Source: Candidatus Omnitrophota bacterium
GTDB lineage: Bacteria; Omnitrophota; Gorgyraeia; Zapsychrales; Zapsychraceae
Assembly (NCBI GenBank): GCA_020632515.1
Contig: JACKFK010000004.1
Coordinates: forward strand, 192,068 to 256,067
Direction of reading: 5' to 3'
Length of the DNA stretch: 64,000 bases
Shown here: positions 1 through 64,000 of the stretch, in pieces
Layout of the letters: each line of letters starts with the position of its first letter
Position numbering within the stretch: position 1 is the stretch's first letter
Notes under the pieces: generated by a model
What the model was told of the DNA's origin: nothing
Databases searched by the model: none
Seen by the model: the letters and a program-made list of their open reading frames with translations, nothing else
Made by a program: the position numbers and the translations under genes

Positions 1-2
1 AG

Positions 3-881
3 GAAATTTTCGCGGAAAATGATCAATTTAATAATAACTCGCAGGAAGTGAATTTGAATTTAAATAAGCAATTTTCTGATAAAGATCGGATTCAAGTGAC
101 CGACCGGTTTCGGAATTCAGAATCGATTGAAGATTTCGAAGATGCTTTTGGCCGTCAATCAGGACGTTTCAGTGCGATTCGTAATAATGTTGATGCCTTT
201 TACACAAGAGAATTCACGCCGAAGTTTTCATCCATCTTACATTATGGAAATGAAGTTTATGAGACGGATGATAGCACTCGCGATGATTCACTTTTACAAA
301 AATACGGATTAGAATTGCAATATAAGCACTCTTCAAAAACTATTTTTTTAGCTGGGTATGAATACTCAGAAATTGAATTTGATCCAGGTGCGGATGCTAA
401 TGTTCAAAAGATGTTTGGTGGAATTCGTTATTATTTGAAAGATACAATGTATATTGAAGGACGAGCAGGTAATTCAAAAGTTGATTCATTTACGGGTGCA
501 GATTCTAATGAGCCGCATTATCAGGTAACTTTTAGTAACATTATTGATGATTTAACGCAGTTCACGTTAACTTATCTTAATGAAACAGCAACTAATAGTT
601 ATACAGAAGACGTATTTGAATCTTGGAGAATTAATGCAAATTTACGCAGACAGCTTTCTGAGCGTTTGAATGCAGCGTTATCGCTCTTTTATGGAGAAGC
701 GGAATTTCAAACGCTTAATATCGGCGATGATACTGCCGGTGCCAGCGCCTGGTTAGGGTATGATTTGACGGAAGATCTAAAGGTTTTCTGTTCATATTCG
801 TTATATGATAAAGATTCCAACGTTGTCACTCGGGATTACAAGAAAAATCTTGTAACATTAGGGTTAACGTTTGATTTTTAA
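3..881 (+). CDS. outer-membrane beta-barrel-like protein (5' end outside window)
   Basis: The frame of ORF 48..881 stays open back to nt 3, so the gene probably starts upstream of the window. It has alternating-polarity strands and a C-terminal ...TLGLTFDF aromatic terminus typical of OM barrels. It lies directly upstream of the EPS initiation and export genes. Confidence 0.45.
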   Translation, partial: EIFAENDQFNNNSQEVNLNLNKQFSDKDRIQVTDRFRNSESIEDFEDAFGRQSGRFSAIRNNVDAFYTREFTPKFSSILHYGNEVYETDDSTRDDSLLQKYGLELQYKHSSKTIFLAGYEYSEIEFDPGADANVQKMFGGIRYYLKDTMYIEGRAGNSKVDSFTGADSNEPHYQVTFSNIIDDLTQFTLTYLNETATNSYTEDVFESWRINANLRRQLSERLNAALSLFYGEAEFQTLNIGDDTAGASAWLGYDLTEDLKVFCSYSLYDKDSNVVTRDYKKNLVTLGLTFDF

Positions 882-901
882 GGATATTGAGTAAATTAGA
901 G

Positions 902-930
902 AAGGGGTCGAAAAGTATTTTTCGGCCCCT
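902..930 (+). terminator. stem-loop downstream of the barrel gene (weak terminator candidate)
   Basis: AAGGGGTCGAAAA-gtat-TTTTCGGCCCCTT forms a 13-bp stem with one U.G pair. No clear U-tract follows. Confidence 0.4.
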
Positions 931-974
931 TAGTCTAAAATTTAATGGTGAAATAAAGGGAAGTTTAAACACAA

Positions 975-2381
975 ATGCTTAAAGAACACGCGACAGTTTT
1001 TCGAAGGTTATTAATTTTCACGGATATTTGTCTGTTGACTGGGGCTTTTTTTCTGGGCTACTTTGTCCGCAGTTTTCTTGAATTGGCTTATTCATTGAAT
1101 GCCTATTTGTGGATGTTGCCGGTTTATCTGCTCACTTGGGGTGGTTTGCTTTATTTCTCCGGAATGTATTCTTCTTTTCGATTAAAGCGTAAAACCGAGA
1201 TTTTGATTATTATCGGACGCTCTGCCTTATTAGGATTTATTACCCTTACCAGCTTTAATTATCTTTTTAAAGTTATGTACATCAGCCGATTGTTGATTTT
1301 TCTTATTTTCTTTTTCGGCATGATTTTATTGGCAGTTGAGAAAATTATATTAATTCAATATTTTCGCCACTTACGTAAAAGCGGTTTTAATTTTCGTAAT
1401 ATCATTATTGTGGGAAGCGGCCGCCGGGCGCAAAAATTTATTACCCGTATTGATCAGCATCGGGAATTTGGTTTAAAGATTATTGGTCTTATTGACGACG
1501 ATCCGGAAAAATTGAATCAACAAGTGTGCGGGCATCAGGTTATTGGTGTGTTGAAAGATTTGCCAGAGATTTTACGTTCCAATGTCATTGATCAGGTAAT
1601 TTTTATTGTTCCGCATTCCTGGCTTGGCCGTTGTGAAGAGCCAATCCTTTATTGTGAAACGGTTGGAGTTCGTGTCAGTATTGCGGTGGATTATTTTGAT
1701 TTGAAATTCTCCCGCGCTAAGCAGAGCGATCTGCACGGTTTTCCTTTATTAACATTTGACAGCACACCGGACAAACTGTGGCAACTTTTGGCCAAGCGTT
1801 TGATTGACATTGGGATTGCCTTTTTGTCGTTGATTGTGTTGGCGCCGTTATTTTTAATGACAGCACTTTTGATTAAATGGACGTCAAAAGGCCCTGTATT
1901 TTTTACCCAAGAACGGACTGGATTAAACGGCCGTATTTTTAATTTGTACAAATTCCGCACAATGGTTCAGGATGCTGAACAATTAAAAGAAAAATTGATG
2001 GCGCACAATGAAATGGAAGGCCCTGTGTTTAAAATGACCAATGACCCGCGGATCACGCCTGTTGGGAAATTTTTACGTAAATTCAGCATTGATGAATTGC
2101 CACAGTTGTGGAACGTTTTGATCGGTGACATGAGCTTAGTCGGGCCTCGTCCGCCGATTGTAAAAGAAGTTGAAAAGTACGACCATTGGCAGCGTCGAAG
2201 ATTAAGTATGCGTCCAGGGTTGACGTGTATTTGGCAGGTTGGAGGACGAAATAAAATTACAAGTTTTGATGAATGGATGAAATTAGATTTAGAGTACATC
2301 GACAATTGGAAACTCTCATTAGATCTGAAATTAATTCTTTTCACCATTCCTGTTGTCTTATTTGGCCATGGGGCTAAGTAA
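975..2381 (+). CDS. polyprenyl-phosphate sugar phosphotransferase (WbaP/EpsB-type initiating transferase)
   Basis: N-terminal TM helices and a central GSGRRA Rossmann-like segment. The C-terminal bacterial sugar transferase motifs DELPQLWNVLIGDMSLVGPRP and PGLTCIWQV are present. Confidence 0.9.
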   Translation: MLKEHATVFRRLLIFTDICLLTGAFFLGYFVRSFLELAYSLNAYLWMLPVYLLTWGGLLYFSGMYSSFRLKRKTEILIIIGRSALLGFITLTSFNYLFKVMYISRLLIFLIFFFGMILLAVEKIILIQYFRHLRKSGFNFRNIIIVGSGRRAQKFITRIDQHREFGLKIIGLIDDDPEKLNQQVCGHQVIGVLKDLPEILRSNVIDQVIFIVPHSWLGRCEEPILYCETVGVRVSIAVDYFDLKFSRAKQSDLHGFPLLTFDSTPDKLWQLLAKRLIDIGIAFLSLIVLAPLFLMTALLIKWTSKGPVFFTQERTGLNGRIFNLYKFRTMVQDAEQLKEKLMAHNEMEGPVFKMTNDPRITPVGKFLRKFSIDELPQLWNVLIGDMSLVGPRPPIVKEVEKYDHWQRRRLSMRPGLTCIWQVGGRNKITSFDEWMKLDLEYIDNWKLSLDLKLILFTIPVVLFGHGAK

Positions 2382-2423
2382 GTTTAAAAAATAAATAAAA
2401 TTCTTTTTGGAGGTTATTTTAAA

Positions 2424-3101
2424 ATGAAAAAAGCTGCAATATTAGCATTGATAGGAGTATTAAGTAGTGCCATGATCGCGCAGGCGCAAACATTCGGCGC
2501 TGATCCGGAGTATGATAAATCATTGATTTTGGAAGCGCAAGATCCTGACCGTAAGGATTATGTTGATTCTCTTTATGATGACGCGCAGAAACTACAGAAA
2601 TTAGAATACACGGTTGGGATTAATGACGTCTTGGAAATTAGCATTATCCAACCAGACGAATTATCAAAAGTTGTTACTGTCGCGCCGGACGGATCGATTT
2701 CTTTTCCTTACATCGGACGAGTCCATGTTACAGGTCTAACATTATCCACTATTCAAGATTTTATTCAGAATGAATTAGCCAATGGATATTTAAAATATCC
2801 AGTTGTATTAGTTACACTGCAAGAATCGCGCAGCCGTAATTATCTTGTTTACGGAGAAGTGCAAAGACCCGGAGAATATGCGATTGGAGAAAATGCTACT
2901 GTTCTAAAAGCAATTTCCATGGCAGGTGGTTTTACTAAATTCGGATCTTCAAGCCGCGTTAAAATTCTTCGCCCAAAACAGGGAGAAAAGGGTTACGATA
3001 TTCTTAAAATTAATATCAAGGATGTTATGAACGGCGACGCAGATGCCGACGTAGAATTAACTTCTGGAGACATTGTGATCGTCTCCGAAGGGGTATTTTA
3101 A
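2424..3101 (+). CDS. wza: polysaccharide export outer-membrane protein (Wza / Poly_export + SLBB)
   Basis: Signal peptide MKKAAILALIGVLSSAMIAQA. Poly_export-like YTVGINDVLEISI...PDGSISFPYIGRVHVTGLT, followed by an SLBB-like GEVQRPGEY half. Confidence 0.85.
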   Translation: MKKAAILALIGVLSSAMIAQAQTFGADPEYDKSLILEAQDPDRKDYVDSLYDDAQKLQKLEYTVGINDVLEISIIQPDELSKVVTVAPDGSISFPYIGRVHVTGLTLSTIQDFIQNELANGYLKYPVVLVTLQESRSRNYLVYGEVQRPGEYAIGENATVLKAISMAGGFTKFGSSSRVKILRPKQGEKGYDILKINIKDVMNGDADADVELTSGDIVIVSEGVF

Positions 3102-3224
3102 TTTACCCTTTAGATACAAAATGATCGCAAAATTTTCATAAATGTATACTAATATTTTATTTTCACTGTATGATAAAAATTAGATCATAATGGGAAAAAA
3201 GTATACGAAAGAGAGAGGTTAGAA

Positions 3225-4823
3225 ATGGATGAACAATTAACAAATACAGGGGATAATACTTTACGTGATTATTTACGTATTGTTTTTAAGCATAAAATCC
3301 TCGTCATTACAACATTCTTAACAGTTTCCGGTACAGTTTTTGTCGGGCTCCAGTTACGCACACCGGTTTATGAGTCCTCGGTTAAAATGTTATTAGCCGC
3401 TGAAAAGCAGGTGGAATCAACCTTATTAAAGGATTTAAAGGGAACGCAAAAAGCTGAGCTTGTGTTAACGCAAAGCGAAATCGTACGTTCTAATCCGGTG
3501 CTTGAACGGGCTGTTAAATCATTAAAGTTAGATAAGCGCCCTTACGATTATGAAAAGGCGTACAGCACACCGTTAAAGGCTATGCTCATTGACATGGATA
3601 AAGCAAAATTTGATACCATGCTTGAGAAAATGATGCCCCAACAGCGTGAAGAGTTCCTTTTCCGTCGGGCTGTTGAAGGGATGAGGCTCAGTGTTGAAGT
3701 TGAACCGTTGCGTGATACAAATCTGTTTTTGATTAAAGTAACAGATTTTGATCCAGTTGAGGCGGCCAAAAAGGCGAATGTTTTAAGCCGCTCCTATATT
3801 ATTTTTGATCTTGAACAACAATTAGCCGAACTTACACTTAAATACGGTCGCAAACATCCAACAGTGAATCTTTTAAAAGACACGATTTTTATCATGAGCA
3901 CGAATCTTAACGGTCAGCAATTGACTGATCTTGAAGCGATTGGTCCTGCGAGTGTGAAGATTATCGGTCAAGCCATGGTTCCATTAAAACCAACAGGTTC
4001 ATCCAAATCCGTTGCCTTAATTTTAGCAGTAGTTATGAGCGGGTTTTTAGGGATTATGCTAGCCTTTGTTTTTGAATTTATGGATCAAACATTTAAAGGT
4101 CCTAAGGACATTGAAAAAGTTCTTGGTTTACCTTGCTTAGGATCAGTTCCTAAAAAGAAATTTATGGATCGTTCTTTAGTTAAAAACGTGAAGAAAAACA
4201 GTAATTACACCAAGGCTTATTTAACTCTTTCGGATCAAATGTATTTATTAGTCCGGGATAAAGGTATTAAATCATTTCTGTTTACTTCCGCATTATCAAT
4301 GGAAGGTGCTTCTGTAATTATCGCCAATCTTGGTAAATTTCTGGCGCATAAATTGCACAAACCTGTTTTGATTATCGACGCTAATATGCGCAACAGCGCC
4401 ATGCAGCATATCTTCAAATATTCAGCTAAGAATGGATTAGCTGATATTGTCGGTGGGGAAGCTGCCTTAGAAGATGTGGTTCAGGAAGTTGATACGAACC
4501 TTTCGGTTCTTCCTGCGGGAAAGTCAAGCATGGATCCTATTTCTCTTTTAGACTCACCAAAGATGACAGAGTTAATTAAAAAAACAAAAGAGAATTATGG
4601 CGTGGTCCTTATTGATTGCGCGCATCTGCGTAAATTTAAAGATGCTGTTTTAATTTCTCCGGCAACAGACGGAACTATTTTAATTGTTGAAGAAGGTAAA
4701 TCACGGTATGAAGTTGTTAAAACAGCGATTGCACCGTTAGAAAAGAAAAAAGCGAATTTGGTTGGTGTTATTTTAAACAATCGGACATATGTTATTCCGA
4801 AGTTTATTTACGATCGAATTTAG
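3225..4823 (+). CDS. Wzz/Wzc-like polysaccharide co-polymerase with degenerate BY-kinase-like domain
   Basis: Two TM helices flank a long periplasmic coiled region (Wzz-like). The C-terminal ParA/MinD-like fold has Walker A' VLIIDANMRN and Walker B VVLIDCAHL. The Walker A position reads TSALSMEGAS, with no GK[ST]. Confidence 0.75.
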   Translation: MDEQLTNTGDNTLRDYLRIVFKHKILVITTFLTVSGTVFVGLQLRTPVYESSVKMLLAAEKQVESTLLKDLKGTQKAELVLTQSEIVRSNPVLERAVKSLKLDKRPYDYEKAYSTPLKAMLIDMDKAKFDTMLEKMMPQQREEFLFRRAVEGMRLSVEVEPLRDTNLFLIKVTDFDPVEAAKKANVLSRSYIIFDLEQQLAELTLKYGRKHPTVNLLKDTIFIMSTNLNGQQLTDLEAIGPASVKIIGQAMVPLKPTGSSKSVALILAVVMSGFLGIMLAFVFEFMDQTFKGPKDIEKVLGLPCLGSVPKKKFMDRSLVKNVKKNSNYTKAYLTLSDQMYLLVRDKGIKSFLFTSALSMEGASVIIANLGKFLAHKLHKPVLIIDANMRNSAMQHIFKYSAKNGLADIVGGEAALEDVVQEVDTNLSVLPAGKSSMDPISLLDSPKMTELIKKTKENYGVVLIDCAHLRKFKDAVLISPATDGTILIVEEGKSRYEVVKTAIAPLEKKKANLVGVILNNRTYVIPKFIYDRI

Positions 4824-4864
4824 TGCAGGATAATTCTGCTTAGTAAGGAAATGAGGCGACGGTT

Positions 4865-6172
4865 ATGTATAATATTAATGTATTGTTAAAGAAACGCGAA
4901 GTAGAGAATAAACCGATTAATGTCGCAATTATCGGTGCTGGCTGGTACGGCCGGGGATTGATCCAAGAATTGTGTCATTGGCCGGGGATGACGCCAAAAG
5001 TTGTCATCAGCAAGAATATTAAGAATATCGCGCTGGCCTTTAACGCGGGTGGAGTGGATAAATCTGCCTTGACTGTGGTTAAATCAGCCAAAGATCTTGC
5101 CCAGGCATTTAAGAAGAGTCAATACATCGCGACTGATAATTATGACCTTGTTAATGATCTGCAAGGGATTGATGTTATTTTTGAAGCAACAGGTGATATT
5201 TTAGTCAGTGCAAAGATTGCTTTATCAGCTTTGAATCAAGGCATCCATTTTGTAACGGTTAATTCTGAAATGGATTCCACTTTAGGCTATCAAATTAATA
5301 AACTTTTTCAGGAAAAGAATCTTATCTTCTCTAATAGTGACGGCGATCAGCCAGGGGTAATTTACCGTATGCTGGAGAAGATAACGTCTATGGGTTTTGA
5401 AATTGTTGTCGCCGGTAGCTGTAAAGGATTTATTGATCCGCATAAAAATCCTCAAGATATTGCGCCATGGGTTCGGCAAGGGCATAACCCCAAGATGATT
5501 ACTTCTTTTACCGATGGAACTAAGCAATCCATGGAATTGGCCGTGGTTTCCAATGCGGCCGGACTTTTTCCTGATAAACGGGGGATGCATGGCCCCCGGG
5601 TGACAAAACCCACATTAACTGAGATTTTTTCTAAATTGATAAAGAATCCTGGAGCGGTTGATTATGTGTTAGGTATTGATGGTGTAGATCAAGGCGCTGG
5701 TGTTTTTGTTGTCTGTAAACGGGAAGGCGAAATTATTGCCGAAGATTTACAATATTTGAAGAAAGGTGACGGGCCATATTATTTATTCTTTCGTGATGAT
5801 CACCTATGTTATTTGGAAGCGCCTATTTCCATTGCTGAGGCTGGCCAATTTAACTTAGCATCGATGGCTCCCATTGAATTTAATTCTGATGTTATCACCT
5901 GCGCGAAACGAGATTTAAAAAAGGGAGAAAAAATTGACGGAATAGGCGGATACATGGCCTATGGCGTTATTGACCGGGCCGATGTTAGCCGGCGGGAAAA
6001 TTTATTACCGATGGGGCTTAGTGAATTTGCGGTTTTAAAACAAGATGTCGATCAAGATACACCGATCACTTATGATATGGTTGATTTTTGTGAAGACAAT
6101 ATTGCGCTACAACTTAGAAAAAAGATGGAAGACGAATATCAGAGAAAGGAGCCTCTTACAACAGAGCGATGA
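4865..6172 (+). CDS. NAD(P)-binding oxidoreductase with C-terminal SAF-like domain (COG4091-like, homoserine-dehydrogenase-like)
   Basis: N-terminal Rossmann motif VAIIGAGWYGRG. C-terminal beta-clip-like KRDLKKGEKIDGIGGYMAYG. Size and layout resemble sugar-modifying SAF-domain dehydrogenases. Confidence 0.55.
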   Translation: MYNINVLLKKREVENKPINVAIIGAGWYGRGLIQELCHWPGMTPKVVISKNIKNIALAFNAGGVDKSALTVVKSAKDLAQAFKKSQYIATDNYDLVNDLQGIDVIFEATGDILVSAKIALSALNQGIHFVTVNSEMDSTLGYQINKLFQEKNLIFSNSDGDQPGVIYRMLEKITSMGFEIVVAGSCKGFIDPHKNPQDIAPWVRQGHNPKMITSFTDGTKQSMELAVVSNAAGLFPDKRGMHGPRVTKPTLTEIFSKLIKNPGAVDYVLGIDGVDQGAGVFVVCKREGEIIAEDLQYLKKGDGPYYLFFRDDHLCYLEAPISIAEAGQFNLASMAPIEFNSDVITCAKRDLKKGEKIDGIGGYMAYGVIDRADVSRRENLLPMGLSEFAVLKQDVDQDTPITYDMVDFCEDNIALQLRKKMEDEYQRKEPLTTER

Positions 6173-6293
6173 TAGCGTTTTGTGAAATGTGATTTGATGC
6201 CTGCTGATTAAAAATTTATTCCAATAATCATTTGGCATTAACATAAGGGTAAGTGAAGAAATCTTTTAAAATAGTGTAACAACATATGAATTG

Positions 6294-6327
6294 CCCCATG
6301 GCCGGCTAGGTTCAGCCATGGGTTTTT
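6294..6327 (+). terminator. rho-independent terminator
   Basis: CCCATGGC-cggctaggttca-GCCATGGG is followed by TTTTT. Confidence 0.7.
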
Positions 6328-6348
6328 ATTAATGAGTATTTAATTTAC

Positions 6349-6975
6349 GCGACCAAAGGGAGCGTAAATTATACTGATTCTGAATGAAATTATCTGATCA
6401 TAGAATTATTGAATTTCATTCAACCAGTATAAATAGTTCTTTTTCCAAGAAAATGTTCAGAAATAATTTTTAATTTGAGTAAGAACTATTATAGAAATAC
6501 GAATTAACCCCGTAAAGTACAAAGAAATTGGACGGGGTGAGGATAATTTATCAGCGACCAAAGGGAGCGTAAATTATACTGATTCTGAATGAAATTATCT
6601 GATCATAGAATTATTGAATTTCATTCAACCAGTATAAATAGTTCTTTTTCCAAGAAAATGTTCAGAAATAATTTTTAATTTGAGTAAGAACTATTATAGA
6701 AATACGAATTAACCCCGTAAAGTACAAAGAAATTGGACGGGGTGAGGATAATTTATCAGCGACCAAAGGGAGCGTAAATTATACTGATTCTGAATGAAAT
6801 TATCTGATCATAGAATTATTGAATTTCATTCAACCAGTATAAATAGTTCTTTTTCCAAGAAAATGTTCAGAAATAATTTTTAATTTGAGTAAGAACTATT
6901 ATAGAAATACGAATTAACCCCGTAAAGTACAAAGAAATTGGACGGGGTGAGGATAATTTATCAGCGACCAAAGGA
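6349..6975. repeat. perfect tandem repeat, 3 x 205 bp plus 12-nt partial fourth unit
   Basis: Units start at 6349, 6554, 6759 and 6964 (period 205) and are identical by eye. Each unit has three inverted repeats. In unit 1 these are 6370-6431 (7+11 bp stem), 6432-6490 (10 bp stem) and 6508-6537 (CCCCGT/ACGGGG). There is no ORF of 60 aa or more in 6173-6998. Confidence 0.95.
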
Positions 6976-6998
6976 GTTGGCGGTGTACGTCATAATTT

Positions 6999-8561
6999 AT
7001 GTCTAAACAAATTTTACGTAATATATTCAGTAATTATTTAGTTAATTTCATCCAATTAGCGCTTGGTTTTATCATTGTTCCATTTTTGATTAAGAAATTA
7101 GGCCAAAACGCTTACGGATTGATTGTCTTGGCAGAATCCACCATCGGGTTCTTTGAAATTGTCACGGTCAATATTCGTATCGCCTTGTCCCGGTATGTTA
7201 CGTTTTCAATGTCGCAAGAAAAGTATGATGATTTCATGGAGTATTTATCAGCAGGTCGGTTTATGCTTAACTGCGCCGGTGGGTTGATTCTTATTATTGG
7301 GTCGATCATCAGTTATAATTTTTCCAATATTTTTCAAGTGCCGGATCATTTGGTATCTGAAAGTAAAATTCTTTTCTTTTTGATTATCATCGGATTTTTT
7401 ATTTCCGTGCCCAACATTCTTTACTGGTCAATCCTTTACGCGAAACAGCGCTTTGATCTAATCAACAAAGCAGCCACTGCCGGAATTATGACGAGGGCTG
7501 GATGTGTGTTTATTTTATTTTCAATCTTACCGGATGATCATGTAAATCTAGTCATGTATGGTGTTTTTTATTTATTAATGAAACTCATACAGAACATTTT
7601 GGTTTACCGTTGGCATTTTTCCATGCTTGAAGGAATTAAGATTGTTTATCGTAAATTCAAAATGAGCCGGATAAAAGAGATTGCCTCATTTGGGATTCAC
7701 GCCTCCATTAGTAACATCAGCGGGCTTTTATATAATCAAACCGCGACGATATTAATCAACATTTTCTGGGGACCGCAATACAATACCATCTACGACATCA
7801 GTATGAAATTTCCGAACATGATCAGGAACTTATTTGTTCAAGCCACCTGGACACTGACCCCGACATTTACCGATTACGCGGCGCGAAATGATAAATTAAA
7901 AGTAAAACAATTATTGTTTGTTTACACGAAAGCAATGTCGTTGATTACAATTCCGATCGGCTTTTTATTTATCATGCTGGCTTATCCACTAATATCAATA
8001 TGGGTAGGAGAGCAGTTTGAAATGTCGAGCAAGTTACTTATATGGCATATGATTCCGTTGATTTTTCATATTCCAATGGCAGTAACCAATTGCGTATTTT
8101 TAGCCTACGGCAAGGTTAAATTTCCCAGTTACTTCAGGCTGATAGCCGCGGTGATAAATCTACTTCTTGCGGTTTTTCTGGTGAAATTTTTCAGCTTAGG
8201 ATTATTTGGATTCGCGTACTCAGCCGCGTTAATTATTTTTCTTCAGGCAGGGATCATTGTTCCATGGTACGCGTGTAAAATCACTAAACTTTCTTTGCGT
8301 GAGTACTGGGTTCAAACCTTCCTTATTCCATTTTCCTGGGCTGCCACAATTATTTTTGGCAGTTTCTTTCTGATTCATCAGATTCAATCGGGGAATCATT
8401 TTTCATTATTATTATTCGCGATTTTAACTGTCGCCGCGGTTATTTACATTGTGGGTTCATATAAATTTATTTTAGATCCGACAGAACGAGGCTTTATGCA
8501 GCAGTTTATCCAAAATAAATTTAAAAAGGGGAAGGTTTCTGTAGAGGATAATACAATTTAG
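6999..8561 (+). CDS. wzx: Wzx-type polysaccharide flippase (MOP superfamily)
   Basis: Polytopic membrane protein. The N-terminus NYLVNFIQLALGFIIVPFLIKKLGQNAYG is typical of O-unit flippases. Confidence 0.8.
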   Translation: MSKQILRNIFSNYLVNFIQLALGFIIVPFLIKKLGQNAYGLIVLAESTIGFFEIVTVNIRIALSRYVTFSMSQEKYDDFMEYLSAGRFMLNCAGGLILIIGSIISYNFSNIFQVPDHLVSESKILFFLIIIGFFISVPNILYWSILYAKQRFDLINKAATAGIMTRAGCVFILFSILPDDHVNLVMYGVFYLLMKLIQNILVYRWHFSMLEGIKIVYRKFKMSRIKEIASFGIHASISNISGLLYNQTATILINIFWGPQYNTIYDISMKFPNMIRNLFVQATWTLTPTFTDYAARNDKLKVKQLLFVYTKAMSLITIPIGFLFIMLAYPLISIWVGEQFEMSSKLLIWHMIPLIFHIPMAVTNCVFLAYGKVKFPSYFRLIAAVINLLLAVFLVKFFSLGLFGFAYSAALIIFLQAGIIVPWYACKITKLSLREYWVQTFLIPFSWAATIIFGSFFLIHQIQSGNHFSLLLFAILTVAAVIYIVGSYKFILDPTERGFMQQFIQNKFKKGKVSVEDNTI

Positions 8562-8581
8562 GAGAGAATAAGGATATCTGT

Positions 8582-9565
8582 ATGAAACAACGAATTAGTG
8601 TAATTATACCAGCGTACAACGCTGAGAGCTTTATTTTAAAGACGATTAATAGTGTCTTGGCGCAAACGCATCCAGCTGACGAAATTATTGTGGTTGATGA
8701 TGGTTCCAAAGATACTACTGCGGAAATTGTCAAGGGATTGAATAACAAGAAAATCTTTGTTTACAAAATTCCTAATGGCGGCGGCGCTAATGCCATGAAC
8801 ACAGGGTTTAAACTCTCCACAGGAGATCTTATTTGTTTTTTAGATCATGATGATATTTGGTTTAAGAATTATCTAAGTAAGCAATTTAAGGCCTTACAGC
8901 GATATCCCCAGGCTGGGATCTCGGTTGCAAATTTTGTGGCCAGGTTCCACGGGCCGCAATCACGGATGCAGAAAAGTTTACAGCGTCTGCGTTATTTCGA
9001 TCAGTTAAATTTTCAAGAACCTTTGCGGTTAGATAATATGAAAACATTATTGCAACAGGATTTTGTCGGAACATTTACCGCCGCAATGATCCGCCGGGAA
9101 GTTCTTGAAAAAGTAGGTTCGTTTCAAACTAATTTGCGGATTTGTTACGATTATCATTTTTGGACGCATTGTGCCATGGAAACGCAATTTATCATCAATG
9201 ATGAAGTTCTTTTTTTCAAACGCACGCATGGCGGTAATGCGTGTGCAAACAATATTCGCATGAATACGGAGCATAAGGGGGTTTTAGAGGAACTGCTGAA
9301 GCACGAATATGTAAGAAAACATCATTACAAACCTGTTATCCAGAAAGAAATTGCCTGGATGTATTATGAAATTGCTAATGACTATTTTCTTATGAAAGAA
9401 ATTAAAAAATGTTACCAATCTTATTTTCGTGCGCTTGCGGCTGATGTTTCACCTGCTAATATTTTGCTTTTTTTAAAGAAGGCAGGGATGAAGACCATTC
9501 GGCTTTTATCATTTGGTTTAGTCAGTCGTAAACGGTTTAGTGGTGCAGCAGCAAGATCGTCATGA
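8582..9565 (+). CDS. family 2 glycosyltransferase
   Basis: ISVIIPAYNAESFILKTINSVLAQTHPADEIIVVDDGSKDTT plus the DHDD motif (FLDHDDIW). Confidence 0.9.
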   Translation: MKQRISVIIPAYNAESFILKTINSVLAQTHPADEIIVVDDGSKDTTAEIVKGLNNKKIFVYKIPNGGGANAMNTGFKLSTGDLICFLDHDDIWFKNYLSKQFKALQRYPQAGISVANFVARFHGPQSRMQKSLQRLRYFDQLNFQEPLRLDNMKTLLQQDFVGTFTAAMIRREVLEKVGSFQTNLRICYDYHFWTHCAMETQFIINDEVLFFKRTHGGNACANNIRMNTEHKGVLEELLKHEYVRKHHYKPVIQKEIAWMYYEIANDYFLMKEIKKCYQSYFRALAADVSPANILLFLKKAGMKTIRLLSFGLVSRKRFSGAAARSS

Positions 9566-10842
9566 AAAAAGTTCTTGTCGTTTCGTATCTTTATTATCCT
9601 TCAACGGAAGTAGGCGCGCGCCGGATATATAATTTAAGAAAATTTCTTAAAGATGAAGAAATCGATGTTACAATCTTAACAGTTGATTTCACACGGTACG
9701 CGGAGCTTGATGAAAGCTTAGATTATCACGGAGAAAAGGTTTTTCGGACTCCCAGTTTTGGGCCGGTAAAAGTCACCAAGCGCGTGATGAATGAATCTTT
9801 TGCAGTCGGCTTCACGCGTCGGGCTGCTTACTTATTAAAGCGTTTGTGCAGTCAAATCCTTTTTCCGGATGAATATATCGGGTGGCGTCCTTTTGCGGTT
9901 GCAAAAGGAATTCGTTTGCACAAAGAAGAAAAATTTGATTACGTTTTGGCCACAGGAAGACCGTGGTCTGATTTTATTATTGGAAGGGCTATCGCGCGAA
10001 AATGTAACATTCCGATTATTCTCGATTATCGTGATCCTTGGACAGCTGATGAAAATATCTTTTTCCCTTCGAGTTTTATTAAGAAAATCAGTCATTGGTA
10101 TGAACAGCGTTTGGTCAGATATGTCGATAAGATCATTGTCAATACGGAAGCGGTAAAAGAATTATTCTTAAAACATTTTCGGCATAATCTGGAAGGTAAA
10201 ATTTTTGTTGTTACCAATGGGTATGATCCGCAGACGGCAGAGCGTTTAGAAAAAGCATCTGTTGACCGCGGCGATCATACCGGTCAAGGGATGTGCCGTT
10301 TGATTCATACCGGCTCATTTTTTGAATCTCGCTCCTTGGAAACATTGATTCAAGCCATGCATCAACTGCATGAAGAAAAAATTATTCATCCTGACAACTT
10401 TGAAATTCTCTCTTATGGTCCGCTTTTAGGAAAAGATAAACGTCTTTTACAGCAGCTCAATCTAACAGCCTTTGTTAAAGAACATAGTTTTATTCCGTAT
10501 TTTGATTCTTTGAAAATGTTATGTAAATCATCAATGAATCTGCTGATTGTCGGCAGTGGTCATGGATCAATGATCCCGGCGAAACTATTTGATTATCTAT
10601 TAGCGCGGCGACCTATTTTTTGTGTTGGCCCTGAGGTTTCTGAAGCGGGTAAGATTATTAAAGCCCATGATTATGGATTTTACGCCCGTATCAATGATCC
10701 TAAAGATATTGCTGTTAGATTACGTGATGCGATTAATTTATATCGACAGGGAAAAATGCAAGAACCGTTAACGGTTCCGGATCAGTACAGTATCCGCAAT
10801 CAAGTTCATCGCCTAGCAGTATTATTAAAAGGCGGGTTATAA
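9562..10842 (+). CDS. GT-B fold glycosyltransferase (GT4-like)
   Basis: The N-terminus MKKVLVVSYLYYPSTEVGARR is typical of GT-B enzymes. It has a 4-nt ATGA overlap with the upstream GT2. No clear EX7E motif. Confidence 0.55.
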   Translation: MKKVLVVSYLYYPSTEVGARRIYNLRKFLKDEEIDVTILTVDFTRYAELDESLDYHGEKVFRTPSFGPVKVTKRVMNESFAVGFTRRAAYLLKRLCSQILFPDEYIGWRPFAVAKGIRLHKEEKFDYVLATGRPWSDFIIGRAIARKCNIPIILDYRDPWTADENIFFPSSFIKKISHWYEQRLVRYVDKIIVNTEAVKELFLKHFRHNLEGKIFVVTNGYDPQTAERLEKASVDRGDHTGQGMCRLIHTGSFFESRSLETLIQAMHQLHEEKIIHPDNFEILSYGPLLGKDKRLLQQLNLTAFVKEHSFIPYFDSLKMLCKSSMNLLIVGSGHGSMIPAKLFDYLLARRPIFCVGPEVSEAGKIIKAHDYGFYARINDPKDIAVRLRDAINLYRQGKMQEPLTVPDQYSIRNQVHRLAVLLKGGL

Positions 10843-10860
10843 CGGATAAAAAGGTTTATT

Positions 10861-12012
10861 ATGGCGGAGAAAATTAAAGTATTACATTTGATAAATTCAC
10901 TGAAACTCGGCGGGGCAGAGGTAAATTTAATAAATATCATCGAGGCGAGTGACTTAGATCAATTTGACGTTCATGTCGGGTTCGCTGAAACAGGACCATT
11001 ACAAGCCCGCTTTGAACATTGTCCTATTGCTCTTTTTCAGTTTGTTCAAAGAGCGCATAAAGTGAAAAGTTTGCGGTCATTGCTGACAATACTAACGATC
11101 GCTAACTATATTCGTCAAAATAAAATTGATGTGATTCATACGCATTCATTCAGTACCCAAGCTTGGGGCGCGCTGGCTGGAAAATTAACTGGAGCTAAAG
11201 TTTTGGAACACGTCCACGACGGGCGTTACGCGGATCCTGTTTTTCTGCGCAGCCGGGGCGCGAATCCGGATCAATTTAAATTAGCCAAACAGTTAAACCG
11301 TTTTTCTGACAAGGTTCTTGTGCTGACGAAAACAAATGAAGATTACATGCGAGAAAAGCATCTATGCGCGATGAACAAAGTTGAACGGTTGTTAAATGGC
11401 ATTCCGCTATCACAAAATGGAATCCGTAAGGCTGAAGATATTTTTGTTCGCTATCCACAGCTGCGGGAGCGGAAGATTGTTTTTATGGCCGCGCGCTTGG
11501 CCGAAGGAAAAAATCTGGAAATGATTTTTGAGCTGGCTGCTCAATTAAAGGATGATTATCCGGAAATTTTGTTTCTTGTCGCCGGTGACGGCCCTTTAAT
11601 GGAAAAGCTTAAAATTGAGAGCAAGCAAAAAGATTTAGAAAAGCATATTTTATTTATTGGTTTTTATACGCCTGTAAAGGAATTGCTTAATATTAGTGAT
11701 ATTGTGATTCATCCATCGCTGATGGAACTTCATTCGATTACAGTGATTGAAGCTTTAAGCATGGAAAAGCCGGTGTTGGTTTCGCAGCATGTTGGCTGTC
11801 ATGATGAATGGTTTACTCATCGACAAAATGCTTTTTTGTTAGATCCGTATCAACCGCAACAATGGTCTGTGGTGATCCGTGAATTATTCGAGGATGATTT
11901 CTTAAGTAAAGAAATTTCCAAGAAGGGGCGATTATTAGCGGAACAAACATGTGATATTAAAAAAGTAGTAAATCGGATTCAAAATTTATATAAAGAATTA
12001 ACCATAAAGTAA
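10861..12012 (+). CDS. family 4 glycosyltransferase
   Basis: KVLHLINSLKLGGAEVNL N-terminus and an EX7E motif (ELHSITVIE). Confidence 0.85.
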   Translation: MAEKIKVLHLINSLKLGGAEVNLINIIEASDLDQFDVHVGFAETGPLQARFEHCPIALFQFVQRAHKVKSLRSLLTILTIANYIRQNKIDVIHTHSFSTQAWGALAGKLTGAKVLEHVHDGRYADPVFLRSRGANPDQFKLAKQLNRFSDKVLVLTKTNEDYMREKHLCAMNKVERLLNGIPLSQNGIRKAEDIFVRYPQLRERKIVFMAARLAEGKNLEMIFELAAQLKDDYPEILFLVAGDGPLMEKLKIESKQKDLEKHILFIGFYTPVKELLNISDIVIHPSLMELHSITVIEALSMEKPVLVSQHVGCHDEWFTHRQNAFLLDPYQPQQWSVVIRELFEDDFLSKEISKKGRLLAEQTCDIKKVVNRIQNLYKELTIK

Positions 12013-12024
12013 GGAATAGATAAA

Positions 12025-14103
12025 ATGAAAAAAATTAAATGCCTATTAAGTGTCGTTTTTTTATTTGCCGCCATTCAAACTGGACACGCGCAAGTTTCGC
12101 ATAATGAATGGCGCTTTGCCGGTTGGATGGGTGGAGGAGCTTATCCGGCAATCGTGCCTGATCCAAGCGTGGAAGGTCGACTTTATCTTTCGTCAGACGT
12201 TGCCGGGATCTGGCGCAGCGATAATAGAGGAGAGAATTGGTATTTTATTAATGCCGGGCTTTCCAACCTCAATATCCCGTTATTAGCCGTAGCCCCTTCA
12301 GATTCTAATGTGCTTTACGCTGGATCCGTGACTGGATTAATGCGTTCTGATAACGCTGGACGAAGCTGGCGTTTATTAGATGTTACCGCGGGTAAGATTA
12401 CCTTTAGCAAGGAACAAAATAATCACGCGATATGGGTTGATGAAGTCGATCCGAAGAAAGTTTATGTTGGAACAAAAACCGGCCAGATATTTTTTACCCG
12501 TAACGGCGGATTTGAATGGCAAAGCATGGGGCGAGATTTTTATCCATTTGGCCAAAATATTCCGATAACAAGTTTGCAACTTAATCAGGACGGTACAAAA
12601 CTTTTTGTTTCCTCGAGTATCGGGCTAAAACGTTTTGATGTGAGCGAAGGTAGCTGGGAAAATATTTTTAAAACACCTGTTAAAGTGCAAGATATGAAAC
12701 TGGTGCAAAATACGCAGACGCTTTACATTGTGGCCGAGAATAAAATTGGAATCAGCAACGATTACGGCGCGACATGGACCTATTCAAATACGATTCCCAA
12801 GGGGGAAATTACCCATATCGATGTGAATCGTTCAGTTGACGGTCAAATTAAAATTTCTGCGGCCTGGCGTAATGGTTGGGAAGGCGGAGTTCTTTTAAGT
12901 GAAGATAATGGTAGCAGCTGGCAGAATGTGGAACATAATCTTCACCATGATGAAGTCGGTAATCCAAGCCGGACTTGGATGAAAGGATTTTCCCGCCCGA
13001 ACGATTTAGTCTGGGACCCATTTAATCCAGACATATTATATTTTACTGATACGTGGGGAGTGTGGCGGTCCAATGATAATGGCCAGTCCTGGTATGAAAA
13101 AATTAACGGCGCACCTAACGCGTCGGGATCGGATATCAAGATATCCAAAGACGGCATTATTTATGTTGCGACAATGGATCAGGGAATATTAAAATCTTCG
13201 GATGGCGGTCTGTTTTATGAAGCGTTTGTACCCAATGCGAAGTTATTCAATGGTATTGCCGGACATTTTTGGCGGATTATTCTCGACGATGAATCGCAGA
13301 ATATTCTAACAACCGTATCGCCATGGAGCAAAGATCGTAGTGAAGTCATGATCTGTCAATATAAGGAAGTTTCTTGCCGGATTATTACCGCAGGGCTTCC
13401 TCCACAATACCCGCAGGAAAATACCATGTGGACCAAAGGGTATCCGCGCGCGTTAGCGATTGATCCAAAAAATCGGGAACGAATTTATTTAGGGATTGAC
13501 GGAGATGATGGCGGTGGTTTGTTTAAATCAGAAGACGGCGGTACTACTTGGTCAAAGTCTGTTGGCCAGCCAGGTTCTTTACGGATTTACAACGGTTTAG
13601 TTATTGATCCCATGAAGCCAAAAATTATTTATTGGGCCGCGTTTGGTGAAAACGGTGGTATTTATCAGAGTGATGATTACGGAGTAACCTGGAAAAATGT
13701 TTTTAATGACAGCACAATGATTTTTGACTTAGCAGTTTCTTCTCGGGGAGATGTTTACGCGGCGACAGCCGGATCGCAAATATATGTTACCAATAATAAG
13801 GGAAAGAATTGGCGTTTATTAAATAAATTTGACAGCGGTAGCGCTTGTGAAGCTGTAACAATCGATCCGAATAATGAAGAACGTATTTTTGTGGGAACTG
13901 TCAGCTGGAATGAAAACAGCGATGGACACATTTATTTTACTGATGACGGGGGAAAAACTTGGCAGGATATTTCCCACGGGCTGCCCCGTTCGCAAGGGCC
14001 GGCGGCTATGGCGGTAAATCCGAAAGAAAACACGTTGTACGTTTTACTTTACAGCGGCTCTGTTTATAAACGTAATATTGCTTCTTTGGAGAAGGTCAAA
14101 TGA
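12025..14103 (+). CDS. secreted BNR/Asp-box repeat beta-propeller protein (sialidase/GH74-like fold)
   Basis: Signal peptide, then about ten SxDxGxxW Asp-boxes: SDNRGENW, SDNAGRSW, SNDYGATW, SEDNGSSW, SNDNGQSW, SEDGGTTW, SDDYGVTW, TNNKGKNW, TDDGGKTW. Confidence 0.75.
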   Translation: MKKIKCLLSVVFLFAAIQTGHAQVSHNEWRFAGWMGGGAYPAIVPDPSVEGRLYLSSDVAGIWRSDNRGENWYFINAGLSNLNIPLLAVAPSDSNVLYAGSVTGLMRSDNAGRSWRLLDVTAGKITFSKEQNNHAIWVDEVDPKKVYVGTKTGQIFFTRNGGFEWQSMGRDFYPFGQNIPITSLQLNQDGTKLFVSSSIGLKRFDVSEGSWENIFKTPVKVQDMKLVQNTQTLYIVAENKIGISNDYGATWTYSNTIPKGEITHIDVNRSVDGQIKISAAWRNGWEGGVLLSEDNGSSWQNVEHNLHHDEVGNPSRTWMKGFSRPNDLVWDPFNPDILYFTDTWGVWRSNDNGQSWYEKINGAPNASGSDIKISKDGIIYVATMDQGILKSSDGGLFYEAFVPNAKLFNGIAGHFWRIILDDESQNILTTVSPWSKDRSEVMICQYKEVSCRIITAGLPPQYPQENTMWTKGYPRALAIDPKNRERIYLGIDGDDGGGLFKSEDGGTTWSKSVGQPGSLRIYNGLVIDPMKPKIIYWAAFGENGGIYQSDDYGVTWKNVFNDSTMIFDLAVSSRGDVYAATAGSQIYVTNNKGKNWRLLNKFDSGSACEAVTIDPNNEERIFVGTVSWNENSDGHIYFTDDGGKTWQDISHGLPRSQGPAAMAVNPKENTLYVLLYSGSVYKRNIASLEKVK

Positions 14104-15476
14104 AAGGGAATCTTTGGTTAAACGTCTTAGCTGGAATTTTAGCCAGTGTCATATTCGCGGTATTATTATCGTCCGGATTGCCGCTGCAGTATGCCTTTGG
14201 TTTTCTCCTGGGGCTTTTAATTATTTTTATTTTTGCCGGAAATTCCCTTTATTTTCTGTTTGGGTTATTTTTGTTTCGTCCAGCTATTGATGAATTTTTG
14301 GTATCTATCCGGATTGCTTTAGGGGGAATGGATTTAGGGATGGGAGGGATTCTTTCTTTATTCCTTTGTACCAGTGTTATTTTTACGTTTTTATTTAATC
14401 CGCGTTACATTAAACGCCTGCATCATCCAGTGATTTATTTGTATCTGATTTTTGTCCTTATTGAAGTTTTCACCTTTTTTAATTCACCGGATCCTTCATC
14501 AGGGGTTAAAGCGTTATTAAAATATTTTTCAATTATGTCGGTAATGGTTTTGATTATTTTAAACATCCGCCGGGAAAAAGACGCGTATTTGATCTTACGC
14601 GCTTTTATTTATTCCGCTATTATCCCGGTTCTTATCGGCTATGTTAATTTGGCGATTGATGGCGCCGCGAGATTTCAAGGCAGTTTTGATCACCCTAATA
14701 TTCTAGCTTCCTTTGTTGTTTTAATTTTAGGCTGTTTGATTGTTCAGCTGGATCAGCCAAATCGTTTTAAGAAATTTTCCATTGGCCGGATTATTTATAT
14801 CATTTTTTTAATCGTGCCATTGGTGCTGACGCAAACCCGCAGTGCCTGGGGGGCGATATTGCTTTTTGCGGTTATTTACGCTGTTTTTTATAATCGCAGC
14901 TGGATATTACCTTCATTAATAATTTTTTGTATCGTTGGGTTAACGCCATTTGTGCAGCAGCGGGTTTTAGATACCATTGGTTCGTATGGAGAATCTACAA
15001 CAGTGGATGAAGAAAGCTCTTTAGGCTGGCGTTTGGAACAATGGAAGGATTTATATGCTAAGGCGTTGAAAAGACCGCTAACGGGGTATGGATTATACGC
15101 AGATATTCGTCTTTCTGAGGAAGAACATGCCGCGCATAACGATTATCTCAAATTTTTCATCGAGTCTGGAGTTTTTGGCGTGCTCAGTTATTTTTCCTGT
15201 TTTTTCTATTTGCTTTTTTCCGCTTTTAAATATCAACATGAGCGTTACTCCAACCTTACCCGGAAAGTTTCCATTTTCTTTATTTGTTATATTCCTTCGT
15301 TTCTTATTGTCAGCTATGTGGAAAATATGGCCAGTTACATCGTGATTCATTGGTATTTGTGGGGGATGATGGCGGTATTGATTTCTGCTCAAGCCTTAGA
15401 ACGTGAACAAAAGATTCTGGAGCTTCGTCGCGCCCGTCTTGATTCAACAGAGGACGACGATGAGGAAGACGATTAA
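14100..15476 (+). CDS. wzy: O-antigen polymerase/ligase-family membrane protein (Wzy-like)
   Basis: About 10-12 TM helices. Wzy_C-like loop LTQTRSAWGAILLF...HNDYLKFFIESG. Acidic tail STEDDDEEDD. Confidence 0.7.
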   Translation: MKGNLWLNVLAGILASVIFAVLLSSGLPLQYAFGFLLGLLIIFIFAGNSLYFLFGLFLFRPAIDEFLVSIRIALGGMDLGMGGILSLFLCTSVIFTFLFNPRYIKRLHHPVIYLYLIFVLIEVFTFFNSPDPSSGVKALLKYFSIMSVMVLIILNIRREKDAYLILRAFIYSAIIPVLIGYVNLAIDGAARFQGSFDHPNILASFVVLILGCLIVQLDQPNRFKKFSIGRIIYIIFLIVPLVLTQTRSAWGAILLFAVIYAVFYNRSWILPSLIIFCIVGLTPFVQQRVLDTIGSYGESTTVDEESSLGWRLEQWKDLYAKALKRPLTGYGLYADIRLSEEEHAAHNDYLKFFIESGVFGVLSYFSCFFYLLFSAFKYQHERYSNLTRKVSIFFICYIPSFLIVSYVENMASYIVIHWYLWGMMAVLISAQALEREQKILELRRARLDSTEDDDEEDD

Positions 15477-15479
15477 ACT

Positions 15480-16811
15480 ATGAGTATGTTAAAGGATTAT
15501 TTTAAGAATAAATTACGAACAGGAAAGCTTTTTAAATCTTTGCTAAAGGAATTACAATTATCAGAGAATTTTTCAAAGCAGGAAATGCGAAATTTTCATA
15601 ATGAAAAGTTACAGAAAATTATGAAAATAGCATTTACTAATATACCGTATTATCAACAAGTGATGAAAAGTAGAAATTTAACTTTTCAAGATATAAAAAA
15701 CGTTGATGATTTGAAAAGATTACCTTTAATTGACAAAACTATTGTTCGAGAGAATTTCCAAGAATTTAGAAATACTCAACATAAAGGACCAATATTTAAG
15801 GGCTTATCGAGTGGAACAACTGGAAGGTCAGGGGTGTATCTTCGTGACATTCGTTCAATTAATTTTGAAAATGCAGTTTTATGGCGTCTTTATCAGAAAG
15901 TTGGAAAAAAAGTAAACAGTCGGAGGGTAACATTACGTGGAGAATTACCATGTTCGATTGATCAAAAAGAGCCGCCTTTCTGGAGGGTAAATCGTTTTTC
16001 AAAAGAATTAATTATGTCGTCTTTTCATCTTAATGATACAAATATGTCTGCTTATGTGGATGAGATAAATAAATATAGACCATATGATTTGCATGCCTAT
16101 CCAGCAAGTGCATATCTTTTAGCTGAATATTGTTTAAGAATGAATAAAAATATAAATTTTGAAATTATTTTTACTTCTTCTGAAACCCTCATGCCTCAAC
16201 AGAAAGAAACAATAGAAAAGGCATTTAATGGAAAAGTTTGTGATATTTACGGGCAGGCTGAACGTGTTGCTATGATAATTCATAATGAATTTGGGGATTA
16301 TAATATTATTGAAGATTATTCTATAGTTGAATTACTGCCAATTGAAGATGGACGTTATGAAGTTATAGGAACAACTCTTAATAATTATTTGATGCCGCTG
16401 ATTCGATATCGTACAGGCGATATTGTTGAAATGAATTCCAAGGAATATGATGATAAATATGTTTCTTTTCGTTCTGTGAAACAAGTAATGGGGCGATTTG
16501 ATACTCACCTAAAAACACCGGATGGACGTAAATTTGGAGCAGCGGCGCTTAGTATGATTCCCAAAGGGGTTGATAATATCATTGAATCACAATTTGTACA
16601 AAAACAATTAGGGGAAGTAATTCTCCGTATAGTATGTACAAAAGATTTTTCGGATAAAGATGAATTGAAATTGAAGAATAATATTAACAAATATCTTTCT
16701 AAAGAAATTCGGGTATTTATTGAAAAAGTTAAATCAATTCCAAGAACAAAAGCAGGAAAATTCTTGTTAGTGGTTGATAAATCTAATCAGGATTTGAAAA
16801 GTGATGAGTAG
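15480..16811 (+). CDS. CapK/PaaK-like adenylate-forming enzyme (phenylacetate-CoA-ligase family), copy 1
   Basis: AMP-binding core SSGTTGRSG. Overall layout matches COG1541 capsule CapK / F390-synthetase-like proteins. Confidence 0.75.
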   Translation: MSMLKDYFKNKLRTGKLFKSLLKELQLSENFSKQEMRNFHNEKLQKIMKIAFTNIPYYQQVMKSRNLTFQDIKNVDDLKRLPLIDKTIVRENFQEFRNTQHKGPIFKGLSSGTTGRSGVYLRDIRSINFENAVLWRLYQKVGKKVNSRRVTLRGELPCSIDQKEPPFWRVNRFSKELIMSSFHLNDTNMSAYVDEINKYRPYDLHAYPASAYLLAEYCLRMNKNINFEIIFTSSETLMPQQKETIEKAFNGKVCDIYGQAERVAMIIHNEFGDYNIIEDYSIVELLPIEDGRYEVIGTTLNNYLMPLIRYRTGDIVEMNSKEYDDKYVSFRSVKQVMGRFDTHLKTPDGRKFGAAALSMIPKGVDNIIESQFVQKQLGEVILRIVCTKDFSDKDELKLKNNINKYLSKEIRVFIEKVKSIPRTKAGKFLLVVDKSNQDLKSDE

Positions 16812-18015
16812 TGGTGAAAATATAAAGATTTTCAAGGACGAAAGTATTTTATGTTTTGCCGGCGAAGATTGGTGGTACCACAATCCACATTCCAATCTGC
16901 ATATCATGAAGTCGATGGCCAAACATAACAAAGTGCTATTTATTAATTCCATCGGAATTCGTATGCCCAGCGCTAAAACCGATTCGCATCTTGGGCAGCG
17001 CATTGCCCGTAAATTACGCAGTATGCTTAAATATTTAAGAAAAGTTGATACGTCGCTTTGGGTTTTTACACCAATTGCCTTACCGATTATCGCGCGCTTT
17101 GAAAAAGTCATTTTTGCTGTGAATAAAGTTTTATTACTGACACAGCTGCGGGTGATTATGTTTTTTTTAGGATTTAAAAATCCAATTATCTGGGTCAGCT
17201 TACCCACGGTTAAAGATGTGGTGTTAAGTCTTCGTCGGAAAATTGCCAAGAGTTTAGTGTATTACTGCACAGATAATATTTCATTTTTCTCCGGCCAACG
17301 GAATGAAACTATTCATGAGCAGGAAACCGCGATTCATAAGGCGGCGGATGTGGCCTTTTTTGTGAATCATAATTTATTAGAAGAAAAAAAAGGTGTTAAC
17401 CCTAATACGCATTTTCTTAGCCATGGCAGTGATTATGAACATTTTGAAAAAGTCAGAACAGAAAAGTTTCCAATGCCAGAAGATTTAAAGAATATCCCTC
17501 AACCTATTTTAGGTTATACCGGTGTTATAAGTCGTTCGGTGGATGCGGATTTAATTGAGTACTTAGCGCAGAGAAACCCTTCCTGGTCTTTTGTTTTTGT
17601 TGGAGGAATTCAGAAAGATATAGAGAAATTAGAAAAAATGCCTAATATTTATTTTCTTGGTAAGAAACCGTATGAAGAACTTCCAGCATACTTACAGTAC
17701 ATGGATGTTTGCTGTATGTATTATTTAACCAACAATATCTGGATCCAAAGTTGTAATCCTAAAAAAACATTGGAATATTTAGCCACGGGAAAACCTTTTG
17801 TTTGCGTTGATTTTCCAGAAATTCATTATTTTAAAGATTGTGTTTATATCGCCAAAAATAAGGAAGAATTTGAAACGTGTTTAAAAACGGCTTTGCATGA
17901 AAAATCCACTGAGAAAACAAATGCCCGGATCAAGGTAGCACAGGAGCACACCTGGGATCATATCGCGCAAAGAGCCGGTGCATTGATTCAAGCCGCGATA
18001 AATAAAAGAAATTAA
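16804..18015 (+). CDS. GT-B fold glycosyltransferase (TuaH-like)
   Basis: ILGYTGVISRSVDADLIEYLAQRNPSWSFVFVGG...NIYFLGKKPYEELPAYL...LEYLATGKPFV. The ATG at 16804 is preferred over the GTG at 16801. It overlaps the capK-like stop. Confidence 0.55.
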   Translation: MSSGENIKIFKDESILCFAGEDWWYHNPHSNLHIMKSMAKHNKVLFINSIGIRMPSAKTDSHLGQRIARKLRSMLKYLRKVDTSLWVFTPIALPIIARFEKVIFAVNKVLLLTQLRVIMFFLGFKNPIIWVSLPTVKDVVLSLRRKIAKSLVYYCTDNISFFSGQRNETIHEQETAIHKAADVAFFVNHNLLEEKKGVNPNTHFLSHGSDYEHFEKVRTEKFPMPEDLKNIPQPILGYTGVISRSVDADLIEYLAQRNPSWSFVFVGGIQKDIEKLEKMPNIYFLGKKPYEELPAYLQYMDVCCMYYLTNNIWIQSCNPKKTLEYLATGKPFVCVDFPEIHYFKDCVYIAKNKEEFETCLKTALHEKSTEKTNARIKVAQEHTWDHIAQRAGALIQAAINKRN

Positions 18016-18029
18016 AGGAAGTATTTGCT

Positions 18030-19244
18030 ATGGCAGAAACGGATAAAATTGTTCCTCAAGGTGTGATGACTGTTCGCGACGAGGCCTTAGGATTATTAGG
18101 ATATGTTGTGGTAGACCGGACGATTAATGGTCATGCCTGCGGTGGGTTGCGCATTCATAAAGACCTATCCATTGATGAATTAAAGGCGTTAGCCAGGGGA
18201 ATGACATTAAAATATGGATTTTGCAGAATGGATCAAGGCGGCGCCAAAGCAGGAATTGTCCTTAATATGGATGCCCCGCAAGAAACCAAACAACGTTTTT
18301 TACGTCGATTCGCTGAATTAATTGAACCATTACTTAAAAGCGGGTATTACATTACCGGACCAGACATGGGTACTGAACAAAAAGATATTCTCGATATGCT
18401 TAAGCATATTGATATGAAGATTCCAAAGATGCGTCGTGATAGCGGACAAAAATCAGGGTTTTATACGGCTCTTAGTGTGATGGTCGCGGCTGAAGCCTGT
18501 GTAGAATATAAAAAAATGTCTTGGAATGGATTAAAAGTAGCCATTGAAGGATTCGGAGCTGTCGGTAGTTCATTGGCGCTGCTGTTAACCCGGCGGAAAA
18601 AAGCAAAAATTGTGGCGATTTCAACGTCGGCTGGCGCAATTTATGATGAAAATGGTTTGGATGTTGAGAAATTGCGGGATCTCTTAAAAACTAAAGGTAG
18701 TAAATTAGTCGATTTTTATGAAGGTGCGCGTAAAATTCAACAGGAAGAAGTGCTAACTTTGGATGTAGATATTCTGGCGCAGTGCGCGAAACAGTACACG
18801 ATTAATGAAAATAATGCCCACGCGATTAAGGCCTCCATTATTACTCCGGGCGCCAATAATCCGATTACGGTTAAAGCCGAAGAAATTCTGACGAAAAGGG
18901 GAGTTTTGTGTATCCCTTATTTTTGCGCGAATTGCGGCGGGGTTATGGGCAATAAAATGGAAGTGACAGGGGTTTCTGAAGATGTTATCGAAGATGTTAT
19001 CAGATTGAAAAATAAAAAGAAAATTTTTCGGTTAATCGAAATCGCCCGCAAAGAAAATCAAACCTTAACGTGGATCGCTGAAGGAGAAGCGTTGGATTTA
19101 TTTAATAAAATGAAAATTAAAGTTAATAAACGGCATTTAAAATATCGGTTGTACCGGATGGCGGTTAACGCTTTTAATCAAGGGGTTGTCCCAAAATTTC
19201 TACTAAAAAAAATCGCTCCAATGTATTTGCGCAAAATATTTTAA
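18030..19244 (+). CDS. Glu/Leu/Phe/Val (ELFV)-family amino-acid dehydrogenase
   Basis: GGLRIH, then KYGFCRMDQGGAKAGI (catalytic Lys box). NAD Rossmann motif EGFGAVGS. Confidence 0.75.
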   Translation: MAETDKIVPQGVMTVRDEALGLLGYVVVDRTINGHACGGLRIHKDLSIDELKALARGMTLKYGFCRMDQGGAKAGIVLNMDAPQETKQRFLRRFAELIEPLLKSGYYITGPDMGTEQKDILDMLKHIDMKIPKMRRDSGQKSGFYTALSVMVAAEACVEYKKMSWNGLKVAIEGFGAVGSSLALLLTRRKKAKIVAISTSAGAIYDENGLDVEKLRDLLKTKGSKLVDFYEGARKIQQEEVLTLDVDILAQCAKQYTINENNAHAIKASIITPGANNPITVKAEEILTKRGVLCIPYFCANCGGVMGNKMEVTGVSEDVIEDVIRLKNKKKIFRLIEIARKENQTLTWIAEGEALDLFNKMKIKVNKRHLKYRLYRMAVNAFNQGVVPKFLLKKIAPMYLRKIF

Positions 19245-19289
19245 ATCATATGAAGGATAAAATTATTATTAGAATGAGAGAGATGAGAG

Positions 19290-20675
19290 ATGTTGGACAG
19301 GGTTTCAAGTTATGTGTCTTTTTTAGCGCAGAATAGTTATCTTTCCTTAAAGGGTGCAGCTGTTAATTCAATTAAATATTGCAAGAAATTTTATAACCTT
19401 TTAAACGAATTAGAAAAAACAGATAAGTATTCTTTTGCGGAGCTGCAAAATTTGCAGAATGAAAAACTGCGGCGTCTGGTAACGCATTGCTATGAATTTG
19501 TTCCTTACTACCGCCGGGTTTTTCAAGAGTTAAAACTGACCCCTAGTGATATCAAAACCAAAGAGGATTTATTAAAACTCCCTTTGATGGATAAGAATGT
19601 TTTAAGGCAAAACTATCAGGATTTTATTGCCACCAATGTGAATCGGCGTCATTTGCGAGATGGATGGACCACCGGCACGACCGGAAATCCAATCAACGCG
19701 TTAAGAGATAATCATTCAATTATTTTTGAAAATGCCATGAAATGGCGTCATCGCCGCAAGGTTGGTGTTGATATTACGGATCGTTGCATCGCGGTGTGGG
19801 GAACTATTTGGGACGATCAAATAGTCCCGACTAATCTTAAGCGTCCGCCTTTTTGGCGTTATAACTTGGCAGACCGGCAGTTGTTGATAAGTTATTATCA
19901 TATGAGCGTACTGACGCTGCCGCTGTTTATGAAAGAAATTGAACGGTTTAAACCGCAATATATCGAAGGTTTTCCATCGAGTATTTTGATTTTAGCGAAG
20001 TTTTTAAAAGCAAGAAATCAGACATATCCGTTAAAGGCAGTATTTACTTCGTCTGAGAATTTGTATGAAATTCATCGCAAGGAGATTGAAGAAACTTTTG
20101 CAACAAAAGTTTATGATCTTTATGGGCAGTCAGAACGGGTTTGTGTGGCCACGGAAACACCGCAAAATAGAAATTTGGAAGTAAACATGGAATATGGTGT
20201 ATTAGAATTGATTCATCAAAATAAACCGCAGATAGAAGGAGCTTCAGGTTCTATTGTGGGAACAGGATTGAATAATTACGCAATGCCGTTGCTTCGTTAT
20301 GAGACCAATGATTTGGCAGTTGTTCAAGAGGCGGCCTCAACCGGATTTAATACACCTATTATTGAACGGTTAATGGGGCGGGAGTCTGATTCCATTAAGA
20401 CATCGGATGGACGGATTATCCCGGGTAACGGAATCATGTCGGCTTTTCATGGTCTGAAAAATGTTCAAGAATCACAAATTATTCAGGAAGATTTAGAACA
20501 TTTGATTATTAAAGTGAAATTAGTCAATGATGAAGAAGGTTTTAATTCTGCTGAATTAATAAAAAATTTAAAGACATATGTCGGTAGTGCAATGAATATC
20601 GAAATTAAGATTCAAAAAGATATTTTTGGCTCTTCTCAACGTAAACATCGTTGGGTTGTTTCGGAGATTGAATAA
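19290..20675 (+). CDS. CapK/PaaK-like adenylate-forming enzyme, copy 2
   Basis: The TTGTTGNP AMP-binding core is collinear with ORF 15480..16811 (FPSSILILAKF vs YPASAYLLAEY; DLYGQSERV vs DIYGQAERV). Confidence 0.75.
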   Translation: MLDRVSSYVSFLAQNSYLSLKGAAVNSIKYCKKFYNLLNELEKTDKYSFAELQNLQNEKLRRLVTHCYEFVPYYRRVFQELKLTPSDIKTKEDLLKLPLMDKNVLRQNYQDFIATNVNRRHLRDGWTTGTTGNPINALRDNHSIIFENAMKWRHRRKVGVDITDRCIAVWGTIWDDQIVPTNLKRPPFWRYNLADRQLLISYYHMSVLTLPLFMKEIERFKPQYIEGFPSSILILAKFLKARNQTYPLKAVFTSSENLYEIHRKEIEETFATKVYDLYGQSERVCVATETPQNRNLEVNMEYGVLELIHQNKPQIEGASGSIVGTGLNNYAMPLLRYETNDLAVVQEAASTGFNTPIIERLMGRESDSIKTSDGRIIPGNGIMSAFHGLKNVQESQIIQEDLEHLIIKVKLVNDEEGFNSAELIKNLKTYVGSAMNIEIKIQKDIFGSSQRKHRWVVSEIE

Positions 20676-20880
20676 GTCAATAAGTTGCTAGAACAAGTCA
20701 CAAAGTCACAAAGTCAGCTATCAGTCATCAGCGTTCAGCTATCAGAAAGTATAGTCTCCTGTCGCCAGGATACAGTGACCAGTGAAAAAGTTACAAAGCC
20801 ACAAAGTCGCAGATATTTTGTAATCTAGCAACTTTATGACACGGTGACTTTGCAACATTGTGACTTTATAACTTTTAAAT
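20676..20880 (+). repeat. intergenic repeat mosaic S1 (contains empty IS target site)
   Basis: Contains TAAGTTGCTAGAA (20681-20693), 2 x GTCACAAA (20697-20712) and 5 x CAGNNNT heptamers (20715-20749). Also contains hairpin GTCTCCTGTCGCCAGGATAC (20754-20773) and inverted GTGAC boxes up to the ATG. Confidence 0.9.
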
Positions 20881-22098
20881 ATGAATAAAACATTACAACA
20901 ACTTTATCAGTATGTGAAACAGGAAAATTTTTCCGGCTGGGATCCTTTTGACGGTTTAAACAGCGTTTATTTTAAGGAAAGCTTTTTTTATAAAAGTGAA
21001 TTTTTGCGTTTGTGCTGGATTCAACTTTTTAAACAGTCTCCTTTGAATTTACGTTCTGCCTTGAAGGTGCCGAAAAGTTTAAATCCTAAAGGGGCAGCGT
21101 TATTTCTTTCCGGATTAGTAAATTTGCATGAAGCCACGGCTGAACAACACTATTTAACAGACGCGCAAGAGCTATTTCAACAATTGATACGTTTGCAGCT
21201 TAACACGAAAACAGGTATTGGCTGGGGGTATAATTTTGATTGGCAGGCAAAGGCTTTTTTTGTGCCCGAAGGCACGGCTAATGTGGTGACAACAGTTTTT
21301 GTGGGGCAGGCATTGCTGGATTATTGGAAATGGGCGGATCAAAAGCAACGTGAGGAAATTAAAAATATCATTTTGGGTGTGGTTAATTTTATCTATAATG
21401 AAATGATCATTTGGCAAACAGAGAGCCAGTTATGTTTTGCCTATATACCGCAGAAAAAAACAGAAGTCCATAACGCGAATCTAATGACGGCTGCTTTTTT
21501 AGCGCGGGTGTTGACTTTTTCAGATATTAAAAAGAGTATCCCGCTTGATTTAAAGGCTCTTATAATTAAAGCGGTAGAATTTTCGACGGAAGATATTGAC
21601 GATGATGGGTATTGGCCGTATGGCACCATGGATCATCATCGGTGGATGGATAATTTTCATACAGCTTTTAATCTGCAGGCATTACTGCAAATAAAAGATT
21701 CTTTAAAATTAACAGATTATGATAATACGATTGAACAAGTCTATCATTATTACATTTGGGAACTTTTTTTAGAAGATAGCCGGCCTAAATATTATCATAA
21801 TAAATTATTTCCGGTGGATATTCACACCATCGCTGAAGCGATTATTTTGTTAACACAAGTATTGTCAAAAAAATATAACAATCGTGATGGAGAAAATATT
21901 TTTACCCAGCAGAATATCTCTCAATCTAAGGAATTGCTAAAGAATTTACAACAATATGTGGAAGATGAATTTTTTAATGAGCAGGGATATTTTTATTATC
22001 AGCAAGGTAAGTATTTAAAAAACAAAATTCCTTATATGCGCTGGAGCCAGGCGTGGATGTTTAAAGCGCTGGCGGTGCGAGAAAAGAGACAGGCTTAG
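20881..22098 (+). CDS. hypothetical protein, probably alpha/alpha-barrel glycan-modifying enzyme
   Basis: No catalytic motif recognised. Aromatic-rich helical repeats (GIGWGYNFDWQ, DDDGYWPYG, HRWMDNFHTAF) resemble (alpha/alpha)6 epimerase/lyase-like proteins found in polysaccharide loci. Confidence 0.35.
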   Translation: MNKTLQQLYQYVKQENFSGWDPFDGLNSVYFKESFFYKSEFLRLCWIQLFKQSPLNLRSALKVPKSLNPKGAALFLSGLVNLHEATAEQHYLTDAQELFQQLIRLQLNTKTGIGWGYNFDWQAKAFFVPEGTANVVTTVFVGQALLDYWKWADQKQREEIKNIILGVVNFIYNEMIIWQTESQLCFAYIPQKKTEVHNANLMTAAFLARVLTFSDIKKSIPLDLKALIIKAVEFSTEDIDDDGYWPYGTMDHHRWMDNFHTAFNLQALLQIKDSLKLTDYDNTIEQVYHYYIWELFLEDSRPKYYHNKLFPVDIHTIAEAIILLTQVLSKKYNNRDGENIFTQQNISQSKELLKNLQQYVEDEFFNEQGYFYYQQGKYLKNKIPYMRWSQAWMFKALAVREKRQA

Positions 22099-22299
22099 CT
22101 TTCAGATATCAGCTATCAGAAAGAAGTCGTAACAGCTGATGACTGACAGCTGCGAAGCCAATAACTGATATGGTGACTTTGTGGCTAGAGTATTAGATTT
22201 GTATTGATGTGATCTTGCGACTTTCTGAAAGCTGACAGCTGACAGCTAAGAATCGGATAACTAACACGGTGACCTGGCAACTTTGTAACTTTTATTATT
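22099..22299 (+). repeat. intergenic repeat mosaic S2
   Basis: CAGNNNT heptamers, a degenerate GTGAC-box unit (GGTGACTTTGTGGCTAGAGTATTAGATTTG...), CTGACAG inverse heptamers and AAGAATCGGATAACTAACACGGTGAC. Confidence 0.85.
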
Positions 22300-23061
22300 A
22301 TGATTATTCCAACTAACAAACAGAGAATTCGTTTCTTCGGCGGGTATATTGATCCTCTTACCATGGAGGAAACCTTAAATTGTGTCGAAGAAATCATCCG
22401 CCGCCGGATTATGACCCAGCATGTGGTCATAAACGTGGCGAAATTGGTGATGATGCAGAAAGATGGGAATCTGCGGGAGGCTGTGAATTCGTGCCGGTTA
22501 ATTAACTGTGACGGCGCCGGGATTTTGTGGGCTGCACGGTTGTTAGGATTTAAAATACCCGAGCGGGTGGCTGGAATTGATCTAATGCTGAATCTGGTGA
22601 AATTAGCCGCGGAAAAAAAATTCAGAATTTTTCTTTTAGGCGCGACGAAAGAGATTTGTCTGAGAGTTGAACATAAATTTCAACAGCAGTATCCGGGGAT
22701 TCAGATTGTAGGTTGTCAGGATGGATATTTTAAAAAAGAGGAAGAGCTGACGGTTGTGGAAAAAATTAAAGACTCTTGTGCTGAGATTTTATTTGTGGCG
22801 TTGCCTAGTCCGAAAAAGGAAATCTTTCTGAATAAATATATCCAGCAAATGCAAGTTCCGTTTGTTATGGGGGTGGGTGGTAGTTTTGATGTAGTAGCAG
22901 GTAAGGTCAAACGGGCGCCGAAGTGGATGCAAGATTTTGGATTGGAATGGTTTTACCGGATGATCAGCGAGCCGGGACGGATGTGGAAAAGATATTTAAC
23001 AACGAATACTGTTTTTGCCTGGATGGTTTTAAAAGCATTGGTAACGGGGAAAAAGAATTAA
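22300..23061 (+). CDS. WecG/TagA/CpsF-family glycosyltransferase (GT26)
   Basis: FFGGYIDPLTMEETL...INCDGAGILWAARLLG...ERVAGIDLM...FRIFLLGA are typical of the family. Confidence 0.85.
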   Translation: MIIPTNKQRIRFFGGYIDPLTMEETLNCVEEIIRRRIMTQHVVINVAKLVMMQKDGNLREAVNSCRLINCDGAGILWAARLLGFKIPERVAGIDLMLNLVKLAAEKKFRIFLLGATKEICLRVEHKFQQQYPGIQIVGCQDGYFKKEEELTVVEKIKDSCAEILFVALPSPKKEIFLNKYIQQMQVPFVMGVGGSFDVVAGKVKRAPKWMQDFGLEWFYRMISEPGRMWKRYLTTNTVFAWMVLKALVTGKKN

Positions 23062-23303
23062 AAGTCACATTGTTACCAGGTCACAAGGTCACCGTGTCCG
23101 AGCGGAAAATTAGCATTACAACTTTGTGACTAGAGCGTTAGATTTGTTTTGCTGTGACCTTGTAATTTTCTGATCGCTGAACGCTGACAGCTGAAATCTA
23201 AGAACCGGATAACTGACGTTGTGACATTGTGGCTAAAGCCTCGGATTTGTTTTACTGTAACATTGTGACTTTTAGAAATACATAATTTATTAAAGAGGAC
23301 AAT
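23062..23303 (+). repeat. intergenic repeat mosaic S3
   Basis: GTCACA boxes, two degenerate GTGAC-box units (…TAGAGCGTTAGATTTG…, …AAGCCTCGGATTTG…), and CTGAACGCTGACAGCTGAAATCTAAGAACCGGATAACTGAC. Confidence 0.85.
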
Positions 23304-24539
23304 ATGACAACAGAGAAATCTATGATGAAAAATTTTAAACAATCGCCGGTGGGCAAATCCATCGGTGTGTTCGTGAAATCTTTAAAACATCGCCCTTTTT
23401 ATAACGGGCATTGTAAAACGTTGCAAAAAGATCTCTTTTTTTCACCTAAGACGTATTATCCGAAAATTGTGGCTGATAGTATCCAGCAGCGACGGATTCA
23501 TCTTGATGAAACCATAAATTGGCTTTGCCGCGGACAAGATGCGAATCAGGATGGCGGGGTGGCGGTCGGGTATGGATTTCGTCAAGGATGGGGAGCGTCC
23601 TACCCGGAAACAACTGGTTACATTATTGAAACTTTTTACGAGTACGCGCAGCTAACTGGAGACGATCAATACCGCGCCCGCGCGCTAAAAATGGCGCAAT
23701 GGTTATTAAAGGTTCAAATGGAAAACGGCGCGTATCAAGGTTTTACTATTTCCGATAAAAAAGGCCCTGTGGTCTTTAATACCGGACAGATTATCTTTGG
23801 CTTGTTGAAAACGGCTTTGGAAACCCATGATGAAAAATTTTTAGAGGCTGCGCAGCGGGCTGGTGATTGGCTTGTAAATGTGCAAGACGCCAACGGCGCG
23901 TGGAGCCGGTACACATATAATGATTTCGCGCACGCGTATCACGCGCGGGTCGCCTGGCCGCTTCTTGAGTTGTATAAAATCACAAAAAAGGAATCTTATA
24001 AAACCGCGGCGATTCGAAATTGTGAATGGATTTTAACACTGCAGGATTCTAACGGCTGGTACCATCAAAACAGTTTTTTTAAAACAACGAACCCATTTAC
24101 GCATAATATTGTTTATACCACTCGGGGGATTTTTGAATCCGGCATGATTCTTAACGAAGAACACTACATTGCCTCGGCGGAAAAAGTTCTTAAGCCGTTA
24201 ATGGATTCCTTCGAACAAAAGAAATATCTTTGTGGTGAATTTAATGAAAAATGGGAATCTTCAGCTCGGTACAGTTGTTTAACCGGGAATTCGCAATTGG
24301 CTGTTTGTCTGTTTAAGTTTTATAAATTAAGAAACAAACAAGAATATCTCACCGCGGCTAAGAAGTTAAACCGTTATAATATGGCCGCGCAGGACATTGT
24401 TTCCTCAAATCCGGGAATTAAAGGCGGTATAAAAGGATCTGTGCCGGTATGGGGTGATTATATGAGCTTTTTCTGTCCGAATTGGGCTGCTAAATTCTTC
24501 GCCGACGCCCTGATGCAGGAAGTGTCAGTTTCAATCTGA
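23304..24539 (+). CDS. alpha/alpha-toroid protein with prenyltransferase/squalene-cyclase-like repeats
   Basis: Three QxxNG[AW][WY] repeats (KVQMENGAY, NVQDANGAW, TLQDSNGWY) about 50 aa apart. Good RBS AAAGAGGA. Confidence 0.45.
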   Translation: MTTEKSMMKNFKQSPVGKSIGVFVKSLKHRPFYNGHCKTLQKDLFFSPKTYYPKIVADSIQQRRIHLDETINWLCRGQDANQDGGVAVGYGFRQGWGASYPETTGYIIETFYEYAQLTGDDQYRARALKMAQWLLKVQMENGAYQGFTISDKKGPVVFNTGQIIFGLLKTALETHDEKFLEAAQRAGDWLVNVQDANGAWSRYTYNDFAHAYHARVAWPLLELYKITKKESYKTAAIRNCEWILTLQDSNGWYHQNSFFKTTNPFTHNIVYTTRGIFESGMILNEEHYIASAEKVLKPLMDSFEQKKYLCGEFNEKWESSARYSCLTGNSQLAVCLFKFYKLRNKQEYLTAAKKLNRYNMAAQDIVSSNPGIKGGIKGSVPVWGDYMSFFCPNWAAKFFADALMQEVSVSI

Positions 24540-24575
24540 AGAAAATAATTGAGAGTGAGTTGACGGTCAGTAAGA

Positions 24576-24836
24576 ATGCTTAAGGATGCTTGTGAAAAGA
24601 AATTGTTTGATGGAGAGTTAACATGTAAAGTCTTATTGCCAGAAGATATAATCGGTTTAAAAGTTCAAGCGATGATAAATGATCCACAGCGGCAAAAACA
24701 AGAAATGTTAGACATTGAGAGTTTATTAACGCTTGAGAATTACAGCGTTAATTGGAAAAAACTAGAAGAATATTTTCAGCTTTTTGAACTAACGGATGAT
24801 TTTAATATGTTAAAAAAGAGATACCAGAATGCTTAA
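24576..24836 (+). CDS. small hypothetical protein (possible C-terminal fragment of a nucleotidyltransferase-fold TA protein)
   Basis: IIGLKVQAMINDPQRQKQEMLDIESLL resembles the helical C-terminal part of NTase-fold proteins. It has an 8-nt overlap with the next small ORF. Confidence 0.3.
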   Translation: MLKDACEKKLFDGELTCKVLLPEDIIGLKVQAMINDPQRQKQEMLDIESLLTLENYSVNWKKLEEYFQLFELTDDFNMLKKRYQNA

Positions 24837-25050
24837 AGATTCTGAAAAAAAAGAAATGCTTAGACTGGCTGCGGCGGACAGTTTACGGTCGGATTTTCGC
24901 GAGCTTATTAAACGTAGACCGAAAGTATCAACAGACGCAAATACCGTGGACCTGGACTGTGTTATTAATTTTTTTAATATAGTTAATGCTTTTTGTAATC
25001 ATCAAAGAAAACCATTCCGCCGGATTATTGATAAAAATATGAAAATGTAA
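24829..25050 (+). CDS. small hypothetical protein
   Basis: The ORF is translationally coupled (ATGCTTAA overlap) to 24576..24836. No recognisable motif. Confidence 0.25.
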   Translation: MLKDSEKKEMLRLAAADSLRSDFRELIKRRPKVSTDANTVDLDCVINFFNIVNAFCNHQRKPFRRIIDKNMKM

Positions 25051-25101
25051 GATGTTTTTAAAATTGAAATAAGAACTGCTTTAATTAGTTGAAAGGAACA
25101 A

Positions 25102-26250
25102 ATGAAACGAACTAAAATTATTCTTGTCGCCGGAGCCCGGCCTAATTTTATGAAAATCGCGCCGTTGATGCGTGAATTTAAAAAACAAAAAAAATATTTT
25201 AACGCGAAGCTTTTGCACACCGGCCAGCATTACGATGTCAAAATGTCCGATGTATTTTTTAAGGAATTAAACATTCCGAAACCGGATATTTATTTAGGGG
25301 TTGGTTCTGGCTCGCACGCCGAGCAAACCGCGAAGATTATGGTTGAGTTTGAAAAGGTTGTCTTAAAAGAAAAGCCGGACATGGTCCTTGTTGTGGGTGA
25401 TGTCAATTCTACTATTGCTTGTTCCATGGTGGCCAGTAAACTGCATGTGAAGGTGATTCATGTGGAGGCAGGGTTGCGCAGTTTTGATCGAAAAATGCCG
25501 GAAGAAATTAACCGCGTGTTAACGGATTCGATATCCGATTATTTGTTTGTAACCGAGGAGAGTGGCATAGAGAATCTTAAGAACGAAGGAGTATCGCGCA
25601 AGAAAATTCATTTTGTCGGTAATACCATGATCGATACATTACTTTATAATATGGATAAGATTGATGCGTCGAGGATTTTGCATAAACTCAATTCTCAAAA
25701 ATTCTCTATTCGGCAGAACGCGTCAACAACGCCGATTCATTGGCGGGCGTATTCAATGTTGACATTGCATCGGCCCAGCAATGTCGATCATAAAGCGACA
25801 ATGATGGAAATATTTGAAATTATCAAATATATAAGTGCAAAATTGCCGATTATTTATCCTATTCATCCACGCACGAGAAAAATGATGGAAAAGCACGGGT
25901 TATTGAAAAAGTTTGAGAATCTAAAAAATCTTATTATGGTGGAGCCGTTGGGGTATGTGGATTTTCTTTTCTTAGTAAAAAACGCGCGTTTTGTCTTAAC
26001 TGATTCCGGCGGGATTCAGGAGGAAAGTACAGTTTTAAAAGTTCCGTGTTTAACAATGCGGGAAAATACAGAGCGTCCTGTAACAATGACCGTCGGCACC
26101 AATATCCTTGTTGGGCGAAATAAAATGAAATTATTCCGAGAAGTTAATAATATTTTAAAGAACCGTTTGGTTAAAGGACGGATTCCGAAATATTGGGACG
26201 GCTGCGCTGCCCAGCGGATTGTCAAAGTATTGAAAGCTAGTGGTAAGTGA
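25102..26250 (+). CDS. wecB: UDP-N-acetylglucosamine 2-epimerase (non-hydrolysing)
   Basis: KIILVAGARPNFMKIAPL...LHTGQHYD...MSDVFFKELNIPKPDIYLGVGSGSHAEQTAKIM...DSGGIQEE. Confidence 0.92.
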   Translation: MKRTKIILVAGARPNFMKIAPLMREFKKQKKYFNAKLLHTGQHYDVKMSDVFFKELNIPKPDIYLGVGSGSHAEQTAKIMVEFEKVVLKEKPDMVLVVGDVNSTIACSMVASKLHVKVIHVEAGLRSFDRKMPEEINRVLTDSISDYLFVTEESGIENLKNEGVSRKKIHFVGNTMIDTLLYNMDKIDASRILHKLNSQKFSIRQNASTTPIHWRAYSMLTLHRPSNVDHKATMMEIFEIIKYISAKLPIIYPIHPRTRKMMEKHGLLKKFENLKNLIMVEPLGYVDFLFLVKNARFVLTDSGGIQEESTVLKVPCLTMRENTERPVTMTVGTNILVGRNKMKLFREVNNILKNRLVKGRIPKYWDGCAAQRIVKVLKASGK

Positions 26251-26483
26251 TAAGTCAGAAACAAGTCATAAGGTCACAATGTCACAATGTCACAATGTCA
26301 CAAAGAGGCTAAGTCACAAGGTCATAAAGCTTCCGTTTTCTTTTTTTCTGGTCACCAGCGACTGGAGACCGGAGACTGATACACGGTGGCTTTGTGACAA
26401 AAGTTTCAGATATGCGCTGGTGTGACGTTGTGACTTTTACACGGTGACTTGGTGACTATTAGCTATCAGTCATCAGCCTTCAG
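26251..26483 (+). repeat. intergenic repeat mosaic S4a (left of IS copy 1)
   Basis: GTGGTAA/GTGATAA heptamers start inside the wecB 3' end (26240-26260). Eight phased 8-mers occupy 26265-26328. These are followed by the AAGCTTCCGTTTTCTTTTTTTCTGGTCACCAGCGACTGGAGAC module, one GTGAC-box unit and CAGNNNT heptamers. Confidence 0.9.
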
Positions 26484-26568
26484 TTAAAATGAATAATTGT
26501 GTCCTCCCATCCTAGGAGTTAACCTAGGATGAGAAAGAATAATAACCCAAAAAAGGAGGACACAAGTT

Positions 26569-27600
26569 ATGATAACAATCGGCGTTGATTTTCACAAGCA
26601 AACATCAAGTTACCATGTTTTAGATGAAAACGGAAAATTTCTTAAACGTTGTAAACTAAAAAATAATGAAGAAAATATCCGTAAATTTATTCAAAGTTTT
26701 CAAGGCCCAAAACAAGTCGCTATGGAAGCCACTCGTAATTGGGGAATATTTTTCGAATGTATCAAAGATTTAGTTGACGATTTTCAATTAGGACATCCTA
26801 AGAAAATGAAAGCCATAACAGACTCTGAAACAAAGAACGACAAGCATGACGCTCAAATGATTGCCAAACTAACTTACAGTAAGTTTTTACCTAAGGCTCA
26901 TGTAAGTCATTTAGACAATCGCCAATTACGAAGCCTTTTACGCTATCGTCATTTTCTTGTTAAGCAACGCCGCGCGATTCGTCAACAAGTTCAAACGTTA
27001 ATTGATCGTAATCTCTGGCCGTGTGATCGTCCCAAAGCGTTCAAAGATATCTTTTGTAAAAAAGGCATTCAATGGTTAAAAAGCATTACATTACATGAAA
27101 GAGAACGATTCATTCTCGATCAAGCATTAGAATCTTTTGAAGACTTAAGTCGGCGCATTCTTCAAATCGAAGATTACGTTAATCAACAAACAGCTGAACT
27201 TAAAGGCTTAGAATATTTACGAACAACGCCCGGCTTTAAAACAAGCCGTGTTAACGCCTATATTGTCTTATTAGAAACCGATGACATTCATCGTTTTCGT
27301 AAAGCGAACGGCTTTGCTCATTACGCCGGCTTAGTTCCACGTGAACATTCTTCAGGTTCAAAACAACGTCACGGCCGATTAGTTAAAAATGCTAATATGC
27401 ATTTAAGAACCGCTTTTATTGAATCAACTTTAGCCGCTATTCGTTTAGACAAAGGTCTTAAAAGTTATTACAAGAAAGTTAAAAAATCCAGCGGATCTGG
27501 CTCCGCCATCATTGCCTGTGCCCGTAAATTATCTTATGCTGTTTATCATGTTTTAAAAGATCAACGCCCTTATCGGGCTGAATCACCTGTAGCCGCCTGA
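26569..27600 (+). CDS. IS110-family (DEDD / IS116-IS110-IS902) transposase
   Basis: N-terminal ITIGVDFHKQ (DEDD RuvC-like). C-terminal YAGLVPREHSSGSKQRHGRLVKNANMHLRTAF. RBS AAAGGAGG. Confidence 0.92.
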   Translation: MITIGVDFHKQTSSYHVLDENGKFLKRCKLKNNEENIRKFIQSFQGPKQVAMEATRNWGIFFECIKDLVDDFQLGHPKKMKAITDSETKNDKHDAQMIAKLTYSKFLPKAHVSHLDNRQLRSLLRYRHFLVKQRRAIRQQVQTLIDRNLWPCDRPKAFKDIFCKKGIQWLKSITLHERERFILDQALESFEDLSRRILQIEDYVNQQTAELKGLEYLRTTPGFKTSRVNAYIVLLETDDIHRFRKANGFAHYAGLVPREHSSGSKQRHGRLVKNANMHLRTAFIESTLAAIRLDKGLKSYYKKVKKSSGSGSAIIACARKLSYAVYHVLKDQRPYRAESPVAA

Positions 27601-27780
27601 TAGCTGCCGCCTGTTTGCTTTTGCAATCGAGGTCTCTCTCAGTTTCGCGGTACTTGGTGATCAATTTTATTTTGAGTGTCTTTTTGACGACTCCAATACT
27701 AGCTTATTCACATTTTTTTGTAGTGACTTTGCGTTCTTTAAACATTTTTTTCGAACTATTGACACAATTATTCATACTAG
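27601..27780 (+). ncRNA. candidate transposon-encoded guide RNA region (bridge/seek-RNA-like), copy 1
   Basis: A 180-nt non-coding tail lies 3' of the transposase, versus only 85 nt at the 5' end. Internal ATACTAGCT (27696-27704) equals the right junction (27774-27782). Internal GCGTTCTTTAAACAT (27731-27745) resembles the left junction GCNTTCAGTTAAAATG. Confidence 0.35.
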
Positions 27781-28077
27781 CTATCAGAAAGTATAGTCTC
27801 CTGTCGCCAGGATACAGTGACCAGTACTGGTTGCTGAAGACTTGAGACTAGCGACTGATACCAACAACTGACACGGTGACATTGTGACAAGAGTTTCAGA
27901 TATGCGCTGGTGTGACATTGTGACTTTTACACGGTGACATTGCAACATTGGTTAAACCATAAACAAACCTCGGAGGTTTGTTTACGGTTATGAATCGGAC
28001 AGCTAACACGGTGACATTGTGACAAAAGTTTCAGATTTGAGCTGTTGTGACTTTTAAACTGATAACGAAAGGTTTTC
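27781..28077 (+). repeat. intergenic repeat mosaic S4b (right of IS copy 1)
   Basis: Rest of the heptamer module, hairpin GTCTCCTGTCGCCAGGATAC, the CCAGTACTGG palindrome, two GTGAC-box units and the 31-nt palindrome. Confidence 0.9.
27957..27987 (+). repeat. 31-nt palindromic hairpin element, copy a
   Basis: CCATAAACAAACCTC-G-GAGGTTTGTTTACGG (one A/C mismatch). Confidence 0.85.
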
Positions 28078-28677
28078 ATGAACGAAAACATTATCCCTCA
28101 TGAAGCAATTATTAAAAAACAAGACCGCTGGAGACTGAATCAGCATAAATCTGTTATCCTTTGGTTTACCGGGTTATCCGGATCCGGAAAATCCACCTTA
28201 TCGCATAAGTTAGAAGCAGCTTTGTATGAACGCGGTGTACGCACGTATGTTCTTGACGGCGATAATGTCCGTAAGGGCATGAATAAAGATTTAGGGTTTG
28301 CCCCGGAAGACCGCAAAGAAAATATCCGTCGTATCGGCGAGATGACCAAGCTTTTTATGGACTGCGGCATCATTATGATGACGGCGTTTATTTCTCCTTA
28401 CCGTGAAGACCGGGCCATGGTGCGTTCGTTGGTGGAGAAGAGTGAATTTGTGGAAGTTTATATGAAATGTTCCGTGGATGTTTGCGAGCGTCGTGATGTC
28501 AAAGGTCTTTACAAAAAAGCCCGTGCCGGTGAGATTAAGAATTTTACCGGAATCAGCGCGCCTTACGAAGAACCGCAAAATCCGGAAATTGTCATCGAAT
28601 CCGATGCAATGACCCTGGACGAAAGCGTTGCAAAGATCGTTCAGTATTTGGAAGAAAAAGGGTGCTTGAAGTGCTAA
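28078..28677 (+). CDS. cysC: adenylylsulfate (APS) kinase
   Basis: VILWFTGLSGSGKSTLS P-loop and YVLDGDNVRKGMNKDLGFAPEDRKENIRRIGE. Confidence 0.95.
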   Translation: MNENIIPHEAIIKKQDRWRLNQHKSVILWFTGLSGSGKSTLSHKLEAALYERGVRTYVLDGDNVRKGMNKDLGFAPEDRKENIRRIGEMTKLFMDCGIIMMTAFISPYREDRAMVRSLVEKSEFVEVYMKCSVDVCERRDVKGLYKKARAGEIKNFTGISAPYEEPQNPEIVIESDAMTLDESVAKIVQYLEEKGCLKC

Positions 28678-28888
28678 GTGATAAGTGGTAAGTGGTAAGT
28701 GGTAAGTCTGAAACAAGTCACAAAGTCGCAAAGTCACAAGGTCACAAGGTCATCGTGTCAGCTATCAGCTTTCAGCGATCAGAAAAAAATATACTCTCCG
28801 GCCGCCAGGAGTCAGTGCTGTTGAGCAGCAACCGATTCAACTTCGTAAGTTGAACTAGGTTTGCTTTGATAAAATAAAGAAATTAATA
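28678..28888 (+). repeat. intergenic repeat mosaic S5
   Basis: The heptamer array GTGCTAA GTGATAA GTGGTAA x3 (28671-28705) includes the cysC stop. Then four 8-mers (28717-28748), CAGNNNT heptamers, a degenerate CCAGGAG hairpin and the CGATTCAACTT hairpin. Confidence 0.9.
28830..28862 (+). repeat. 33-nt hairpin motif, copy 1
   Basis: AACCGATTCAACTTCGTAAGTTGAACTAGGTTT (stem TCAACTT/AAGTTGA). Confidence 0.85.
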
Positions 28889-29188
28889 ATGTCAATACGT
28901 TTGGAAAGTTTAAAACAATTAAAGGATTTAATTTTATTGAATTTAAAAGATGAGTCGATAAAAGTTTTTCTGTTTGGATCCAGCGCCCGAGAAGATTATG
29001 AAAATGGTTCGGATATTGATATTGGATTATTACCCAAAGAGTCGGTGAATGAAAATATAATAACAATTCTTAAAGAAAAAATTGAACATTTAAATATTCC
29101 TTACAAAGTTGAACTTGTTAATTTTAGGGAAACAAGTGAAGAGTTTGTTAATGATGCGATGAAAGACGCGGTGATATGGAAAGATTAA
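28889..29188 (+). CDS. mntA: minimal nucleotidyltransferase (MNT-type antitoxin)
   Basis: NTase motif LFGSSAREDYENGSDIDIGLL. Overlaps the downstream HEPN gene. Confidence 0.8.
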   Translation: MSIRLESLKQLKDLILLNLKDESIKVFLFGSSAREDYENGSDIDIGLLPKESVNENIITILKEKIEHLNIPYKVELVNFRETSEEFVNDAMKDAVIWKD

Positions 29189-29556
29189 GATTAAAACATC
29201 AAGATGCGGTAAAGGCTTTGTCTACGTTTACCGAGATTTTGGGAGAACCTTATTCCGTTATTATCCGTGATGCTAGTATTCAACGCTTTGAATATACCTT
29301 TGAAGCTTTTTGGAAATATTTTAAAGAATATTTAAAAATCAAAGAAGGGATTATGGCGGCTTCTCCTAAAGCAGTGTTTCGCGAGTTGCTGGCAATCCAA
29401 TTCGTTACAGAAGAACAGGCTGTCGCATTATTAGAGATGACTGACCGGCGTAATGACACGGTCCATACTTATAAAGAAGCTGTGGCGAAGATTATTTACG
29501 AAAAGTTACAAGGTTATTGCCAACTCATGAGAGGTGTTTTAAATATTGGTTGTTAA
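29176..29556 (+). CDS. hepT: HEPN-domain protein (HI0074-family NTase substrate-binding protein; HepT-type toxin)
   Basis: Rx4H motif RRNDTVH. Size and pairing with MNT fit the family. Confidence 0.75.
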   Translation: MERLRLKHQDAVKALSTFTEILGEPYSVIIRDASIQRFEYTFEAFWKYFKEYLKIKEGIMAASPKAVFRELLAIQFVTEEQAVALLEMTDRRNDTVHTYKEAVAKIIYEKLQGYCQLMRGVLNIGC

Positions 29557-29771
29557 GTTGCTCGTTGCTAGAAAAAGTCACAAGGTCACAAAGTCACAAA
29601 GTCACAAGGTCATAAAGCTTCCGTTTTCTTTTTTTCTGGTCACCAGCGACTGGAGACTGGAGACTGATACACGGTGGCTTGGTGACACAAGTTTCAGATT
29701 TGAGTTGTTTTGACGTTGTGACTTTTACACGATGACTTGGTGACTATTAGCTATCAGTCATCAGCATTCAG
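29557..29771 (+). repeat. intergenic repeat mosaic S6a (left of IS copy 2)
   Basis: TAAGTTGCT(CGTTGCT)AGAAAAA, five 8-mers (29577-29616), the AAGCTTCCG...GGTCACCAGCGACTGGAGAC module, one GTGAC-box unit and heptamers. Confidence 0.9.
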
Positions 29772-29856
29772 TTAAAATGAATAATTGTGTCCTCCCATCC
29801 TAGGAGTTAACCTAGGATGAGAAAGAATAATAACCCAAAAAAGGAGGACACAAGTT

Positions 29857-30888
29857 ATGATAACAATCGGCGTTGATTTTCACAAGCAAACATCAAGTTA
29901 CCATGTTTTAGATGAAAACGGAAAATTTCTTAAACGTTGTAAACTAAAAAATAATGAAGAAAATATCCGTAAATTTATTCAAAGTTTTCAAGGCCCAAAA
30001 CAAGTCGCTATGGAAGCCACTCGTAATTGGGGAATATTTTTCGAATGTATCAAAGATTTAGTTGACGATTTTCAATTAGGACATCCTAAGAAAATGAAAG
30101 CCATAACAGACTCTGAAACAAAGAACGACAAGCATGACGCTCAAATGATTGCCAAACTAACTTACAGTAAGTTTTTACCTAAGGCTCATGTAAGTCATTT
30201 AGACAATCGCCAATTACGAAGCCTTTTACGCTATCGTCATTTTCTTGTTAAGCAACGCCGCGCGATTCGTCAACAAGTTCAAACGTTAATTGATCGTAAT
30301 CTCTGGCCGTGTGATCGTCCCAAAGCGTTCAAAGATATCTTTTGTAAAAAAGGCATTCAATGGTTAAAAAGCATTACATTACATGAAAGAGAACGATTCA
30401 TTCTCGATCAAGCATTAGAATCTTTTGAAGACTTAAGTCGGCGCATTCTTCAAATCGAAGATTACGTTAATCAACAAACAGCTGAACTTAAAGGCTTAGA
30501 ATATTTACGAACAACGCCCGGCTTTAAAACAAGCCGTGTTAACGCCTATATTGTCTTATTAGAAACCGATGACATTCATCGTTTTCGTAAAGCGAACGGC
30601 TTTGCTCATTACGCCGGCTTAGTTCCACGTGAACATTCTTCAGGTTCAAAACAACGTCACGGCCGATTAGTTAAAAATGCTAATATGCATTTAAGAACCG
30701 CTTTTATTGAATCAACTTTAGCCGCTATTCGTTTAGACAAAGGTCTTAAAAGTTATTACAAGAAAGTTAAAAAATCCAGCGGATCTGGCTCCGCCATCAT
30801 TGCCTGTGCCCGTAAATTATCTTATGCTGTTTATCATGTTTTAAAAGATCAACGCCCTTATCGGGCTGAATCACCTGTAGCCGCCTGA
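29857..30888 (+). CDS. IS110-family transposase (identical 343-aa product)
   Basis: Same translation as 26569..27600. Confidence 0.92.
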   Translation: MITIGVDFHKQTSSYHVLDENGKFLKRCKLKNNEENIRKFIQSFQGPKQVAMEATRNWGIFFECIKDLVDDFQLGHPKKMKAITDSETKNDKHDAQMIAKLTYSKFLPKAHVSHLDNRQLRSLLRYRHFLVKQRRAIRQQVQTLIDRNLWPCDRPKAFKDIFCKKGIQWLKSITLHERERFILDQALESFEDLSRRILQIEDYVNQQTAELKGLEYLRTTPGFKTSRVNAYIVLLETDDIHRFRKANGFAHYAGLVPREHSSGSKQRHGRLVKNANMHLRTAFIESTLAAIRLDKGLKSYYKKVKKSSGSGSAIIACARKLSYAVYHVLKDQRPYRAESPVAA

Positions 30889-31068
30889 TAGCTGCCGCCT
30901 GTTTGCTTTTGCAATCGAGGTCTCTCTCAGTTTCGCGGTACTTGGTGATCAATTTTATTTTGAGTGTCTTTTTGACGACTCCAATACTAGCTTATTCACA
31001 TTTTTTTGTAGTGACTTTGCGTTCTTTAAACATTTTTTTCGAACTATTGACACAATTATTCATACTAG
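30889..31068 (+). ncRNA. candidate transposon-encoded guide RNA region, copy 2
   Basis: Identical to 27601-27780. Confidence 0.35.
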
Positions 31069-31302
31069 CTATCAGAAAGTATAGTCTCCTGTCGCCAGGA
31101 GACAGTGACCAGTACTGGTTGCTGGAAACTTGAGACTAGCGACTGATACCAACAACTGACACGGTGACATTGTGACAAGAGTTTCAGATATGCGCTGATG
31201 TGACGTTGTGACTTTTACACGGTGACTTTGTGACACAAGTTTCAGATTTGGGTTGTTGTGACATTGTGACTTGTCGATAGCTAAGAACCGGATAACGGAC
31301 TT
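31069..31302 (+). repeat. intergenic repeat mosaic S6b
   Basis: Heptamer remainder, hairpin GTCTCCTGTCGCCAGGAGAC, CCAGTACTGG, two tandem GTGAC-box units and CGATAGCTAAGAACCGGATAAC. Confidence 0.9.
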
Positions 31303-32103
31303 ATGAACGAACTTTTAAAAGTTATTAAAACCGCGGTCAAGGCGGGTGCGGCGACAATGGAAATCTACACAACAGATTTTGCTGTTGAGTACAAAGACGA
31401 CCAATCACCGCTGACGCTGGCCGATAAAAAATCGCATGAAATTATTGTCGCTGGATTGCAAAGTCTGGATCTGGCTGCGCCGATTTTAAGTGAAGAAGGC
31501 CGCAGTATTACCTATGATGAGCGCCGGCAGTGGGATTGTTTCTGGTGTGTTGATCCGCTGGACGGGACCAAAGAATTTGTGAATAAGCGCGATGAATTTA
31601 CTGTCAACATCGCTTTTATCGACGGACAGAAACCGATTCTTGGGGTTATCTATGTCCCGGCGAAAAAAATACTTTATTTTGCCGGCAAAGGGATTGGCGT
31701 TTATAAATGCGATCATTTAGATCAGTTAAATGAGATGGAAAGCCTGGATCAGCTTTTTTCAGTTTCACAAACATTACCAAATTGTGAAAACAATCGTCCG
31801 TACACGGTGGTGGCGAGTAAATCCCACATGAATCAGGCAACGGAAGAGTTTATTGATGAATTGAAAAAAAAGACAGAAGACTTGGAATTAATCAGCGCCG
31901 GCAGTTCGCTGAAGTTTTGTTTAGTGGCCGAGGGAAAAGCTGATTGTTACCCGCGTTTTGGCCCGACTTGTGAATGGGACACCGCAGCCGGCCAGGCCAT
32001 TTGCCAGGAAGCAGGTTTTGATGTTGTGGATCATACAAACGGCGGTACATTGAAATATAATAAGGAAGACTTGCTTAATCCGTCATTTTTGGTGATGAGA
32101 TAA
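31303..32103 (+). CDS. cysQ: 3'(2'),5'-bisphosphate nucleotidase
   Basis: ILSEEG and WCVDPLDGTKEF inositol-monophosphatase-family motifs, plus C-terminal WDTAAGQAI. Confidence 0.9.
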   Translation: MNELLKVIKTAVKAGAATMEIYTTDFAVEYKDDQSPLTLADKKSHEIIVAGLQSLDLAAPILSEEGRSITYDERRQWDCFWCVDPLDGTKEFVNKRDEFTVNIAFIDGQKPILGVIYVPAKKILYFAGKGIGVYKCDHLDQLNEMESLDQLFSVSQTLPNCENNRPYTVVASKSHMNQATEEFIDELKKKTEDLELISAGSSLKFCLVAEGKADCYPRFGPTCEWDTAAGQAICQEAGFDVVDHTNGGTLKYNKEDLLNPSFLVMR

Positions 32104-32326
32104 GTGCTGTTGTAGCGATCAGCCATCAAATGTCACAAGGTCACAAGGTCACAAAGTCGCAAAGTCGCAAAGTCGCAAAGTCGCAAAGTCACAAAGTCGC
32201 AAAGATACCAAGTCACAATGTCACAAAGTCATAAAGCTTCCGTTTTCTTTTTTTCTGGTCACCAGCGACTGGAGACTGATACACGGTGACATTGTGACTT
32301 TCTGAAAGCTGTCAACCGACACAACC
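32104..32326 (+). repeat. intergenic repeat mosaic S7 with longest octamer array
   Basis: Thirteen phased 8-mers occupy 32132-32235 (GTCACAAG x2, GTCACAAA, GTCGCAAA x4, ...). Then the AAGCTTCCG...GGTCACCAGCGACTGGAGAC module. Confidence 0.92.
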
Positions 32327-32355
32327 TTGACAATGTGGATATATGGTATTATAGT
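32327..32355 (+). promoter_or_regulatory. sigma70-type promoter of AAA+ ATPase 1
   Basis: TTGACA-17 nt-TATAGT. The GTG at 32335 used by the ORF track lies inside the spacer. Confidence 0.65.
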
Positions 32356-32391
32356 TATACTGCAAATGATATATATGAAATTATGGTAAAC

Positions 32392-33696
32392 ATGATTATT
32401 CAACGTGATATTATACACAAAATTAAACCTTTTTTAGAGCGCAGGGAATGTTTAGCCCTTATCGGCCCGCGGCAGACAGGAAAAACTACTCTTTTACAGC
32501 TAATTACAGACTATTTATATAAAGAAAAAAATGTTGATAAGGAATTGGTAAAGAGGATCAGTTTTGAAGACCGGAAACTGTTGTTTCAATTTGAAAAAGA
32601 TCCTTGTGAATTTGTTAGATCTTATTGGCCGGGGGCTGCCAAGCAAACGTTTTACTTTATGATTGATGAGTTTCAATACGCCAGCGAAGGTGGACAAAAG
32701 TTAAAACTGATTTATGACACCTTTACCAATCTTAAGCTATTGATTACAGGATCATCATCTCTGGATCTGCGGGCGCAGGTGGGAAAATATATGGTAGGAC
32801 GGATATTGAGTTTTTATATTTATCCGTTTAATTTTCATGAAATCTTAAAAACGAGGTCTTCTCGTTTAGAACGCGCTTACGCACGGCAAAACAAACAAAT
32901 TAAAAATTGGCTCTTTGAAAATCAACCCCTGGATTTGAAAAAAGGTGATGATTTGTTACACGAGGAAATGACAAAAGCCTTTGAAGATTACTGTGTTTGG
33001 GGCGGGTACCCGCAAATTGTCCTTACAGAAGATATTGAACAAAGAAAGAAAGTTTTAAATGATCTTTATAACAATTATCTTTTAAAAGACATTAAAACAT
33101 CATTAGAGTTGGCCACAGAAAAAGAGCTTTATAAACTTTCGCAATATATCGCGACACAGGTAGGACAGATTACGGTTTATCAGAATTTATCTCAGGCCTC
33201 AGGGCTTGAGTACCGGACTTTAAAAAAGCATTTATCGATTTTAGAAGAAACATTTATTATTAAAAGTGTAACGCCGTTTTTCAGAAATAAACAGAAAGAG
33301 CTGTCGCGGAATCCTAAAATATTTTTCTTGGATATGGGGTTTCGCAACGCGCTTATCGACGATATCAATGATCTGGAAAAAAGGCCCGATGCCGGGAACA
33401 TGGTGGAAAATACGGTATATGTACAGCTTTTAAAAAACTTTATACAGGCTGATAAATTAAATTTTTACCGGACTAAAATGGGCTCAGAAATTGATTTTAT
33501 CACATGGAATAACCACGCCATTATTCCAATGGAAGTTAAATATAAAGTTTTTAAACAAGAGCAGATTTCTAAAGGATTTCGTAGTTTTATTGAGCAGTTT
33601 AAGCCGGAGAAGGCCATTGTTTGGACAAAGAACTTCTGGGGGATGCTCGAAGAAAATGGAACGCAGATTTTGTTTGCACCGGGGTATTATTGTTAA
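32392..33696 (+). CDS. AAA+ ATPase, COG1373 type (AAA_14 + DUF4143), paralog 1
   Basis: Walker A GPRQTGKTTLLQ and Walker B FYFMIDEFQY. The start was moved to ATG 32392 (32383 is also possible) because of the upstream promoter. Confidence 0.8.
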   Translation: MIIQRDIIHKIKPFLERRECLALIGPRQTGKTTLLQLITDYLYKEKNVDKELVKRISFEDRKLLFQFEKDPCEFVRSYWPGAAKQTFYFMIDEFQYASEGGQKLKLIYDTFTNLKLLITGSSSLDLRAQVGKYMVGRILSFYIYPFNFHEILKTRSSRLERAYARQNKQIKNWLFENQPLDLKKGDDLLHEEMTKAFEDYCVWGGYPQIVLTEDIEQRKKVLNDLYNNYLLKDIKTSLELATEKELYKLSQYIATQVGQITVYQNLSQASGLEYRTLKKHLSILEETFIIKSVTPFFRNKQKELSRNPKIFFLDMGFRNALIDDINDLEKRPDAGNMVENTVYVQLLKNFIQADKLNFYRTKMGSEIDFITWNNHAIIPMEVKYKVFKQEQISKGFRSFIEQFKPEKAIVWTKNFWGMLEENGTQILFAPGYYC

Positions 33697-34078
33697 GTTG
33701 CTAGAAAAGATCGCAAAGTGACCTTGTGACTTTCTGAAAGTTGACGACTGAAAGTGAAAGCTAAGAGTCGGACAACTGACACGGTGCCATTGTGACAAAA
33801 GTTTCAGATTTGAGTTGTTTTGACGCTGTGGCTTTTACACGGTGACTTTGTGACACAAGTTTCAGATTTGGGTTGTTGTGACATTGTGACTTGTCGATAG
33901 CTAAGAACCGGATAACTGACACGGTGCCATTGTGACAAGAGTTTCAGATTTGAGCTGTTGTGACCTTGTGACTTGTTGACAGCTGACATCTGAATTGATT
34001 AAAACCGTAAACAAACCTCCGAGGTTTGTTTGTGGTTAAGAACCGGATAACTGACAATTCGACATTTCAGATTGTTAT
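33697..34078 (+). repeat. intergenic repeat mosaic S8
   Basis: TAAGTTGCTAGAAAA at the stop and inverse heptamers. Three 58-nt GTGAC-box units at 33779-33836, 33837-33894 and 33919-33976. The 31-nt palindrome is also present. Confidence 0.92.
34005..34035 (+). repeat. 31-nt palindromic hairpin element, copy b
   Basis: CCGTAAACAAACCTC-C-GAGGTTTGTTTGTGG. The two non-Watson-Crick positions are G.U-compatible on the + strand only. Confidence 0.85.
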
Positions 34079-34107
34079 TTGACAAAATGACTATCATACT
34101 GTATAAT
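34079..34107 (+). promoter_or_regulatory. consensus sigma70-type promoter of AAA+ ATPase 2
   Basis: TTGACA-17 nt-TATAAT, both hexamers perfect. Confidence 0.75.
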
Positions 34108-34150
34108 TACTTTATAAAATGATATTATTTATTGAGGATAAGGGGCAGAA

Positions 34151-35350
34151 ATGATTGATTTTAAGGCCATCTTTGAATATGACCGTTTAGCCAAAGAAGA
34201 AGGAAAGAAATATCAGAAACGACGATTTTTTTATAATGAAATCGTGCAAACGCAGGGAAAACATTTCACTGGTATTCTGGGTGCCCGCGGAGTAGGTAAA
34301 ACAATTTTATTAAAACAGCTGGCTTGTGAACAGCCGCAGTCACTTTATGTTTCTCTGGATGCGGTTGATGTTGATCTTTTTGAACTGGCTAAGAAAGCCA
34401 AAGAAGAGTTTAAGATTCAATCGCTGTTGCTGGATGAGGTGCACTTTCATCCGCGATTCCAGGAAAATCTGAAGAAAATTTATGATTTTTTGGATATTCA
34501 AGTAATTTTTACCAGCTCTATTGCCTTAGCGTTAATTGAATCGCAATATGATCTTTCACGAAGGGTTTTGTTAAAGAAGTTATATCCGTTTTCATTTCGT
34601 GAATATCTTTATTTTAAATATGACGTGGAATTTCCTTCGCTGACATTTGATCAGATTATTCAAAAGGAAGTAGATTCAAAATTCTTTTCCTACAGTCAGA
34701 ATTTTAGTGATTATCTGCAAGGAGGTATTTTCCCTTTTGCCATTGAAGAACCGTTTGTTTTGGATTTGCTTAAGAATGTGGCTGCTAAAGTTATTCGTAA
34801 AGATATTCCCCGCGTCACTGATATCAGTGTATCGGAAATTGAAATTATCGAAAAAGTGCTTCAGTTTATCGGAACATCCGGGATTGATGGAATTAATTAT
34901 TCATCGATCTCACAGAACTGCGGCATTACTAAATATAAAGCGCAGCAATATGTCGAGTTGTTAGAAAAAGCGTTTATTATTCATCAGATTTTTCCTAAAG
35001 GAACAAATGTGCTGAAAGAGCCGAAGATTTTAATGGCTGTTCCCTATCGCTTGCTTTACACGGATTTTCAAAGGGCTTTAGGAGGATTAAGAGAAGATTT
35101 TCTTGTGGAAATGATGCGTTCTTTGGGGAAAGAAATTTATTATTTGAAATCAACCCGCGGCCAAAAAACACCGGATTATTTGTTAACACATCAACAGAAG
35201 AATGTTGTTGTTGAAGTCGGGGGAAAAGGAAAAGGCCGACAGCAGTTTAAAGGGATTGTGCCTGACCAGAAAATCATCGCTGCCGACGCGGTAACATTTG
35301 ATGAATTGCGCCGTCCGTTATTTTTGTTTGGATTTTTAAGTGATAAATAA
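34151..35350 (+). CDS. AAA+ ATPase, COG1373 type, paralog 2
   Basis: Walker A GARGVGKTILLKQ, Walker B LLLDEVHF, and LYPFSFREYL as in the other paralogs. Confidence 0.75.
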   Translation: MIDFKAIFEYDRLAKEEGKKYQKRRFFYNEIVQTQGKHFTGILGARGVGKTILLKQLACEQPQSLYVSLDAVDVDLFELAKKAKEEFKIQSLLLDEVHFHPRFQENLKKIYDFLDIQVIFTSSIALALIESQYDLSRRVLLKKLYPFSFREYLYFKYDVEFPSLTFDQIIQKEVDSKFFSYSQNFSDYLQGGIFPFAIEEPFVLDLLKNVAAKVIRKDIPRVTDISVSEIEIIEKVLQFIGTSGIDGINYSSISQNCGITKYKAQQYVELLEKAFIIHQIFPKGTNVLKEPKILMAVPYRLLYTDFQRALGGLREDFLVEMMRSLGKEIYYLKSTRGQKTPDYLLTHQQKNVVVEVGGKGKGRQQFKGIVPDQKIIAADAVTFDELRRPLFLFGFLSDK

Positions 35351-35648
35351 GTCTCCTGTCGCCAGGAGACAGTGATCAGTAAGAAACAACCGATTCAACT
35401 TCGTAAGTTGAACTAGGTTTACTTGTGACTTTCTGAAATCTGACAGCTGAAAGCTAAGAACCGGATAACTGACACGGTGACATTGTGACAAGAGTTTCAG
35501 ATTTGAGTTGTTTTGACGTTGTGACTTTTACACGGTGACTTGGTGACACAAGTTTCAGATTTGAGCTGTTGTGACTTTTTGACAGCTACGCACCGGATAA
35601 CTGACACAGTGACATTGTGACTTTTGTACGAAACATGAAAGGATTTTT
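35351..35648 (+). repeat. intergenic repeat mosaic S9
   Basis: Hairpin GTCTCCTGTCGCCAGGAGAC (35351-35370), the 33-nt hairpin, inverse heptamers and two tandem GTGAC-box units, ending in GTGACATTGTGAC just before the gmd RBS. Confidence 0.9.
35388..35420 (+). repeat. 33-nt hairpin motif, copy 2
   Basis: AACCGATTCAACTTCGTAAGTTGAACTAGGTTT, identical to copy 1. Confidence 0.85.
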
Positions 35649-36737
35649 ATGACAAAAAAAGCGCTTATAACCGGCGTGACCGGACAAGATGGGGCTTATT
35701 TAGCAGAATTATTATTAGATAAAGGCTATGAGGTGCACGGCATCAAACGCCGCAGTTCATTATTTAACACGCACCGGATTGATCATCTTTATAGAGATTT
35801 ACACGAACGCGGGGTAAAGTTTAAACTTCATTACGGCGATATGACGGATTCCACCAATTTGATCCGCATTATTCAGGAAGTTCAGCCGGATGAGATTTAT
35901 AATTTAGCCGCGCAATCGCATGTTCAAGTTTCGTTCGAAACCCCGGAATACACCGCCAATGCCGACGCGCTGGGCACCTTGCGTGTTTTAGAGGCGATTC
36001 GTATTCTGAAACTGGAAAAGAAAACTAAAATTTATCAAGCGTCCACGTCGGAGCTTTACGGCAAGGTGCAAGAGATTCCTCAGCGGGAAACCACACCGTT
36101 TTATCCGCGCAGTCCCTATGGTGTGGCCAAACTCTACGCGTATTGGATCACGGTCAATTATCGCGAGGCATACGGTATGTTTGCTTGCAACGGAATTTTG
36201 TTCAACCACGAATCACCGATCCGTGGAGAAACCTTTGTTACGCGTAAAATCACCCGCGCGGCCAGCCGGATCAAATGCGGCTTGCAGCAAAAACTATATT
36301 TAGGAAATCTTGATGCCAAACGCGATTGGGGTCATGCTAAGGATTATGTGGAAGGCATGTGGCGTGTCTTGCAGCAAAAGCAGCCGGATGATTATGTATT
36401 GGCGACCGGCAAAACCCAGTCGGTGCGGGAGTTTGTGGAATTTGTTTTCACGGAGCTTGGCATCAGTATTAAGTGGAAGGGTAAAGGCATTCATGAAAAA
36501 GGCATTGATCAAGAAAGCGGCAAGAGTTTGATTGAAGTGGATAAAAAGTATTTTCGTCCGACGGAGGTGGATATCCTTTTAGGGGATGCGTCCAAGGCGC
36601 GCCGAAAATTAAAGTGGAAACCGAAATACACCATGCAGGAATTAGCTAAAGAAATGGTGGCCGCGGATTTGGCCGAGGCCGAAAAAGAAGCGCATCTGAA
36701 AGGAAAAGGCTATTCGGTGTTGGAGTTTAATGAATAA
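35649..36737 (+). CDS. gmd: GDP-mannose 4,6-dehydratase
   Basis: [35 protein letters not shown]...STSELYG...[10 protein letters not shown]. Confidence 0.95.
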
Positions 36738-36850
36738 AAGTCGCAAAGTCACCGTGTCAGCTTTCAGCTATCAGTCTTCAGCGATCAGAAAACCACAAAC
36801 AAACCTCCGAGGTTTGTTTGTGGTTAAGAACCGAATAACTGACTTACTAT
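36738..36850 (+). repeat. intergenic repeat mosaic S10
   Basis: GTCGCAAAGTCAC, CAGNNNT heptamers, the 31-nt palindrome and TTAAGAACCGAATAACTGAC. Confidence 0.9.
36793..36823 (+). repeat. 31-nt palindromic hairpin element, copy c
   Basis: CCACAAACAAACCT-CCG-AGGTTTGTTTGTGG, a perfect 14-bp stem. Confidence 0.85.
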
Positions 36851-37894
36851 ATGAATAAAAACGCACGCATTTACATTGCCGGCCATCGCGGGATGGTGGG
36901 CTCAGCGATCACACGCAAATTAGAAGCCGAAGGCTATACGAATCTGCTTAAGCGCACGCATAAAGAATTGGATTTAACGCGCCAGCAAGAGACTGAAGAT
37001 TTCTTCGCGCGGGAAAAGCCGGAGTATGTTTTTATTGCGGCCGCCCGTGTGGGCGGGATTATGGCCAACAGCACGTATAAGGCGGACTTTATTTATCAGA
37101 ACATCATGATCGCGGCCAATATCATTGAAGCCTCACGTAAGTTCGGTGTAAAAAAACTTTTAAATCTTGGCTCGACGTGCATTTATCCTAAGCTGGCGCC
37201 GCAGCCGTTAAAAGAAGAATCTCTGCTGACCGGTCCGTTAGAACCGACCAACGATGCGTATGCCGTGGCCAAGATCAGCGCGATCCGCTTGTGTCGGCAT
37301 TATAATGAACAGCATGGCACCAATTTTATTTCCGCGATGCCGACGAATCTTTATGGGCCTAATGATAATTATGATCTGTTTGCGTCACATGTATTGCCGG
37401 CCATGATCCGTAAATTTTATTTAGCCAAAAAATTGGCAGAGAATGATTTCACTGCCATTGCCAACGATTTTAAAAAACGAGGGTCATTAATTAAGGAAGG
37501 TCAGACAGAGTTGTCGAAAAAGGAGGTTGTGCCGGCACTTGCAAGTTTTGGGATTCGCGCGGATTCCGTCACATTATGGGGGACAGGTTCACCCTACCGG
37601 GAATTTCTTCATGCCGATGATTTAGCCCAGGCGTGTTTATTTTTGCTGCTCAACTGCGATGCTAAAGATATTGGGGAATTTGTCAATGTTGGCAGCGGTC
37701 AAGAGCATACCATCAAAGAAATAGCCGTCATGGTTAAAGACATTGTTGGGTTTTCCGGGGAAATCACCTGGGATACATCCAAACCTGACGGCACCCCGCG
37801 TAAAATCAGCGACGTTTCCCGCATTAACAAACTCGGCTGGCGCAGCACTATTGACCTTAAGACTGGGATTGAAAGCGTTGTTCGAGAGTTGTAA
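36851..37894 (+). CDS. fcl: GDP-L-fucose synthase (GDP-4-keto-6-deoxymannose 3,5-epimerase/4-reductase)
   Basis: RIYIAGHRGMVGSAI...FIAAARVGGIMAN...YAVAKI...PTNLYGPNDNY. About 25 aa of insertion relative to typical Fcl. Confidence 0.9.
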   Translation: MNKNARIYIAGHRGMVGSAITRKLEAEGYTNLLKRTHKELDLTRQQETEDFFAREKPEYVFIAAARVGGIMANSTYKADFIYQNIMIAANIIEASRKFGVKKLLNLGSTCIYPKLAPQPLKEESLLTGPLEPTNDAYAVAKISAIRLCRHYNEQHGTNFISAMPTNLYGPNDNYDLFASHVLPAMIRKFYLAKKLAENDFTAIANDFKKRGSLIKEGQTELSKKEVVPALASFGIRADSVTLWGTGSPYREFLHADDLAQACLFLLLNCDAKDIGEFVNVGSGQEHTIKEIAVMVKDIVGFSGEITWDTSKPDGTPRKISDVSRINKLGWRSTIDLKTGIESVVREL

Positions 37895-37898
37895 GAGT

Positions 37899-37931
37899 AA
37901 CCGATTCAACTTCGTAAGTTGAACTAGGTTT
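37899..37931 (+). repeat. 33-nt hairpin motif, copy 3 (mosaic S11)
   Basis: AACCGATTCAACTTCGTAAGTTGAACTAGGTTT lies 4 nt after the fcl stop. Confidence 0.85.
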
Positions 37932-37939
37932 GCGCTTAG

Positions 37940-37968
37940 TTGACATGTCGTATAAAATAATGTATATT
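37940..37968 (+). promoter_or_regulatory. sigma70-type promoter of AAA+ ATPase 3 (leaderless or near-leaderless mRNA)
   Basis: TTGACA-17 nt-TATATT. The -10 box ends 5 nt before ATG 37974 and 8 nt before ATG 37977. Confidence 0.65.
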
Positions 37969-37973
37969 TTACG

Positions 37974-39233
37974 ATGATGAGCGATAATTTACATAAATAT
38001 AGGAGTTTGACAGCGTTTTTACCTGATCTTAAGCGTAAGGGACTGATTTTATTAACAGGAGCGCGGCAGACTGGAAAAACAACCTTGGCTAAGAAGCATT
38101 ATAAGGGGTTACGCTATATTAATTTGGACGCGCCGGAAAATCGGGAAGTGCTTAAGGCGGTAGCGTCAGCGAATTGGAGCCGGGATATTGGTCCTGCGGT
38201 TATTGATGAAGCGCAAAAAGAGCCTGAAATCTTTGAAAAAATAAAATATGCTTTTGATGCTCAAGGGATTTCAACCAGTGTTCTATTAGGGTCAAGTCAG
38301 ATTTTATTGATCAAGAAAATCCGGGAATCTTTGGCTGGTCGGATCAGTATTTATGAAATCTGGCCGCTAATGCTGTCGGAGTTATTCGCTACAGGGCAGA
38401 ACGATTATCAAAACCCTTTGTGCGACCAGCTGCTTTCGGCCGCGGATGTGAATGATGTATTGGCAAATATTCCAGCTGTCTTGCTTGAGACAGAAAATTT
38501 AAAACGCCGGGAAGCGCAGGAACATCTTTTTTGCTGGGGAGGCATGCCCGCATTGCTGCATCTGCCGCCGCAAGAGCGTTTTAAATGGTTAAAAGATTAT
38601 GAATATACCTATCTGGAGCGGGATCTTGGCGATTTAGCCCGATTGGATGATTTAGAACCGTTTCGTAAATTTCAAAAACTTTCCGCGTTGCGTTCAGCGC
38701 AATTGTTAAGTTACGCGGAGATTGCCAGAGACGCCGGGATCAGCGTGGACACAGCCCGACGGTATTTGGAATATTTGAGGTTGTCATATCAGGTTATTTT
38801 GCTGCAGCCGTATCATTCAAATTTAACCAGTTCTGTGGTTAAGACACCGAAATTATATTGGCTGGATATTGGTTTGTTAAGACAGTTAAGCGGTAATAAA
38901 GAAGGTCGTGAAGGTGGTTTATATGAAACAATGGTGGTCGCAGAGATTGTTAAATGGATTAAAACAGCGCAGCGGGAATGTGAAATTTATTTTTACCGGA
39001 CCCGGGCCGGGATGGAAGTGGATGTTTTGCTTCAGACCGCCAAGGGTGTTATAGGTGTGGAAATTAAAAGCCGGGATCGATTAGCCGCGAAAGACACCAC
39101 CGGGCTTAAAGCTATCGCGAAGAAATTGGGAGCAAAGTGGAAAGCCGGGATTGTTCTTTATAATGGAGATGAAATTAGGAAAATCGAAGAGCCGGATATT
39201 TGGGCGGTTCCCAGTCATCGGTTTTTTGGTTAG
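37974..39233 (+). CDS. AAA+ ATPase, COG1373 type, paralog 3
   Basis: Walker A GARQTGKTTLAKK, Walker B AVIDEAQK, and ESLAGRISIYEIWPL. The start may be the second ATG (37977). Confidence 0.8.
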   Translation: MMSDNLHKYRSLTAFLPDLKRKGLILLTGARQTGKTTLAKKHYKGLRYINLDAPENREVLKAVASANWSRDIGPAVIDEAQKEPEIFEKIKYAFDAQGISTSVLLGSSQILLIKKIRESLAGRISIYEIWPLMLSELFATGQNDYQNPLCDQLLSAADVNDVLANIPAVLLETENLKRREAQEHLFCWGGMPALLHLPPQERFKWLKDYEYTYLERDLGDLARLDDLEPFRKFQKLSALRSAQLLSYAEIARDAGISVDTARRYLEYLRLSYQVILLQPYHSNLTSSVVKTPKLYWLDIGLLRQLSGNKEGREGGLYETMVVAEIVKWIKTAQRECEIYFYRTRAGMEVDVLLQTAKGVIGVEIKSRDRLAAKDTTGLKAIAKKLGAKWKAGIVLYNGDEIRKIEEPDIWAVPSHRFFG

Positions 39234-39565
39234 TATTTCAGTCTTCGGTCGCCAGGAGAGATCAAGTCGCAAAGTCGCAAAGTCACAAGGTCACAAGGTC
39301 ACAAGGTCACAAGGTCACAAAGTTTCCAGATTTCAAATACGGTGGCTTTGTGACTATCAGCCATCAGCGTTCAGCTATCAGCTATCAGAAGAAAAAAATC
39401 TGATCGCTGAAATCTGAAAGCTGACGACTGAAAGCTAAGAGCTGGATAAGTGACATGGTGACATTGTGACTTTTTCACGGTGACTTTGTGACTAGAGGAT
39501 TAGATTTGGATTGATGTGACTTTGTGACTTGTTGAAAGCTAGGAGTCGGATAACTGACTTTACCC
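39234..39565 (+). repeat. intergenic repeat mosaic S12
   Basis: Degenerate CCAGGAGAG hairpin and seven 8-mers (39266-39321). A heptamer array holds a second intact IS-target-like site (CATCAGCGTTCAG|CTATCAG, junction 39374/39375). An A-rich centre is followed by inverse heptamers and a GTGAC-box unit. Confidence 0.9.
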
Positions 39566-39594
39566 TTGTCTAATGAGCGTTAATAGTGTATAAT
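39566..39594 (+). promoter_or_regulatory. sigma70-type promoter of abiEi-abiEii
   Basis: TTGTCT-17 nt-TATAAT. Confidence 0.6.
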
Positions 39595-39602
39595 TTCAGT
39601 AT

Positions 39603-39621
39603 ACTGTCAAAATATGACAGT
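39603..39621. promoter_or_regulatory. palindromic operator candidate (AbiEi autoregulation)
   Basis: ACTGTCA-aaata-TGACAGT lies just downstream of the -10 box. A further TGACAG half-site is at 39644-39649. Confidence 0.45.
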
Positions 39622-39634
39622 TTTATGAAAAAAT

Positions 39635-40267
39635 ATGAAAGTTTTGACAGAGCTAATTTTAGATAATTATAAAAGTGATATTCTAACCACTGCAGATGTG
39701 GTCACTTTGTCTAAAGGGTCTTCGGATCGACGTTACGGTCTGGTTAAGCGGGCTTTGGCGGCAGAGGAGATTATCCAAATTCGAAGAGGCCTGTACTATT
39801 TAGCAAAGAAGTATCAGCGTGGGCCAATGAATTTGTTTGCTTTAGCCCAGAGAATCTATGGACCGTCATATATTAGTTTTGAATCGGCTTTATCGTATCA
39901 TGGCTGGATTCCGGAGGCTGTTTATCTTACGGCGAGTGCCAGTATTCGTAAAGCAATAAGATACACAACCCCGTTAGGGATTTTTGATTATAAGCGGATT
40001 CCTTGCGCAGATTTTTTCTATGAGGTTAATCGGATTCAAAATGAAGCAGAGGATATTTTTTTTATGGCTTCACCGATTAGAGCTTTGGTTGACTATATTT
40101 ATGTTTATAAAAAAGATTGGCCGGATTTAAAGGCTATTGCGCAAGACTTGAGAATTGAACCGGAAAATTTTAATGAAATTAAAAAAGAAGCATTGCAAGG
40201 TTTTAAGGAAAATTTTAAAAGCCGCAGAGTTAAACGGTTTATTAAGATGCTGGAAGGGAACGTTTGA
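39635..40267 (+). CDS. abiEi: AbiEi-family antitoxin / transcriptional regulator
   Basis: N-terminal wHTH-like LTTADVVTLSKGSSDRRYGLVKRALAAEEIIQIRRGLYYL. Overlaps the downstream AbiEii gene by 4 nt. Confidence 0.75.
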   Translation: MKVLTELILDNYKSDILTTADVVTLSKGSSDRRYGLVKRALAAEEIIQIRRGLYYLAKKYQRGPMNLFALAQRIYGPSYISFESALSYHGWIPEAVYLTASASIRKAIRYTTPLGIFDYKRIPCADFFYEVNRIQNEAEDIFFMASPIRALVDYIYVYKKDWPDLKAIAQDLRIEPENFNEIKKEALQGFKENFKSRRVKRFIKMLEGNV

Positions 40268-41133
40268 GCGTCAAAATTATTCAAGAACGTTTAAATCTTT
40301 ATCAATGCGCTTCCGTGCAGGAAGAAGCTCAAGCTTTACGGGAAATAACCCAGGAAGTAGCATTGGCTGCGCTCGCGCGAACGGATTTTTTTAAGTATGC
40401 AGCGTTTCATGGAGGAACCTGTTTGCGGATTCTTTACGGGCTTAACCGGTTTTCAGAAGATCTAGATTTTACGCTAAAGCAGCCTGACAACGGTTTTCAA
40501 GTTGAATCATATATTAGTAATTTAGCTGTTGAATTTAAAGCTTTTGGTTTTGAGTTGGAGGTGATCGATCGTTCAGAAGCAGAACTTCCCGTAAAAAAAG
40601 TATTTCTAAAGGATAATTCAATCGGGAAAGTATTAAAATTAAAACATTTAAAAAGTGACCGCTCGGAAAAGAAGATCAAGATTAAACTAGAGATTGATAC
40701 TAATCCGCCGGATCATGCCGGATACGAAAGTAAAATGGTTGATTTCCCTTTTATTTTTTCACTTACGGCATTGGATCGAAGTAGTTTATTTGCCGGTAAG
40801 ATCCATGCGCTGCTTTCACGGATTTATGTTAAAGGACGTGATTGGTATGATTTTCTGTGGTATCTCCGTAATAAAGATTTCATCAATCTTAAATATCTGT
40901 CCAGTGCTTTAGATCAGCAGGGGCCATGGCAGGGACAGAAATTAACGGTTGATCAGAATTGGGTTGTAGAAGCGTTGACGGAAAAAATCAAAAATCTGGA
41001 TTGGGATAATGCGATTAAAGATGTGCTTAAATTTATTAAACCGTTAGAAGTTAAATCTGTGGAGCTGTGGAATAAAGAGCTGTTTTTAGCACAGTTAGAG
41101 AAATATCTAAAAGAGAAAAAAGATCACAACTGA
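40264..41133 (+). CDS. abiEii: AbiEii/AbiGii-family nucleotidyltransferase toxin
   Basis: FHGGTCLRILYGLNRFSEDLDF NTase motif. TTG start overlaps the abiEi stop. Confidence 0.85.
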   Translation: MSVKIIQERLNLYQCASVQEEAQALREITQEVALAALARTDFFKYAAFHGGTCLRILYGLNRFSEDLDFTLKQPDNGFQVESYISNLAVEFKAFGFELEVIDRSEAELPVKKVFLKDNSIGKVLKLKHLKSDRSEKKIKIKLEIDTNPPDHAGYESKMVDFPFIFSLTALDRSSLFAGKIHALLSRIYVKGRDWYDFLWYLRNKDFINLKYLSSALDQQGPWQGQKLTVDQNWVVEALTEKIKNLDWDNAIKDVLKFIKPLEVKSVELWNKELFLAQLEKYLKEKKDHN

Positions 41134-41773
41134 CAATACGGTGGCTTTGTGACTATCAGCCATCAGCGTTCAGTCATCAGCCATCAGAAGAAAAAAATCT
41201 GATCGCTGAAATCTGAAGACTGAAAGCTAAGAGCCGGGCAACTGATGCGGCGACATTGTGACTTTCTGAAAGCTGACGACTGAAAGCTGAAAGCTACACG
41301 CCGGATAACTGACACAGTGACTTTTAATCCTTTTTTAACCATCTCTTAATGTAAGGTTTGATAGGGTAATTGGTTGCCTGGACAAACCCGGACAGTCTGG
41401 GTTAGATATATTGATCTTTAAAGTAATTATGATATTATTTATCGTCGAGAAACAAAAGGGGGGCCAGTACTGGTCACTGGAGACTTGAGACTGGCGACTG
41501 ACAATACGGTGACCTTGTGATCTTGTGACTTTTTGACGCACCGGACAACTGACATAGTGACGTTGCGACATTGTGACTTTATGACAACTAATAGAAATTA
41601 TTTAAAGGTAGTTTAACACAATAAGAATTAATTAGAGTTAACAGTTTGAGATAAATAAAAGTAAAAAGAGTTAATTCAAATTAAGTTAAACCAATTTGTA
41701 GATTAAATTGATGAGGATAAGAAATTAGAGACAGACACGGTGACTTTGCAACATTGTGACCTTGTGACTTGTT
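41134..41773 (+). repeat. intergenic repeat mosaic S13 plus unique AT-rich segments (largest gap, 640 bp)
   Basis: Contains heptamer/inverse-heptamer palindrome, GTGAC boxes and a CCAGTACTGG module. Unique segments are 41335-41460 and an AT-rich stretch at 41580-41745 with 4 x AGTT(T)AAY. The minus-strand ORF 41335..41571 runs through repeats and is not believed. Confidence 0.85.
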
Positions 41774-42718
41774 ATGAAAACAATCTTACTCACCGGCGCT
41801 GCCGGATTTATCGGACATAAAACCGCGGAATTTCTTTGTCAGAAAGAATACAAAGTAATCGGCATTGATAACCTTAATGACTATTACGATGTGAATCTTA
41901 AGAAATCCCGGCTTAAACAATTAAAAGCGAATAAAAATTTCACTTTTTATAAGCTGGACATTGAAAATTTAAACGCGCTAAAAAAACTGTTTAAACAATA
42001 CCGGTTTACTGCGGTCATTAATCTGGCGGCACGCGCCGGGGTTCGCTACAGCATGGTTAATCCGTTTGTATATTTTACGACAAACGCCAATGGCACATTA
42101 AACCTGCTGGAGCTGTGTAAGGATTTTAAAGTAAAGAAATTTGTTTTGGCGTCGACGTCATCACTTTATGCCGGACAGAAAATGCCGTTTAAAGAAAATC
42201 TGGCCGTGAATACGCCCATTTCCAGTTACGCGGCCAGTAAAAAAGCGGCTGAGGTAACAGCGTATACGTATCATTATCTTTATGGCATTGATGTTACGGT
42301 CTTGCGGTATTTCACCGTCTATGGCCCGGGCGGACGGCCGGATATGAGTGTGGATCGTTTTATTAAATGGATCGATCAGGGAAAACCTATTCAGCTTTAT
42401 GGCGACGGTACCCAGGCGCGGGATTTTACCTATGTAGATGACATTGCCCGGGGAACGATCAAAGCGTTAAAAAAAGTGGGATTTAAAATTATTAACTTAG
42501 GCGGAGGCAATAAACCGTACACGTTGAAGTTTCTAATTCAATTAATTGAACAGAATTTAGGGAAGAAAGCAAAAATTAAACAACATCCTTTTGTAAAAAC
42601 CGACATGAAAGCCACTTGGGCTGATATCCGTGAAGCTAAGAAAGTGCTAGGTTGGCAGCCGACGGTGAATTTAAAAGAAGGCATAAAGAAATCAATTGAT
42701 TGGTATCAGAGTTATTGA
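41774..42718 (+). CDS. NAD-dependent epimerase/dehydratase, UDP-glucuronate 4-epimerase-like
   Basis: ILLTGAAGFIGHKTAEFL...VIGIDNLNDYYDVNLKKSRL, with the STSSLYG and YAASKKA catalytic motif. Confidence 0.8.
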   Translation: MKTILLTGAAGFIGHKTAEFLCQKEYKVIGIDNLNDYYDVNLKKSRLKQLKANKNFTFYKLDIENLNALKKLFKQYRFTAVINLAARAGVRYSMVNPFVYFTTNANGTLNLLELCKDFKVKKFVLASTSSLYAGQKMPFKENLAVNTPISSYAASKKAAEVTAYTYHYLYGIDVTVLRYFTVYGPGGRPDMSVDRFIKWIDQGKPIQLYGDGTQARDFTYVDDIARGTIKALKKVGFKIINLGGGNKPYTLKFLIQLIEQNLGKKAKIKQHPFVKTDMKATWADIREAKKVLGWQPTVNLKEGIKKSIDWYQSY

Positions 42719-42861
42719 TGAGAGGAATTAAATTAATCATTGTATATATCAGTATAGTAGTTTTTAGTATAAATAATGATTATTCTTAAATATTTATTTT
42801 TTGTGGGAAGCTTTTAATAATAAAAAATAAAGTAGATGACTTTCTAAAATATGAGACATAC

Positions 42862-43443
42862 ATGAATAAATTACAATTATTAATATTTAGATTATTTGTA
42901 AATATAGGAATTCTTTTTTATCGAGATATATGGGTGCTAAAAGATAAGATTAATTGTTTGTCTGCTAGTTATAAAAAAAGATTATTGATTTGCATTTTTG
43001 AAAAACATTTGGGAAAAAGGGGGAGTTGGATTGGATATGAGACAAAATTTTCTAATACACCATGTTTTCCGCATGGTATATGTGGAATTTTTATTTCAGG
43101 GGGAGTTGTAATAGGTAAGAATTGTGTTATATTTCAACATGTTACTATTGGTTCGAATACATTATACGATTCAAAAACAAAAGGATTTCCTACAATAGGG
43201 GATAATTGTTATATAGGAGCCGGAGCAAAAATAATTGGTAATATAAAAATTGGAAATAATTGTAGAATTGGGGCAAATTGTGTGGTCTATCAAAATTTGA
43301 ACGATAATACTTGTGCAGTTTCCCAACCAACTCGATTAATTGTTAAAGAACACTTAAATAATAGATATTATTCTAAACGTAATAATAAGTGGTGCTTTTT
43401 TCAAGATGGAAAATGGATTGAGGATCCAATGTATCAGTTGTAA
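42862..43443 (+). CDS. left-handed beta-helix (hexapeptide-repeat) O-acetyltransferase
   Basis: GIFISGGVVIGKNCVIFQHVTIGS...PTIGDNCYIGAGAKIIGNIKIGNNCRIGANCVV. Confidence 0.8.
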   Translation: MNKLQLLIFRLFVNIGILFYRDIWVLKDKINCLSASYKKRLLICIFEKHLGKRGSWIGYETKFSNTPCFPHGICGIFISGGVVIGKNCVIFQHVTIGSNTLYDSKTKGFPTIGDNCYIGAGAKIIGNIKIGNNCRIGANCVVYQNLNDNTCAVSQPTRLIVKEHLNNRYYSKRNNKWCFFQDGKWIEDPMYQL

Positions 43444-43491
43444 TGAAGGTAAAGGAAATTTAGATTGATTTAATATTAAAAAATAAATTTT

Positions 43492-44943
43492 ATGACATAT
43501 AAAAGTAGAATTTTTTCTTCTATAAGATGGTCTGGTCTATTATCAGGATCGTCAATTATTATTGAATTTTTAAAATATGCAATTCTAGCTCGTTTACTTG
43601 ATCCAAAAGATTTTGGATTAGTGAGTATGGTAAGTGTTGTTATAGGATTTGCTTTGGCTTATACCGATGTTGGGATATCTACAGCTCTTATTCATTTTCA
43701 AAATGTTACTAAAAGGGAACTTTCCAGTCTTTATTGGATGAATATATTTTGTGGTATATTTATTTTTTTATTGATCCAAATAATTGTTCCGGGAATTGCC
43801 TATTTTTATAATGAAGAAGATATAAAACCTTTGATTAGAATTGCTAGTTTTGCATTCTTGATAATACCTTTTGGGCAACAATTTCGAACGTTACTAAAGA
43901 AGGAATTGAAATTTAAAGTTCTTTCTAAGATTGAATTTATTGCAGCTTTTGTGGGATTATGTGTTTGTATTGTTTCTGCTTTTTTACATTATGGGCCTTT
44001 TTCATTAATTTTGGGAGCTTTAGCAAAAGTTTGTACTGATACAATGATTATTTTATTCATTTCGTGGAAAGAAATCGATTTAAATTTTCACTTTTCCCTA
44101 TCAGAAATTAAAAAATATTTACGTTTTGGTTTTTGGCAATTGGGTGAAAGAAGTTTAATTTTTGTTTCAGCTAATATCGATTATTTGTTAGTTGGACGAT
44201 ATTTAGGACCAAAAATATTGGGATTTTATACCTTAGCTTATCAATTAATTGTTAAACCTTTTTTAACAATTAATCCGATTTTGACTCAGGTAGCTTTTCC
44301 AGTATTTTCGAGAAATCAAAAGGATAATAAAGTATTACAGAATGGATATTTAAAAATAATAAAGTTGCTCGCTATCATAGTTTTTCCAATAGTGATTTGT
44401 ATTTCGATTCTTTCACCAATCATTGTTCCTTTGATTTATGGGCCAAATTGGGAAGTATCAATCATCATAATTCAAATATTATTACCAGTTGGAATTTTTA
44501 AAGCTTTAGGAAATCCTTCTGGGAGTATTATTCTAGCTAAAGGTCGACCAGACATTGGTTTTAAATGGAATTTGTTTGTGTTATCCATGAATTTTATTGT
44601 CTTTTCTATTGCTGTAAGGATTGGGATTGTGCAAATGGCATATGCGTGGAATATTTTAAGTTTTTTATATTTTTTTATAATTCAATTCATTATTTATTAC
44701 CTTATTAATCTCAGGCTTAATGTTTTTTTAAGTTTTATCAAAGTTCCAATTTTATTAAATTTGGTTCTAGGGGTTATGTTGTATAGTGTTCTGCAGAATT
44801 TTATCAATCAGGCAATAAATTTATCTACCCTTTCATTATTTTTAGCAACAATAGCAGGTGGATATGTTTTATTATTGTATGTTTTTGAGAAGGAATTTAT
44901 CAATTATTTATTAATTCATTTGTTTAAAATCAAGAAAGTATAA
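43492..44943 (+). CDS. wzx: Wzx-type polysaccharide flippase (second copy)
   Basis: Polytopic MOP-family layout. ...LKYAILARLLDPKDFGLVSMV... is typical of lipopolysaccharide/EPS flippases. Confidence 0.8.
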   Translation: MTYKSRIFSSIRWSGLLSGSSIIIEFLKYAILARLLDPKDFGLVSMVSVVIGFALAYTDVGISTALIHFQNVTKRELSSLYWMNIFCGIFIFLLIQIIVPGIAYFYNEEDIKPLIRIASFAFLIIPFGQQFRTLLKKELKFKVLSKIEFIAAFVGLCVCIVSAFLHYGPFSLILGALAKVCTDTMIILFISWKEIDLNFHFSLSEIKKYLRFGFWQLGERSLIFVSANIDYLLVGRYLGPKILGFYTLAYQLIVKPFLTINPILTQVAFPVFSRNQKDNKVLQNGYLKIIKLLAIIVFPIVICISILSPIIVPLIYGPNWEVSIIIIQILLPVGIFKALGNPSGSIILAKGRPDIGFKWNLFVLSMNFIVFSIAVRIGIVQMAYAWNILSFLYFFIIQFIIYYLINLRLNVFLSFIKVPILLNLVLGVMLYSVLQNFINQAINLSTLSLFLATIAGGYVLLLYVFEKEFINYLLIHLFKIKKV

Positions 44944-46616
44944 TGTCTGGTCTAATTGGTTTTACAACTAAGAATTTATCAAAAGAAATAGGGTTAAAAG
45001 CATTGACACAAATGCGTGGTCTTATAATGCATTGTGATTTTTATAAAACTGATAATTTGTTTAATAATGATGCCGTTTTTGCAACGCGTTGTCACAAAGG
45101 GATTATCCAAAAGGAAAGCCAGCCGTTTAAAAATAATGGTTGTTATATATGGCTAGAGGGTGAATTATACAATCAAGAAGAATTAAAAGAACATTATGGG
45201 GTCAAATCTGAGACTGATCTTGAATTATTGGTCGATCTATATTCGATAAGTAATAATTTAGATTTTTTAATTACGATTGATGGAATTTTCACAGCTGTGT
45301 TGTTTGATTCTAATCGAGGTATGCTTTATTTATTTAATGATCGGTTTGGTTTGCAACCATTTTATTGGACAGTAATAAATAAATCTTTTATATGGTTCTC
45401 AGAGTTAAAAGCGCTCTTAGGGTTCCCTGAGTTTAAGATTAATTTAGATCGTCAAGCAATTAAAGAATATTTAAGGTTTGGTTTTTTTCTAAATGATAAA
45501 ACTTGGTTTAAGGATGTTAGACTGTTATCTTCAGCAACAGTTTTATGTTTTAATATTCGTACACAGGAGTTAAAAGAAAAGAAGTATTGGGATTTAAGAA
45601 ATATTTCAATAAATAAGAATATCGATGAAAATGCAATTATTGATGAGTTGGGTAGGTTGTTCTTACAATCTGTAAAAAAAAGATTTAGAGTTTCAGAGAG
45701 GATTGGGGTTACTCTAAGTGGTGGTTTAGATTCAAGAGCTATTTTTGCAGCAATTCCTTTAATTGATTCTCCGTTACCTGTTGTAACTTTTGGAAGAAAG
45801 GGGTGTTTGGATATAAAAATTGCCAAACAAGTTATTAAAAAGAGATCAAATTCTAAACATCATATTTTTGATATTAATGCTAATAATTGGTTAGCCAATC
45901 GGATATCCGGTGTTTGGTGGTCTGATGGGCAAAAAAATATTATACATATGCATGGAATAACTGAAATTGCTCGGAATAAGGAATTAATGGATATTACTTT
46001 AGATGGTTTCTTGGGAGATGCTATATTGGGAGGGTCTTATTTTAATGATAAAAACTTTACGATTTTTGAGAAATTTGAGAATAGAGGTAGACGTTTTATC
46101 TTGCTGGGACAAAAAATAAGAGGAATATATTTATTTCAACGTTTTCCATTCTTTGACAAAGATTTAATGGATTTTGTTTTATCTATACCGGAGCATTTAA
46201 GGCAAGATTCTTATATATATAATAGGATGCTATTAAGTAAGTTTCCGGAATTTTTTAAAGAAATTGCTTGGTGTAAAACTCGCGTTCCTATTTCATGGAA
46301 TAGATATAAAGGAAAAATATATAGATTGCCATTTACTATGCGAGATCGGATTCTAAAAAAAATAAATATTCATATAGCATCATCACAACTATATACAGAT
46401 TATTTAAATTGGTTGAAAATTGATCCAGCAAAACAATTAGTAGATGAGATTTTACAAAATCCTAAAGCCATATATCGAGATTACATCAAATCGGAGGATT
46501 CAGAAATTCTTTTTGATTCACAAAGATATAGAAAAATATCTATAGATAAGATTGGTCTTTATATTACATTAGAGATATGGCTTCAACAATTATTTCATAA
46601 AAAGTATTTGGTATAG
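44943..46616 (+). CDS. asparagine-synthetase-B-like amidotransferase/amide ligase (N-terminal nucleophile Cys replaced by Ser)
   Basis: The N-terminus is MSGLIGF (canonical MCGI). The PP-loop GVTLSGGLDSRAI is present. Confidence 0.75.
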   Translation: MSGLIGFTTKNLSKEIGLKALTQMRGLIMHCDFYKTDNLFNNDAVFATRCHKGIIQKESQPFKNNGCYIWLEGELYNQEELKEHYGVKSETDLELLVDLYSISNNLDFLITIDGIFTAVLFDSNRGMLYLFNDRFGLQPFYWTVINKSFIWFSELKALLGFPEFKINLDRQAIKEYLRFGFFLNDKTWFKDVRLLSSATVLCFNIRTQELKEKKYWDLRNISINKNIDENAIIDELGRLFLQSVKKRFRVSERIGVTLSGGLDSRAIFAAIPLIDSPLPVVTFGRKGCLDIKIAKQVIKKRSNSKHHIFDINANNWLANRISGVWWSDGQKNIIHMHGITEIARNKELMDITLDGFLGDAILGGSYFNDKNFTIFEKFENRGRRFILLGQKIRGIYLFQRFPFFDKDLMDFVLSIPEHLRQDSYIYNRMLLSKFPEFFKEIAWCKTRVPISWNRYKGKIYRLPFTMRDRILKKINIHIASSQLYTDYLNWLKIDPAKQLVDEILQNPKAIYRDYIKSEDSEILFDSQRYRKISIDKIGLYITLEIWLQQLFHKKYLV

Positions 46617-46664
46617 AATTTTAAATTAATTGGAAGTAATCATTTAACGAGAGAAAATTTAAAT

Positions 46665-47441
46665 ATGAATAAAGAAAGAAGATATATTTTTTCAATCAAC
46701 ACAGGACGAGCAGGTTCAGAATATTTATCAACATTGTTGGCAGCTACAAATGAGTGTGAATCTTGTCATGAAGCTTATCCAAATTTTGCCAGTGATATGA
46801 TAAGAAAAGTGAATATTTTAGGCAATGAAGCAACGTTAGATCTTCAGCGAATAAAAATAAATTATCTTAAGAATTTAGATATTAAAAAAACTGTTTATGC
46901 GGATACAAGCCATATTTTTATAAAATCTTGGTATTATGCGGCGGTTAAAGATTTAGAGAATATTATGGTTATTTGGTTGAAAAGGAATAAAGAAGAAATC
47001 ATTAAAAGTCTTATACGGTTAAAAGCTATTCCAAATAAGACAGTATTAGGAAATAATTGGTATCTTCGTACAGATTATCCAACGAATTTGTTATCAGCTA
47101 AATCTAATTTATCAGATTATCAATTATGTGATTGGTATGTTTCAGAAATAGAGGCTAGGGCATTATATTTTAAAAAAAGTTTTCCTAATATTCCTTTTTT
47201 TTCGGTTAATTTAGAAGATTTAAATAGTTATGAATATGTATGTAAATTGTTTAGTAAATTAAACTTAACCCCAACTGATGGTTTAAAAGATATTGTTGGG
47301 AAAAAAATTAATATGAAGAGAGAAACTAAAAAAATAACATTAATTCAAAGAGTTAATAGAAAGTTAAAAAGAAGTTTTATTAAATGTAATCCGTTTAAGA
47401 ATCGAAATCGAATTCATATCATAGGTGATGGAATTTATTGA
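46665..47441 (+). CDS. putative PAPS-dependent sulfotransferase
   Basis: 5'-PSB-like loop SINTGRAGSEYLSTLL (aa 11-26) and 3'-PB-like LKRNKEEIIKSL (R107...S115, R-x7-S spacing as in RNPxDxxxS). Confidence 0.5.
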   Translation: MNKERRYIFSINTGRAGSEYLSTLLAATNECESCHEAYPNFASDMIRKVNILGNEATLDLQRIKINYLKNLDIKKTVYADTSHIFIKSWYYAAVKDLENIMVIWLKRNKEEIIKSLIRLKAIPNKTVLGNNWYLRTDYPTNLLSAKSNLSDYQLCDWYVSEIEARALYFKKSFPNIPFFSVNLEDLNSYEYVCKLFSKLNLTPTDGLKDIVGKKINMKRETKKITLIQRVNRKLKRSFIKCNPFKNRNRIHIIGDGIY

Positions 47442-47462
47442 TTTTTGCAGTAAGGAGGTGGA

Positions 47463-48599
47463 ATGCGTATAGGATACTGTATCAAGAAAGATGTGCTAGA
47501 TAGGTCATCTTGGTCTGGAACGCATTACTATATATATAAAGCATTAGAAAAGTATTCAGGCGTTATTGTGCCATTTGGTCCATTGAATAATAGATACCTT
47601 TATTTATTGAAGATACTAAATCGAATATCATCTAATTTTTTTCGAAAAAGTTTTAATATAAATCATACAAAATTAGTTTCAAAAGAATATGCAAGAGTTT
47701 TAAAAAAGAAAATTTCTGAAGAAAAATTAGATATATTATTCTTTCCAGCCGGAGGTGCTTTGTCAGCTTATCTAGAAACAAATATACCTATGGTATCCTT
47801 AATGGATGCCACCTGTAGTTTATTATTTGATTATTATGAAGGATATAAAAATTTATTTAGCGTATCTAAAAAAAGATGTATTCATACTGATAAAAAGGCA
47901 TTGCAACGATCGATTTTAACTATTTATTGCTCTGATTGGGCGGCGAACTCAGCAATAAATGAATATGGAATTGATAAATCCAAAATACATGTAATTCCTT
48001 TGGGAGCTAATATTGAAGAAGCTCCTAAGAGAAAAGATGTTCTAGAGATAAGAAAAGTAACACCACAGGTTTGTAAGCTCCTATTTATTGGTGTGGATTG
48101 GGAGCGTAAAGGAGGAGAAATTGCTTATCAAACCATGGTAGAATTAAATCGAAGAGGAATTGAAACAGAGTTGATTATTTGTGGAGTTACTCCCCCAGCG
48201 AAATTTATTTCTGAAAAAGTTAGAATTGAAGGGTATTTAAATAAGAATAACAAAAAAGAGTTTTCTCGATTATGTGAACTTTATAAAGAAGCTTCTTTTT
48301 TTATTCTTCCGACCCGTAGTGAATGTGCAGGAGTTGTTTTCTGTGAAGCTGCTGCATTTGCTTTGCCAATCTTAGCGGCAAATACAGGCGGTGTGGCAAC
48401 CTATGTTGGACATGAAAAAAATGGATATTTGTTACCTTTAGATTACGATGGGGTAAGTTATGCCGATAAGATTGAAGAGTTATGGAAAAATAAAAATGAA
48501 TATCAAGAGTTTTGTAGGAACTCAAGAAATAAGTTTGAAGAGGAATTAAATTGGGATAAATGGGGAGAGCGAGTAGCTAGTTTATTAAAGAAGCTTTAA
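47463..48599 (+). CDS. family 4 glycosyltransferase
   Basis: EX7E motif ECAGVVFCE, followed by PILAANTGGV. Confidence 0.8.
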   Translation: MRIGYCIKKDVLDRSSWSGTHYYIYKALEKYSGVIVPFGPLNNRYLYLLKILNRISSNFFRKSFNINHTKLVSKEYARVLKKKISEEKLDILFFPAGGALSAYLETNIPMVSLMDATCSLLFDYYEGYKNLFSVSKKRCIHTDKKALQRSILTIYCSDWAANSAINEYGIDKSKIHVIPLGANIEEAPKRKDVLEIRKVTPQVCKLLFIGVDWERKGGEIAYQTMVELNRRGIETELIICGVTPPAKFISEKVRIEGYLNKNNKKEFSRLCELYKEASFFILPTRSECAGVVFCEAAAFALPILAANTGGVATYVGHEKNGYLLPLDYDGVSYADKIEELWKNKNEYQEFCRNSRNKFEEELNWDKWGERVASLLKKL

Positions 48600-48694
48600 A
48601 AAGGTGTTTTTAATACTTAATAAATGCTATATATTTTGAAATTTAGATTTTTCAATATATATTCGTGTGATTAGATTAAGGAATTGATTAAAAA

Positions 48695-49876
48695 ATGAGA
48701 ATTTTTGCATGTTCAATTGATTTTAAACCTCAAATTGGTGGTATTTCAGAGTATTGTTATCAAGTTTCTCAGAGTTTAGTAGATAATGGACATCAGGTTT
48801 ATTTTATGGCCCCAAAGGTAAATGGGAGTGATGAATTTGACGATAAAGAGAAAAATCTAGATATTTATCGGATAGAGATTAAATTTAAAGTGATATTAGC
48901 ATTTTCATATTTTAATTTTATATTTAAATTTAAAGAATTCTTAAAGTTAGTTGTTGGTTTAAGAAAATTATCTAAAGAAATGGAAAGTATAATACAAGTT
49001 CATAAGATTGATTATATATGTTGTTTTTTCTGGGATAAATTTGGATGGGCCGCATATATGTTAAAAAAAAAGATTGGGGTTCCATATTATTTAATGTTTC
49101 ATGGAAAAGACATCCAAGAAAATTATACTTTTTCGGGTTTTATTCAAAATATTTTAATTCGTAATGCTGATGCAATTATAGTGAATAGTGAATTTAATAA
49201 AGAAAGAATATTCAGAAAAGTTAAAAAGCCCCCCCAAATTTATGTTACGTATTGTGGTGTAAACGAAAGGGAATTTTTTAAAAAGGAAGTAAACGAAGCC
49301 TTTAAAAAACAATTATGTATTGAAGGAAAGAAAGTTATATTAACTCTGTCTCGGTTGGTTGAACGTAAAGGGGTTGATCGTGCTATTTATGCATTTAAAA
49401 AATATTTAGATAAAACAAATGATCAAAATGTGGTTTATCTGATAGGAGGTGTTGGGCCGGAATTGGTAAAATTAAAGAAGATTGCTAATGATTTAAAGCT
49501 AGAAAGAAAAGTGTTTTTCTTAGGGGAAGTTGAAGATAAAAAAAAGAATGAGATTTATAATCTCGCCAGTTTATTTATATTACCTTGCAGGGAATTAAAA
49601 GATGGAGATGTCGAAGGTTTTGGCATTGTTTTTTTAGAGGCTAACTGTTGTGAAGTGCCAGTGATTGCGGGTAATACTGGTGGAGTACCTTCTGCTGTCA
49701 TTAATAATGTTAATGGATTGCTGGTGGATCCGGACAATATTGATGAAATCGCGGAAAAAATAGAATATTTGCTTTTAAACGAACACATTGCACGAAAATT
49801 AGGAAAAAATGGGAGAATTCGGGCTATCAATGAGTTTACATGGTCACAGGTAGCAAAAAGAATTCTTTTCTCATAG
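48695..49876 (+). CDS. family 4 glycosyltransferase
   Basis: EX7E motif EGFGIVFLE, followed by PVIAGNTGGVPS. Confidence 0.85.
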   Translation: MRIFACSIDFKPQIGGISEYCYQVSQSLVDNGHQVYFMAPKVNGSDEFDDKEKNLDIYRIEIKFKVILAFSYFNFIFKFKEFLKLVVGLRKLSKEMESIIQVHKIDYICCFFWDKFGWAAYMLKKKIGVPYYLMFHGKDIQENYTFSGFIQNILIRNADAIIVNSEFNKERIFRKVKKPPQIYVTYCGVNEREFFKKEVNEAFKKQLCIEGKKVILTLSRLVERKGVDRAIYAFKKYLDKTNDQNVVYLIGGVGPELVKLKKIANDLKLERKVFFLGEVEDKKKNEIYNLASLFILPCRELKDGDVEGFGIVFLEANCCEVPVIAGNTGGVPSAVINNVNGLLVDPDNIDEIAEKIEYLLLNEHIARKLGKNGRIRAINEFTWSQVAKRILFS

Positions 49877-49915
49877 TCAGAGTGATGAATAAAATAGTAT
49901 GAAAGGTTTAAGAGT

Positions 49916-51364
49916 ATGGTTGATAAAAAAGATTTTTTTCGATTTATAGGTACATTGGTACTAGCCGCAATTATCGGTTTTGCTGTCATAATGGTAGTGG
50001 ATAAAGCTTTTGCCGGATCAAAGAATCCGGTCGCAAGCATTGTCATAAGGGCTGTCTTATTAATCATACTTACGACATTAGCAATGCAGCGTAATCGCAG
50101 GTTATTTATGCATTGTTATCTGCTTGCTTTTCCATTTTTGAATACCTTATTAAATGGGGTAAGTCTTGTAACCCTATTTGGAGTTATTTTATTTTTGCTA
50201 TACTACAAAGAGATACAACAAGCATTCAAAAATAATATTTATTTATATAAATATCCATTTATTCTGATAGTTTTGGGCACTGTCATTAGTATTTTTTTAG
50301 CAAAATATCCAGGCGCGGGCTTTGATTATATTCTTTTATATATTTCTTTATTACTTGTATATTGGACGCTGGTTGTTTTTATTGATAAAGAATCGAATTA
50401 TCGATTAGTCATAAAATATATTTTTGCAATTTATATTTTCGCGGGAATCATTTCAATACTGCAGGTTACTTTTGGGGTTAATAGTATTAAGATTTTTCTT
50501 GGAAATTATAACCGTAATGTGAGTTTGGATGGTTCTTTTAATCGTATTCCGGGAATGTTTGGAGATGCGCAAGCGGCAGCTCTTTATTATGCATCGATTT
50601 TCTTTGTTTGTTTAGGCACAATTATCTGTTTTTATAAACAAAAGAAGTTTTTATATTTTATTCTTTTAATTGGGATTCTGGGATTAGCTTTTTCTGGGAG
50701 TCGTTTGGCGATTCTGACATTTGTTTTCTTGTTTGTTATCATGCATTTTGTGACTTTGAATTTTAAAAAATATGTAACTATGAGTCTGATATCTTTGTTT
50801 TTAATTTGTTTTGGGGCTAGTTTTTATCAAGGTTTTTTACCTGTGCAGATAACAGAAAGATTCAATATACATAAATTGAACGATAGTTCAGATTATAGAA
50901 TGAAACTATGGAAATACAGCTTGCCAATTTTTTATGAAAATCCTTTGGGGGTTGGTTTTGGCGGTGAAAATCTCTATGACGCAGGGTTAAAGGTACAGGC
51001 ATTTTTTATTCCTGAATTTAAGGAAAATATAGCCTCACGAAAGAGTACACATTTTGAAAGTTCCTATCTTCAGATTTTATATTCTATTGGTATTCTTGGT
51101 TTTCTGGGTTTTATGCTATTGATTTTTCAATTTTTTATTACAGGTTTAAAGATTTATTCAAATCGAAGGAAGAATTTGATATATAAATTTTCACTGTATT
51201 TGATGTTTTCCATGACGGTATGGTTATTTTGTGTTGTGACCAGCCCCCAAATTGGGAGAGAGCGATTAATGACGATATTTATAACATTATTAGCTTTAAT
51301 GAATGGATTATATAATAAATTAAATAATAGAAGTATTGATGTTGATCTTATTGAAGAAGAATAA
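49916..51364 (+). CDS. wzy: O-antigen polymerase/ligase-family membrane protein (Wzy-like, second copy)
   Basis: At least 10 TM helices. Loop LAFSGSRLAILTFVF...HFESSYLQILYSIG is comparable to Wzy_C. Confidence 0.65.
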   Translation: MVDKKDFFRFIGTLVLAAIIGFAVIMVVDKAFAGSKNPVASIVIRAVLLIILTTLAMQRNRRLFMHCYLLAFPFLNTLLNGVSLVTLFGVILFLLYYKEIQQAFKNNIYLYKYPFILIVLGTVISIFLAKYPGAGFDYILLYISLLLVYWTLVVFIDKESNYRLVIKYIFAIYIFAGIISILQVTFGVNSIKIFLGNYNRNVSLDGSFNRIPGMFGDAQAAALYYASIFFVCLGTIICFYKQKKFLYFILLIGILGLAFSGSRLAILTFVFLFVIMHFVTLNFKKYVTMSLISLFLICFGASFYQGFLPVQITERFNIHKLNDSSDYRMKLWKYSLPIFYENPLGVGFGGENLYDAGLKVQAFFIPEFKENIASRKSTHFESSYLQILYSIGILGFLGFMLLIFQFFITGLKIYSNRRKNLIYKFSLYLMFSMTVWLFCVVTSPQIGRERLMTIFITLLALMNGLYNKLNNRSIDVDLIEEE

Positions 51365-51390
51365 TTAACCTTTAACCTAAATGAGTAAAT

Positions 51391-52500
51391 ATGGTGAAAC
51401 TTTTATTTTTTGGAAGTTATAGCGCGTATAAATACGGAGGGGCGGAATACAGTGCGAATACAATTTTAAATTCGATTAAAAATAGTGAGCTTATTGTCAT
51501 ATCAGGACGATTAGAACATTTAGAAGATAAGGTTTCTAAGTTTTCTTACCCGAGCATGATCAATGTAGAATTTTTTTATAATTATTATTTTCGTTTCATA
51601 AATTTTTTTATCAATTCACTAAGAATTAAGAAAGTATTTAAAGAAATATCAGGGGATTTATTGTTGGCGCAGCTTCCTGCTGCGTTGGCTATAAATTATT
51701 TTAAAGGGCCTTCAGTGTATTTCTTTCGTTCAGAAAATGATCTCAATATTTATCGGACACATAAAAAAGGTTTTTTTCGTTCAATTAGTTTTTTGATTAA
51801 ATTTTCTTTAGAGTGGCCATTCTTTCTTTTTTTTTGTGTTCAAAACAGACGAGCTGTTAAAAAGGCAAAATTGCTTGTTGTGAATTCCACATTTATGGCG
51901 AAAAAGGTTAAATTAAAATTTAATAAAGATTCAGTTGTTCATTATCCTCCTATTGATATAAAAAAACTAAACACTCTAAAGCTTCCAGCTTTGAAAGAAC
52001 GAAAATATATTATGATGGTTGGGGATGATGTCGTAAAAGGTATAGAAATCTTTAAAGAGATAGCGGCTAAAATGCAGAAACATGAATTTTTATTGGTGGG
52101 AAAGAAATATAGAGAATTAAAAAAGGACAATATTACCTATTATCCTTTCCAAGCAGATCCAATGGAAATATACAAAATGGTTAAATTGGTGCTTGTTCCA
52201 TCCATATGGGAAGAACCTTTTGGTAGAGTTGCTGTAGAGGCACAGGCCTTGGGAATACCTGTTATTGTATCTGCCAAAGGAGGATTGCCAGAAACAGTCT
52301 CTTCGGCAGATTATGTCATAAATGATTTATATAATGTAAATGTATGGACAAATAAAATAAATTGGATGTTATCTGATTATGAGAAACATAGTAGAAAAGC
52401 TCTGGAATATGTGCGCAAGTTTGAGATGTCTGATTCCATGAAAAATCTTTTTGATGAAATTTATAAAAAAACAGGTATTAGGTTGGAGTCAAGAATATAA
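51391..52500 (+). CDS. family 4 glycosyltransferase
   Basis: EX7E motif EPFGRVAVE, followed by PVIVSAKGGLPE. Confidence 0.8.
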   Translation: MVKLLFFGSYSAYKYGGAEYSANTILNSIKNSELIVISGRLEHLEDKVSKFSYPSMINVEFFYNYYFRFINFFINSLRIKKVFKEISGDLLLAQLPAALAINYFKGPSVYFFRSENDLNIYRTHKKGFFRSISFLIKFSLEWPFFLFFCVQNRRAVKKAKLLVVNSTFMAKKVKLKFNKDSVVHYPPIDIKKLNTLKLPALKERKYIMMVGDDVVKGIEIFKEIAAKMQKHEFLLVGKKYRELKKDNITYYPFQADPMEIYKMVKLVLVPSIWEEPFGRVAVEAQALGIPVIVSAKGGLPETVSSADYVINDLYNVNVWTNKINWMLSDYEKHSRKALEYVRKFEMSDSMKNLFDEIYKKTGIRLESRI

Positions 52501-52503
52501 GCA

Positions 52504-53625
52504 ATGAATATGAAAGATCGTCCAAAAATTAAAATCCTCCATCTTCTATGGACAGGGCATTCAGGGGGGATGGAGAAATTTGTTTATGATATCACCAGGT
52601 TTGCGGATCGTTCTCGTTTTGAGCATCAGGTGTGTTTTCTTGCTCAAGGTGGGTGGGTTGCTGATCAAATTCAGAAGAATGCCACTGAGGTGAAATATTG
52701 TTTGATGAAATCCGGTGGGTCTTTTTTTAAAAGTTTGAATTTATTTAAGATTATCAATGATTTTCAACCGCAAATCATTATGAATCATCAAAGAAATCTT
52801 TTATCCAATCTTTATCTGTCCTTTTTTTTTTATAATAAAGTAAAAATTTATTATGAACATGGAGGGAATCTTTTAAGTCAGGGTTCTAAGGTTACGCGGT
52901 TATTTTATAAGCTTTTTTCATGGCAATATCGCATGATCCTTACAAATTCTAATTTAGTGAAACAAAAGATTCAGGCTTTAAAGATTCCAGATGAAGATAA
53001 GGTTAATGTGTTATATTTAGGGATTGATGTTGATAAATATAGAAAAAAAGAACGGAATGAAGGTTTTTATGCAAAATTAGGGTTGGACCAAAAAAAGAAA
53101 ATCATTGGAGCTGTGGGAAGAATGGTTGAGCAAAAAGGATGGGATGATTTCTTGTCAGTCGCCAATGAAATTCAGTTGTTAGATCAGAACTATCAATTTT
53201 TAATTATCGGAGACGGGCCTTTAAGAAGCGAACTTGAAGCGAAATCAAAAGAAATGAGTTTAAGTGTGATGTTTCTTGGAAATAGAGAAGACGTTCAGGA
53301 TTTATTGCAAATATTTGATCTTTTTATGATGACATCCAAATGGGAACCTTTTGGTTTAACTGTCCTTGAGGCTTTGGCAGCAGAAGTTCCTGTTGTCGGG
53401 TATTATGTGGATGGAATGGGAGAGATCTTTGATCATGGCGGAGGTGGTGTTCTTCTTAAAGAACGAAATCCGCAGAAGTTAGCTCAAACAGTTATTGACA
53501 TATTTGCTGAAGAAGGGCGCTTAAGAACTTTTTCGCAAGAAGGCAAAAAGAATGTTGAATGTAATTTTGATATCAAAACCACAATACGGAATTTAGAAAA
53601 ATATTATCTTCAATTAGTGCAATGA
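52504..53625 (+). CDS. family 4 glycosyltransferase
   Basis: KILHLLWTGHSGGMEKF N-terminus and EX7E motif EPFGLTVLE. Confidence 0.85.
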   Translation: MNMKDRPKIKILHLLWTGHSGGMEKFVYDITRFADRSRFEHQVCFLAQGGWVADQIQKNATEVKYCLMKSGGSFFKSLNLFKIINDFQPQIIMNHQRNLLSNLYLSFFFYNKVKIYYEHGGNLLSQGSKVTRLFYKLFSWQYRMILTNSNLVKQKIQALKIPDEDKVNVLYLGIDVDKYRKKERNEGFYAKLGLDQKKKIIGAVGRMVEQKGWDDFLSVANEIQLLDQNYQFLIIGDGPLRSELEAKSKEMSLSVMFLGNREDVQDLLQIFDLFMMTSKWEPFGLTVLEALAAEVPVVGYYVDGMGEIFDHGGGGVLLKERNPQKLAQTVIDIFAEEGRLRTFSQEGKKNVECNFDIKTTIRNLEKYYLQLVQ

Positions 53626-54860
53626 AAATTCTACTCATTAACAAATATTTTTACATCAAAGGCGGGGCAGAGAATTCCTTTTTTCAAATGGCTAAGCTGC
53701 TGGAAAAAAAAGGGCATGAGGTTGTGTTCTTTGCGATGGAATCTCCCCGAAATTTTGAATCACCGTATAGCCGCTATTTTATCAGTCATGTGGATTATGA
53801 TAATCATAGTTTGCCTAATATTTTGAAATGTTCCGGCCGGATGTTGTACTCTTGGGAAGCGCGCCGCGGTCTGGAAGAATTGATCGCGCAGGAAAAGCCT
53901 GATATCGCGCATTTGAATAATATTTATCATCAGATTTCTCCATCAATTATCCATAGTTTGAAAAAGTATCGGGTGCCTATGGTGATGTCCTTGCGGGATT
54001 ATAAGCTTGTCTGCGCGTCGTATTCCATGGTGCATCAGGGGGTGGTTTGTGAGGCTTGTAAGGATGGACGGTATTATCATGCGTTTTCTAAAAAGTGTGT
54101 TAAGGGATCGCTTATGAAAAGTTTGCTTAATACATCAGAAATGTATCTGCATCATAAGATGCTGAATATTTATGATGATGTGGATATGTTTATTTCTCCC
54201 AGCCGTTTTTTAAAGAGCAAAGTGAACGAAATGGGGTTTAAGAAAGAGATAAAGCATCTTTTTAATTTTGTAAATTTGGATGAGTTTAATCCGGAGTTTC
54301 ATTGGTCGCAGCGGACAGCTGTGTTTTTTGGGCGCTTGTCGCATGAAAAAGGTGTGGCCACCCTGATACGGGCTTTTAAGGGAATAAACGGACTTCAATT
54401 AAAAATTATTGGGGAAGGCCCGTTGCGGCCGGAATTAGAAAAGTTAGTGGCCAATGAGAAAATCACTAATGTGATTTTCAGTGGTTATAAATCAGGCGAT
54501 GATCTGTATAACGAAATCAAGAAATCAATGTTTGTGGTGCTGCCTTCAGAATGGTATGAAAATAATCCTCGTAATATTATTGAAGGATTTGCTCTTGGCA
54601 AACCGGCTGTGGCGGCTGATATTGGCGGGATTCCGGAATTAGTTATCGAAGGTCAAACAGGGTATTTGTATCCATCCGGCAATGTGGATGCGTTAAGAGC
54701 AAAGTTAGATTTGATGATGAGTGATGAAGCTAAACTGGTTGAGATGGGCCGGCAGGGGCGAAAGTTTGTGGAAGAGGAATTAAACGAAGAAGCGCACTAT
54801 CAAGGATTGAAGAAGATATATGATGACCTGTTAACAAAGAATACGGTTGTCAATGTTTAA
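53622..54860 (+). CDS. family 4 glycosyltransferase
   Basis: MKILLINKYFYIKGGAE N-terminus, EX7E motif ENNPRNIIE, followed by ADIGGIPE. Confidence 0.85.
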   Translation: MKILLINKYFYIKGGAENSFFQMAKLLEKKGHEVVFFAMESPRNFESPYSRYFISHVDYDNHSLPNILKCSGRMLYSWEARRGLEELIAQEKPDIAHLNNIYHQISPSIIHSLKKYRVPMVMSLRDYKLVCASYSMVHQGVVCEACKDGRYYHAFSKKCVKGSLMKSLLNTSEMYLHHKMLNIYDDVDMFISPSRFLKSKVNEMGFKKEIKHLFNFVNLDEFNPEFHWSQRTAVFFGRLSHEKGVATLIRAFKGINGLQLKIIGEGPLRPELEKLVANEKITNVIFSGYKSGDDLYNEIKKSMFVVLPSEWYENNPRNIIEGFALGKPAVAADIGGIPELVIEGQTGYLYPSGNVDALRAKLDLMMSDEAKLVEMGRQGRKFVEEELNEEAHYQGLKKIYDDLLTKNTVVNV

Positions 54861-57306
54861 GCGGATCAATCCATTTTTAGTGGCGGCATTATGTTTGGGG
54901 ATTTATTTAGTAAAGTCCATGATCGGTATTGATATTTTAAAAGATTATAGCTTCAGTCAGTGGCTGCCGTTTCGTTTGAATTTGGTAGATCACAGTTATG
55001 CCGCGCAGAAAGATTTTGAGTTTAATGAAGAGTTCTTAAGTAAAGCTGCCGTGGAAAAAGAATTCAATTTATGGATGCGGGATACAGATGCGGTTACTTA
55101 TGAGGTTCAGAAGTCGTGTGAGAAGCAAAACGGGTGTTTGCTCATTGAAAATCAAGGCCGGGAAGACTGGGCCTTTGAATTGAATAAATTCGTTCATGTT
55201 GTTCAGGGGGATGTTTTTGAATATTCTTTTTCCGGGAAGATAAAAGACGGAGCAGCGCAAGCATCATTTGGAGTTGTGCTTTTTGACAGCGAGAAAAAGG
55301 TGTTGGATTGGCATTATCTTCGTCAGGAATTAAACGCTGATAAAGAATGGCAGAGTTTTGAAGGGAAGTTTATTGTTCCGGCTAAAACCGCTATGATTAA
55401 ATTTCGTGTAACTGGTAAAGATACGGGAAAAGTTTGGTTCGATAGAATGAATATTAAATTTGAGCGTAATTTGCAAGAGGATCGCAAAGAATTGCTGCCA
55501 GATTATAGTTTGTCAAACAAACTTGTGAAATATACGTTGGATTGGAAGAAGGAAATTATACAGGTTATTGATCAAAGGAATCAAAAATTATGGCAGGATA
55601 AAGATTCGTTACAGCGGGTGTTTGTCAGGAAAATTGAAAAGATTAATCAGGATTCTTTAAAAGTTATGTTTGTAAGTTATCGGAATTTTCAGGAAGGAAC
55701 AGCGATCATTACTATCAAACCGGATTCCCCCGAAATTTCGTATGAAATCTTAATGCCGGAAGATAGGGTTTTTGAATATTTGAATTTCCCCCAATTGTTT
55801 GATTTTAACGCATCGGTGGAGCTGGTTGTTCCGATGCAGGAGGGGATGCTGATTGATAAGACGTTTCCGTTTAAGGACTTTCCTAAAAGTTTATATTACA
55901 GCCGGCAGTGGTCAATGCCGTTTATCGGCGGGACAGATGGAAACGCTGGCTGGATGGCTATAGTGGAAACGCCGTATGATTTTCGGATAGTAAAAGCAAA
56001 AGATAAAGAAGGGAATTTGGTGTTAGAGAATCAATGGGTGGCTGAAAAAGAAAGGTTTAGTTATCCACGGAAAATGAAGTATGTTTTTGTGGATCAGGGC
56101 GGGTATGTGAAAATGGCCAAGATATATCGGGCTTACGCACGTCAGCAAGGAAAACTGAAAACTTTACGGAGTAAAGCGCAAGATAACGCTAATATTACAA
56201 AGTTAATTGGTGCTGTGAATTTATGGTATTGGGGAAAGGGGCACATTAAACTTGCCCGGGAATTGCAAAAACGAAATGTGCCCAAGGTATTTTTTTCCAA
56301 TATAAAATGGAATTTGGAAGAGGTGAATAATTTTAACTATTTAACGTCAAAATATGATATATATCAGGACGTTTGGCCGCCGGATTTATCGGGTGTCGCC
56401 CCTAGAACGCAAGGCTGGCCAGAGGATTTGGTCGTGGATGTGAAGCAAAAACCGATTAAAGGATGGACAATAAAACGAAAAGGACAAGAATATCCAGGGG
56501 GTGTAATTTGTTCTATAAAGGGACTGGATATGGCGAGAAAGCGGATCGCAGAAGATTTGAAAAATTATCCGTATACAGGGCGGTTCATTGATACGGTTAC
56601 GGCTTCTCCGTGGAGAGAATGTTATCATCCGCAACATCCAACAACTAAGCGGGAAGACGCTGAGTATAAAATGGATTTATTAAATGTTGTATCGTATGAA
56701 ATGGGTTTGATTACCGGAAGTGAAGACGGCGTGGATGCAGCCGTTCCTTATGCTGATTATTTTGAAGGGATGATGAGTATTATTATCGGAAGGCTGCCGG
56801 ATTCCGGACGGGGTGTCCGTCAGGTAAAGTATGTTGCGCCGACTGAAGATTTTCTGAAGTATCAAATAGGGTATCAATACCGGATTCCGTTATGGGAATT
56901 GGTTTATCATGATTGTATTGTTTCAACTTGGTATTGGGGAGATTCTTCGAATAAGATTCCGGAATATTTGAACCGCAGGAATTTATTTAATATTTTATAC
57001 GGGAATATGCCGATGTGGACATTGCGTGATTGGAAACATTGGACAGAACAGAAAGATGTGTTGATTGAAAGTTATTATCATGTCGGGCCGGTCTTTGAAA
57101 AAGTTGGATTTGAAGAAATGGTCGCGCATGAGTTTGTAACACCGGATCGCAGTGTGCAGAGATCTCAATTTAGCAACGATGTGAATGTGTATGTAAATTT
57201 TAGTGAGCAGAAATTTGAACTCGGTGAAGAGTTGGGAAAGGTTCCTGCTCACGGTTATGTCATTTTTGATAAAAATAAGGTCTGGCAAGAAGGAGAATTA
57301 AATTGA
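54847..57306 (+). CDS. membrane-anchored protein with carbohydrate-binding-module-like domain and large glycoside-hydrolase-like C-terminal region
   Basis: N-terminal TM FLVAALCLGIYLV and a jelly-roll/CBM-like segment (aa ~90-200: WAFELNKF...KFRVTGKDTGKVWFDRMNI). The remaining ~600 aa has acidic and aromatic motifs (GSEDGVD, WYWGD), but the family was not recognised. Confidence 0.35.
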   Translation: MSMFKRINPFLVAALCLGIYLVKSMIGIDILKDYSFSQWLPFRLNLVDHSYAAQKDFEFNEEFLSKAAVEKEFNLWMRDTDAVTYEVQKSCEKQNGCLLIENQGREDWAFELNKFVHVVQGDVFEYSFSGKIKDGAAQASFGVVLFDSEKKVLDWHYLRQELNADKEWQSFEGKFIVPAKTAMIKFRVTGKDTGKVWFDRMNIKFERNLQEDRKELLPDYSLSNKLVKYTLDWKKEIIQVIDQRNQKLWQDKDSLQRVFVRKIEKINQDSLKVMFVSYRNFQEGTAIITIKPDSPEISYEILMPEDRVFEYLNFPQLFDFNASVELVVPMQEGMLIDKTFPFKDFPKSLYYSRQWSMPFIGGTDGNAGWMAIVETPYDFRIVKAKDKEGNLVLENQWVAEKERFSYPRKMKYVFVDQGGYVKMAKIYRAYARQQGKLKTLRSKAQDNANITKLIGAVNLWYWGKGHIKLARELQKRNVPKVFFSNIKWNLEEVNNFNYLTSKYDIYQDVWPPDLSGVAPRTQGWPEDLVVDVKQKPIKGWTIKRKGQEYPGGVICSIKGLDMARKRIAEDLKNYPYTGRFIDTVTASPWRECYHPQHPTTKREDAEYKMDLLNVVSYEMGLITGSEDGVDAAVPYADYFEGMMSIIIGRLPDSGRGVRQVKYVAPTEDFLKYQIGYQYRIPLWELVYHDCIVSTWYWGDSSNKIPEYLNRRNLFNILYGNMPMWTLRDWKHWTEQKDVLIESYYHVGPVFEKVGFEEMVAHEFVTPDRSVQRSQFSNDVNVYVNFSEQKFELGEELGKVPAHGYVIFDKNKVWQEGELN

Positions 57307-58448
57307 AAATCGTTGTCATTGGTACCAGAGGGTTTCCTAATGTTCAAGGTGGTGTCGAAAGCCATTGTGAACATTTATACCCAAATATTGTGTTGCATGG
57401 TGGCGATGTTACAGTGATTGGTCGCAAACCATATTTATCGCCGCAGGTGACGGAATATAAGAAAGTGAAGATTGTGCATAAAGAATGCACAACCAATAAA
57501 TATCTGGAAGCTATTTCTCACACGTTTTCCGGAGTTTTTGAAGCTAAAAAATTAAACGCCGATATTTTGCATATTCACGCGATTGGCCCGTCGATTATGA
57601 CTCTGGTAGCTAAACTGATGGGATTAAAAGTTGTGGTTACTAATCATGGTCCGGATTATGTCCGGTCGAAATGGAATTTATTTGCCAAGATAATTTTAAA
57701 GTTGGGAGAGTTTTTCGGCAGTAAAATGGCCAATGAAGTGATTTGTATTTCCAATCCTATAGCAGAAAGTATTGAAAAGAAATATAAACGGAACGTTAAT
57801 GTTATTCCTAATGGCGTTATTATTGAAGACCGTGTGGAAAGTAAAGAGTTTTTGAAAAAACATCATCTCACTGATCATAAATATATTTTGTGTGTCGGAC
57901 GGTTGGTGCCGGAAAAAGGGTTTCATGATTTAATCGACGCCTTTAATCGAATAACGAACGGGCAAGATCAATTGAATTCCTGGAAGCTGGTTGTTGTGGG
58001 CGACGCTGATCATGAAGGGAAATATAGTTTGGAGTTGAAGGATAAAGCGAAGCAAAATCCAAATGTTATATTAACAGGAACGTTAAAGGGGCAGGCTTTG
58101 CGAGAGGTTTTTTCGCATGCCGGTCTTTTTGTTTTACCATCTTACCATGAAGGCTTACCAATCGTTCTGCTGGAGGCGATGAGTTTCGGCCTTTCCTGTA
58201 TTGTTTCCGATATCCCGGCCAACCGCAATGTCGGCTTATCAGAGGACCGGCATTTTAAAGCCGGGGATATTGAAGCTTTAGCGGCAAAGATTAAAAAATA
58301 CATGAGTGTTGAATTTTCCGAAAGCGAATCTAAGGCTCAGATTGAAATGATTCGTCAGAATTATGATTGGGATCATATCGCGGAAAAAACGGTTGATGTG
58401 TATAATGCCGTGCTTAATCGGAAAAAGCGGGAAATGCAGCTGGTATAA
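57303..58448 (+). CDS. family 4 glycosyltransferase with DUF1972-like N-terminal domain
   Basis: MKIVVIGTRGFPNVQGGVESHCEHLYP N-terminus and EX7E motif EGLPIVLLE. Confidence 0.85.
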   Translation: MKIVVIGTRGFPNVQGGVESHCEHLYPNIVLHGGDVTVIGRKPYLSPQVTEYKKVKIVHKECTTNKYLEAISHTFSGVFEAKKLNADILHIHAIGPSIMTLVAKLMGLKVVVTNHGPDYVRSKWNLFAKIILKLGEFFGSKMANEVICISNPIAESIEKKYKRNVNVIPNGVIIEDRVESKEFLKKHHLTDHKYILCVGRLVPEKGFHDLIDAFNRITNGQDQLNSWKLVVVGDADHEGKYSLELKDKAKQNPNVILTGTLKGQALREVFSHAGLFVLPSYHEGLPIVLLEAMSFGLSCIVSDIPANRNVGLSEDRHFKAGDIEALAAKIKKYMSVEFSESESKAQIEMIRQNYDWDHIAEKTVDVYNAVLNRKKREMQLV

Positions 58449-58469
58449 ACGGCATGATGATCCTCTCTA

Positions 58470-58501
58470 AACCGATCCAACTTCCGAAGTTGAACTAGGT
58501 C
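58470..58501 (+). repeat. 33-nt hairpin motif, copy 4 (variant)
   Basis: AACCGATCCAACTTCCGAAGTTGAACTAGGTC lies between convergent genes. Its CTA (58495-58497) is the stop codon of the minus-strand DUF2442 gene. Confidence 0.8.
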
Positions 58502-58746
58502 TTTCTTTGAATAATCTCTCGATATAGAGTGTCGGGAGCGATATCTGCTCCATTTGGCCAGCAAATAGTTCCTAATTCTTCATTGACATAGAATTTGTTA
58601 AAATTTTTCTTATTAAGCAGTTGAGCAAATACTCCTCGGCCTAAATATTTTCTAAGATCCACGCGGCCTTTTTTCTTATTATCAAATATAAATTCGACCA
58701 TATAATCTTTAATTAGTTTAGCTTTTTTTACTTCATGTATTTCCAT
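58495..58746 (-). CDS. DUF2442-family small protein
   Basis: ...YMVEFIFDNKKKGRVDLRKYL...ELGTICWPNGADIAPDTLY is typical of DUF2442. Paired with the DUF4160 gene upstream. Confidence 0.7.
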   Translation of the reverse strand: MEIHEVKKAKLIKDYMVEFIFDNKKKGRVDLRKYLGRGVFAQLLNKKNFNKFYVNEELGTICWPNGADIAPDTLYREIIQRKT

Positions 58747-58753
58747 AATTACA

Positions 58754-59014
58754 TTACTCCAAAGGTTTAATAGTTTTTAATTTTCCGTCTTTTTGCGCTC
58801 TATCCCAATTATCTAATAATTCTTTTTGATGTTTCCTAGCCCAGTCTCTAATGAGGCGTTTTGCTAAAGGTGGTAAGTCGCCACCCATTATTCTGCCAGA
58901 TTTAATTTGAAAGACAGCAATGCGTCCTTGATACTTGGCATGAAAATGAGGAGGATTATGATCTTTAAAAAACATCATTATCGATATTCCATAAAAACGG
59001 GAGATTATTGGCAT
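58754..59014 (-). CDS. DUF4160-family small protein
   Basis: MPIISRFYGISIMMFFKDHNPPHFHAKYQG is the hallmark DUF4160 N-terminus. Confidence 0.75.
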   Translation of the reverse strand: MPIISRFYGISIMMFFKDHNPPHFHAKYQGRIAVFQIKSGRIMGGDLPPLAKRLIRDWARKHQKELLDNWDRAQKDGKLKTIKPLE

Positions 59015-59053
59015 GTTGAAATTATAACATATAAAATAAACACTGCAACCGGC

Positions 59054-59122
59054 CTACGTTAAATTTGTATGGAACAAAAGTAAAGCAGCCATAATAATAT
59101 TGGCGTCAATAATCAGTTTCAT
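59054..59122 (-). pseudogene. 22-codon remnant of a PIN-domain (VapC-like) toxin gene
   Basis: The minus strand reads MKLIIDANIIMAALLLFHTNLT*. This is a PIN-like first strand with the conserved Asp, then a premature stop. The antitoxin-like upstream frame is cut by the hairpin motif at 59194. Confidence 0.3.
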
Positions 59123-59193
59123 TTTTTAGTTTTTTTTGTTGCCGTCCATTGTTTTCAGGTCCATAGGTAACGGCTTCTTCAGCGGTGAGGGTG

Positions 59194-59217
59194 CCCGAAG
59201 TTGAACTAGGTAGGTTT
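59194..59217 (+). repeat. 33-nt hairpin motif, copy 5 (3' half only)
   Basis: CCCGAAGTTGAACTAGGTAGGTTT abuts the stop of the minus-strand ATPase gene. Confidence 0.7.
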
Positions 59218-60399
59218 CTAGAGATTTTGTGTTACAGAATGTATATTCTCAAAAGTGATGAAATTGATTTCACAAGATTTATACATCACTTTCTTAGTTA
59301 GGTTTTCATTGATGATGTAAGCGTGCTTTGTGTTAGGGTAGCGCAGCAGGAATCTGGTGATTCCTTTTGGTATTTCGGGGGCGCTTACTGTGCTTTTTAC
59401 TTCTATTGGGGTTGGCATACGATTATGCAAAAGTATAAAATCAACTTCATCTCCGTCTTTTGTCCGCCAGAATTTTATTTCCATATTAGGTTCTAAGTAC
59501 GGAAGCAGTGCAAGGTAAACAAAGCTTTCATATAAAACTCCTTTATCTGGACGGGTTTTTATGGATGAGAAATCTTTAAGTAAAGCATTACGGATACCAA
59601 GATCATAGAGGTAATTTTTACAAGATTTTTTTAATTCGTTGCCGAGATTGGTGGAATAACTATGTACCCGAAAATTCACATATGTTTCTTCAAGAATATC
59701 CATATAGCGGCTAATTGCTTTCGCGCTTAAATTAATTTGGTTAGCCAGATTAGACATGGAAACAACAGATCCCTGATTTTGAGCGAGTAAATAAAGCAAA
59801 TGGTTAAAGGCGCGGATATTTTCTTCTTTAATAAGAGACTTAATATCTTTGAGGATATAACTGCTCAAGAGTTCGTCTAATATAAGTCTTTTTCGTTTAG
59901 GTTCTTTAGTGTTTGTAAGTCCTGGGAGTCCTCCATAAATTAAATAGTCTGAGAGGTGGCAGGGTATTTTTTTCATTTCTTCAAATGACAGCGGATAAAT
60001 ACGAAAAATGAATTTTCGCCCAGCCAGGCTTTCTTTAAGATGTTTATGGATTTCAATTGAAGATGATCCTGAGCAAATAATTTTAATTTTTTTGTCAGCA
60101 TCATAAATGGCTTTAAAGATTTTTGAGGCATTTTGAATGTATTGAAATTCGTCAATAAAAACGATATTACCGGAATTCTTTAAGATTTTAATAATTTCTG
60201 TTTCTGAATTATTAAATTGGGCAAGAATTTGTGGTTGCTCAAGATCAAAGAAAGAGGATGTAAGGCCTGATTCTTTAGCATAAGTTTGGAGCTGTTTTAA
60301 AAGGGTTGTTTTGCCAACCTGGCGTGGGCCCAGTAAAATATTAATTTCTGGTTGGTAAATTTCCTTTTGTAAGGTATTGAAAATAAATCGTTTAATCAT
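59218..60399 (-). CDS. AAA+ ATPase, COG1373 type, paralog 4
   Basis: Walker A GPRQVGKTTLLKQ, Walker B VFIDEFQY, and ESLAGRKFIFRIYPLSFEE. Confidence 0.8.
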   Translation of the reverse strand: MIKRFIFNTLQKEIYQPEINILLGPRQVGKTTLLKQLQTYAKESGLTSSFFDLEQPQILAQFNNSETEIIKILKNSGNIVFIDEFQYIQNASKIFKAIYDADKKIKIICSGSSSIEIHKHLKESLAGRKFIFRIYPLSFEEMKKIPCHLSDYLIYGGLPGLTNTKEPKRKRLILDELLSSYILKDIKSLIKEENIRAFNHLLYLLAQNQGSVVSMSNLANQINLSAKAISRYMDILEETYVNFRVHSYSTNLGNELKKSCKNYLYDLGIRNALLKDFSSIKTRPDKGVLYESFVYLALLPYLEPNMEIKFWRTKDGDEVDFILLHNRMPTPIEVKSTVSAPEIPKGITRFLLRYPNTKHAYIINENLTKKVMYKSCEINFITFENIHSVTQNL

Positions 60400-60409
60400 T
60401 GTATTGACT

Positions 60410-60438
60410 AATATAACCTATTTATTCAGAAAAGTCAA
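60410..60438 (-). promoter_or_regulatory. sigma70-type promoter of AAA+ ATPase 4
   Basis: The minus strand reads TTGACT-17 nt-TATATT. The -10 box ends 10 nt before the ATG, so the leader is very short. Confidence 0.6.
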
Positions 60439-60446
60439 TAGCAGGG

Positions 60447-60478
60447 CAACCAATCCAGCTCCCGAAGTTGAACTAGAT
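60447..60478 (+). repeat. 33-nt hairpin motif, copy 6 (variant)
   Basis: CAACCAATCCAGCTCCCGAAGTTGAACTAGAT. Confidence 0.7.
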
Positions 60479-60527
60479 AGCAATACGTATGTATTGACAT
60501 TTTATATTTTGCGTATATACTTGCATT

Positions 60528-61028
60528 ATGAGGGAAAAAGGAAAGACGTTGTATTTACAAATTCGAGTTTCTCCAAAGCAGAAACGGTTAATCCGGCAGG
60601 CCTCTCAACAGGAGAATACGAGTATATCAGAATGGGTCTTAAGGAAGGTGTTGCCGGATCAAGCCTCTTTTTTTCAATCTTTGGTGAAAGAGCTCGCGCG
60701 GACATCGCAAAATCAAAGTTATGTGTGGGCCAGGATGAATGATTTTTTGGTGTCTTTATCTAAAGAAGAGTTTAGTATTGCTTTAGAAAATCCCGTGAAC
60801 GCGAAGTTATCTGCGTATACCGCTAATTATTTAGCAGCGATGGTGGAATACGCGGCCGCACAAAAGGAACTGCCGCCGCCACTGTGGGTTAACGAAATTG
60901 AACCTTTAACAAAAGCGTATTTTGGATCCCCGCTGCAGAGTTTACGATTACATCTTTTATTGAGCTCTCCGGTTGTATTCCGTCGGCGGAATATTTTTAT
61001 TGATGCCACGATTGGAGACCGTGTTTAA
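60528..61028 (+). CDS. ribbon-helix-helix (DUF1778/CopG-like) domain protein, putative antitoxin
   Basis: The N-terminus LQIRVSPKQKRLIRQASQQENTSISEWVLRKVL fits an RHH pattern. Its stop is 1 nt before the ATG of the NTase-fold gene. Confidence 0.45.
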   Translation: MREKGKTLYLQIRVSPKQKRLIRQASQQENTSISEWVLRKVLPDQASFFQSLVKELARTSQNQSYVWARMNDFLVSLSKEEFSIALENPVNAKLSAYTANYLAAMVEYAAAQKELPPPLWVNEIEPLTKAYFGSPLQSLRLHLLLSSPVVFRRRNIFIDATIGDRV

Positions 61029-61029
61029 A

Positions 61030-61554
61030 ATGAGTTCGTTAACCGCGAAAGACATTCATCGATTATTTGAAAAACTTAACGACGAGTTAAGGACGCAATC
61101 GATCAAAGGTGAGGTGTATCTAGTCGGGGGCGCTGTGATGTGTCTGGTCTTTCAGGCCCGGGAGTCAACTATGGATGTAGACGCGTTGTTTAAACCAAGC
61201 AAAAGACTCCGTGAAGCAGCCGCAAAAGTCGGCAATAAAGCTGGAGTTAAAGGGGATTGGCTTAATGATGGGGTGAAAAGATTTTTAAGCCCAAAGGGCA
61301 TTTTTCAGCCGTTTTTAGAATTAAGCCATTTACGTATTTTTTCTGCCAAGGCGGAATATCTTTTGGCCATGAAATGTTTAGCGGCCCGGATAGGGGAAGA
61401 GTTTCATGATATCGAAGATATTCGGTATTTATTGAGAAATTTAAATATTACAAGTTATAAACAGGCTTGTCAGATTATCACGGATTATTATCCTTTAGAG
61501 CGTTTTCCACAAAAAACACTCTATTTATTGGAAGAGTTATTAGAATCTTCTTAA
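61030..61554 (+). CDS. nucleotidyltransferase-fold protein, putative TA partner
   Basis: Minimal NTase motif VGGAVMCLVFQARESTMDVDALF. The start was moved from 60973 to ATG 61030, directly after the upstream stop. Confidence 0.55.
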   Translation: MSSLTAKDIHRLFEKLNDELRTQSIKGEVYLVGGAVMCLVFQARESTMDVDALFKPSKRLREAAAKVGNKAGVKGDWLNDGVKRFLSPKGIFQPFLELSHLRIFSAKAEYLLAMKCLAARIGEEFHDIEDIRYLLRNLNITSYKQACQIITDYYPLERFPQKTLYLLEELLESS

Positions 61555-61598
61555 ATCTAATTTTGAGGTTTAAGTTAGTTTTTCTTAAGATGGACAAG

Positions 61599-61630
61599 TT
61601 GTAAATTAAATTGACAATTTCTCCATTATA
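61599..61630. promoter_or_regulatory. 32-nt motif with 13-bp palindrome, candidate TetR operator, copy 1
   Basis: TTGTAAATTAAATTGACAATTTCTCCATTATA contains AAATTG-A-CAATTT. It lies 87 nt upstream of tetR. Confidence 0.4.
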
Positions 61631-61716
61631 ATCAAGGAGAGGATTCGAATTTATATTTTTGATTGATATTTCTAAATGATCGTTTAGAATATAGCTTGTC
61701 TTTTTAGGGGGTTAAG

Positions 61717-62301
61717 ATGTCAAGAATGAAAGAATATGTCCGTACGGAAGTTCTTTTAAAAGCCATGAATACTTTTTGGAAAAAGGGCTATAAAGAAACT
61801 TCCATGCAGGATCTTGTAGATCAGATGGGAATTAACCGCTTTTCCATTTACAGTGATTTTAAGAGTAAACGCCATATTTACCTTGAAGCTTTAGAGGTTT
61901 ATTATCAGCAAAAGGCTGTTCCTTTATTTGCCATGTTGAATCATTCGAAGGAAGGTATTCAGTCGATTGAAACATTGTTAAATCATATTATTCCAGTTAC
62001 AGGGGAGATTAAGAATAAAGGTTTTGGATGTATGATTTACCGGGCTATGCATACGCATAATCCTGTGGACGATGATGATATTCATAAACTTTTGCAAAGA
62101 TTTTTATCTGAATTTGAAGATGCCTTTTTGAACGCGTTAAAGAGGGCCAAGAAATTAGGGGAATTAAAAAAGGAGGTCGATATAAAAAAATACGCGAAAT
62201 TATTAACAACTTATACCAGCGGCCTGGTTACGGTTTCAAATGTGGTTGATAAGAAACATTTAAAAGAGCAAGTTGTGTCTTTGCTAGAGGTAATCAAATA
62301 G
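61717..62301 (+). CDS. TetR/AcrR-family transcriptional regulator
   Basis: HTH segment KGYKETSMQDLVDQMGINRFSIYSDFKSKRHIY. Confidence 0.88.
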   Translation: MSRMKEYVRTEVLLKAMNTFWKKGYKETSMQDLVDQMGINRFSIYSDFKSKRHIYLEALEVYYQQKAVPLFAMLNHSKEGIQSIETLLNHIIPVTGEIKNKGFGCMIYRAMHTHNPVDDDDIHKLLQRFLSEFEDAFLNALKRAKKLGELKKEVDIKKYAKLLTTYTSGLVTVSNVVDKKHLKEQVVSLLEVIK

Positions 62302-62422
62302 TTTTTTTTGATTTTTTTCTGAATGATTGTTCCGGAAAATCATTTCTCCATTGGAGAATATCCATAAGTTTAGTCCAGATGTCTTAAATTCATACTTAAT
62401 TTTTAAAAGAAAGGAAATAATT

Positions 62423-62950
62423 ATGGCAAGAATTGAATACGCAGAAAAAGGGCAAGAAGCGCCAGAGGCATCAGCGATTTATGAAAGTATCGCGGTTGAT
62501 TTTAAAATGATTCCTAATATTATCAAATTGGTAGGACATTCCGGAGCGGCCACGCAAGGACTTGGCACGGTGATCGGGATTTATTTTAAAAAATTAAAAC
62601 TCGATCCACGGGTAAAGGAAATTGCTTACTTAACCGTTGCCCGTGAAAATCAATGTCAATATTGTCAGGGGCATCATACGATGTATGCGAAACAGGCAGG
62701 GTTAAGCGATGAAGAAATATCTTTACTTGGTGATAACGGTATTACCTCTGAGAATTTCTCAGAAGCCGAACGGGCTGTTATTAAGTTTGCTTTAGAAACG
62801 ACACGCAATGTTAAGGCAAGCGATGAAGTTCTAAATGTGTTGAAAAAAAGTTTTAATTTAAATCAGATAGTCGAAATTGCTTTTGTTGTGGCTGCGGCTA
62901 ATTTTATTCAAAGGATTGGTAAGAATTTTGAAGCGGATTTAGAAATGTAG
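62423..62950 (+). CDS. carboxymuconolactone-decarboxylase-family (AhpD-like) protein
   Basis: CxxC-H motif ENQCQYCQGHH. The start was moved to ATG 62423, which has RBS AAAGGAAA. Confidence 0.75.
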   Translation: MARIEYAEKGQEAPEASAIYESIAVDFKMIPNIIKLVGHSGAATQGLGTVIGIYFKKLKLDPRVKEIAYLTVARENQCQYCQGHHTMYAKQAGLSDEEISLLGDNGITSENFSEAERAVIKFALETTRNVKASDEVLNVLKKSFNLNQIVEIAFVVAAANFIQRIGKNFEADLEM

Positions 62951-63056
62951 AATATAATTCTAAAAAAATACTGAGTTATATTAATTTATTGTTCTAAAAT
63001 GGACAAAGATTTAGCGACAATTTTTTTTAATCTTCATATTGAAGGAAGGAAAATAT

Positions 63057-63464
63057 ATGCATTCAATGGAATTATTTTGGTTGTTTTTAACTGTCCTTAT
63101 TACAGCGTTTATGGCTTTCCCTTATGCTGTTATCCGTTCAAAGGAGCAAGGAGTAAAAACAATTTTAACAACTTCTATACCGATCAATACTCTGTCTTCT
63201 GCACGGGCCCAACGCGCGCAACGGGCCCATCTTAATGCAATTGAGAATTTGATTATTTTTATGCCTTTGGTTTTTATTCTTCATTTCAATGGTATCAGTA
63301 CAACGGCTACCGTTACAGCATGTCAAATCCATTTTTTTTCTCGGTTTATTTATTATTTTCTATATCTTTTTGGGGTTCCTTATTTTCGCTCTTTTATGTT
63401 TGCTGTAAATTTCTGTTCAACAATGGTTCTTGTAACAAAATTATTTTGTTTTTATTTTTTTTAA
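63057..63464 (+). CDS. MAPEG-family membrane protein
   Basis: Four TM helices and RAQRAHLNAIENLIIFMPLVF. ATG 63057 follows GAAGGAAGGA. Confidence 0.7.
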   Translation: MHSMELFWLFLTVLITAFMAFPYAVIRSKEQGVKTILTTSIPINTLSSARAQRAQRAHLNAIENLIIFMPLVFILHFNGISTTATVTACQIHFFSRFIYYFLYLFGVPYFRSFMFAVNFCSTMVLVTKLFCFYFF

Positions 63465-63545
63465 AACGAAAGAACCTGGTTCAGCTTTGTATGAAGTATT
63501 CCTGAAACCAAAAGGTGAACGAAGTCTATAATATAATAGGGGAAA

Positions 63546-63577
63546 TTGTAAATTAAATTGGCAATTTCTCCATTATA
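63546..63577. promoter_or_regulatory. 32-nt motif with palindrome, copy 2
   Basis: TTGTAAATTAAATTGGCAATTTCTCCATTATA matches copy 1 at 31 of 32 positions. Confidence 0.4.
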
Positions 63578-63708
63578 TTATGCCTGAAGAACAGAATATC
63601 AGTGGGTATTTATGAATCTAGAATATTATCAGAGGATTTCAGCAGGAAATTCTAAAGATTCTTATATTATTTATGGAGGGGCCCGCATCAGAAAAGATTT
63701 ATAGGTGT

Positions 63709-63744
63709 CAACCAATCCAACTTCCGAAGTTGGGCTAGGTTTTC
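63709..63744 (+). repeat. 33-nt hairpin motif, copy 7 (variant)
   Basis: CAACCAATCCAACTTCCGAAGTTGGGCTAGGTTTT. Confidence 0.7.
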
Positions 63745-63790
63745 TACAAGATTCTTGCATAATTTCCTACTTTTAAGTACAATAACCCTC

Positions 63791-64000
63791 ATGTTATTCG
63801 GACAGAAAAAAGAAAGCAAAGGTATCCGCATCTTGATTGCAGACGATAATGAAGTTGATCGGACTTTGATTGAGAAAACCCTGGAAAAAGAAGGGTACGC
63901 GGTGATCAAAGCGGAAAACGGTCAGCAAGCTATGGATTTAGCGCAGTCGCAAAAGCCGGATGTGATTGTACTCGACTGTGAGATGCCGGTGATGGGCGGG
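63791..64000 (+). CDS. response regulator receiver domain (3' end outside window)
   Basis: Translates to MLFGQKKESKGIRILIADDNEVDRTLIEKTLEKEGYAVIKAENGQQAMDLAQSQKPDVIVLDCEMPVMGG, with the DD...D acidic pocket. It is absent from the ORF track because no stop falls within the window. Confidence 0.85.
   Translation, partial: MLFGQKKESKGIRILIADDNEVDRTLIEKTLEKEGYAVIKAENGQQAMDLAQSQKPDVIVLDCEMPVMGG

Follow-up and report, generated by a model that had tools for sequence, protein, structure and literature searches.

A 205-bp unit stands three times, without a single difference, directly before the first wzx gene of the 64,000-nucleotide stretch of Omnitrophota DNA analysed here (the window), and this array is very probably the result of a real slippage-type amplification. 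On balance, we favour the interpretation that it represents a young, lineage-specific and VNTR-like amplification of the wzx leader or control region, which would act only in cis and would not constitute an RNA gene of its own. The sequence of the unit is new, while the kind of feature, an intergenic VNTR or promoter tandem repeat, is known; the structural traits of this kind, namely head-to-tail arrangement of identical and non-coding units, are all present.

Direct base comparison matched the three units at 205/205 positions, and the initial annotation, which had described three identical 205-bp units starting at 6349, 6554 and 6759, is therefore correct base for base. At the level of the sequence, this perfect identity implies what is presumably a very recent amplification, a conclusion that was one of two offered in that annotation, next to active homogenisation, and is accepted by us. 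Tandem Repeats Finder reported a period of 205 with 3.1 copies, 99% matches and a score of 1254, and the self-match at period 205 spans 6349-6974. The program sets the start of the array to 6341, since a weak likeness reaches 8 nt to the left of the array, where TAATTTAC resembles the end of the unit (TAATTTATCA). The start of a fourth copy at 6964 had been given as 12 nt long. The exact match, however, comprises only 11 nt (GCGACCAAAGG), or 13 nt if a 1-nt deletion is allowed, after which GGAG is found in place of GGGAG. The GC content of the unit is 29% compared to 37% for the window. The array is indeed non-coding and located in an ORF-free gap of 826 bp, as had been proposed: there is no ORF of at least 40 aa and stop codons occur in all frames. 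The coordinates of all relevant features are collected in Table 1.

Table 1 Features of the region upstream of wzx and flippase and polymerase genes of the second polysaccharide cluster (window positions)
Feature	Position	Strand	Remarks
DRL-type NAD-dependent oxidoreductase	4865..6172	+	Pfam PF21135, 1e-40; last gene of the upstream export/initiation module
Terminator-like hairpin	6295..6330	+	8-bp GC-rich stem and inner 2-bp stem (6295-6322), then UUUUUAUU; -15.4 kcal/mol
hp0	6342..6370	+	29-nt hairpin AATTTACGC-GA-CC-AAA-GG-GA-GCGTAAATT; fold -14.9 kcal/mol, z -6.1
Repeat unit 1	6349..6553	+	205 bp, 29% GC; holds hp1, hp2 and hp3
hp1	6369-6432		-17.8 kcal/mol, z -4.5 vs shuffled controls
hp2	6432-6490		-11.7 kcal/mol, z -2.8 vs shuffled controls
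Sigma-70-like site TTTACG-17-TATAAT	6488..6516, again 6693-6721 and 6898-6926	-	10/12; faces away from wzx
hp3	6507-6538		-13.5 kcal/mol, z -2.9 vs shuffled controls; 18-nt loop
Junction hairpin hp0'	6542-6578	+	bulged hp0 (extra CA); fold -9.5 kcal/mol; R1 34 bits
Repeat unit 2	6554..6758	+	identical to unit 1
Junction hairpin hp0'	6747-6783	+	bulged hp0 (extra CA); R1 34 bits
Repeat unit 3	6759..6963	+	identical to unit 1
Partial fourth copy	6964..6974	+	GCGACCAAAGG; together with the upstream TAATTTA the right-hand ~20-nt direct repeat
Small hairpin TGGCG/CGTCA	6978..6992	+	within the 24 nt between array and wzx start codon
Wzx-type flippase	6999..8561	+	PF13440, PF01943; first gene of a long co-directional operon
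Wzx, second cluster	43492-44943		
Wzy, second cluster	49916-51364		

The gap between the DRL gene and wzx extends from 6173 to 6998. A good terminator had been suggested before the array, and a hairpin at 6295-6322 with UUUUUAUU behind it indeed lies there; the consensus scanner skipped it because its loop is longer than 8 nt. Beside the array, unique DNA is limited to 13 nt before it, with the array starting 14 nt after the terminator tail, and to 24 nt between its end and the wzx ATG. Between the terminator and the gene that opens a long operon, the array takes up the whole space. Its position immediately before the first flippase gene (the window contains two wzx genes) was also recognized correctly by the initial annotation. 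Since the unit makes up essentially all of the DNA available for the control of wzx, the array lengthens the leader or upstream region and triplicates its contents.

The module upstream of the gap encodes a BBP2_2 porin, a Bac_transf initiating transferase, a Poly_export/SLBB protein, a Wzz-like protein and the DRL protein, and the exact DRL protein is found at NCBI in MAGs of Candidatus Omnitrophota. The genes of the downstream operon are all located on the plus strand with short gaps and encode Wzx, GT2, GT4, GT1, a BNR/sortilin protein, Wzy and further enzymes. In total, the window contains two polysaccharide clusters of the Wzx/Wzy type, the second of which is located at 41.8-58.4 kb. A pair of IS110 elements with 98.7% identity is also present in the window, and IS110 transposases are encoded approximately 20 kb away from the array.

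The three inverted repeats per unit that had been noticed before fold as hp1, hp2 and hp3, each of them better than its shuffled controls. This part of the earlier description stands; it overlooked, however, a fourth hairpin, hp0, which straddles the left edge of the array in such a way that its 5' arm lies in unique DNA, whereas the first 22 nt of unit 1 supply its loop and 3' arm; in a bulged form, hp0 is restored at each junction. The fold of the whole unit reaches -47.3 kcal/mol (z -3.9) on the plus strand and -37.3 kcal/mol (z -2.5) on the minus strand. Such an excess of structure over shuffled controls (z -3.9) would not be required of a purely neutral repeat. Hp1 forms a true palindrome, whose stability is the same on either strand, and a U-tract does not follow any of the hairpins of the unit on either strand.

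The ends of the array give a clue to its origin that was missed by the initial annotation. The left flank (TAATTTAC-GCGACCAAAGGGAG) and the right end of the array (TAATTTATCAGCGACCAAAGG-AG) are imperfect direct repeats of approximately 20 nt, which share the core TAATTTA(C/TCA)GCGACCAAAGG(G)AG, are half-copies of hp0 and lie 205 bp apart in the presumed ancestral single copy. An exact microhomology of 11 nt bordering a tandem duplication is what slipped-strand misalignment or unequal exchange between short direct repeats classically leaves behind, and the location of the array ends within these direct repeats would explain how the array arose. In the scenario that we propose, an ancestral single-copy segment would have been bounded by the two direct repeats, and slipped-strand misalignment or unequal exchange between them would have created the first duplication. 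Once identical 205-bp units were present, further expansion and contraction would be easy. Each added unit would contribute 205 nt and four hairpins to the leader or promoter-proximal region of the wzx-glycosyltransferase operon and would multiply any operator or promoter present there, and the copy number would probably shift the amount of transcript that reaches wzx, as in the case of promoter tandem repeats. The slippage mechanism, an instability of the copy number and any effect on expression are inferred.

The tandem copies were compared with other public assemblies. The Logan assemblies are de Bruijn graphs with k=31, and their contigs were located via the exact flanking proteins. Contigs of the runs SRR12358675 and SRR12358676 end at window position 6378 and contigs of SRR12358675, SRR12358676 and SRR14234113 start at 6945, which is in each case exactly 30 nt (k-1) inside the left or right limit of the periodic region. 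The breaks occur at these positions because a graph has to branch where unit-to-unit and unit-to-flank edges coexist in the reads. Moreover, in another MAG (GCA_020430025.1), the contig JAGQKR010000036.1 has its first base 14 nt ahead of a unit-to-unit junction and agrees with the window without a difference over the next 254 nt. Since its downstream genes differ from the window by 63 clustered differences (8009-8072 and 9828-10938), this MAG represents a different strain. A tandem junction in a second MAG and the breakpoints in three runs therefore exclude that an assembly artefact has created the array from a single copy, the outcome by which the initial annotation had proposed to refute its reading. 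In other words, at least two copies are independently supported outside of this assembly, and the count of three is that of this assembly alone. All four independent datasets, and both strains, show more than one copy; every short-read assembly of the locus breaks at the array, and among the assemblies on record none bridges the gap with just one copy. The presence of several copies in every dataset, with no single-copy allele on record, could also mean that there is selection for an unseen function.

With regard to the control of wzx, the consensus scan of positions 6100-7100 did not find any promoter on the plus strand, and a plus-strand sigma-70-like site with at least 9/12 matches is absent from the unit as well as from the whole 826-bp gap. 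The array is located between the terminator and the wzx ATG, where a control region is expected, yet the scans of its plus strand found no sigma-70-like site. The sigma-70 consensus is valid for this organism, since the same scan detected sites before other genes, including a 12/12 match (TTGACA-17-TATAAT) at 34079, a short distance before the gene at 34151. A multiplication of promoters by the array is thus unsupported, and transcription of wzx may depend on read-through of the terminator or on a non-canonical promoter. The 10/12 site on the minus strand of each unit is only weak evidence, because sites of the same quality are found in 23% of shuffled units.

Other signals were also considered. 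The ops/JUMPStart element recognized by RfaH (core GGCGGTAG) was rejected, as GGCGGTGT at 6979-6986 matches at only 6/8 positions; core matches with one mismatch are common (24 in the window compared to 16.6 expected). The sequence AAAGGAG at -28 to -22 is too far away from the ATG to be the Shine-Dalgarno sequence of wzx, and only about half of the genes in the window possess such a sequence. Each unit contains a 29-aa ORF on the plus strand, encoding a hydrophilic peptide, and a 34-aa ORF with TTG start on the minus strand. Neither of the two is preceded by a Shine-Dalgarno sequence or matches a family in Pfam or NCBIfam, and no public assembly has the 34-aa product among its called genes.

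Our searches for the unit outside of the array gave no indication of a repeat family. Within the window, there is no shared 20-mer on either strand, and a BLAST search with word size 7 against the masked window gave only chance-level matches. The initial annotation did not recognize the unit as a known RNA family, and the Rfam search is in agreement with this: there were 0 matches at the gathering threshold in the whole window, and in E-value mode (E<=10) over positions 5900-7300 only irrelevant eukaryotic families appeared, with a best E of 2.1. A BLAST search of the unit in distant mode against plasmid and phage collections returned nothing. The first 20 nt of the unit were found at 4 loci among 185,579 species (one genome each), 3 of which match over 21-22 nt in a chance-like manner, and the arms of hp1 were found at 13 loci in JGI metagenome contigs and in one viral match, none of them similar any further. 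The collection scans use exact words, which would miss copies below approximately 90% identity; at this resolution, no homologue was detected and hence no covariation, and the dispersed copies that the initial annotation had proposed to look for did not emerge.

The nearest DRL homologues outside of the species share only 57% identity (50-57% for the loci compared), and in the three relatives that were fetched the next gene follows 20-120 bp after DRL. One of them, an Omnitrophota MAG, possesses nearly the same set of genes (DRL, GT2, BNR, Wzx, GT4, GT1) with gaps of 28-67 bp. A long gap, hp0, a long-period repeat or similarity to the gap are not found at any of these three loci, and the long gap and the unit are therefore specific to this lineage.

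The only match of a different kind concerns hp0. Window positions 6342-6370 (AATTTACGCGACCAAAGGGAGCGTAAATT) are identical at 29/29 positions to positions 6-34 of a 45%-GC contig (L008) of a Planctomycetales MAG, which was found by the 20-mer scan of the species-representative genomes. This contig harbours a second hairpin with the same stem as hp0 and a different interior. The three hairpins have a common architecture consisting of stem, GA, 2-bp mini-stem, loop, GA and stem, and the mini-stem switches from CC/GG to AC/GU between hairpins of this architecture. In L008, the hairpins open the two units of a diverged tandem duplication of approximately 126 bp, which also copies the first 13 nt of tRNA-Pro; in both genomes where it was seen, hp0 begins each unit of a tandem duplication. 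The stem pattern of hp0 has one match in the window, hp0 itself, compared to 0.02 expected. A covariance model (R1) built from 3 sequences, hp0 and the two L008 hairpins, detected in the window the intact hp0 at 6339-6373 with 54 bits, both hp0' junction copies with 34 bits and nothing else, and over 260 kb of sequence it found no members beyond the window and L008. Among viral contigs, a scan for the stem alone yielded one phage locus with a plain loop, approximately at chance level. One could assume that hp0 is a functional element common to Omnitrophota and Planctomycetota, which marks or triggers the tandem duplication of the DNA following it, or that it forms the 5' part of a multi-hairpin cis-regulatory RNA of a new kind, iterated before wzx, but we regard this as improbable.

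Several explanations compete with a young amplification that acts in cis. It is possible, although we doubt it, that the true copy number differs from three. The array would then consist of two or of more than three copies, and the three copies would reflect an assembler walking a 205-bp graph cycle, an explanation to which we assign a minor but real chance. Perfect identity is what one would expect from a resolved graph cycle, and all of the short-read assemblies break at the array. However, a second, independent MAG also shows the unit-to-unit junction, which the breakpoints in three runs require as well, and assemblers are known to collapse tandem repeats more often than to expand them, which also counts against an artefact (PMC12817950). 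Rather unlikely, in our view, is a selected contingency locus, in which the unit carries promoter, operator or leader control and the copy number is kept by selection in order to set or switch EPS expression, a phase variation of the promoter-tandem-repeat type. Loci for surface polysaccharides are classic targets of phase variation. The unit takes up the entire control region from the terminator to wzx, the multi-copy state recurs in four independent datasets and two strains, and there is a precedent in M. tuberculosis (PMC12817950). Nevertheless, the plus strand of the unit does not contain a promoter-like site, there is no adjacent regulator gene, and no copy-number polymorphism was seen, at least two copies being all that the other datasets give. 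The shared array can also be explained without selection, because the two strains are nearly identical outside of recombination tracts and hence share their ancestry.

The remaining two explanations attribute an activity of its own to the unit. The initial annotation considered an iterated RNA module or tandem sRNA genes, and a variant of this idea would place small RNA genes on the minus strand, with TTTACG-17-TATAAT as promoter, the hairpins, a single-stranded, anti-SD-like CUCCCUUU and hp3 as terminator. The sigma-70-like site on the minus strand of every unit, the stable hairpins and the complementarity of the minus-strand CUCCCUUUGG to the SD-like AAAGGGAG are in agreement with such genes. 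However, a promoter site of equal quality occurs in 23% of shuffled units, the predicted start would lie within the 5' arm of hp2, the loop of hp3 is as long as 18 nt and a U-tract is missing from both of its strands, and the copies are perfect, in contrast to the diverged paralogues that are known. Since, in addition, neither a homologue nor covariation nor an Rfam match was found, no sigma-70-like promoter faces wzx in any unit and hp1 is strand-symmetric, the RNA reading finds no support, and tandem sRNA genes are very improbable. Still less credible is a mobile or recombinase-driven element, be it MITE- or REP-like, an integron-like array with hp0 as folded recombination site, or an invertible promoter. 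Such an element could account for hp0 at every unit boundary, for the identical hairpin that starts tandem units in the unrelated Planctomycetales MAG, and for the hp1 arms of neighbouring units, which flank a 143-bp segment with the only promoter-like site, facing away from wzx. On the other hand, searches of the window and exact-word scans of species-representative genomes and of metagenomes revealed no dispersed copies of the unit, and terminal inverted repeats or a target-site duplication are lacking. Neither an integrase nor an invertase is encoded in the window, which contains only the distant IS110 transposases; hp0 has no attC-type core sites, and all assemblies show one orientation.

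Other known classes of repeats were rejected as well. In a CRISPR array, spacers would be expected, but the whole 205-bp period is identical, and there are no cas genes in the window. A dispersed repeat of the MITE, REP or BOX type does not fit, since exact-word scans found the unit at no other locus and there are no terminal inverted repeats or target-site duplication. For integron cassettes or an inverton, the window lacks a tyrosine or serine recombinase, hp0 lacks the GTTRRRY core, and the orientation is constant across assemblies. Type I toxin-antitoxin repeats (Ldr/Rdl, Ibs/Sib) were dismissed, as the ORFs in the unit have no SD, family match or clear transmembrane toxin profile, and a viroid-like or ribozyme reading was dismissed as Rfam gave no match.

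A comparison with known systems helps to classify the array. BOX elements of Streptococcus pneumoniae and BIME/REP elements of E. coli form families whose tens to hundreds of copies are scattered over a genome and can affect the expression of neighbouring genes or mRNA stability. They resemble the unit described here in being intergenic, hairpin-forming and modular, and the number of their internal tandem modules is variable, but they are dispersed, whereas the unit is found at a single locus. Known multicopy sRNAs such as LhrC1-5 of Listeria and Qrr of Vibrio are paralogues that have diverged, and every one of them carries a clear promoter and a Rho-independent terminator. Like the array, they consist of several structured units of approximately 100-200 nt lying side by side in intergenic DNA; in contrast to them, the copies here are perfect and no promoter or terminator was found for them. 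The LDR and Sib/Ibs loci of E. coli likewise consist of long direct repeats lying in tandem between genes, in which small ORFs and a strong RNA structure are present, but the 29-aa and 34-aa ORFs of our unit differ from theirs by the absence of an SD, of a clear transmembrane toxin profile and of a family match. The closest documented parallel is that of the promoter tandem repeats and MIRU-VNTR of M. tuberculosis, which also consist of identical or nearly identical non-coding units arranged head-to-tail directly before an operon (PMC12817950). The copy number of these promoter tandem repeats changes through slippage or recombination at the high frequency of 1e-2 to 1e-3 per chromosome, which has been proposed to alter promoter strength, an effect on expression in cis (PMC12817950). 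However, their units have approximately 50-100 bp (PMC12817950) compared to 205 bp here, and in the present case no promoter was identified in the unit, no copy-number polymorphism was seen and the organism belongs to the uncultivated Omnitrophota.

For now, the array has to be seen as an ordinary young repeat without a demonstrated function. Judging from its position, it is plausible that its copy number tunes the expression of the wzx operon. The array also forms the boundary between the conserved export module and the strain-variable wzx/glycosyltransferase module, and strains could be distinguished by the read depth across the 205-bp unit. Omnitrophota are uncultivated bacteria with very small cells and are possibly host-dependent, and variation of the cell surface is likely to be important for them. 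If the copy number really alters the output of the wzx operon, this would be the first VNTR-type control of a surface polysaccharide in Omnitrophota.

The hairpin hp0, a 29-nt element that straddles the left edge of the 205-bp array (window 6342-6370), is also present in a second phylum, as all 29 of its 29 nucleotides are identical between the Omnitrophota sequence and L008, a contig of a Planctomycetales MAG (45% GC). There, hp0 occurs twice (6-34 and 132-159) with a covarying mini-stem, in each case at the start of a unit of a diverged tandem duplication of about 126 bp, which is located upstream of tRNA-Pro and also includes a copy of the first 13 nt of this tRNA.

Repeats of a different kind, unrelated to the 205-bp unit, are dispersed over the intergenic regions between 22.1 and 41.3 kb of the window. 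They consist of sub-units of about 58 nt rich in GTGAC-N3-4-GTGAC motifs, often two or three in tandem and immediately upstream of genes, and may represent a shared regulatory or recombination element. Two genes for IS110-family transposases were also found, each within one copy of a direct repeat; the copies share 98.7% identity, are 3.3 kb apart and have an APS kinase gene between them. For the non-coding ends of this repeat, no Rfam match, for instance to a family of the bridge-RNA type, was found. Furthermore, the sugar-nucleotide genes located between the two polysaccharide clusters have four DUF4143/AAA_14 ATPase genes and one AbiEi/AbiEii toxin-antitoxin pair scattered among them, and this stretch looks like a mosaic rich in mobile elements. 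Two overlapping ORFs in different frames, the first with a weak TacA-like match, could be a single frameshifted gene or a toxin-antitoxin pair.

Repeats, mobile elements and other features of the window
Feature	Position (nt)	Remark
Repeats built from ~58-nt sub-units (examples)	26340-26568, 27850-28077, 31138-31302, 33758-33990, 35451-35648, 39396-39634	
8-bp AAGTCACA-type arrays	26261, 28715, 29574, 32127, 39264	near the ~58-nt sub-units
IS110-family transposase genes	26569-27600, 29857-30888	
Direct repeat copies	26286-27942, 29574-31230	1657 bp
DUF4143/AAA_14 and AbiEi/AbiEii genes	32335-41133, 59218-60399	
Overlapping ORFs	60528-61028, 60973-61554	
Perfect sigma-70 consensus	34079-34107	TTGACA, 17 nt, TATAAT; ~45 nt upstream of DUF4143 ATPase gene at 34151

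The perfect match to the sigma-70 consensus shows that canonical promoters are in use in this Omnitrophota genome.

Nearly the same gene set as in the first cluster of the window (DRL, GT2, BNR/sortilin, Wzx, GT4 and GT1) is found in another Omnitrophota MAG (GCA_042571725.1, L030 3374-10651), in a different order and with intergenic gaps of only 28-67 bp. Over 4.3 kb, the two MAG strains that carry the array show 63 differences. All of them fall within two clusters (8009-8072 and 9828-10938), one inside wzx and the other inside the GT4 gene, with no difference in or around the array, a pattern that is more indicative of recombination tracts than of evenly spread divergence. Just 5' of the terminator, at about 6279-6281, two other assemblies end or diverge: the MAG contig L001 ends at 6279, and the ENA contig L034 (291-658) contains only window positions 5914-6281 (99.7% identity), surrounded by unrelated DNA. 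Both change at the same point, which suggests that the conserved export genes are separated here from the variable wzx/GT module by a recombination or module boundary.

Follow-up and report, generated by a model that had tools for sequence, protein, structure and literature searches.

In the zone at 20.7-41.8 kb of the window (the whole 64,000-nt stretch of DNA analysed here), a modular family of intergenic repeats that is dispersed in a Candidatus Omnitrophota genome has piled up locally, and this conclusion is well supported. The window proteins match those of an Omnitrophota MAG exactly (MCB97470xx, on a contig of 256,068 bp), and the genes place the zone in a cluster for polysaccharide (EPS) synthesis. 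The zone contains 15 gap segments with a total of 4,054 nt, or 19% of its length when the two IS copies are excluded, in agreement with the 4.1 kb and one fifth estimated previously. The gaps are built from GTCACAAN/NTTGTGAC octamers (NTTGTGAC is the complement of GTCACAAN), CAGNNNT/CTGANNN heptamers, GTGRTAA, a 58-nt unit (U58), a linker that carries TAACTGA, and three hairpins (H1, H2, and H3). The preliminary description had found this vocabulary in every gap of the zone. This holds for the 15 segments; the stretch 24540-25101 is free of it and contains two small ORFs instead. The repeat spacers separate co-directional genes of the EPS operon, begin within or directly at the stop codon, and finish a few to about 37 nt short of the next start codon. 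Most of them are too tight to fit a promoter. We favour, with a probability of about one half, the reading that the spacers are co-transcribed intercistronic hairpins of the REP/BIME or STRR type, which double as IS landing pads.

The motifs were counted in coding and non-coding DNA within 20676-41773. GTCRCAA (0 coding/35 non-coding), TTGYGAC (0/42), AGTTTCAGAT (0/11), and GGAYAACTGA (0/9) were exclusively non-coding; CAGNNNTCAG (1/27), CTGANNNCTG (2/21), and ACACGGTG (1/17) were nearly so. The three remaining zones of the window contain 0-3 of each motif, every one of them coding or a singleton. These counts bear out the earlier statement that the vocabulary is limited to intergenic DNA. The spacing of the words is also strict: among spacings of 0 to 7, GTCAC and GTGAC are repeated only at N3 (16 GTCAC-N3-GTCAC and 22 GTGAC-N3-GTGAC). 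The longest octamer array has 13.6 units by TRF (32127-32236). U58 is present as 11 AGTTTCAGAT-type and 3 TTAGATTTG-subtype copies, close to the 15 or so first reported, and the linker as 13 copies. All three of the hairpin families described before are present, H1 five times, H2 three times within the zone, and H3 three times. The layout of the gaps is given in Table 1. Contigs assembled independently in ENA and Logan contain the same repeat sequences; therefore, the repeats are not an assembly artefact.

Table 1. Repeat-bearing gaps, IS copies, and outlying H2 hairpins in the window.
Feature	Position	Strand	Content
Gap 1	20676-20880	+	Stop-adjacent TAAGTTGCTAGAA module; GTCACAA x2.8 (20695-20716); CAGNNNT x4.6 (20714-20745); H1 (20753-20778); degenerate left octamers; right arm ACACGGTGAC..TTGTGAC (20839-20864), stopping 17 nt before ATG; fold z -3.4 and -2.7
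Gap 2	22099-22299	+	CAGNNNT heptamers (22097-22119); U58b core (22186-22213); CTGANNN x3.3 (22225-22247); linker (22245-22265); right arm up to 12 nt before ATG
Gap 3	23062-23303	+	Left octamers directly after stop codon; U58b core (23131-23158); CTGANNN x3.7 (23170-23195); linker (23197-23217); second, degenerate U58b unit; RBS
Gap 4, left part	26251-26483	+	GTGRTAA overlapping stop codon; octamers x5.5 (26261-26303); CTTCCG module (26326-26381); 1.5 U58 units (26381-26460); CAGNNNT heptamers interrupted by IS at TCAG^; fold z -6.3
IS110/IS1111-type element, copy 1	26484-27780	+	1,297 bp; transposase 26569-27600; Pfam DEDD_Tnp_IS110, Transposase_20
Gap 4, right part	27781-28077	+	CTATCAG; H1 (27795-27820); U58 units (27871-27950); H3 (27955-27989); linker-like stretch; partial U58 (28006-28056); RBS
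Gap 5	28669-28888	+	Left-type modules only: GTGGTAA x5.6 overlapping stop codon (28669-28707); octamers x4.8 (28715-28752); CAGNNNT x3.6 (28758-28782); H1 (28793-28818); H2 (28830-28861); then MNT/HEPN toxin-antitoxin pair; fold z +0.2 (half palindrome)
Gap 6, left part	29557-29771	+	TAAGTTGCT module; octamers x5.5 (29574-29617); CTTCCG module (29614-29669); 1.5 U58 units; heptamers interrupted by IS copy 2
IS110/IS1111-type element, copy 2	29772-31068	+	Transposase 29857-30888; target sequence and orientation as copy 1
Gap 6, right part	31069-31302	+	H1 (31083-31108); U58 x2 (31159-31272); linker (31280-31300); cysQ start
Gap 7	32104-32334	+	Mostly left arm: GTCRCAAN x13.6 (32127-32236); CTTCCG module (32233-32288); one right unit; sigma-70-like promoter (32327-32355) for AAA_14/DUF4143 ATPase
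Gap 8	33697-34150	+	Right-arm modules: TAAGTTGCTAG at stop codon; CTGANNN; linker x3 (33760, 33900, 34035); U58 x3 (33779-33976); H3 (34003-34037); 12/12 sigma-70-like promoter (34079-34107) for second ATPase
Gap 9	35351-35648	+	Right-type modules: H1 (35350-35375); H2 (35388-35419); CTGANNN (35433-35455); linker (35453-35473); U58 x2 (35472-35583); linker (35585-35605); right unit; gmd RBS
Gap 10	36738-36850	+	Octamer; GTCACCGTGTCAG; CAGNNNT x3.7 (36757-36782); H3 (36791-36825); linker (36823-36843); also found in second strain (L059)
Gap 11	37895-37973	+	H2 (37899-37930); sigma-70-like promoter (37940-37968) for third ATPase
Gap 12	39234-39634	+	H1-like hairpin; octamers x7.5 (39264-39323); CAGNNNT x5 (39354-39388); A-rich centre; CTGANNN (39395-39444); linker; right octamers (39450-39493); U58b; linker (39538-39558); promoter (39566-39594) for abiEi; most complete nested palindrome, MFE -143 kcal/mol, z -7.8
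Gap 13	41134-41773	+	Nested palindrome (41136-41320); ~140 nt unique; right-arm octamers (41504-41586); AT-rich unique stretch; right octamers (41735-41773) touching ATG
H2 outside zone	58470-58501	+	
H2 outside zone	63710-63741		

Folding analysis gave z < -2 for 10 of the 15 zone gaps and for only 1 of the 13 coding controls. Of the five gaps that fold poorly, four (28678, 32104, 35351, and 37895) adjoin accessory genes. The right arms are reverse complements of the left arms, as described previously, but only imperfectly. The variable eighth base of the octamer, where most of its variation sits, is G/A/T in left arms and A/G/T/C in right arms; the paired stems would therefore mismatch at about every eighth position. 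The polar layout was also only partly sustained. An A...A' palindrome reads the same as its reverse complement, so the order GTCAC after the stop codon and GTGAC before the start codon is automatic. The genuine polarity comes from the asymmetric modules (H1, H2, linker, and U58), which lie on the gene strand in 37 of 37 cases; the reversed module copies on L060, L062, and L065 adjoin reverse-strand genes. As for RNA-level signals, no covariation was seen: the GTSAC spacers of low- and mid-GC loci showed no complementarity beyond a GC-matched null, and the H2 and H3 alignments had several broken pairs against 0-1 with compensation. The sense strand folds better in 11 of the 15 window gaps, a count confounded by the G+T-rich coding strand, and no strand asymmetry of folding was seen in the independent metagenome set (sense 18, antisense 15). 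Terminator-like sites were not enriched (21 vs 17.4 expected). The spacers are most likely included in the operon mRNA, where they would fold into long imperfect hairpins with one foot at the stop codon upstream and the other at the RBS downstream. Such hairpins could block 3' exonucleases, be processing sites, or terminate weakly. They might also bring stop and start together, so that the expression of neighbouring cistrons is coupled or uncoupled.

The repeats are dispersed across this species, and the vocabulary is particular neither to the 21-kb zone nor to the insulation of selfish genes, one of the roles suggested earlier. The vocabulary had been reported as unseen in the gaps of 1-20.6 and 42.7-58.4 kb; outside the zone, H2 is also present at 58470 and 63710, with degenerate copies near 59190 and 60455. 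Assemblies of this organism from short reads are interrupted at the repeats, and single-gene contigs end within them. Strains differ in the unit number of the array 32127-32236 (L061 vs the window), and the IS insertions are polymorphic. The repeat flanks are 3.1% divergent between two strains over the 128 nt compared, against 3.9% at third codon positions, and the between-strain divergence of the repeats thus appears near-neutral. Flank comparison showed that IS copy 1, with subterminal inverted repeats GAATAATTGTGTC / GACACAATTATTC, splits the heptamer array at TCAG^CTATCAG. This is the target sequence of all 12 IS110 copies examined, at seven or more distinct sites, with at least seven insertion sites on other contigs, and the flanks of these copies carry the same repeat vocabulary. 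It is partly shown that this IS110/IS1111-type element specifically targets the heptamer array. The suggestion that the gaps are landing pads is upheld by these 12 copies and by promoter-bearing accessory genes between palindrome halves.

The design of the spacers is found in other genomes as well. In four of five other Omnitrophota (L015, L070, L071, and L073), the pur operon, a set of housekeeping genes whose order is conserved, has hairpins of the same design in its intra-operon gaps. They are made of tandem 7-8-mers with sequences unlike the window words, and 22 of 25 such gaps have z < -2. The purD-purE gap contains one in four genomes, with an unrelated word in each. The GTSAC-N3 arrays are more widespread: at least 120 stretches were found in a metagenome scan, where the chance expectation is far below 1. 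An ORF was present on both sides of 39 elements; for 33 of these the two ORFs are co-directional, and the median distance of the element is 11 nt from the ORF before it and 17 nt from the ORF after it. Arrays were found in named Omnitrophica, Prevotella, Bacteroidales, and Lentimicrobiaceae records and on one Acidobacteriota-like contig, and their occurrence is patchy across phyla and among related genomes. The 3-nt spacer follows genome GC (AAA/AAG/AAT in low-GC, GCG/GCA/CCG in high-GC loci), with GTSAC and the 8-nt phase constant. A word of 5-7 nt is strictly conserved across phyla beside a free position, and structure alone leaves it unexplained. Because the GTSAC-N3 word is common to several phyla, it points to sequence-specific recognition by some factor, or to horizontal spread, besides any structural role.

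The repeats could not previously be assigned to a described family. The absence of such a family is borne out by the lack of a match in Rfam, by BLAST against plasmid and phage collections (no match), and by the literature searched, where none of these words, the GTCAC/GTGAC 8-base repeat among them, was found. The repeats fail every test for membership of the STRR, TAACTGA, attC, matS, and MITE groups. The earlier likening of the role of the spacers to REP/BIME, and of the form of the repeats to cyanobacterial STRR heptamers, is upheld as functional and formal analogy, respectively. The matS site is reportedly GTGACRNYGTCAC, with pentamers and 3-nt spacing identical to those of the zone octamers. 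However, neither GTGAC-N3-GTCAC nor GTCAC-N3-GTGAC is present in the window or in L015, and the zone sites are thus not matS. MatP is not known outside some Gammaproteobacteria. The RYYYAAC...GTTRRRY core pair of attC is present in just 1 of 15 gaps. The 58-nt units run head-to-tail, without the terminal inverted repeats or target-site duplications of a MITE-like element. The TAACTGA repeats in Beggiatoaceae are proposed regulators of translation or transcript fate, and their placement is matched by the right-arm words and linker directly upstream of the RBS (MacGregor, PMC4679880).

The phased words, (GUCACAAN)n and (NUUGUGAC)n, might alternatively be site arrays for a sequence-specific single-strand nucleic acid-binding protein (TRAP-, Csp-, S1-, CsrA-like or other). 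Such arrays would regulate translation or transcript fate, and the hairpin potential would be secondary or site-masking. The strict phase of GTSAC beside a drifting spacer, the free position without covariation, the patchy spread over phyla, and an 8-nt period unsuited to one face of a DNA duplex agree with this explanation, as does the forward orientation, in 13 of 13 cases, of the right-arm words and TAACTGA linker upstream of the RBS. Yet no candidate protein was identified, and the different words at the same syntenic gap in other Omnitrophota imply a factor per word, or none. The words and their complements also always occur as inverted pairs, which a simple array does not require; we consider this explanation rather unlikely. 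It is likewise doubtful that the repeats are selfish or neutral DNA, either REPIN-/MITE-like non-autonomous units or slippage-prone microsatellite palindromes, which would build up where insertion is tolerated and have no role for the host other than as tolerated IS targets. Dispersal in multiple, strain-variable copies, near-neutral divergence, patchy presence among related genomes, and the absence of covariation are all compatible with it, and the TAAGTTGCTAG module ends several unrelated genes, suggesting insertion or recombination at gene ends. Against it, no candidate for a mobilising enzyme (RAYT, Y1, or other) is encoded in the 64-kb window, the head-to-tail units lack the ends of mobile elements, and the asymmetric modules are strictly gene-oriented. 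Moreover, the same syntenic gap holds a hairpin in different genomes despite complete sequence turnover, and octamer variation is mainly confined to one position.

Two further explanations are very improbable. An integron-like cassette array, with genes as mobile cassettes and palindromic gaps as attC-like recombination sites, would account for co-oriented one-gene units separated by imperfect palindromes, and for toxin-antitoxin cassettes as in chromosomal integrons. However, the window has no integrase gene, the attC-type core pair is nearly absent, and the gaps are modular and range from 79 to 640 nt rather than having one attC size. The accessory genes also have their own promoters, the biosynthetic genes form coherent pathway pairs, and the same hairpin design separates pur genes elsewhere. 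Repeats that work as DNA, by forming cruciforms or organising the nucleoid (matS-, BIME-, gyrase-, or IHF-like), and not as RNA elements, would fit the symmetric palindromes, the equal folding of sense and antisense strands, and the matS-like pentamers and spacing. This is hardly tenable given the missing matS arrangements, the known range of MatP, and an 8-bp period that puts successive sites on different duplex faces; the placement is also tied to stop and start codons, and the orientation of the asymmetric modules follows that of the genes.

The gene content is compatible with the co-transcribed hairpin reading. As described before, each repeat-bounded unit holds one gene or one toxin-antitoxin pair. 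The biosynthetic genes include gmd and fucose synthase, APS kinase and cysQ, and 2-epimerase and WecG; the accessory genes are three AAA_14/DUF4143 ATPases, an AbiE toxin-antitoxin pair, and an MNT/HEPN pair. Near-consensus sigma-70-type sites were found just upstream of four accessory genes, at 34079 (12/12), 32327, 37940, and 39566. No site of comparable quality (≥10/12 matches to the sigma-70 consensus) was found just upstream of the repeat-preceded sugar-nucleotide, sulfation, and glycosyltransferase genes. Left-arm modules on one side and right-arm modules on the other enclose the three ATPases and the AbiE pair; left-type modules lie on either side of the MNT/HEPN pair. When the ATPase at 32335-33696 was removed in silico, the Gap 7 arm paired with Gap 8; the junction was spanned by 75 base pairs, and the fold gained 42 kcal/mol. 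On this partly shown account of how the zone grew, arrays change through unit slippage and recombination between gaps, and the zone is swollen because IS110 copies and promoter-bearing accessory genes sit inside the palindromes, splitting them and inflating the gaps. Outside the zone, the degenerate H2 copies bracket a reverse-strand AAA_14/DUF4143 ATPase.

The host of the window is a Candidatus Omnitrophota (Omnitrophica) metagenome-assembled genome (MAG) obtained from activated-sludge plants, to which ten window proteins matched exactly (accessions MCB9747010-43, locus tags H6755_). The + strand carries a large exopolysaccharide cluster. It includes a sugar transferase, a Wza-like exporter, a tyrosine autokinase, flippases, Wzy-like polymerases, and many glycosyltransferases, together with WecG, UDP-GlcNAc 2-epimerase, APS kinase, CysQ, GDP-mannose dehydratase, and GDP-fucose synthase. 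Within the repeat-bearing zone, accessory genes (AAA_14/DUF4143 ATPases, MNT/HEPN and AbiE toxin-antitoxin pairs) alternate with the biosynthetic genes. One stretch of the zone lacks the repeat vocabulary and holds two small overlapping ORFs of 86 and 73 aa, both starting MLKD and both without a Pfam match; this could be a further pair of small accessory genes, or one of toxin-antitoxin-like type.

The preliminary description had claimed a modular repeat vocabulary confined to the gaps of this zone. The motif counts agree with this, since nearly all occurrences are non-coding (see the table), and the remaining three parts of the window contain 0-3 of each diagnostic motif. The gap segments, excluding the two IS copies, cover 19% of the zone (4,054 nt), close to the earlier estimate of about 4.1 kb and one fifth. 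Short repeat words of the system include GUCACAAN and NUUGUGAC. The commonest unit is an octamer, built on the pentamer GTCAC in the left arm of a gap and GTGAC in the right arm, and its arrays reach 13.6 units (TRF). Direct pentamer repeats occur in the window solely at a 3-nt spacer (GTCAC 16, GTGAC 22); none was found at spacings of 0-2 or 4-7, or as mixed C/G pairs. Heptamers are also present in the zone, with 28 in-phase CAGNNNT (27 in gaps), 23 CTGANNN, and GTGRTAA arrays. The longer modules are a 58-nt unit (11 copies, and 3 of a subtype), a TAACTGA-containing linker (13), and three hairpin families, H1 (5), H2 (3 in the zone), and H3 (3). Identical sequences were found in independent ENA and Logan assembly contigs; thus the repeats are not an artefact of one assembly.

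Features of the window and motif counts (coding/non-coding, + strand, 20676-41773, gaps being those between long + strand ORFs)
Feature	Position	Count	Remark
Repeat-bearing zone	20676-41773
MNT/HEPN pair	28889-29556
AbiEi/AbiEii	39635-41133
AAA_14/DUF4143 ATPases, three	starts 32335, 34151, 37974
ATPase removed in silico	32335-33696
ATPase outside the zone	59218-60399		reverse strand
IS110-family elements, two	26484-27780; 29772-31068		identical
Small overlapping ORFs	24576-25050		no repeat vocabulary
Most complete gap	39234-39634
Poorly folding gaps beside accessory genes	28678; 32104; 35351; 37895
Sigma-70-type sites	34079; 32327; 37940; 39566		34079: TTGACA-17-TATAAT
H2	28830; 35388; 37899; 58470-58501; ~59190; ~60455; 63710-63741		AACCGATTCAACTTCGTAAGTTGAACTAGGTT and variants
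Stop codons inside shared modules	20672; 26245; 28672; 29553; 33692
205-bp tandem units	6341-6974
Low-GC island	43000-53000
GTCRCAA		0/35
TTGYGAC		0/42
CAGNNNTCAG		1/27
CTGANNNCTG		2/21
ACACGGTG		1/17
AGTTTCAGAT		0/11
GGAYAACTGA		0/9

The best example of a complete gap runs from the stop codon through left octamers (GTCACAAN)n and (CAGNNNT)n to an A-rich centre, and then through (CTGANNN)n, the linker GCTAAGAACCGGATAACTGAC, and right octamers or 58-nt units to the RBS. The 58-nt unit has the form ACACGGTGAC-NTT-GTGAC-...-GTGAC-NTT-GTGAC-TTTT. Shared modules appear to supply or overlap gene ends. The module TAAGTTGCTAGAA stands behind three unrelated genes, and both the epimerase gene and the APS kinase gene have their stop codon within a GTGRTAA array. 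Stop codons of several unrelated genes were also located inside shared modules.

The arrangement had been described as polar, with GTCACAA after the stop codon and TTGTGAC before the next start. This rule carries no information by itself, because a sequence followed by its reverse complement is identical on both strands. Modules that are asymmetric nevertheless reveal a real polarity: in the window, H1, H2, the linker, and the 58-nt unit with its subtype lie in gene-strand orientation in 37/37 cases. Since every window gene considered here reads on the + strand, this count alone cannot tell gene orientation from replication orientation. Elsewhere in the species, reverse-strand genes are immediately preceded by 58-nt units (contig L060) or linkers (contigs L062 and L065) that are themselves reversed, and the orientation therefore follows the gene. 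At the eighth octamer position, the left arms carry G/A/T in 13/17/4 cases and the right arms A/G/T/C in 17/11/8/6. The right arms are thus not simple complements of the left arms, and the stems would consist of roughly 7-bp blocks separated by mismatches.

Folded as RNA, the most complete gap gave -143 kcal/mol with a folding z-score of -7.8. A z-score below -2 was obtained for 10 of the 15 gap segments vs one of 13 coding controls (200 nt each). Four of the five poorly folding gaps adjoin accessory genes and resemble half palindromes. In silico removal of the first ATPase gene let the 13-unit left array before it pair with right-arm units beyond the gene; 75 pairs span the junction, and the gain over the separate halves is 42 kcal/mol. 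Near-consensus sigma-70-type sites lie just upstream of four accessory genes (the three ATPases and abiEi). No comparable promoter was found before the genes that the repeats lead up to, such as wecG, the cysK-type APS kinase gene, cysQ, gmd, and the epimerase gene at 41774, and right-arm modules extend directly to the RBS of these genes. In our reading, an operon with intercistronic palindromes was invaded, and the invading genes now lie between the palindrome halves. The H2 hairpin adjoins four AAA_14/DUF4143 ATPase genes, including the reverse-strand one outside the zone, as well as the MNT/HEPN pair; insertion of these accessory genes may have left it as a scar, or it may be their attachment site. 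In another Omnitrophota genome (L071, 8288-9009), an MNT/HEPN pair lies within the pur operon, between purQ-like and purM-like genes. Operons of this phylum may often take up such pairs.

The IS110 transposase was found on 19 further short contigs, ten of which were read, giving 12 copies together with the two of the window. Each of the 12 interrupts the sequence TCAG^CTATCAG and faces the same way with respect to the heptamer; together they represent at least seven distinct sites. The insertion sites differ among metagenomes and are therefore polymorphic. The subterminal inverted repeats of the element (GAATAATTGTGTC / GACACAATTATTC) are IS1111-like, and some 180 nt at its 3' end are non-coding. 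This IS110/IS1111-type element is likely an example of an RNA-guided recombinase that uses a host heptamer repeat as a safe haven (for IS110-family bridge and seek RNAs, see PMC11208160 and PMC11187229). The earlier suggestion that the repeats are landing pads for inserted genes is strengthened by this targeting of the heptamer array and by the accessory genes nested between palindrome halves. On the other contigs of the species, the IS copies are flanked by different combinations of the same modules, so the repeats are not confined to this locus. In short-read assemblies, one-gene contigs ending in the repeats were found for gmd (1,217 bp, L059), the fucose synthase gene (1,118 bp, L205), and an SDR epimerase gene (1,023 bp, L206). 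Such assembly breaks are what a high copy number produces. By splitting short-read assemblies into single-gene contigs, the repeats bias MAG quality in these lineages, and short-read MAGs of repeat-rich lineages will be badly fragmented.

The syntenic pur operon was compared in five other Omnitrophota genomes (L015 and L070-L073), chosen where all named relatives were Omnitrophica, and the hairpin design was present in four of the five. In the genome L015 (Omnitrophica WOR_2 RIFCSPHIGHO2_02_FULL_48_11, GC 51%), the same GTCAC-N3 / GTGAC-N3 arrays follow stop codons and precede start codons, with 12 phased pairs in 8 kb vs 0.03 expected. The genomes L070, L071, and L073 lack these pentamers and have hairpins of the same design made from other tandem words, such as GATAAGG/GGTAAGG, AATAACCA, GAAGATA, and GATGGNT; L071 contains CAGNNNT and one H3 copy. 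Intra-operon gaps of 69-218 nt had z-scores below -2 in 22/25 cases in L015, L070, L071, and L073, and in 2/5 in L072. The purD-purE gap contains such a hairpin in four genomes, and its sequence is unrelated in each. A crude seed-and-extend detector found about 0.10 periodic-armed palindromes per kb in the Omnitrophota loci vs 0.015 per kb in unrelated genomes (399 kb). Intercistronic palindromes with tandem degenerate 7-8-mer arms were also observed in a Clostridia MAG (L018) and a Blastocatellia locus (L027); the words seen across these two loci and L070, L071, and L073 also include TGAAGAA and TTTTCTA. Omnitrophota and Clostridia examples begin with the purine-rich arm, whereas the Blastocatellia control locus has the opposite order, with the pyrimidine-rich arm first. 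The core of the 58-nt unit gave 0 matches in a metagenome scan; thus this unit looks species-specific.

The GTSAC arrays (GTCAC or GTGAC) have a wider range. A pattern of three phased GTCAC, 15-45 nt, and two phased GTGAC gave at least 120 matches in JGI metagenomes vs a chance expectation far below one. Among the matches listed, GC content ranges from 38 to 70%, and the 3-nt spacer tracks GC while the pentamer and its phase are fixed. In the listed loci with GC < 0.56, 39 elements have an ORF on either side, and in 33 of these cases the two ORFs are co-directional (17 +, 16 -); the median distances are 11 nt from the preceding ORF and 17 nt to the following one. Of 62 elements, 4 are inside an ORF. 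One array (L099) adjoins a protein with a T9SS sorting domain. A GC-rich locus (L107, 67%) encodes a phosphoesterase whose best named relatives are from Thermoanaerobaculia and Vicinamibacterales. In IMG/VR, a few contigs contain arrays in either arm order, the 5' arm being purine-/A-rich and the 3' arm pyrimidine-/T-rich, as in the Omnitrophota examples. A scan of a genome collection with ACACGGTGACNTTGTGAC gave 56 matches, mostly chance or coding. The real non-coding relatives among them are only the Omnitrophota locus L015 and the loci of Prevotella (L025, L026, and L054), Bacteroidales (L044), and Lentimicrobiaceae (L020), in which non-coding ...CACACGGTGACATTGTGAC... stands beside further GTSAC units. 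The same Bacteroidota loci contain ...CACACGGTGAC-NTT-GTGAC..., identical to the start of the 58-nt unit of the window. Six further candidates (L003, L011, L013, L037, L038, and L042) were rejected as relatives, as they match in a conserved oxidoreductase motif. Bacteroidota, soil contigs of Acidobacteriota-like type, and some viral contigs share the GTSAC octamer and its strict 8-nt phase. The strict conservation of pentamer and phase across phyla, beside a free spacer, argues for sequence-specific recognition or horizontal spread.

Several known repeat systems share features with these gaps. The short tandemly repeated repetitive (STRR) heptamers of heterocystous cyanobacteria were reportedly described by Mazel and colleagues in 1990, and structured nif intergenic regions are said to have been described by Jackman and Mulligan in 1995. 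Like STRR, the present repeats are tandem degenerate 7-nt words in non-coding DNA, are dispersed and strain-variable, and form arrays that with their complements can make large stem-loops between genes of one operon. They differ in their Omnitrophota host, in a dominant 8-mer word with a conserved GTSAC core, and in the longer modules (the 58-nt unit, the linker, and the three hairpins). Although tandem heptamers are present, STRR membership was rejected: the consensus words STRR1 CCCCAGT, STRR2 TTGGTCA, and STRR3 CAACAGT were found 0 times in tandem on both strands, and the host is not a heterocystous cyanobacterium. TAACTGA repeats occur in Beggiatoaceae, Cyanobacteria, and Bacteroidetes, and a post-transcriptional role has been proposed for them (MacGregor 2015, PMC4679880). 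They stand in forward orientation just upstream of start codons, and share with the present words the heptamer scale and the patchy cross-phylum spread including Bacteroidetes. The words described here are inverted pairs forming hairpins, whereas the BOGUAY repeats are direct and overlap the RBS (PMC4679880). The linker (...GGATAACTGAC) is forward in 13/13 copies, lies in the start-proximal half of the gaps, and contains one TAACTGA each, usually 20-150 nt from the ATG. Membership was rejected, as TAACTGA occurs 0 times in tandem and as single copies 12 times on the + strand and 6 times on the - strand.

A REP element is a single conserved palindrome of 20-40 nt with a 5' GTAG-type signature, hundreds of copies, and a cognate RAYT (TnpA_REP). 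REP elements stabilise upstream mRNA, and a REP near the stop codon reportedly affects translation (work of Liang and colleagues in 2015). The present repeats resemble REP/BIME/REPIN elements as extragenic palindromes within transcription units and, like BIMEs, as mosaics of a few modules. They also serve as IS110-family insertion targets, as REP elements are known to do (Tobes & Pareja 2006, PMC1525189; ISPpu9, PMC12288879). In contrast to a single REP palindrome of 20-40 nt, most arms consist of tandem 7-8-nt words in phase, and no 5'-GTAG signature was seen. H1-H3 are palindromes of 26-35 nt with 3-5 copies in the window and more on other contigs. A Pfam search found no RAYT gene among the window ORFs. 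The RNase III hairpins of the T7 early operon likewise place one hairpin in each intercistronic spacer and split the transcript into single-gene units; the stems here are longer, repetitive, and periodically mismatched, and the likeness is a functional analogy only. Integron attC/VCR arrays share co-oriented single-gene units, imperfect palindromes between them, and interspersed toxin-antitoxin genes. However, the gaps here are variable and modular, the accessory genes have their own promoters, and in other genomes the design also occurs between housekeeping genes of conserved order. The attC assignment was rejected, as the RYYYAAC ... GTTRRRY pair was found in 1/15 gap segments, in unique AT-rich sequence; no intI integrase or tyrosine recombinase was found among the ORFs of the 64-kb window. 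MITEs were rejected since the 58-nt units stand head-to-tail (ACACGGTGAC...GTGACTTTT) without terminal inverted repeats or target-site duplications. Identity with the 13-bp matS palindrome of MatP (GTGACRNYGTCAC) was rejected, as neither the window nor L015 contains GTGAC-N3-GTCAC.

The whole window gave 0 Rfam matches at gathering score, and in E-value mode the best E-values were 0.19-0.8, far below gathering score; a match to a described Rfam family, which the preliminary description had allowed for, is thus lacking. No tRNA or tmRNA was detected, and the plasmid and phage collections gave no BLAST match. In the literature searched, no bacterial paper with these words was found, and nothing relevant on Omnitrophota repeats. 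Short tandem repeats forming intergenic hairpins and REP-like mosaics attracting IS110 elements are already described as kinds. The vocabulary, the octamer GTSAC-N3 word with its cross-phylum range, and the design in Omnitrophota appear to be undescribed in that literature.

The spacers lie between co-directional genes and mostly leave no room for a promoter. We infer that they act in the mRNA as hairpins of REP/BIME or STRR type, which might serve in stability, processing, weak termination, or the juxtaposition of stop and start codons. Intrinsic terminators are not enriched (21 sites vs 17.4 +/- 4.2 expected); many right arms end in GTGACTTTT, and weak termination there is possible. Signals of selection at the RNA level were sought in several ways. 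Sense and antisense folding showed no difference (18 vs 15) in an independent metagenome set. Structural covariation, the check proposed at the outset, did not favour the hairpins: RNAalifold found 0-1 compensatory pairs in H2 and H3, and spacer covariation in low- and mid-GC loci had no excess over a GC-matched null (raw 0.68 vs 0.48). G:U asymmetry gave no clear signal of RNA-level selection. Between strains, the flanks diverge by 3.1% vs 3.9% at third codon positions, in a small sample. With these results, and with pentamer and phase strictly conserved beside a free spacer, two rival explanations keep substantial weight: the phased words may be an array of binding sites, or the repeats may be selfish DNA.

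Beyond the mRNA-hairpin reading, a so far undescribed, horizontally spreading 'operon punctuation' system could have the inverted GTSAC-N3 arrays as its cis elements, and with them the other word families; a conserved factor would read these elements and set processing, stability, or translational coupling at gene boundaries. We regard this as a long shot, at roughly one chance in seven. Such a factor would read the phased pentamers on single-stranded RNA or DNA. An oligomeric protein that binds RNA could play this role, as could a dedicated nuclease or transposase, and the factor would range over Omnitrophota, Bacteroidota, Acidobacteriota, and some phages. The patchy GTSAC spread recalls the unexplained distribution of TAACTGA and STRR, and offers a sharper handle because the core is conserved and the spacer free. 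A binding factor or mobilising enzyme could thus be sought by phylogenetic profiling. The Omnitrophota are abundant, uncultured, ultra-small bacteria, and to our knowledge nothing is known of their gene regulation; a recurrent intercistronic hairpin design would give the phylum its first candidate for post-transcriptional control at the operon level. The IS targeting of the repeats would be a naturally occurring instance in which a family of RNA-guided recombinases exploits repeats of the host as safe havens.

The gaps beyond the zone are 3-143 nt long and without the vocabulary. The sole exception in length is a gap of 826 nt between the genes of a DRL-type oxidoreductase and a flippase. It contains 3.1 copies of a 205-bp unit at 99% identity, with a 21-nt repeat and a short hairpin inside each; this tandem array has no relation to the octamer/heptamer vocabulary. 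Downstream of the zone, the window includes a low-GC island (27-32% vs about 38% elsewhere) with a second Wzx flippase, an asparagine-synthase-like gene, a Wzy-like polymerase, and several GT4 glycosyltransferases. The genes of this island are closely spaced, without repeats between them, and the island looks like a horizontally acquired polysaccharide module.

What the first reader, a model, noticed from the sequence alone, without database searches (positions are those of the whole stretch)
26484..31068. IS110-family element inserted twice at the identical position of the heptamer repeat, with an intact empty site in the same window
Two copies of a 1297-bp element (26484-27780 and 29772-31068) are indistinguishable by eye, and each encodes the same 343-aa DEDD/IS110-type transposase.

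Removing the element from either locus regenerates ...AGCTATCAGTCATCAGCNTTCAG|CTATCAGAAAGTATAGTCTCCTGTCGCCAGGA.... Over about 68 nt this matches the uninterrupted sequence at 20715-20773 (junction 20738/20739) with a single mismatch. AG is present at both junctions, so a 2-nt core is ambiguous.

The flanks of the two copies differ at scattered positions. They are therefore independent insertions into two members of the repeat family, not a segmental duplication. Further near-identical target candidates exist, such as CATCAGCGTTCAG|CTATCAG at 39374/39375.

Targeting of repeated extragenic palindromes is established for some IS110-family members, for example IS621 into E. coli REPs. The element has subterminal IRs (ATGAATAATTGTGTC / GACACAATTATTCAT). 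It also has a long 180-nt 3' non-coding tail and a short 5' end, which is the layout of the IS1111 subgroup.
Basis: partly seen in the sequence, partly recalled or inferred. Interest (0 to 1): 0.7.

Follow-up and report, generated by a model that had tools for sequence, protein, structure and literature searches.

The report
RNA-guided IS1111-type insertion sequence, two copies
Two identical copies of a small jumping gene sit at the same 11-base motif of a short tandem repeat in an Omnitrophota genome, and the element carries its own guide RNA that spells out that motif, so it is a well-behaved new member of the known bridge-RNA/seekRNA insertion sequences.

Summary
Windows 26484-27780 and 29772-31068 are 1297-bp copies with 0 differences. 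Each encodes a 343-aa IS110-family DEDD transposase. Each is inserted at ...TCAG|CTATCAG... with an AG core, and an intact empty site lies at 20738/20739.

Ten metagenome contigs carry the same element. They show at least 6 different left and 7 different right junctions, and all read TCAG|CTATCAG. The window holds 7 more unoccupied exact sites, all on the + strand, against 0.01 expected by chance.

The 3' end encodes an IS1111-type bridge/seek RNA:
- Guide CUGAUAGCUG (27597-27606, overlapping the stop codon) is the reverse complement of CAG|CTATCAG.
- Guide UCAG (27639-27642) copies the left flank.

About 35 relatives (55-68% identical transposases, mostly Omnitrophota-type contigs) have guides at the same positions. 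These guides covary with more than 10 different targets. The closing stem also covaries. Joining the element's ends makes TTGACA-N17-TAAAAT.

This is a new member of a known kind, naturally retargeted from a palindromic repeat to a heptamer array. Interest is modest. Expression, circle formation and activity are inferred, not shown.

The parts
26484..27780 (+). IS copy 1 (1297 bp, counting one copy of the AG core at its right end)
   Evidence: Identical to copy 2. Boundaries are fixed by the empty site at 20738/20739 and by 10 metagenome copies.
29772..31068 (+). IS copy 2. Every sub-feature of copy 1 recurs at +3288.
   Evidence: 0 mismatches to copy 1. Sub-feature coordinates were checked for both copies.
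26482..26483 (+). AG core in the left flank. The same AG ends the element at 27779-27780. For copy 2 the positions are 29770-29771 and 31067-31068.
   Evidence: In all 35 relatives, the dinucleotide before TTAAAATG equals the last two bases of the right end, either GG or AG.
26485..26490 (+). TAAAAT, the -10 half of the promoter that forms only when the ends are joined
   Evidence: The joined ends give TTGACA-N17-TAAAAT. This is conserved with a 16-18 nt spacer in 37/37 family members. No promoter-like site lies upstream of tnp in the integrated copy.
26488..26503 (+). Left subterminal inverted repeat AATGAATAATTGTGTC
26499..26563 (+). 5' UTR fold in which GUGUCCUCC (26499-26507) pairs with the ribosome-binding site GGAGGACAC (26555-26563), enclosing a variable inner hairpin
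   Evidence: Free energy is -31.8 kcal/mol against -11.8 +/- 2.8 for shuffles, z = -7.0. The same fold appears in all relatives, with differing inner hairpins.
26569..27600 (+). tnp, a 343-aa DEDD transposase. D7, E53, D91 and D94 are invariant in the clade alignment, and GLVPREHSSG starts at residue 254.
27583..27596 (+). 5' arm of the closing stem of the target-binding loop. It lies inside the last codons of tnp.
   Evidence: It pairs with 27647-27660. Across 27 relatives 94.3% of cells are paired and 7 of 13 pairs show compensatory changes; slid controls give 23-58%. The single-sequence minimum-energy fold also recovers the stem.
27597..27606 (+). Right-target guide ('T' guide) CUGAUAGCUG. 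It is the reverse complement of target CAG|CTATCAG (positions -3 to +7) and contains the tnp stop codon TGA (27598-27600).
   Evidence: Guides at the homologous position in about 28 relatives match their own right flank over 7-11 nt. Permutation test: 126/161 against 94.3 +/- 4.9, with 0 of 20000 permutations as high.
27607..27638 (+). Variable stem-loop between the two target guides
   Evidence: A hairpin of unrelated sequence occupies this position in every relative.
27639..27642 (+). Left-target guide ('B' guide) UCAG. It is identical to the last 4 nt of every left flank (TC plus the AG core).
   Evidence: In relatives this guide copies 2-7 nt of the left flank plus the core. Permutation test: 93/138 against 44.9 +/- 5.5, with 0 of 20000 as high.
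27647..27660 (+). 3' arm of the closing stem of the target-binding loop
27664..27669 (+). AUUUUA, the reverse complement of left-end bases TAAAAT. Candidate donor guide for the left-end side of the circle junction.
   Evidence: It is invariant in the family except in L118, where the left end reads TACAAT and the RNA reads AUUGUA. That is one compensatory event.
27674..27693 (+). Stem-loop GAGUGUC-UUUUU-GACGACUC between the two donor-side segments
   Evidence: The four outer pairs all show both-sided changes across 31 sequences. The fold is also predicted from the single sequence.
27696..27702 (+). AUACUAG, an internal copy of the element's own last 7 nt including the core. Candidate donor guide for the right-end side.
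   Evidence: The 7-mer equals the element's own right-end terminus in 36 of 37 elements, across four sequence classes: ATAGTGG, ATAGTAG, ATACTAG and ATAGGAG.
27631..27724 (+). Conserved core of the non-coding RNA, as detected by a covariance model built from relatives only
   Evidence: 66.2 bits, E = 4e-11 at 27631-27724 and at 30919-31012. The next hit in the 64 kb window has E = 0.2.
27759..27764 (+). TTGACA, the -35 half of the junction promoter
27761..27776 (+). Right subterminal inverted repeat GACACAATTATTCATA
20735..20745 (+). Unoccupied target TCAG|CTATCAG (junction 20738/20739). This is the empty-site homologue of both insertions.
20714..20724 (+). Unoccupied exact target
22109..22119 (+). 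Unoccupied exact target
28758..28768 (+). Unoccupied exact target, located between the two IS copies
36764..36774 (+). Unoccupied exact target
39371..39388 (+). Two overlapping unoccupied exact targets (junctions 39374/39375 and 39381/39382)

Best explanation
This is an active or recently active insertion sequence of the IS110 family, IS1111 group, native to a Candidatus Omnitrophota genome. It chooses its insertion site with an RNA that it encodes itself.

**Proposed cycle (inferred from sequence and from the family's known biology)**
1. The element excises as a circle in which the right and left ends abut around one AG core.
2. This junction creates the promoter TTGACA-N17-TAAAAT.
3. The promoter transcribes tnp and, on the same transcript, the 3' RNA.

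**The RNA (about 27580-27725)**
- It folds into a target-binding loop closed by a 13-bp stem.
- The 5' guide CUGAUAGCUG pairs with the top strand of CAG|CTATCAG.
- The 3' guide UCAG pairs with the bottom strand of TCAG.
- Together the guides read the 11-bp site TCAG|CTATCAG, overlapping at the core.
- A second module carries AUUUUA (complement of the left end) and AUACUAG (a copy of the right end plus core). This module is proposed to hold the donor junction.

**Outcome**
- The DEDD transposase exchanges strands at the AG core. The element therefore enters in one orientation, without a target duplication.
- The site is the joint between two units of a heptamer tandem repeat that litters the intergenic regions of this locus, so many equivalent sites exist. 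Two of nine in the window are occupied.
- In the integrated state, translation of read-through transcripts is probably blocked, because the ribosome-binding site is paired with the left inverted repeat.

**What is shown:** sequences, boundaries, target consensus, guide/target complementarity, covariation and promoter motifs.
**What is inferred:** transcription and processing of the RNA, circle formation and catalysis.
For: - **Identity, boundaries, empty site:**
- **Protein family:**
- **Other copies:** the same 1297-bp element (1-5 SNPs, none in the guides) occurs in 10 metagenome contigs. They give at least 6 left and at least 7 right junction types, all TCAG|CTATCAG.
- **Target abundance:** the motif is over-represented 700-fold and occurs only on the + strand.
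- **Guide match in this element:** a 10-nt perfect match of the guide to the target.
- **Guides in relatives:** positionally homologous guides in about 28-35 relatives follow more than 10 different targets. Permutation tests give 0 of 20000 for both guides.
- **Closing stem:** covaries, with 7 of 13 pairs compensatory and 94% paired against 23-58% when slid. It is also recovered by single-sequence folding, z = -2.6.
- **RNA model:** a covariance model built without the window sequence finds exactly the two copies, E = 4e-11.
- **Junction promoter:** conserved in 37/37 members.
- **Literature:** IS1111 elements carry the bridge RNA in the right end (PMC11208160). IS1111 seekRNAs place the top-strand match 5' of the bottom-strand match, the matches overlap in the target, and natural re-direction is known (PMC11187229).
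Against: - There are no expression data, no circle-junction reads and no biochemical test.
- The left guide is only 4 nt (2 nt plus the core), so most of the specificity rests on one guide.
- The register of the right guide relative to the stem shifts by +/-1 nt in a few relatives.
- The donor-side pairing rests on one compensatory event for the left end (L118), plus covariation of the right-end copy.
- No closing stem for the donor module could be fixed.
- The 0-mismatch identity of the two copies could partly reflect assembly or polishing of a metagenome-assembled genome.
- Metagenome contigs that cross the element may be chimeric, so left and right junctions cannot be paired.
- Rfam has no matching family.
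Confidence: 0.87

Rival explanations
1. The two copies arose by segmental duplication, or by repeat-mediated gene conversion, of a block made of repeat, IS and repeat. They are not two transposition events.
For: The flanks are 94-97% identical for about 160-200 bp on each side. The copies lie only 2 kb apart in direct orientation.
Against: - The flanks differ at 15 of about 328 positions while the 1297-bp element differs at 0. At the flank rate, about 59 differences would be expected.
- The same flank modules occur elsewhere in the window without the element.
- Metagenome copies sit at other members of the repeat, with unrelated distal flanks.
- Gene conversion confined exactly to the element is possible, but it is not needed to explain the data.
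Confidence: 0.04
2. Site choice is made by the transposase protein alone, or by the subterminal repeats. Under this view the matches between the 3' region and the target are coincidental or serve another role.
For: No experiment was done here. IS1111 subterminal repeats are thought to be protein-bound. The left guide is only 4 nt.
Against: - The guides change in step with the targets across more than 10 target classes, while the transposases stay 55-68% identical.
- The stem that presents the guides covaries.
- RNA-guided targeting has been shown experimentally for four IS1111 members (PMC11187229).
Confidence: 0.05
3. The tandem arrangement is an assembly artefact of the metagenome-assembled genome. 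There would be one real insertion, copied or mis-joined by the assembler.
For: A 1.3-kb exact repeat is hard to assemble. Several metagenome contigs join a window flank on one side to a non-window flank on the other.
Against: - Both left junctions are independently present in other assemblies. L003 and L005 match 26164-26483 at 99.7%, and L006 matches 29300-29771 at 100%.
- Copy 2's right junction is also present: L002 matches 31069-31654 at 99.1%.
- The two sites have distinguishable flanks.
Confidence: 0.03

Closest known systems
ISEc11 / ISXne4 and other IS1111-family elements with a seekRNA (Siddiquee et al. 2024, PMC11187229)
   Same: - Transposase of about 340 aa with the GL-P----SG motif.
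- Subterminal inverted repeats, a short left end and a long 3' non-coding region.
- A promoter formed at the circle junction.
- An RNA from the 3' region with a top-strand match 5' of a bottom-strand match, the two overlapping at the insertion point.
- Natural re-direction of close relatives to new targets by changing only the guides.
   Different: - The transposase is only about 23% identical to the one enterobacterial IS1111-type transposase I could retrieve, which I take to be IS5075-like from its GGAATGGTCGCCTCC / GGAGGCGACCATC subterminal repeats (the record annotates it only as an IS110 family transposase). The best plasmid-borne relative is 36% identical.
- The 5' guide and one arm of the closing stem lie inside the tnp reading frame, and here the guide contains the stop codon.
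- The guides are strongly asymmetric (10 nt and 4 nt).
- The host phylum is Omnitrophota.
- I could not check ISfinder.
IS621 / ISCro4 bridge recombinases (IS110 group; PMC11208160, PMC11208158; PDB 8wt6, 9t56)
   Same: - DEDD plus Tnp-domain recombinase.
- A 2-nt core.
- An RNA module built as stem, guide, stem-loop, guide, which reads one strand on each side of the core.
- A second module for the donor junction.
- A junction promoter.
   Different: - The RNA is in the right end, not the left end.
- The order of the guides is reversed: the top-strand reader comes first.
- The subterminal repeats are long.
- The core is AG (GG in relatives) instead of CT.
- Protein similarity is limited to the C-terminal half, E = 5e-11 to 5e-13.
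REP-targeting IS110/IS1111 elements (IS621 in E. coli, ISPa11 in P. aeruginosa, ISPpu9/ISPpu10 in P. putida)
   Same: They exploit a short intergenic repeat present in many copies, and insert in one orientation at one position of the repeat. Most relatives of the window element do target a palindrome: GGATTCCCGC-N4-GCGGG|AATGACA.
   Different: The window element's target is not palindromic. It is the joint of two units of a heptamer tandem array, so one array can offer several overlapping registers (for example 39371 and 39378).
IS1111-attC group (ISKpn4, ISPst6, ISPa25) and IS4321/IS5075
   Same: These are IS1111 members that home to a repeated recombination site, either attC or the Tn21 inverted repeats, in arrays of co-oriented genes.
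   Different: No integrase and no attC-like structure was seen among the genes I scanned around the insertions. The target sequence is unrelated.

Membership tests
IS110 family (DEDD transposase insertion sequences) | Transposase with an N-terminal DEDD/RuvC-like domain (PF01548) and a C-terminal PF02371 domain | tested here: met
   PF01548 E = 7e-20 and PF02371 E = 2.6e-20. NF033542 scores 205 bits against a cut-off of 140.
IS110 family (DEDD transposase insertion sequences) | Conserved acidic residues and the G..P....SG serine motif | tested here: met
   D7, E53, D91 and D94 are invariant in the 25-sequence alignment. GLVPREHSSG starts at residue 254. Which residues are catalytic is inferred by analogy with IS621.
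IS110 family (DEDD transposase insertion sequences) | No terminal inverted repeats, no real target duplication, a short core shared by element and target, and fixed orientation at a specific site | tested here: met
   AG is present once in the flank and once at the right end. The empty site is regenerated exactly. All copies have the same orientation relative to TCAG|CTATCAG.
IS1111 group | Subterminal inverted repeats of 7-17 bp | tested here: met
   A 15-16 bp repeat, set 4 bp in from each end.
IS1111 group | The longer non-coding region lies downstream of tnp, and the transposase is 330-350 aa | tested here: met
   180 nt at the 3' end against 85 nt at the 5' end, and a 343-aa protein. The criteria are taken from PMC11187229.
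IS1111 group | Transposase related over its full length to that of IS1111 | tested here: inconclusive
Identity is 23% over residues 3-337 to an enterobacterial IS1111-type transposase that I take to be IS5075-like, which has the same GLVPxxHSSG motif. For IS621 and ISCro4, only the C-terminal half aligns.
IS1111 group | Circular intermediate with an active junction promoter | not testable with these tools
   Only the motif is shown: TTGACA-N17-TAAAAT across the joined ends, conserved in 37/37 relatives.
Bridge RNA / seekRNA-guided recombination | Structured RNA in the long non-coding end, built as stem, guide, stem-loop, guide | tested here: met
   The closing stem covaries. A hairpin lies between the guides in all relatives. 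The minimum-energy fold has z = -2.6. A covariance model built from relatives hits both copies at E = 4e-11.
Bridge RNA / seekRNA-guided recombination | Two guides complementary to opposite strands of the target, overlapping at the core, and covarying with the target across relatives | tested here: met
   CUGAUAGCUG and UCAG against TCAG|CTATCAG. Family-wide covariation is significant, with 0 of 20000 permutations as high for each guide.
Bridge RNA / seekRNA-guided recombination | Second loop complementary to the donor (right end - core - left end) junction | tested here: inconclusive
   The internal 7-mer equals the element's own right end in 36 of 37 elements, across 4 sequence classes. The left-end complement AUUUUA has one compensatory case, L118. 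No closing stem was established.
Bridge RNA / seekRNA-guided recombination | The RNA is expressed, binds the transposase and is required for transposition | not testable with these tools
   This needs RNA-seq, RNP purification or a transposition assay.
Bridge RNA / seekRNA-guided recombination | Match to a curated RNA family | tested here: not met
   Rfam 15 gave no relevant hit at E <= 1 over 20000-40000.
REP-targeting IS | Target is a repetitive extragenic palindrome | tested here: not met
   The target is the joint of two tandem heptamers, and the recognised 11 nt is not a hairpin. Relatives do target a palindrome.
IS1111-attC group | Insertion into attC sites of an integron cassette array | tested here: not met
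   No integrase was found among the 20 neighbouring proteins scanned, and the target is unrelated to attC. Genes outside about 19-43 kb and at 59 kb were not scanned.

The most novel reading that the evidence does not exclude
In this Omnitrophota clade, the guide that reads the right half of the target, and one arm of the stem that presents it, are translated as the last codons of the transposase.

- Each natural retargeting therefore rewrites the protein's C-terminal tail. The clade consensus ...PPAAxCH... comes from the guide UGUCAU.
- In the window element the new guide itself supplies the stop codon (TGA within CUGAUAGCUG). This gives the shortest protein of the 120 best hits: 343 aa against 344-369 aa.
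- If this dual coding limits which targets the clade can reach, it would be an undescribed rule of bridge-RNA evolution.
- The same may apply to the extreme 10+4 guide asymmetry and to the near-target that the guide DNA creates on the element's own minus strand (GCAG|CTATCAG, one mismatch).

A further possibility is that the element homes to the heptamer/octamer repeat blocks flanking nearly every gene of a variable surface-glycan and toxin-antitoxin region. In that case it may help shuffle those genes.
Probability: 0.3. Interest if true: 0.45.

Novelty: new member of a known kind. Interest (0 to 1): 0.3.

Why it matters
The element gives a clean natural example of retargeting of an IS1111-type guide RNA, from a palindromic repeat to a linear tandem-repeat joint.

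- Occupied sites, empty sites and the guide are all visible in one 64-kb window.
- A ready-made comparative series of about 35 relatives reads more than 10 different targets.

The series could be used to learn the pairing rules of the less-studied IS1111 branch of bridge recombinases: guide lengths, register, the AG/GG core and the donor module. It also adds compact 343-aa enzymes from an uncultured phylum.

For the host, it marks the heptamer arrays of a surface-polysaccharide locus as hotspots for insertion and IS-mediated rearrangement.

It does not reveal a new mechanism.

Tried and rejected
- **Genome scan with the single protein**: found nothing. The alignment-based rescan gave only one close genome hit, Omnitrophica RIFCSPLOWO2_12_FULL_44_17 at 61%. 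The full source genome could therefore not be searched for further copies.
- **Rfam**: only a spurious mir-320 hit on the 5' UTR hairpin and a weak GEBRO hit.
- **Folding the 3' non-coding region alone** (27595-27782): not better than shuffles, z = -0.25. The fold became clear only when the last tnp codons were included.
- **RNAalifold on a MAFFT alignment of the RNA core**: recovered only 4 pairs, because the hairpins vary in length. The closing stem had to be tested on an anchored, ungapped block alignment.
- **Handshake-type extension:** I considered that the nucleotides after the right-end copy (CUUAU...) extend the pairing into the right flank. They match in the GG|AATGACA class but not across AG-core classes, so I do not claim it.
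- **Integron/attC context:** rejected for lack of an integrase and of attC features in the scanned genes.
- **Polymorphic occupancy of the window's empty sites:** no metagenome junction maps convincingly to them. The best case is the L006 right flank against 39382-39471, at 89.7%.
- **ISEc11 reference locus** (NZ_CP053751): not in the collections.

Full report
**1. Observation**

The two segments 26484-27780 and 29772-31068 are each 1297 bp and differ at no position.
- Each contains an ORF (26569-27600 and 29857-30888) for a 343-aa protein.
- The protein matches both Pfam domains of IS110-family transposases: PF01548 at E = 7e-20 and PF02371 at E = 2.6e-20.
- It also matches NCBIfam NF033542, 'IS110 family RNA-guided transposase', at 205 bits against a cut-off of 140.
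- It carries the GL-P----SG motif as GLVPREHSSG.

Removing copy 1 restores a 68-nt sequence that equals 20716-20783 except for one base. Copy 2 differs at two bases. AG is present both immediately left of the element and as its last two bases.

The flanks of the two copies are similar for about 170 bp on the left (10 mismatches) and 158 bp on the right (5 mismatches), and then diverge. The layout is as described: subterminal inverted repeats of 15-16 bp, an 85-nt 5' end and a 180-nt 3' end.

**2. Independent insertions at one motif**

At the flank divergence (15 of about 328 positions), a duplicated block would be expected to show about 59 differences within the element. None is seen.

The exact transposase sequence is on record in at least 24 short metagenome contigs.
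- In the ten contigs retrieved, the same 1297-bp element has 1-5 SNPs, none of them in the guides.
- It is always bounded by ...TCAG on the left and CTATCAG... on the right.
- There are at least six different left flanks and seven different right flanks.
- Some flanks are those of the window. L003 and L005 match 26164-26483, L006 matches 29300-29771, and L002 matches 31069-31654. The rest are not in the window.

Contigs that cross a 1.3-kb repeat may be chimeric, so I count left and right junctions separately.

In the window, the exact 11-mer TCAGCTATCAG occurs seven more times. All are unoccupied and all are on the + strand, against 0.01 expected. No partial copies or orphan RNA modules exist in the window.

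The element's G+C content (36.9%) equals that of the window (37.2%). The neighbouring proteins are exact matches to a Candidatus Omnitrophota MAG contig of 256 kb.

**3. What sets the target: an element-encoded guide RNA**

The sequence CTGATAGCTG at 27597-27606 overlaps the tnp stop codon TGA (27598-27600). It is the perfect reverse complement of the target from -3 to +7, CAG|CTATCAG. Thirty-two nucleotides downstream, TCAG (27639-27642) repeats the only four bases conserved in all left flanks.

To test whether this is more than coincidence, I collected relatives. There were 59 metagenome loci and one Omnitrophica genome locus, with transposases 55-68% identical.
- About 35 of them have recognisable ends: TTAAAATGAAT..TTGTGTC on the left and TTGACACAA..TTCATA-NN-core on the right.
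- In every case the two bases before the left end equal the last two of the right end, either GG or AG.
- Their targets differ. Most sit in a palindrome, GGATTCCCGC-N4-GCGGG|AATGACA. Others are ..GCAAAG|CTCAATA, ..CTCCTCAG|GATGACA, ..GCTCAG|GATGAGC, ..GCCAAG|AATGGTA, ..CAAGAG|GAGCACC and so on.

In all of them the 3' region has the same plan:
1. a conserved block, CCGCCAGCGGCCGCC, that is part of the last tnp codons;
2. 7-11 nt that are the reverse complement of the element's own core plus right flank;
3. a hairpin of arbitrary sequence;
4. 2-7 nt identical to the element's own left flank plus core;
5. the conserved tract TTT(T/C)GCGGCGCTTGGTGGTGAATTTTAT.

With targets permuted among 23 distinct elements, the right guide matches 126 of 161 positions, against 94.3 +/- 4.9 (maximum 118). 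The left guide matches 93 of 138, against 44.9 +/- 5.5 (maximum 71). None of 20000 permutations reached the observed value for either guide. The relatedness of the sequences inflates such tests, but more than 10 independent target classes are involved.

The block before the first guide and the tract after the second form a 13-bp stem (window 27583-27596 with 27647-27660).
- Across 27 sequences, 94.3% of cells are paired.
- Seven pairs show changes on both sides.
- Sliding the partner by 1-3 columns drops pairing to 23-58%.
- Single-sequence folding of 27579-27732 finds the same stem, with z = -2.6.

This is the 'stem, guide, stem-loop, guide' design of the IS621 target-binding loop (PMC11208158) with the guide order reversed. 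That reversal is what was reported for IS1111-type seekRNAs: the top-strand match lies 5' of the bottom-strand match, and the matches overlap in the target (PMC11187229). Location of the RNA in the right end is also the IS1111 rule (PMC11208160).

**4. Donor side and expression signals**

Downstream of the target module lie, in order:
- AUUUUA (27664-27669), the complement of left-end bases TAAAAT;
- a covarying hairpin (27674-27693);
- AUACUAG (27696-27702), a copy of the element's own last seven bases.

That 7-mer equals the element's own right end in 36 of 37 elements, across four sequence classes. In L118 the left end reads TACAAT and the RNA reads AUUGUA, which is one compensatory event. 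I read this as the donor-binding module, with less certainty than for the target module.

Joining the right and left ends around one core gives TTGACA-N17-TAAAAT. This motif is conserved with a 16-18 nt spacer in all 37 elements. No promoter-like site precedes tnp in the integrated copy. This matches the P_junc promoter of ISEc11 (PMC11187229).

In the 5' UTR, GUGUCCUCC (26499-26507, overlapping the left inverted repeat) pairs with the ribosome-binding site GGAGGACAC (26555-26563). The free energy is -31.8 kcal/mol with z = -7. The same arrangement, with different inner hairpins, is present in every relative. It probably keeps read-through transcripts from the co-oriented upstream genes untranslated.

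A covariance model built from 27 relatives, without the window sequence, detects 27631-27724 and 30919-31012 at 66 bits (E = 4e-11). Nothing else in the 64 kb scores below E = 0.2.

**5. Comparison with known systems**

The element behaves like an IS1111-group member with a seekRNA/bridge RNA, and it meets the structural criteria I could test (see the membership table).
- It is distant in sequence from characterised elements. The best plasmid-borne relative is 36% identical (Rhizobium). An enterobacterial IS1111-type transposase, which I take to be IS5075-like from its subterminal repeats, is 23% identical. IS621 and ISCro4 share only C-terminal similarity.
- Retargeting among close relatives by changing only the guides is known, as for ISEc11 and ISXne4.

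The points particular to this element are as follows.
- Its target is a linear joint within a heptamer tandem array rather than a palindrome.
- Its guides are very asymmetric (10 nt and 4 nt).
- The first guide and one stem arm are inside the reading frame. The clade's C-terminal '...CH...' is the translation of the guide UGUCAU. In the window element the guide provides the stop codon, giving the shortest protein of the 120 best hits.
- The guide DNA also creates a one-mismatch pseudo-target, GCAG|CTATCAG, on the element's own minus strand.

**6. Context**

The insertions lie in a co-oriented gene run.
- Surface-polysaccharide genes include WecG-type transferase, UDP-GlcNAc 2-epimerase, APS kinase, CysQ-like phosphatase, GDP-mannose dehydratase and other epimerases.
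- These are interleaved with toxin-antitoxin pairs (MNT/HepT and AbiEi/AbiEii) and with AAA_14/DUF4143 ATPases.
- Their intergenic regions are mosaics of octamer arrays (AAGTCACA)n, heptamer arrays (NNNTCAG)n, 58-nt units and hairpins.
- No integrase was seen among the genes scanned.

**7. Verdict**

The element is a new member of a known kind. Its site choice is explained by a guide RNA of the type described in 2024. Interest is modest (0.3): the element is useful as a comparative series for IS1111-type guide rules and as a marker of insertion hotspots in this Omnitrophota locus, but it is not mechanistically new. Transcription, processing, circle formation and catalysis remain inferred.

Noticed in passing
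window 20690-41600 (for example 32127-32236, 39264-39323, 31159-31272, 35472-35583): Nearly every intergenic region in this 20-kb stretch is a mosaic of the same modules: octamer arrays (AAGTCACA, up to 13.6 copies), heptamer arrays (NNNTCAG on either strand), 58-nt tandem units rich in GTGAC, and the hairpin GTCTCCTGTCGCCAGGAGAC. The modules recur in different combinations. Their function is unknown. The IS target is one joint within the heptamer module.
   Followed up: partly
window 6341-6974: A 205-bp unit is repeated 3.1 times at 99% identity, just upstream of the gene at 6999-8561.
   Followed up: no
window 28824-28866, 35382-35424, 37893-37935, 58464-58506, 60442-60484, 63704-63746: A six-member family of a 43-nt palindromic element (AACCGATTCAACTTCGTAAGTTGAACTAGGTTT), mostly right after gene ends. 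It may be a REP-like element or a terminator family.
   Followed up: no
window 27953-28007, 34001-34055, 36789-36843: A three-member hairpin family (AAACCGTAAACAAACCTCCGAGGTTTGTTTGTGGTT), terminator-like, within the same intergenic mosaics.
   Followed up: no
window 32335-33696, 34151-35350, 37974-39233, 59218-60399 (minus strand): Four paralogous AAA_14/DUF4143 ATPase genes are scattered through the polysaccharide locus. Two toxin-antitoxin pairs lie among them: MNT/HepT at 28889-29556 and AbiEi/AbiEii at 39635-41133. The segment between the two IS copies carries APS kinase plus MNT/HepT.
   Followed up: partly
window 27597-27607 and 30885-30895, minus strand: Because the right-target guide is almost the whole target, the element's own DNA carries GCAG|CTATCAG on the minus strand. 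This is one mismatch from a perfect target, with G instead of the invariant T at -4. It may be a built-in safeguard against self-insertion.
   Followed up: no
window 26499-26563 (and 29787-29851); the LE regions of L011 and L091-L147: The ribosome-binding site of tnp is sequestered by pairing with the inner part of the left inverted repeat (z = -7). The fold is conserved in all relatives, with compensating inner hairpins.
   Followed up: yes
L011, L094, L099, L105, L117, L120 and others (flanks of related elements): Most relatives are inserted in a palindromic repeat, GGATTCCCGC-N4-GCGGG|AATGACA. This appears to be a REP-like element of Omnitrophota-type genomes.
   Followed up: partly
L003, L005 (left flank = window 26164-26483) and L002, L007 (right flank = window 31069-31654): These metagenome contigs join a window flank on one side of the element to a flank that is absent from the window on the other side. 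They are either assembly chimeras through the repeat or real IS-mediated rearrangements between strains.
   Followed up: partly
window 27583 (and 30871): All ten metagenome copies have C where the window copies have T. The change alters one codon and falls in the 5' arm of the RNA closing stem (U-A in the window, C/A in the others).
   Followed up: no
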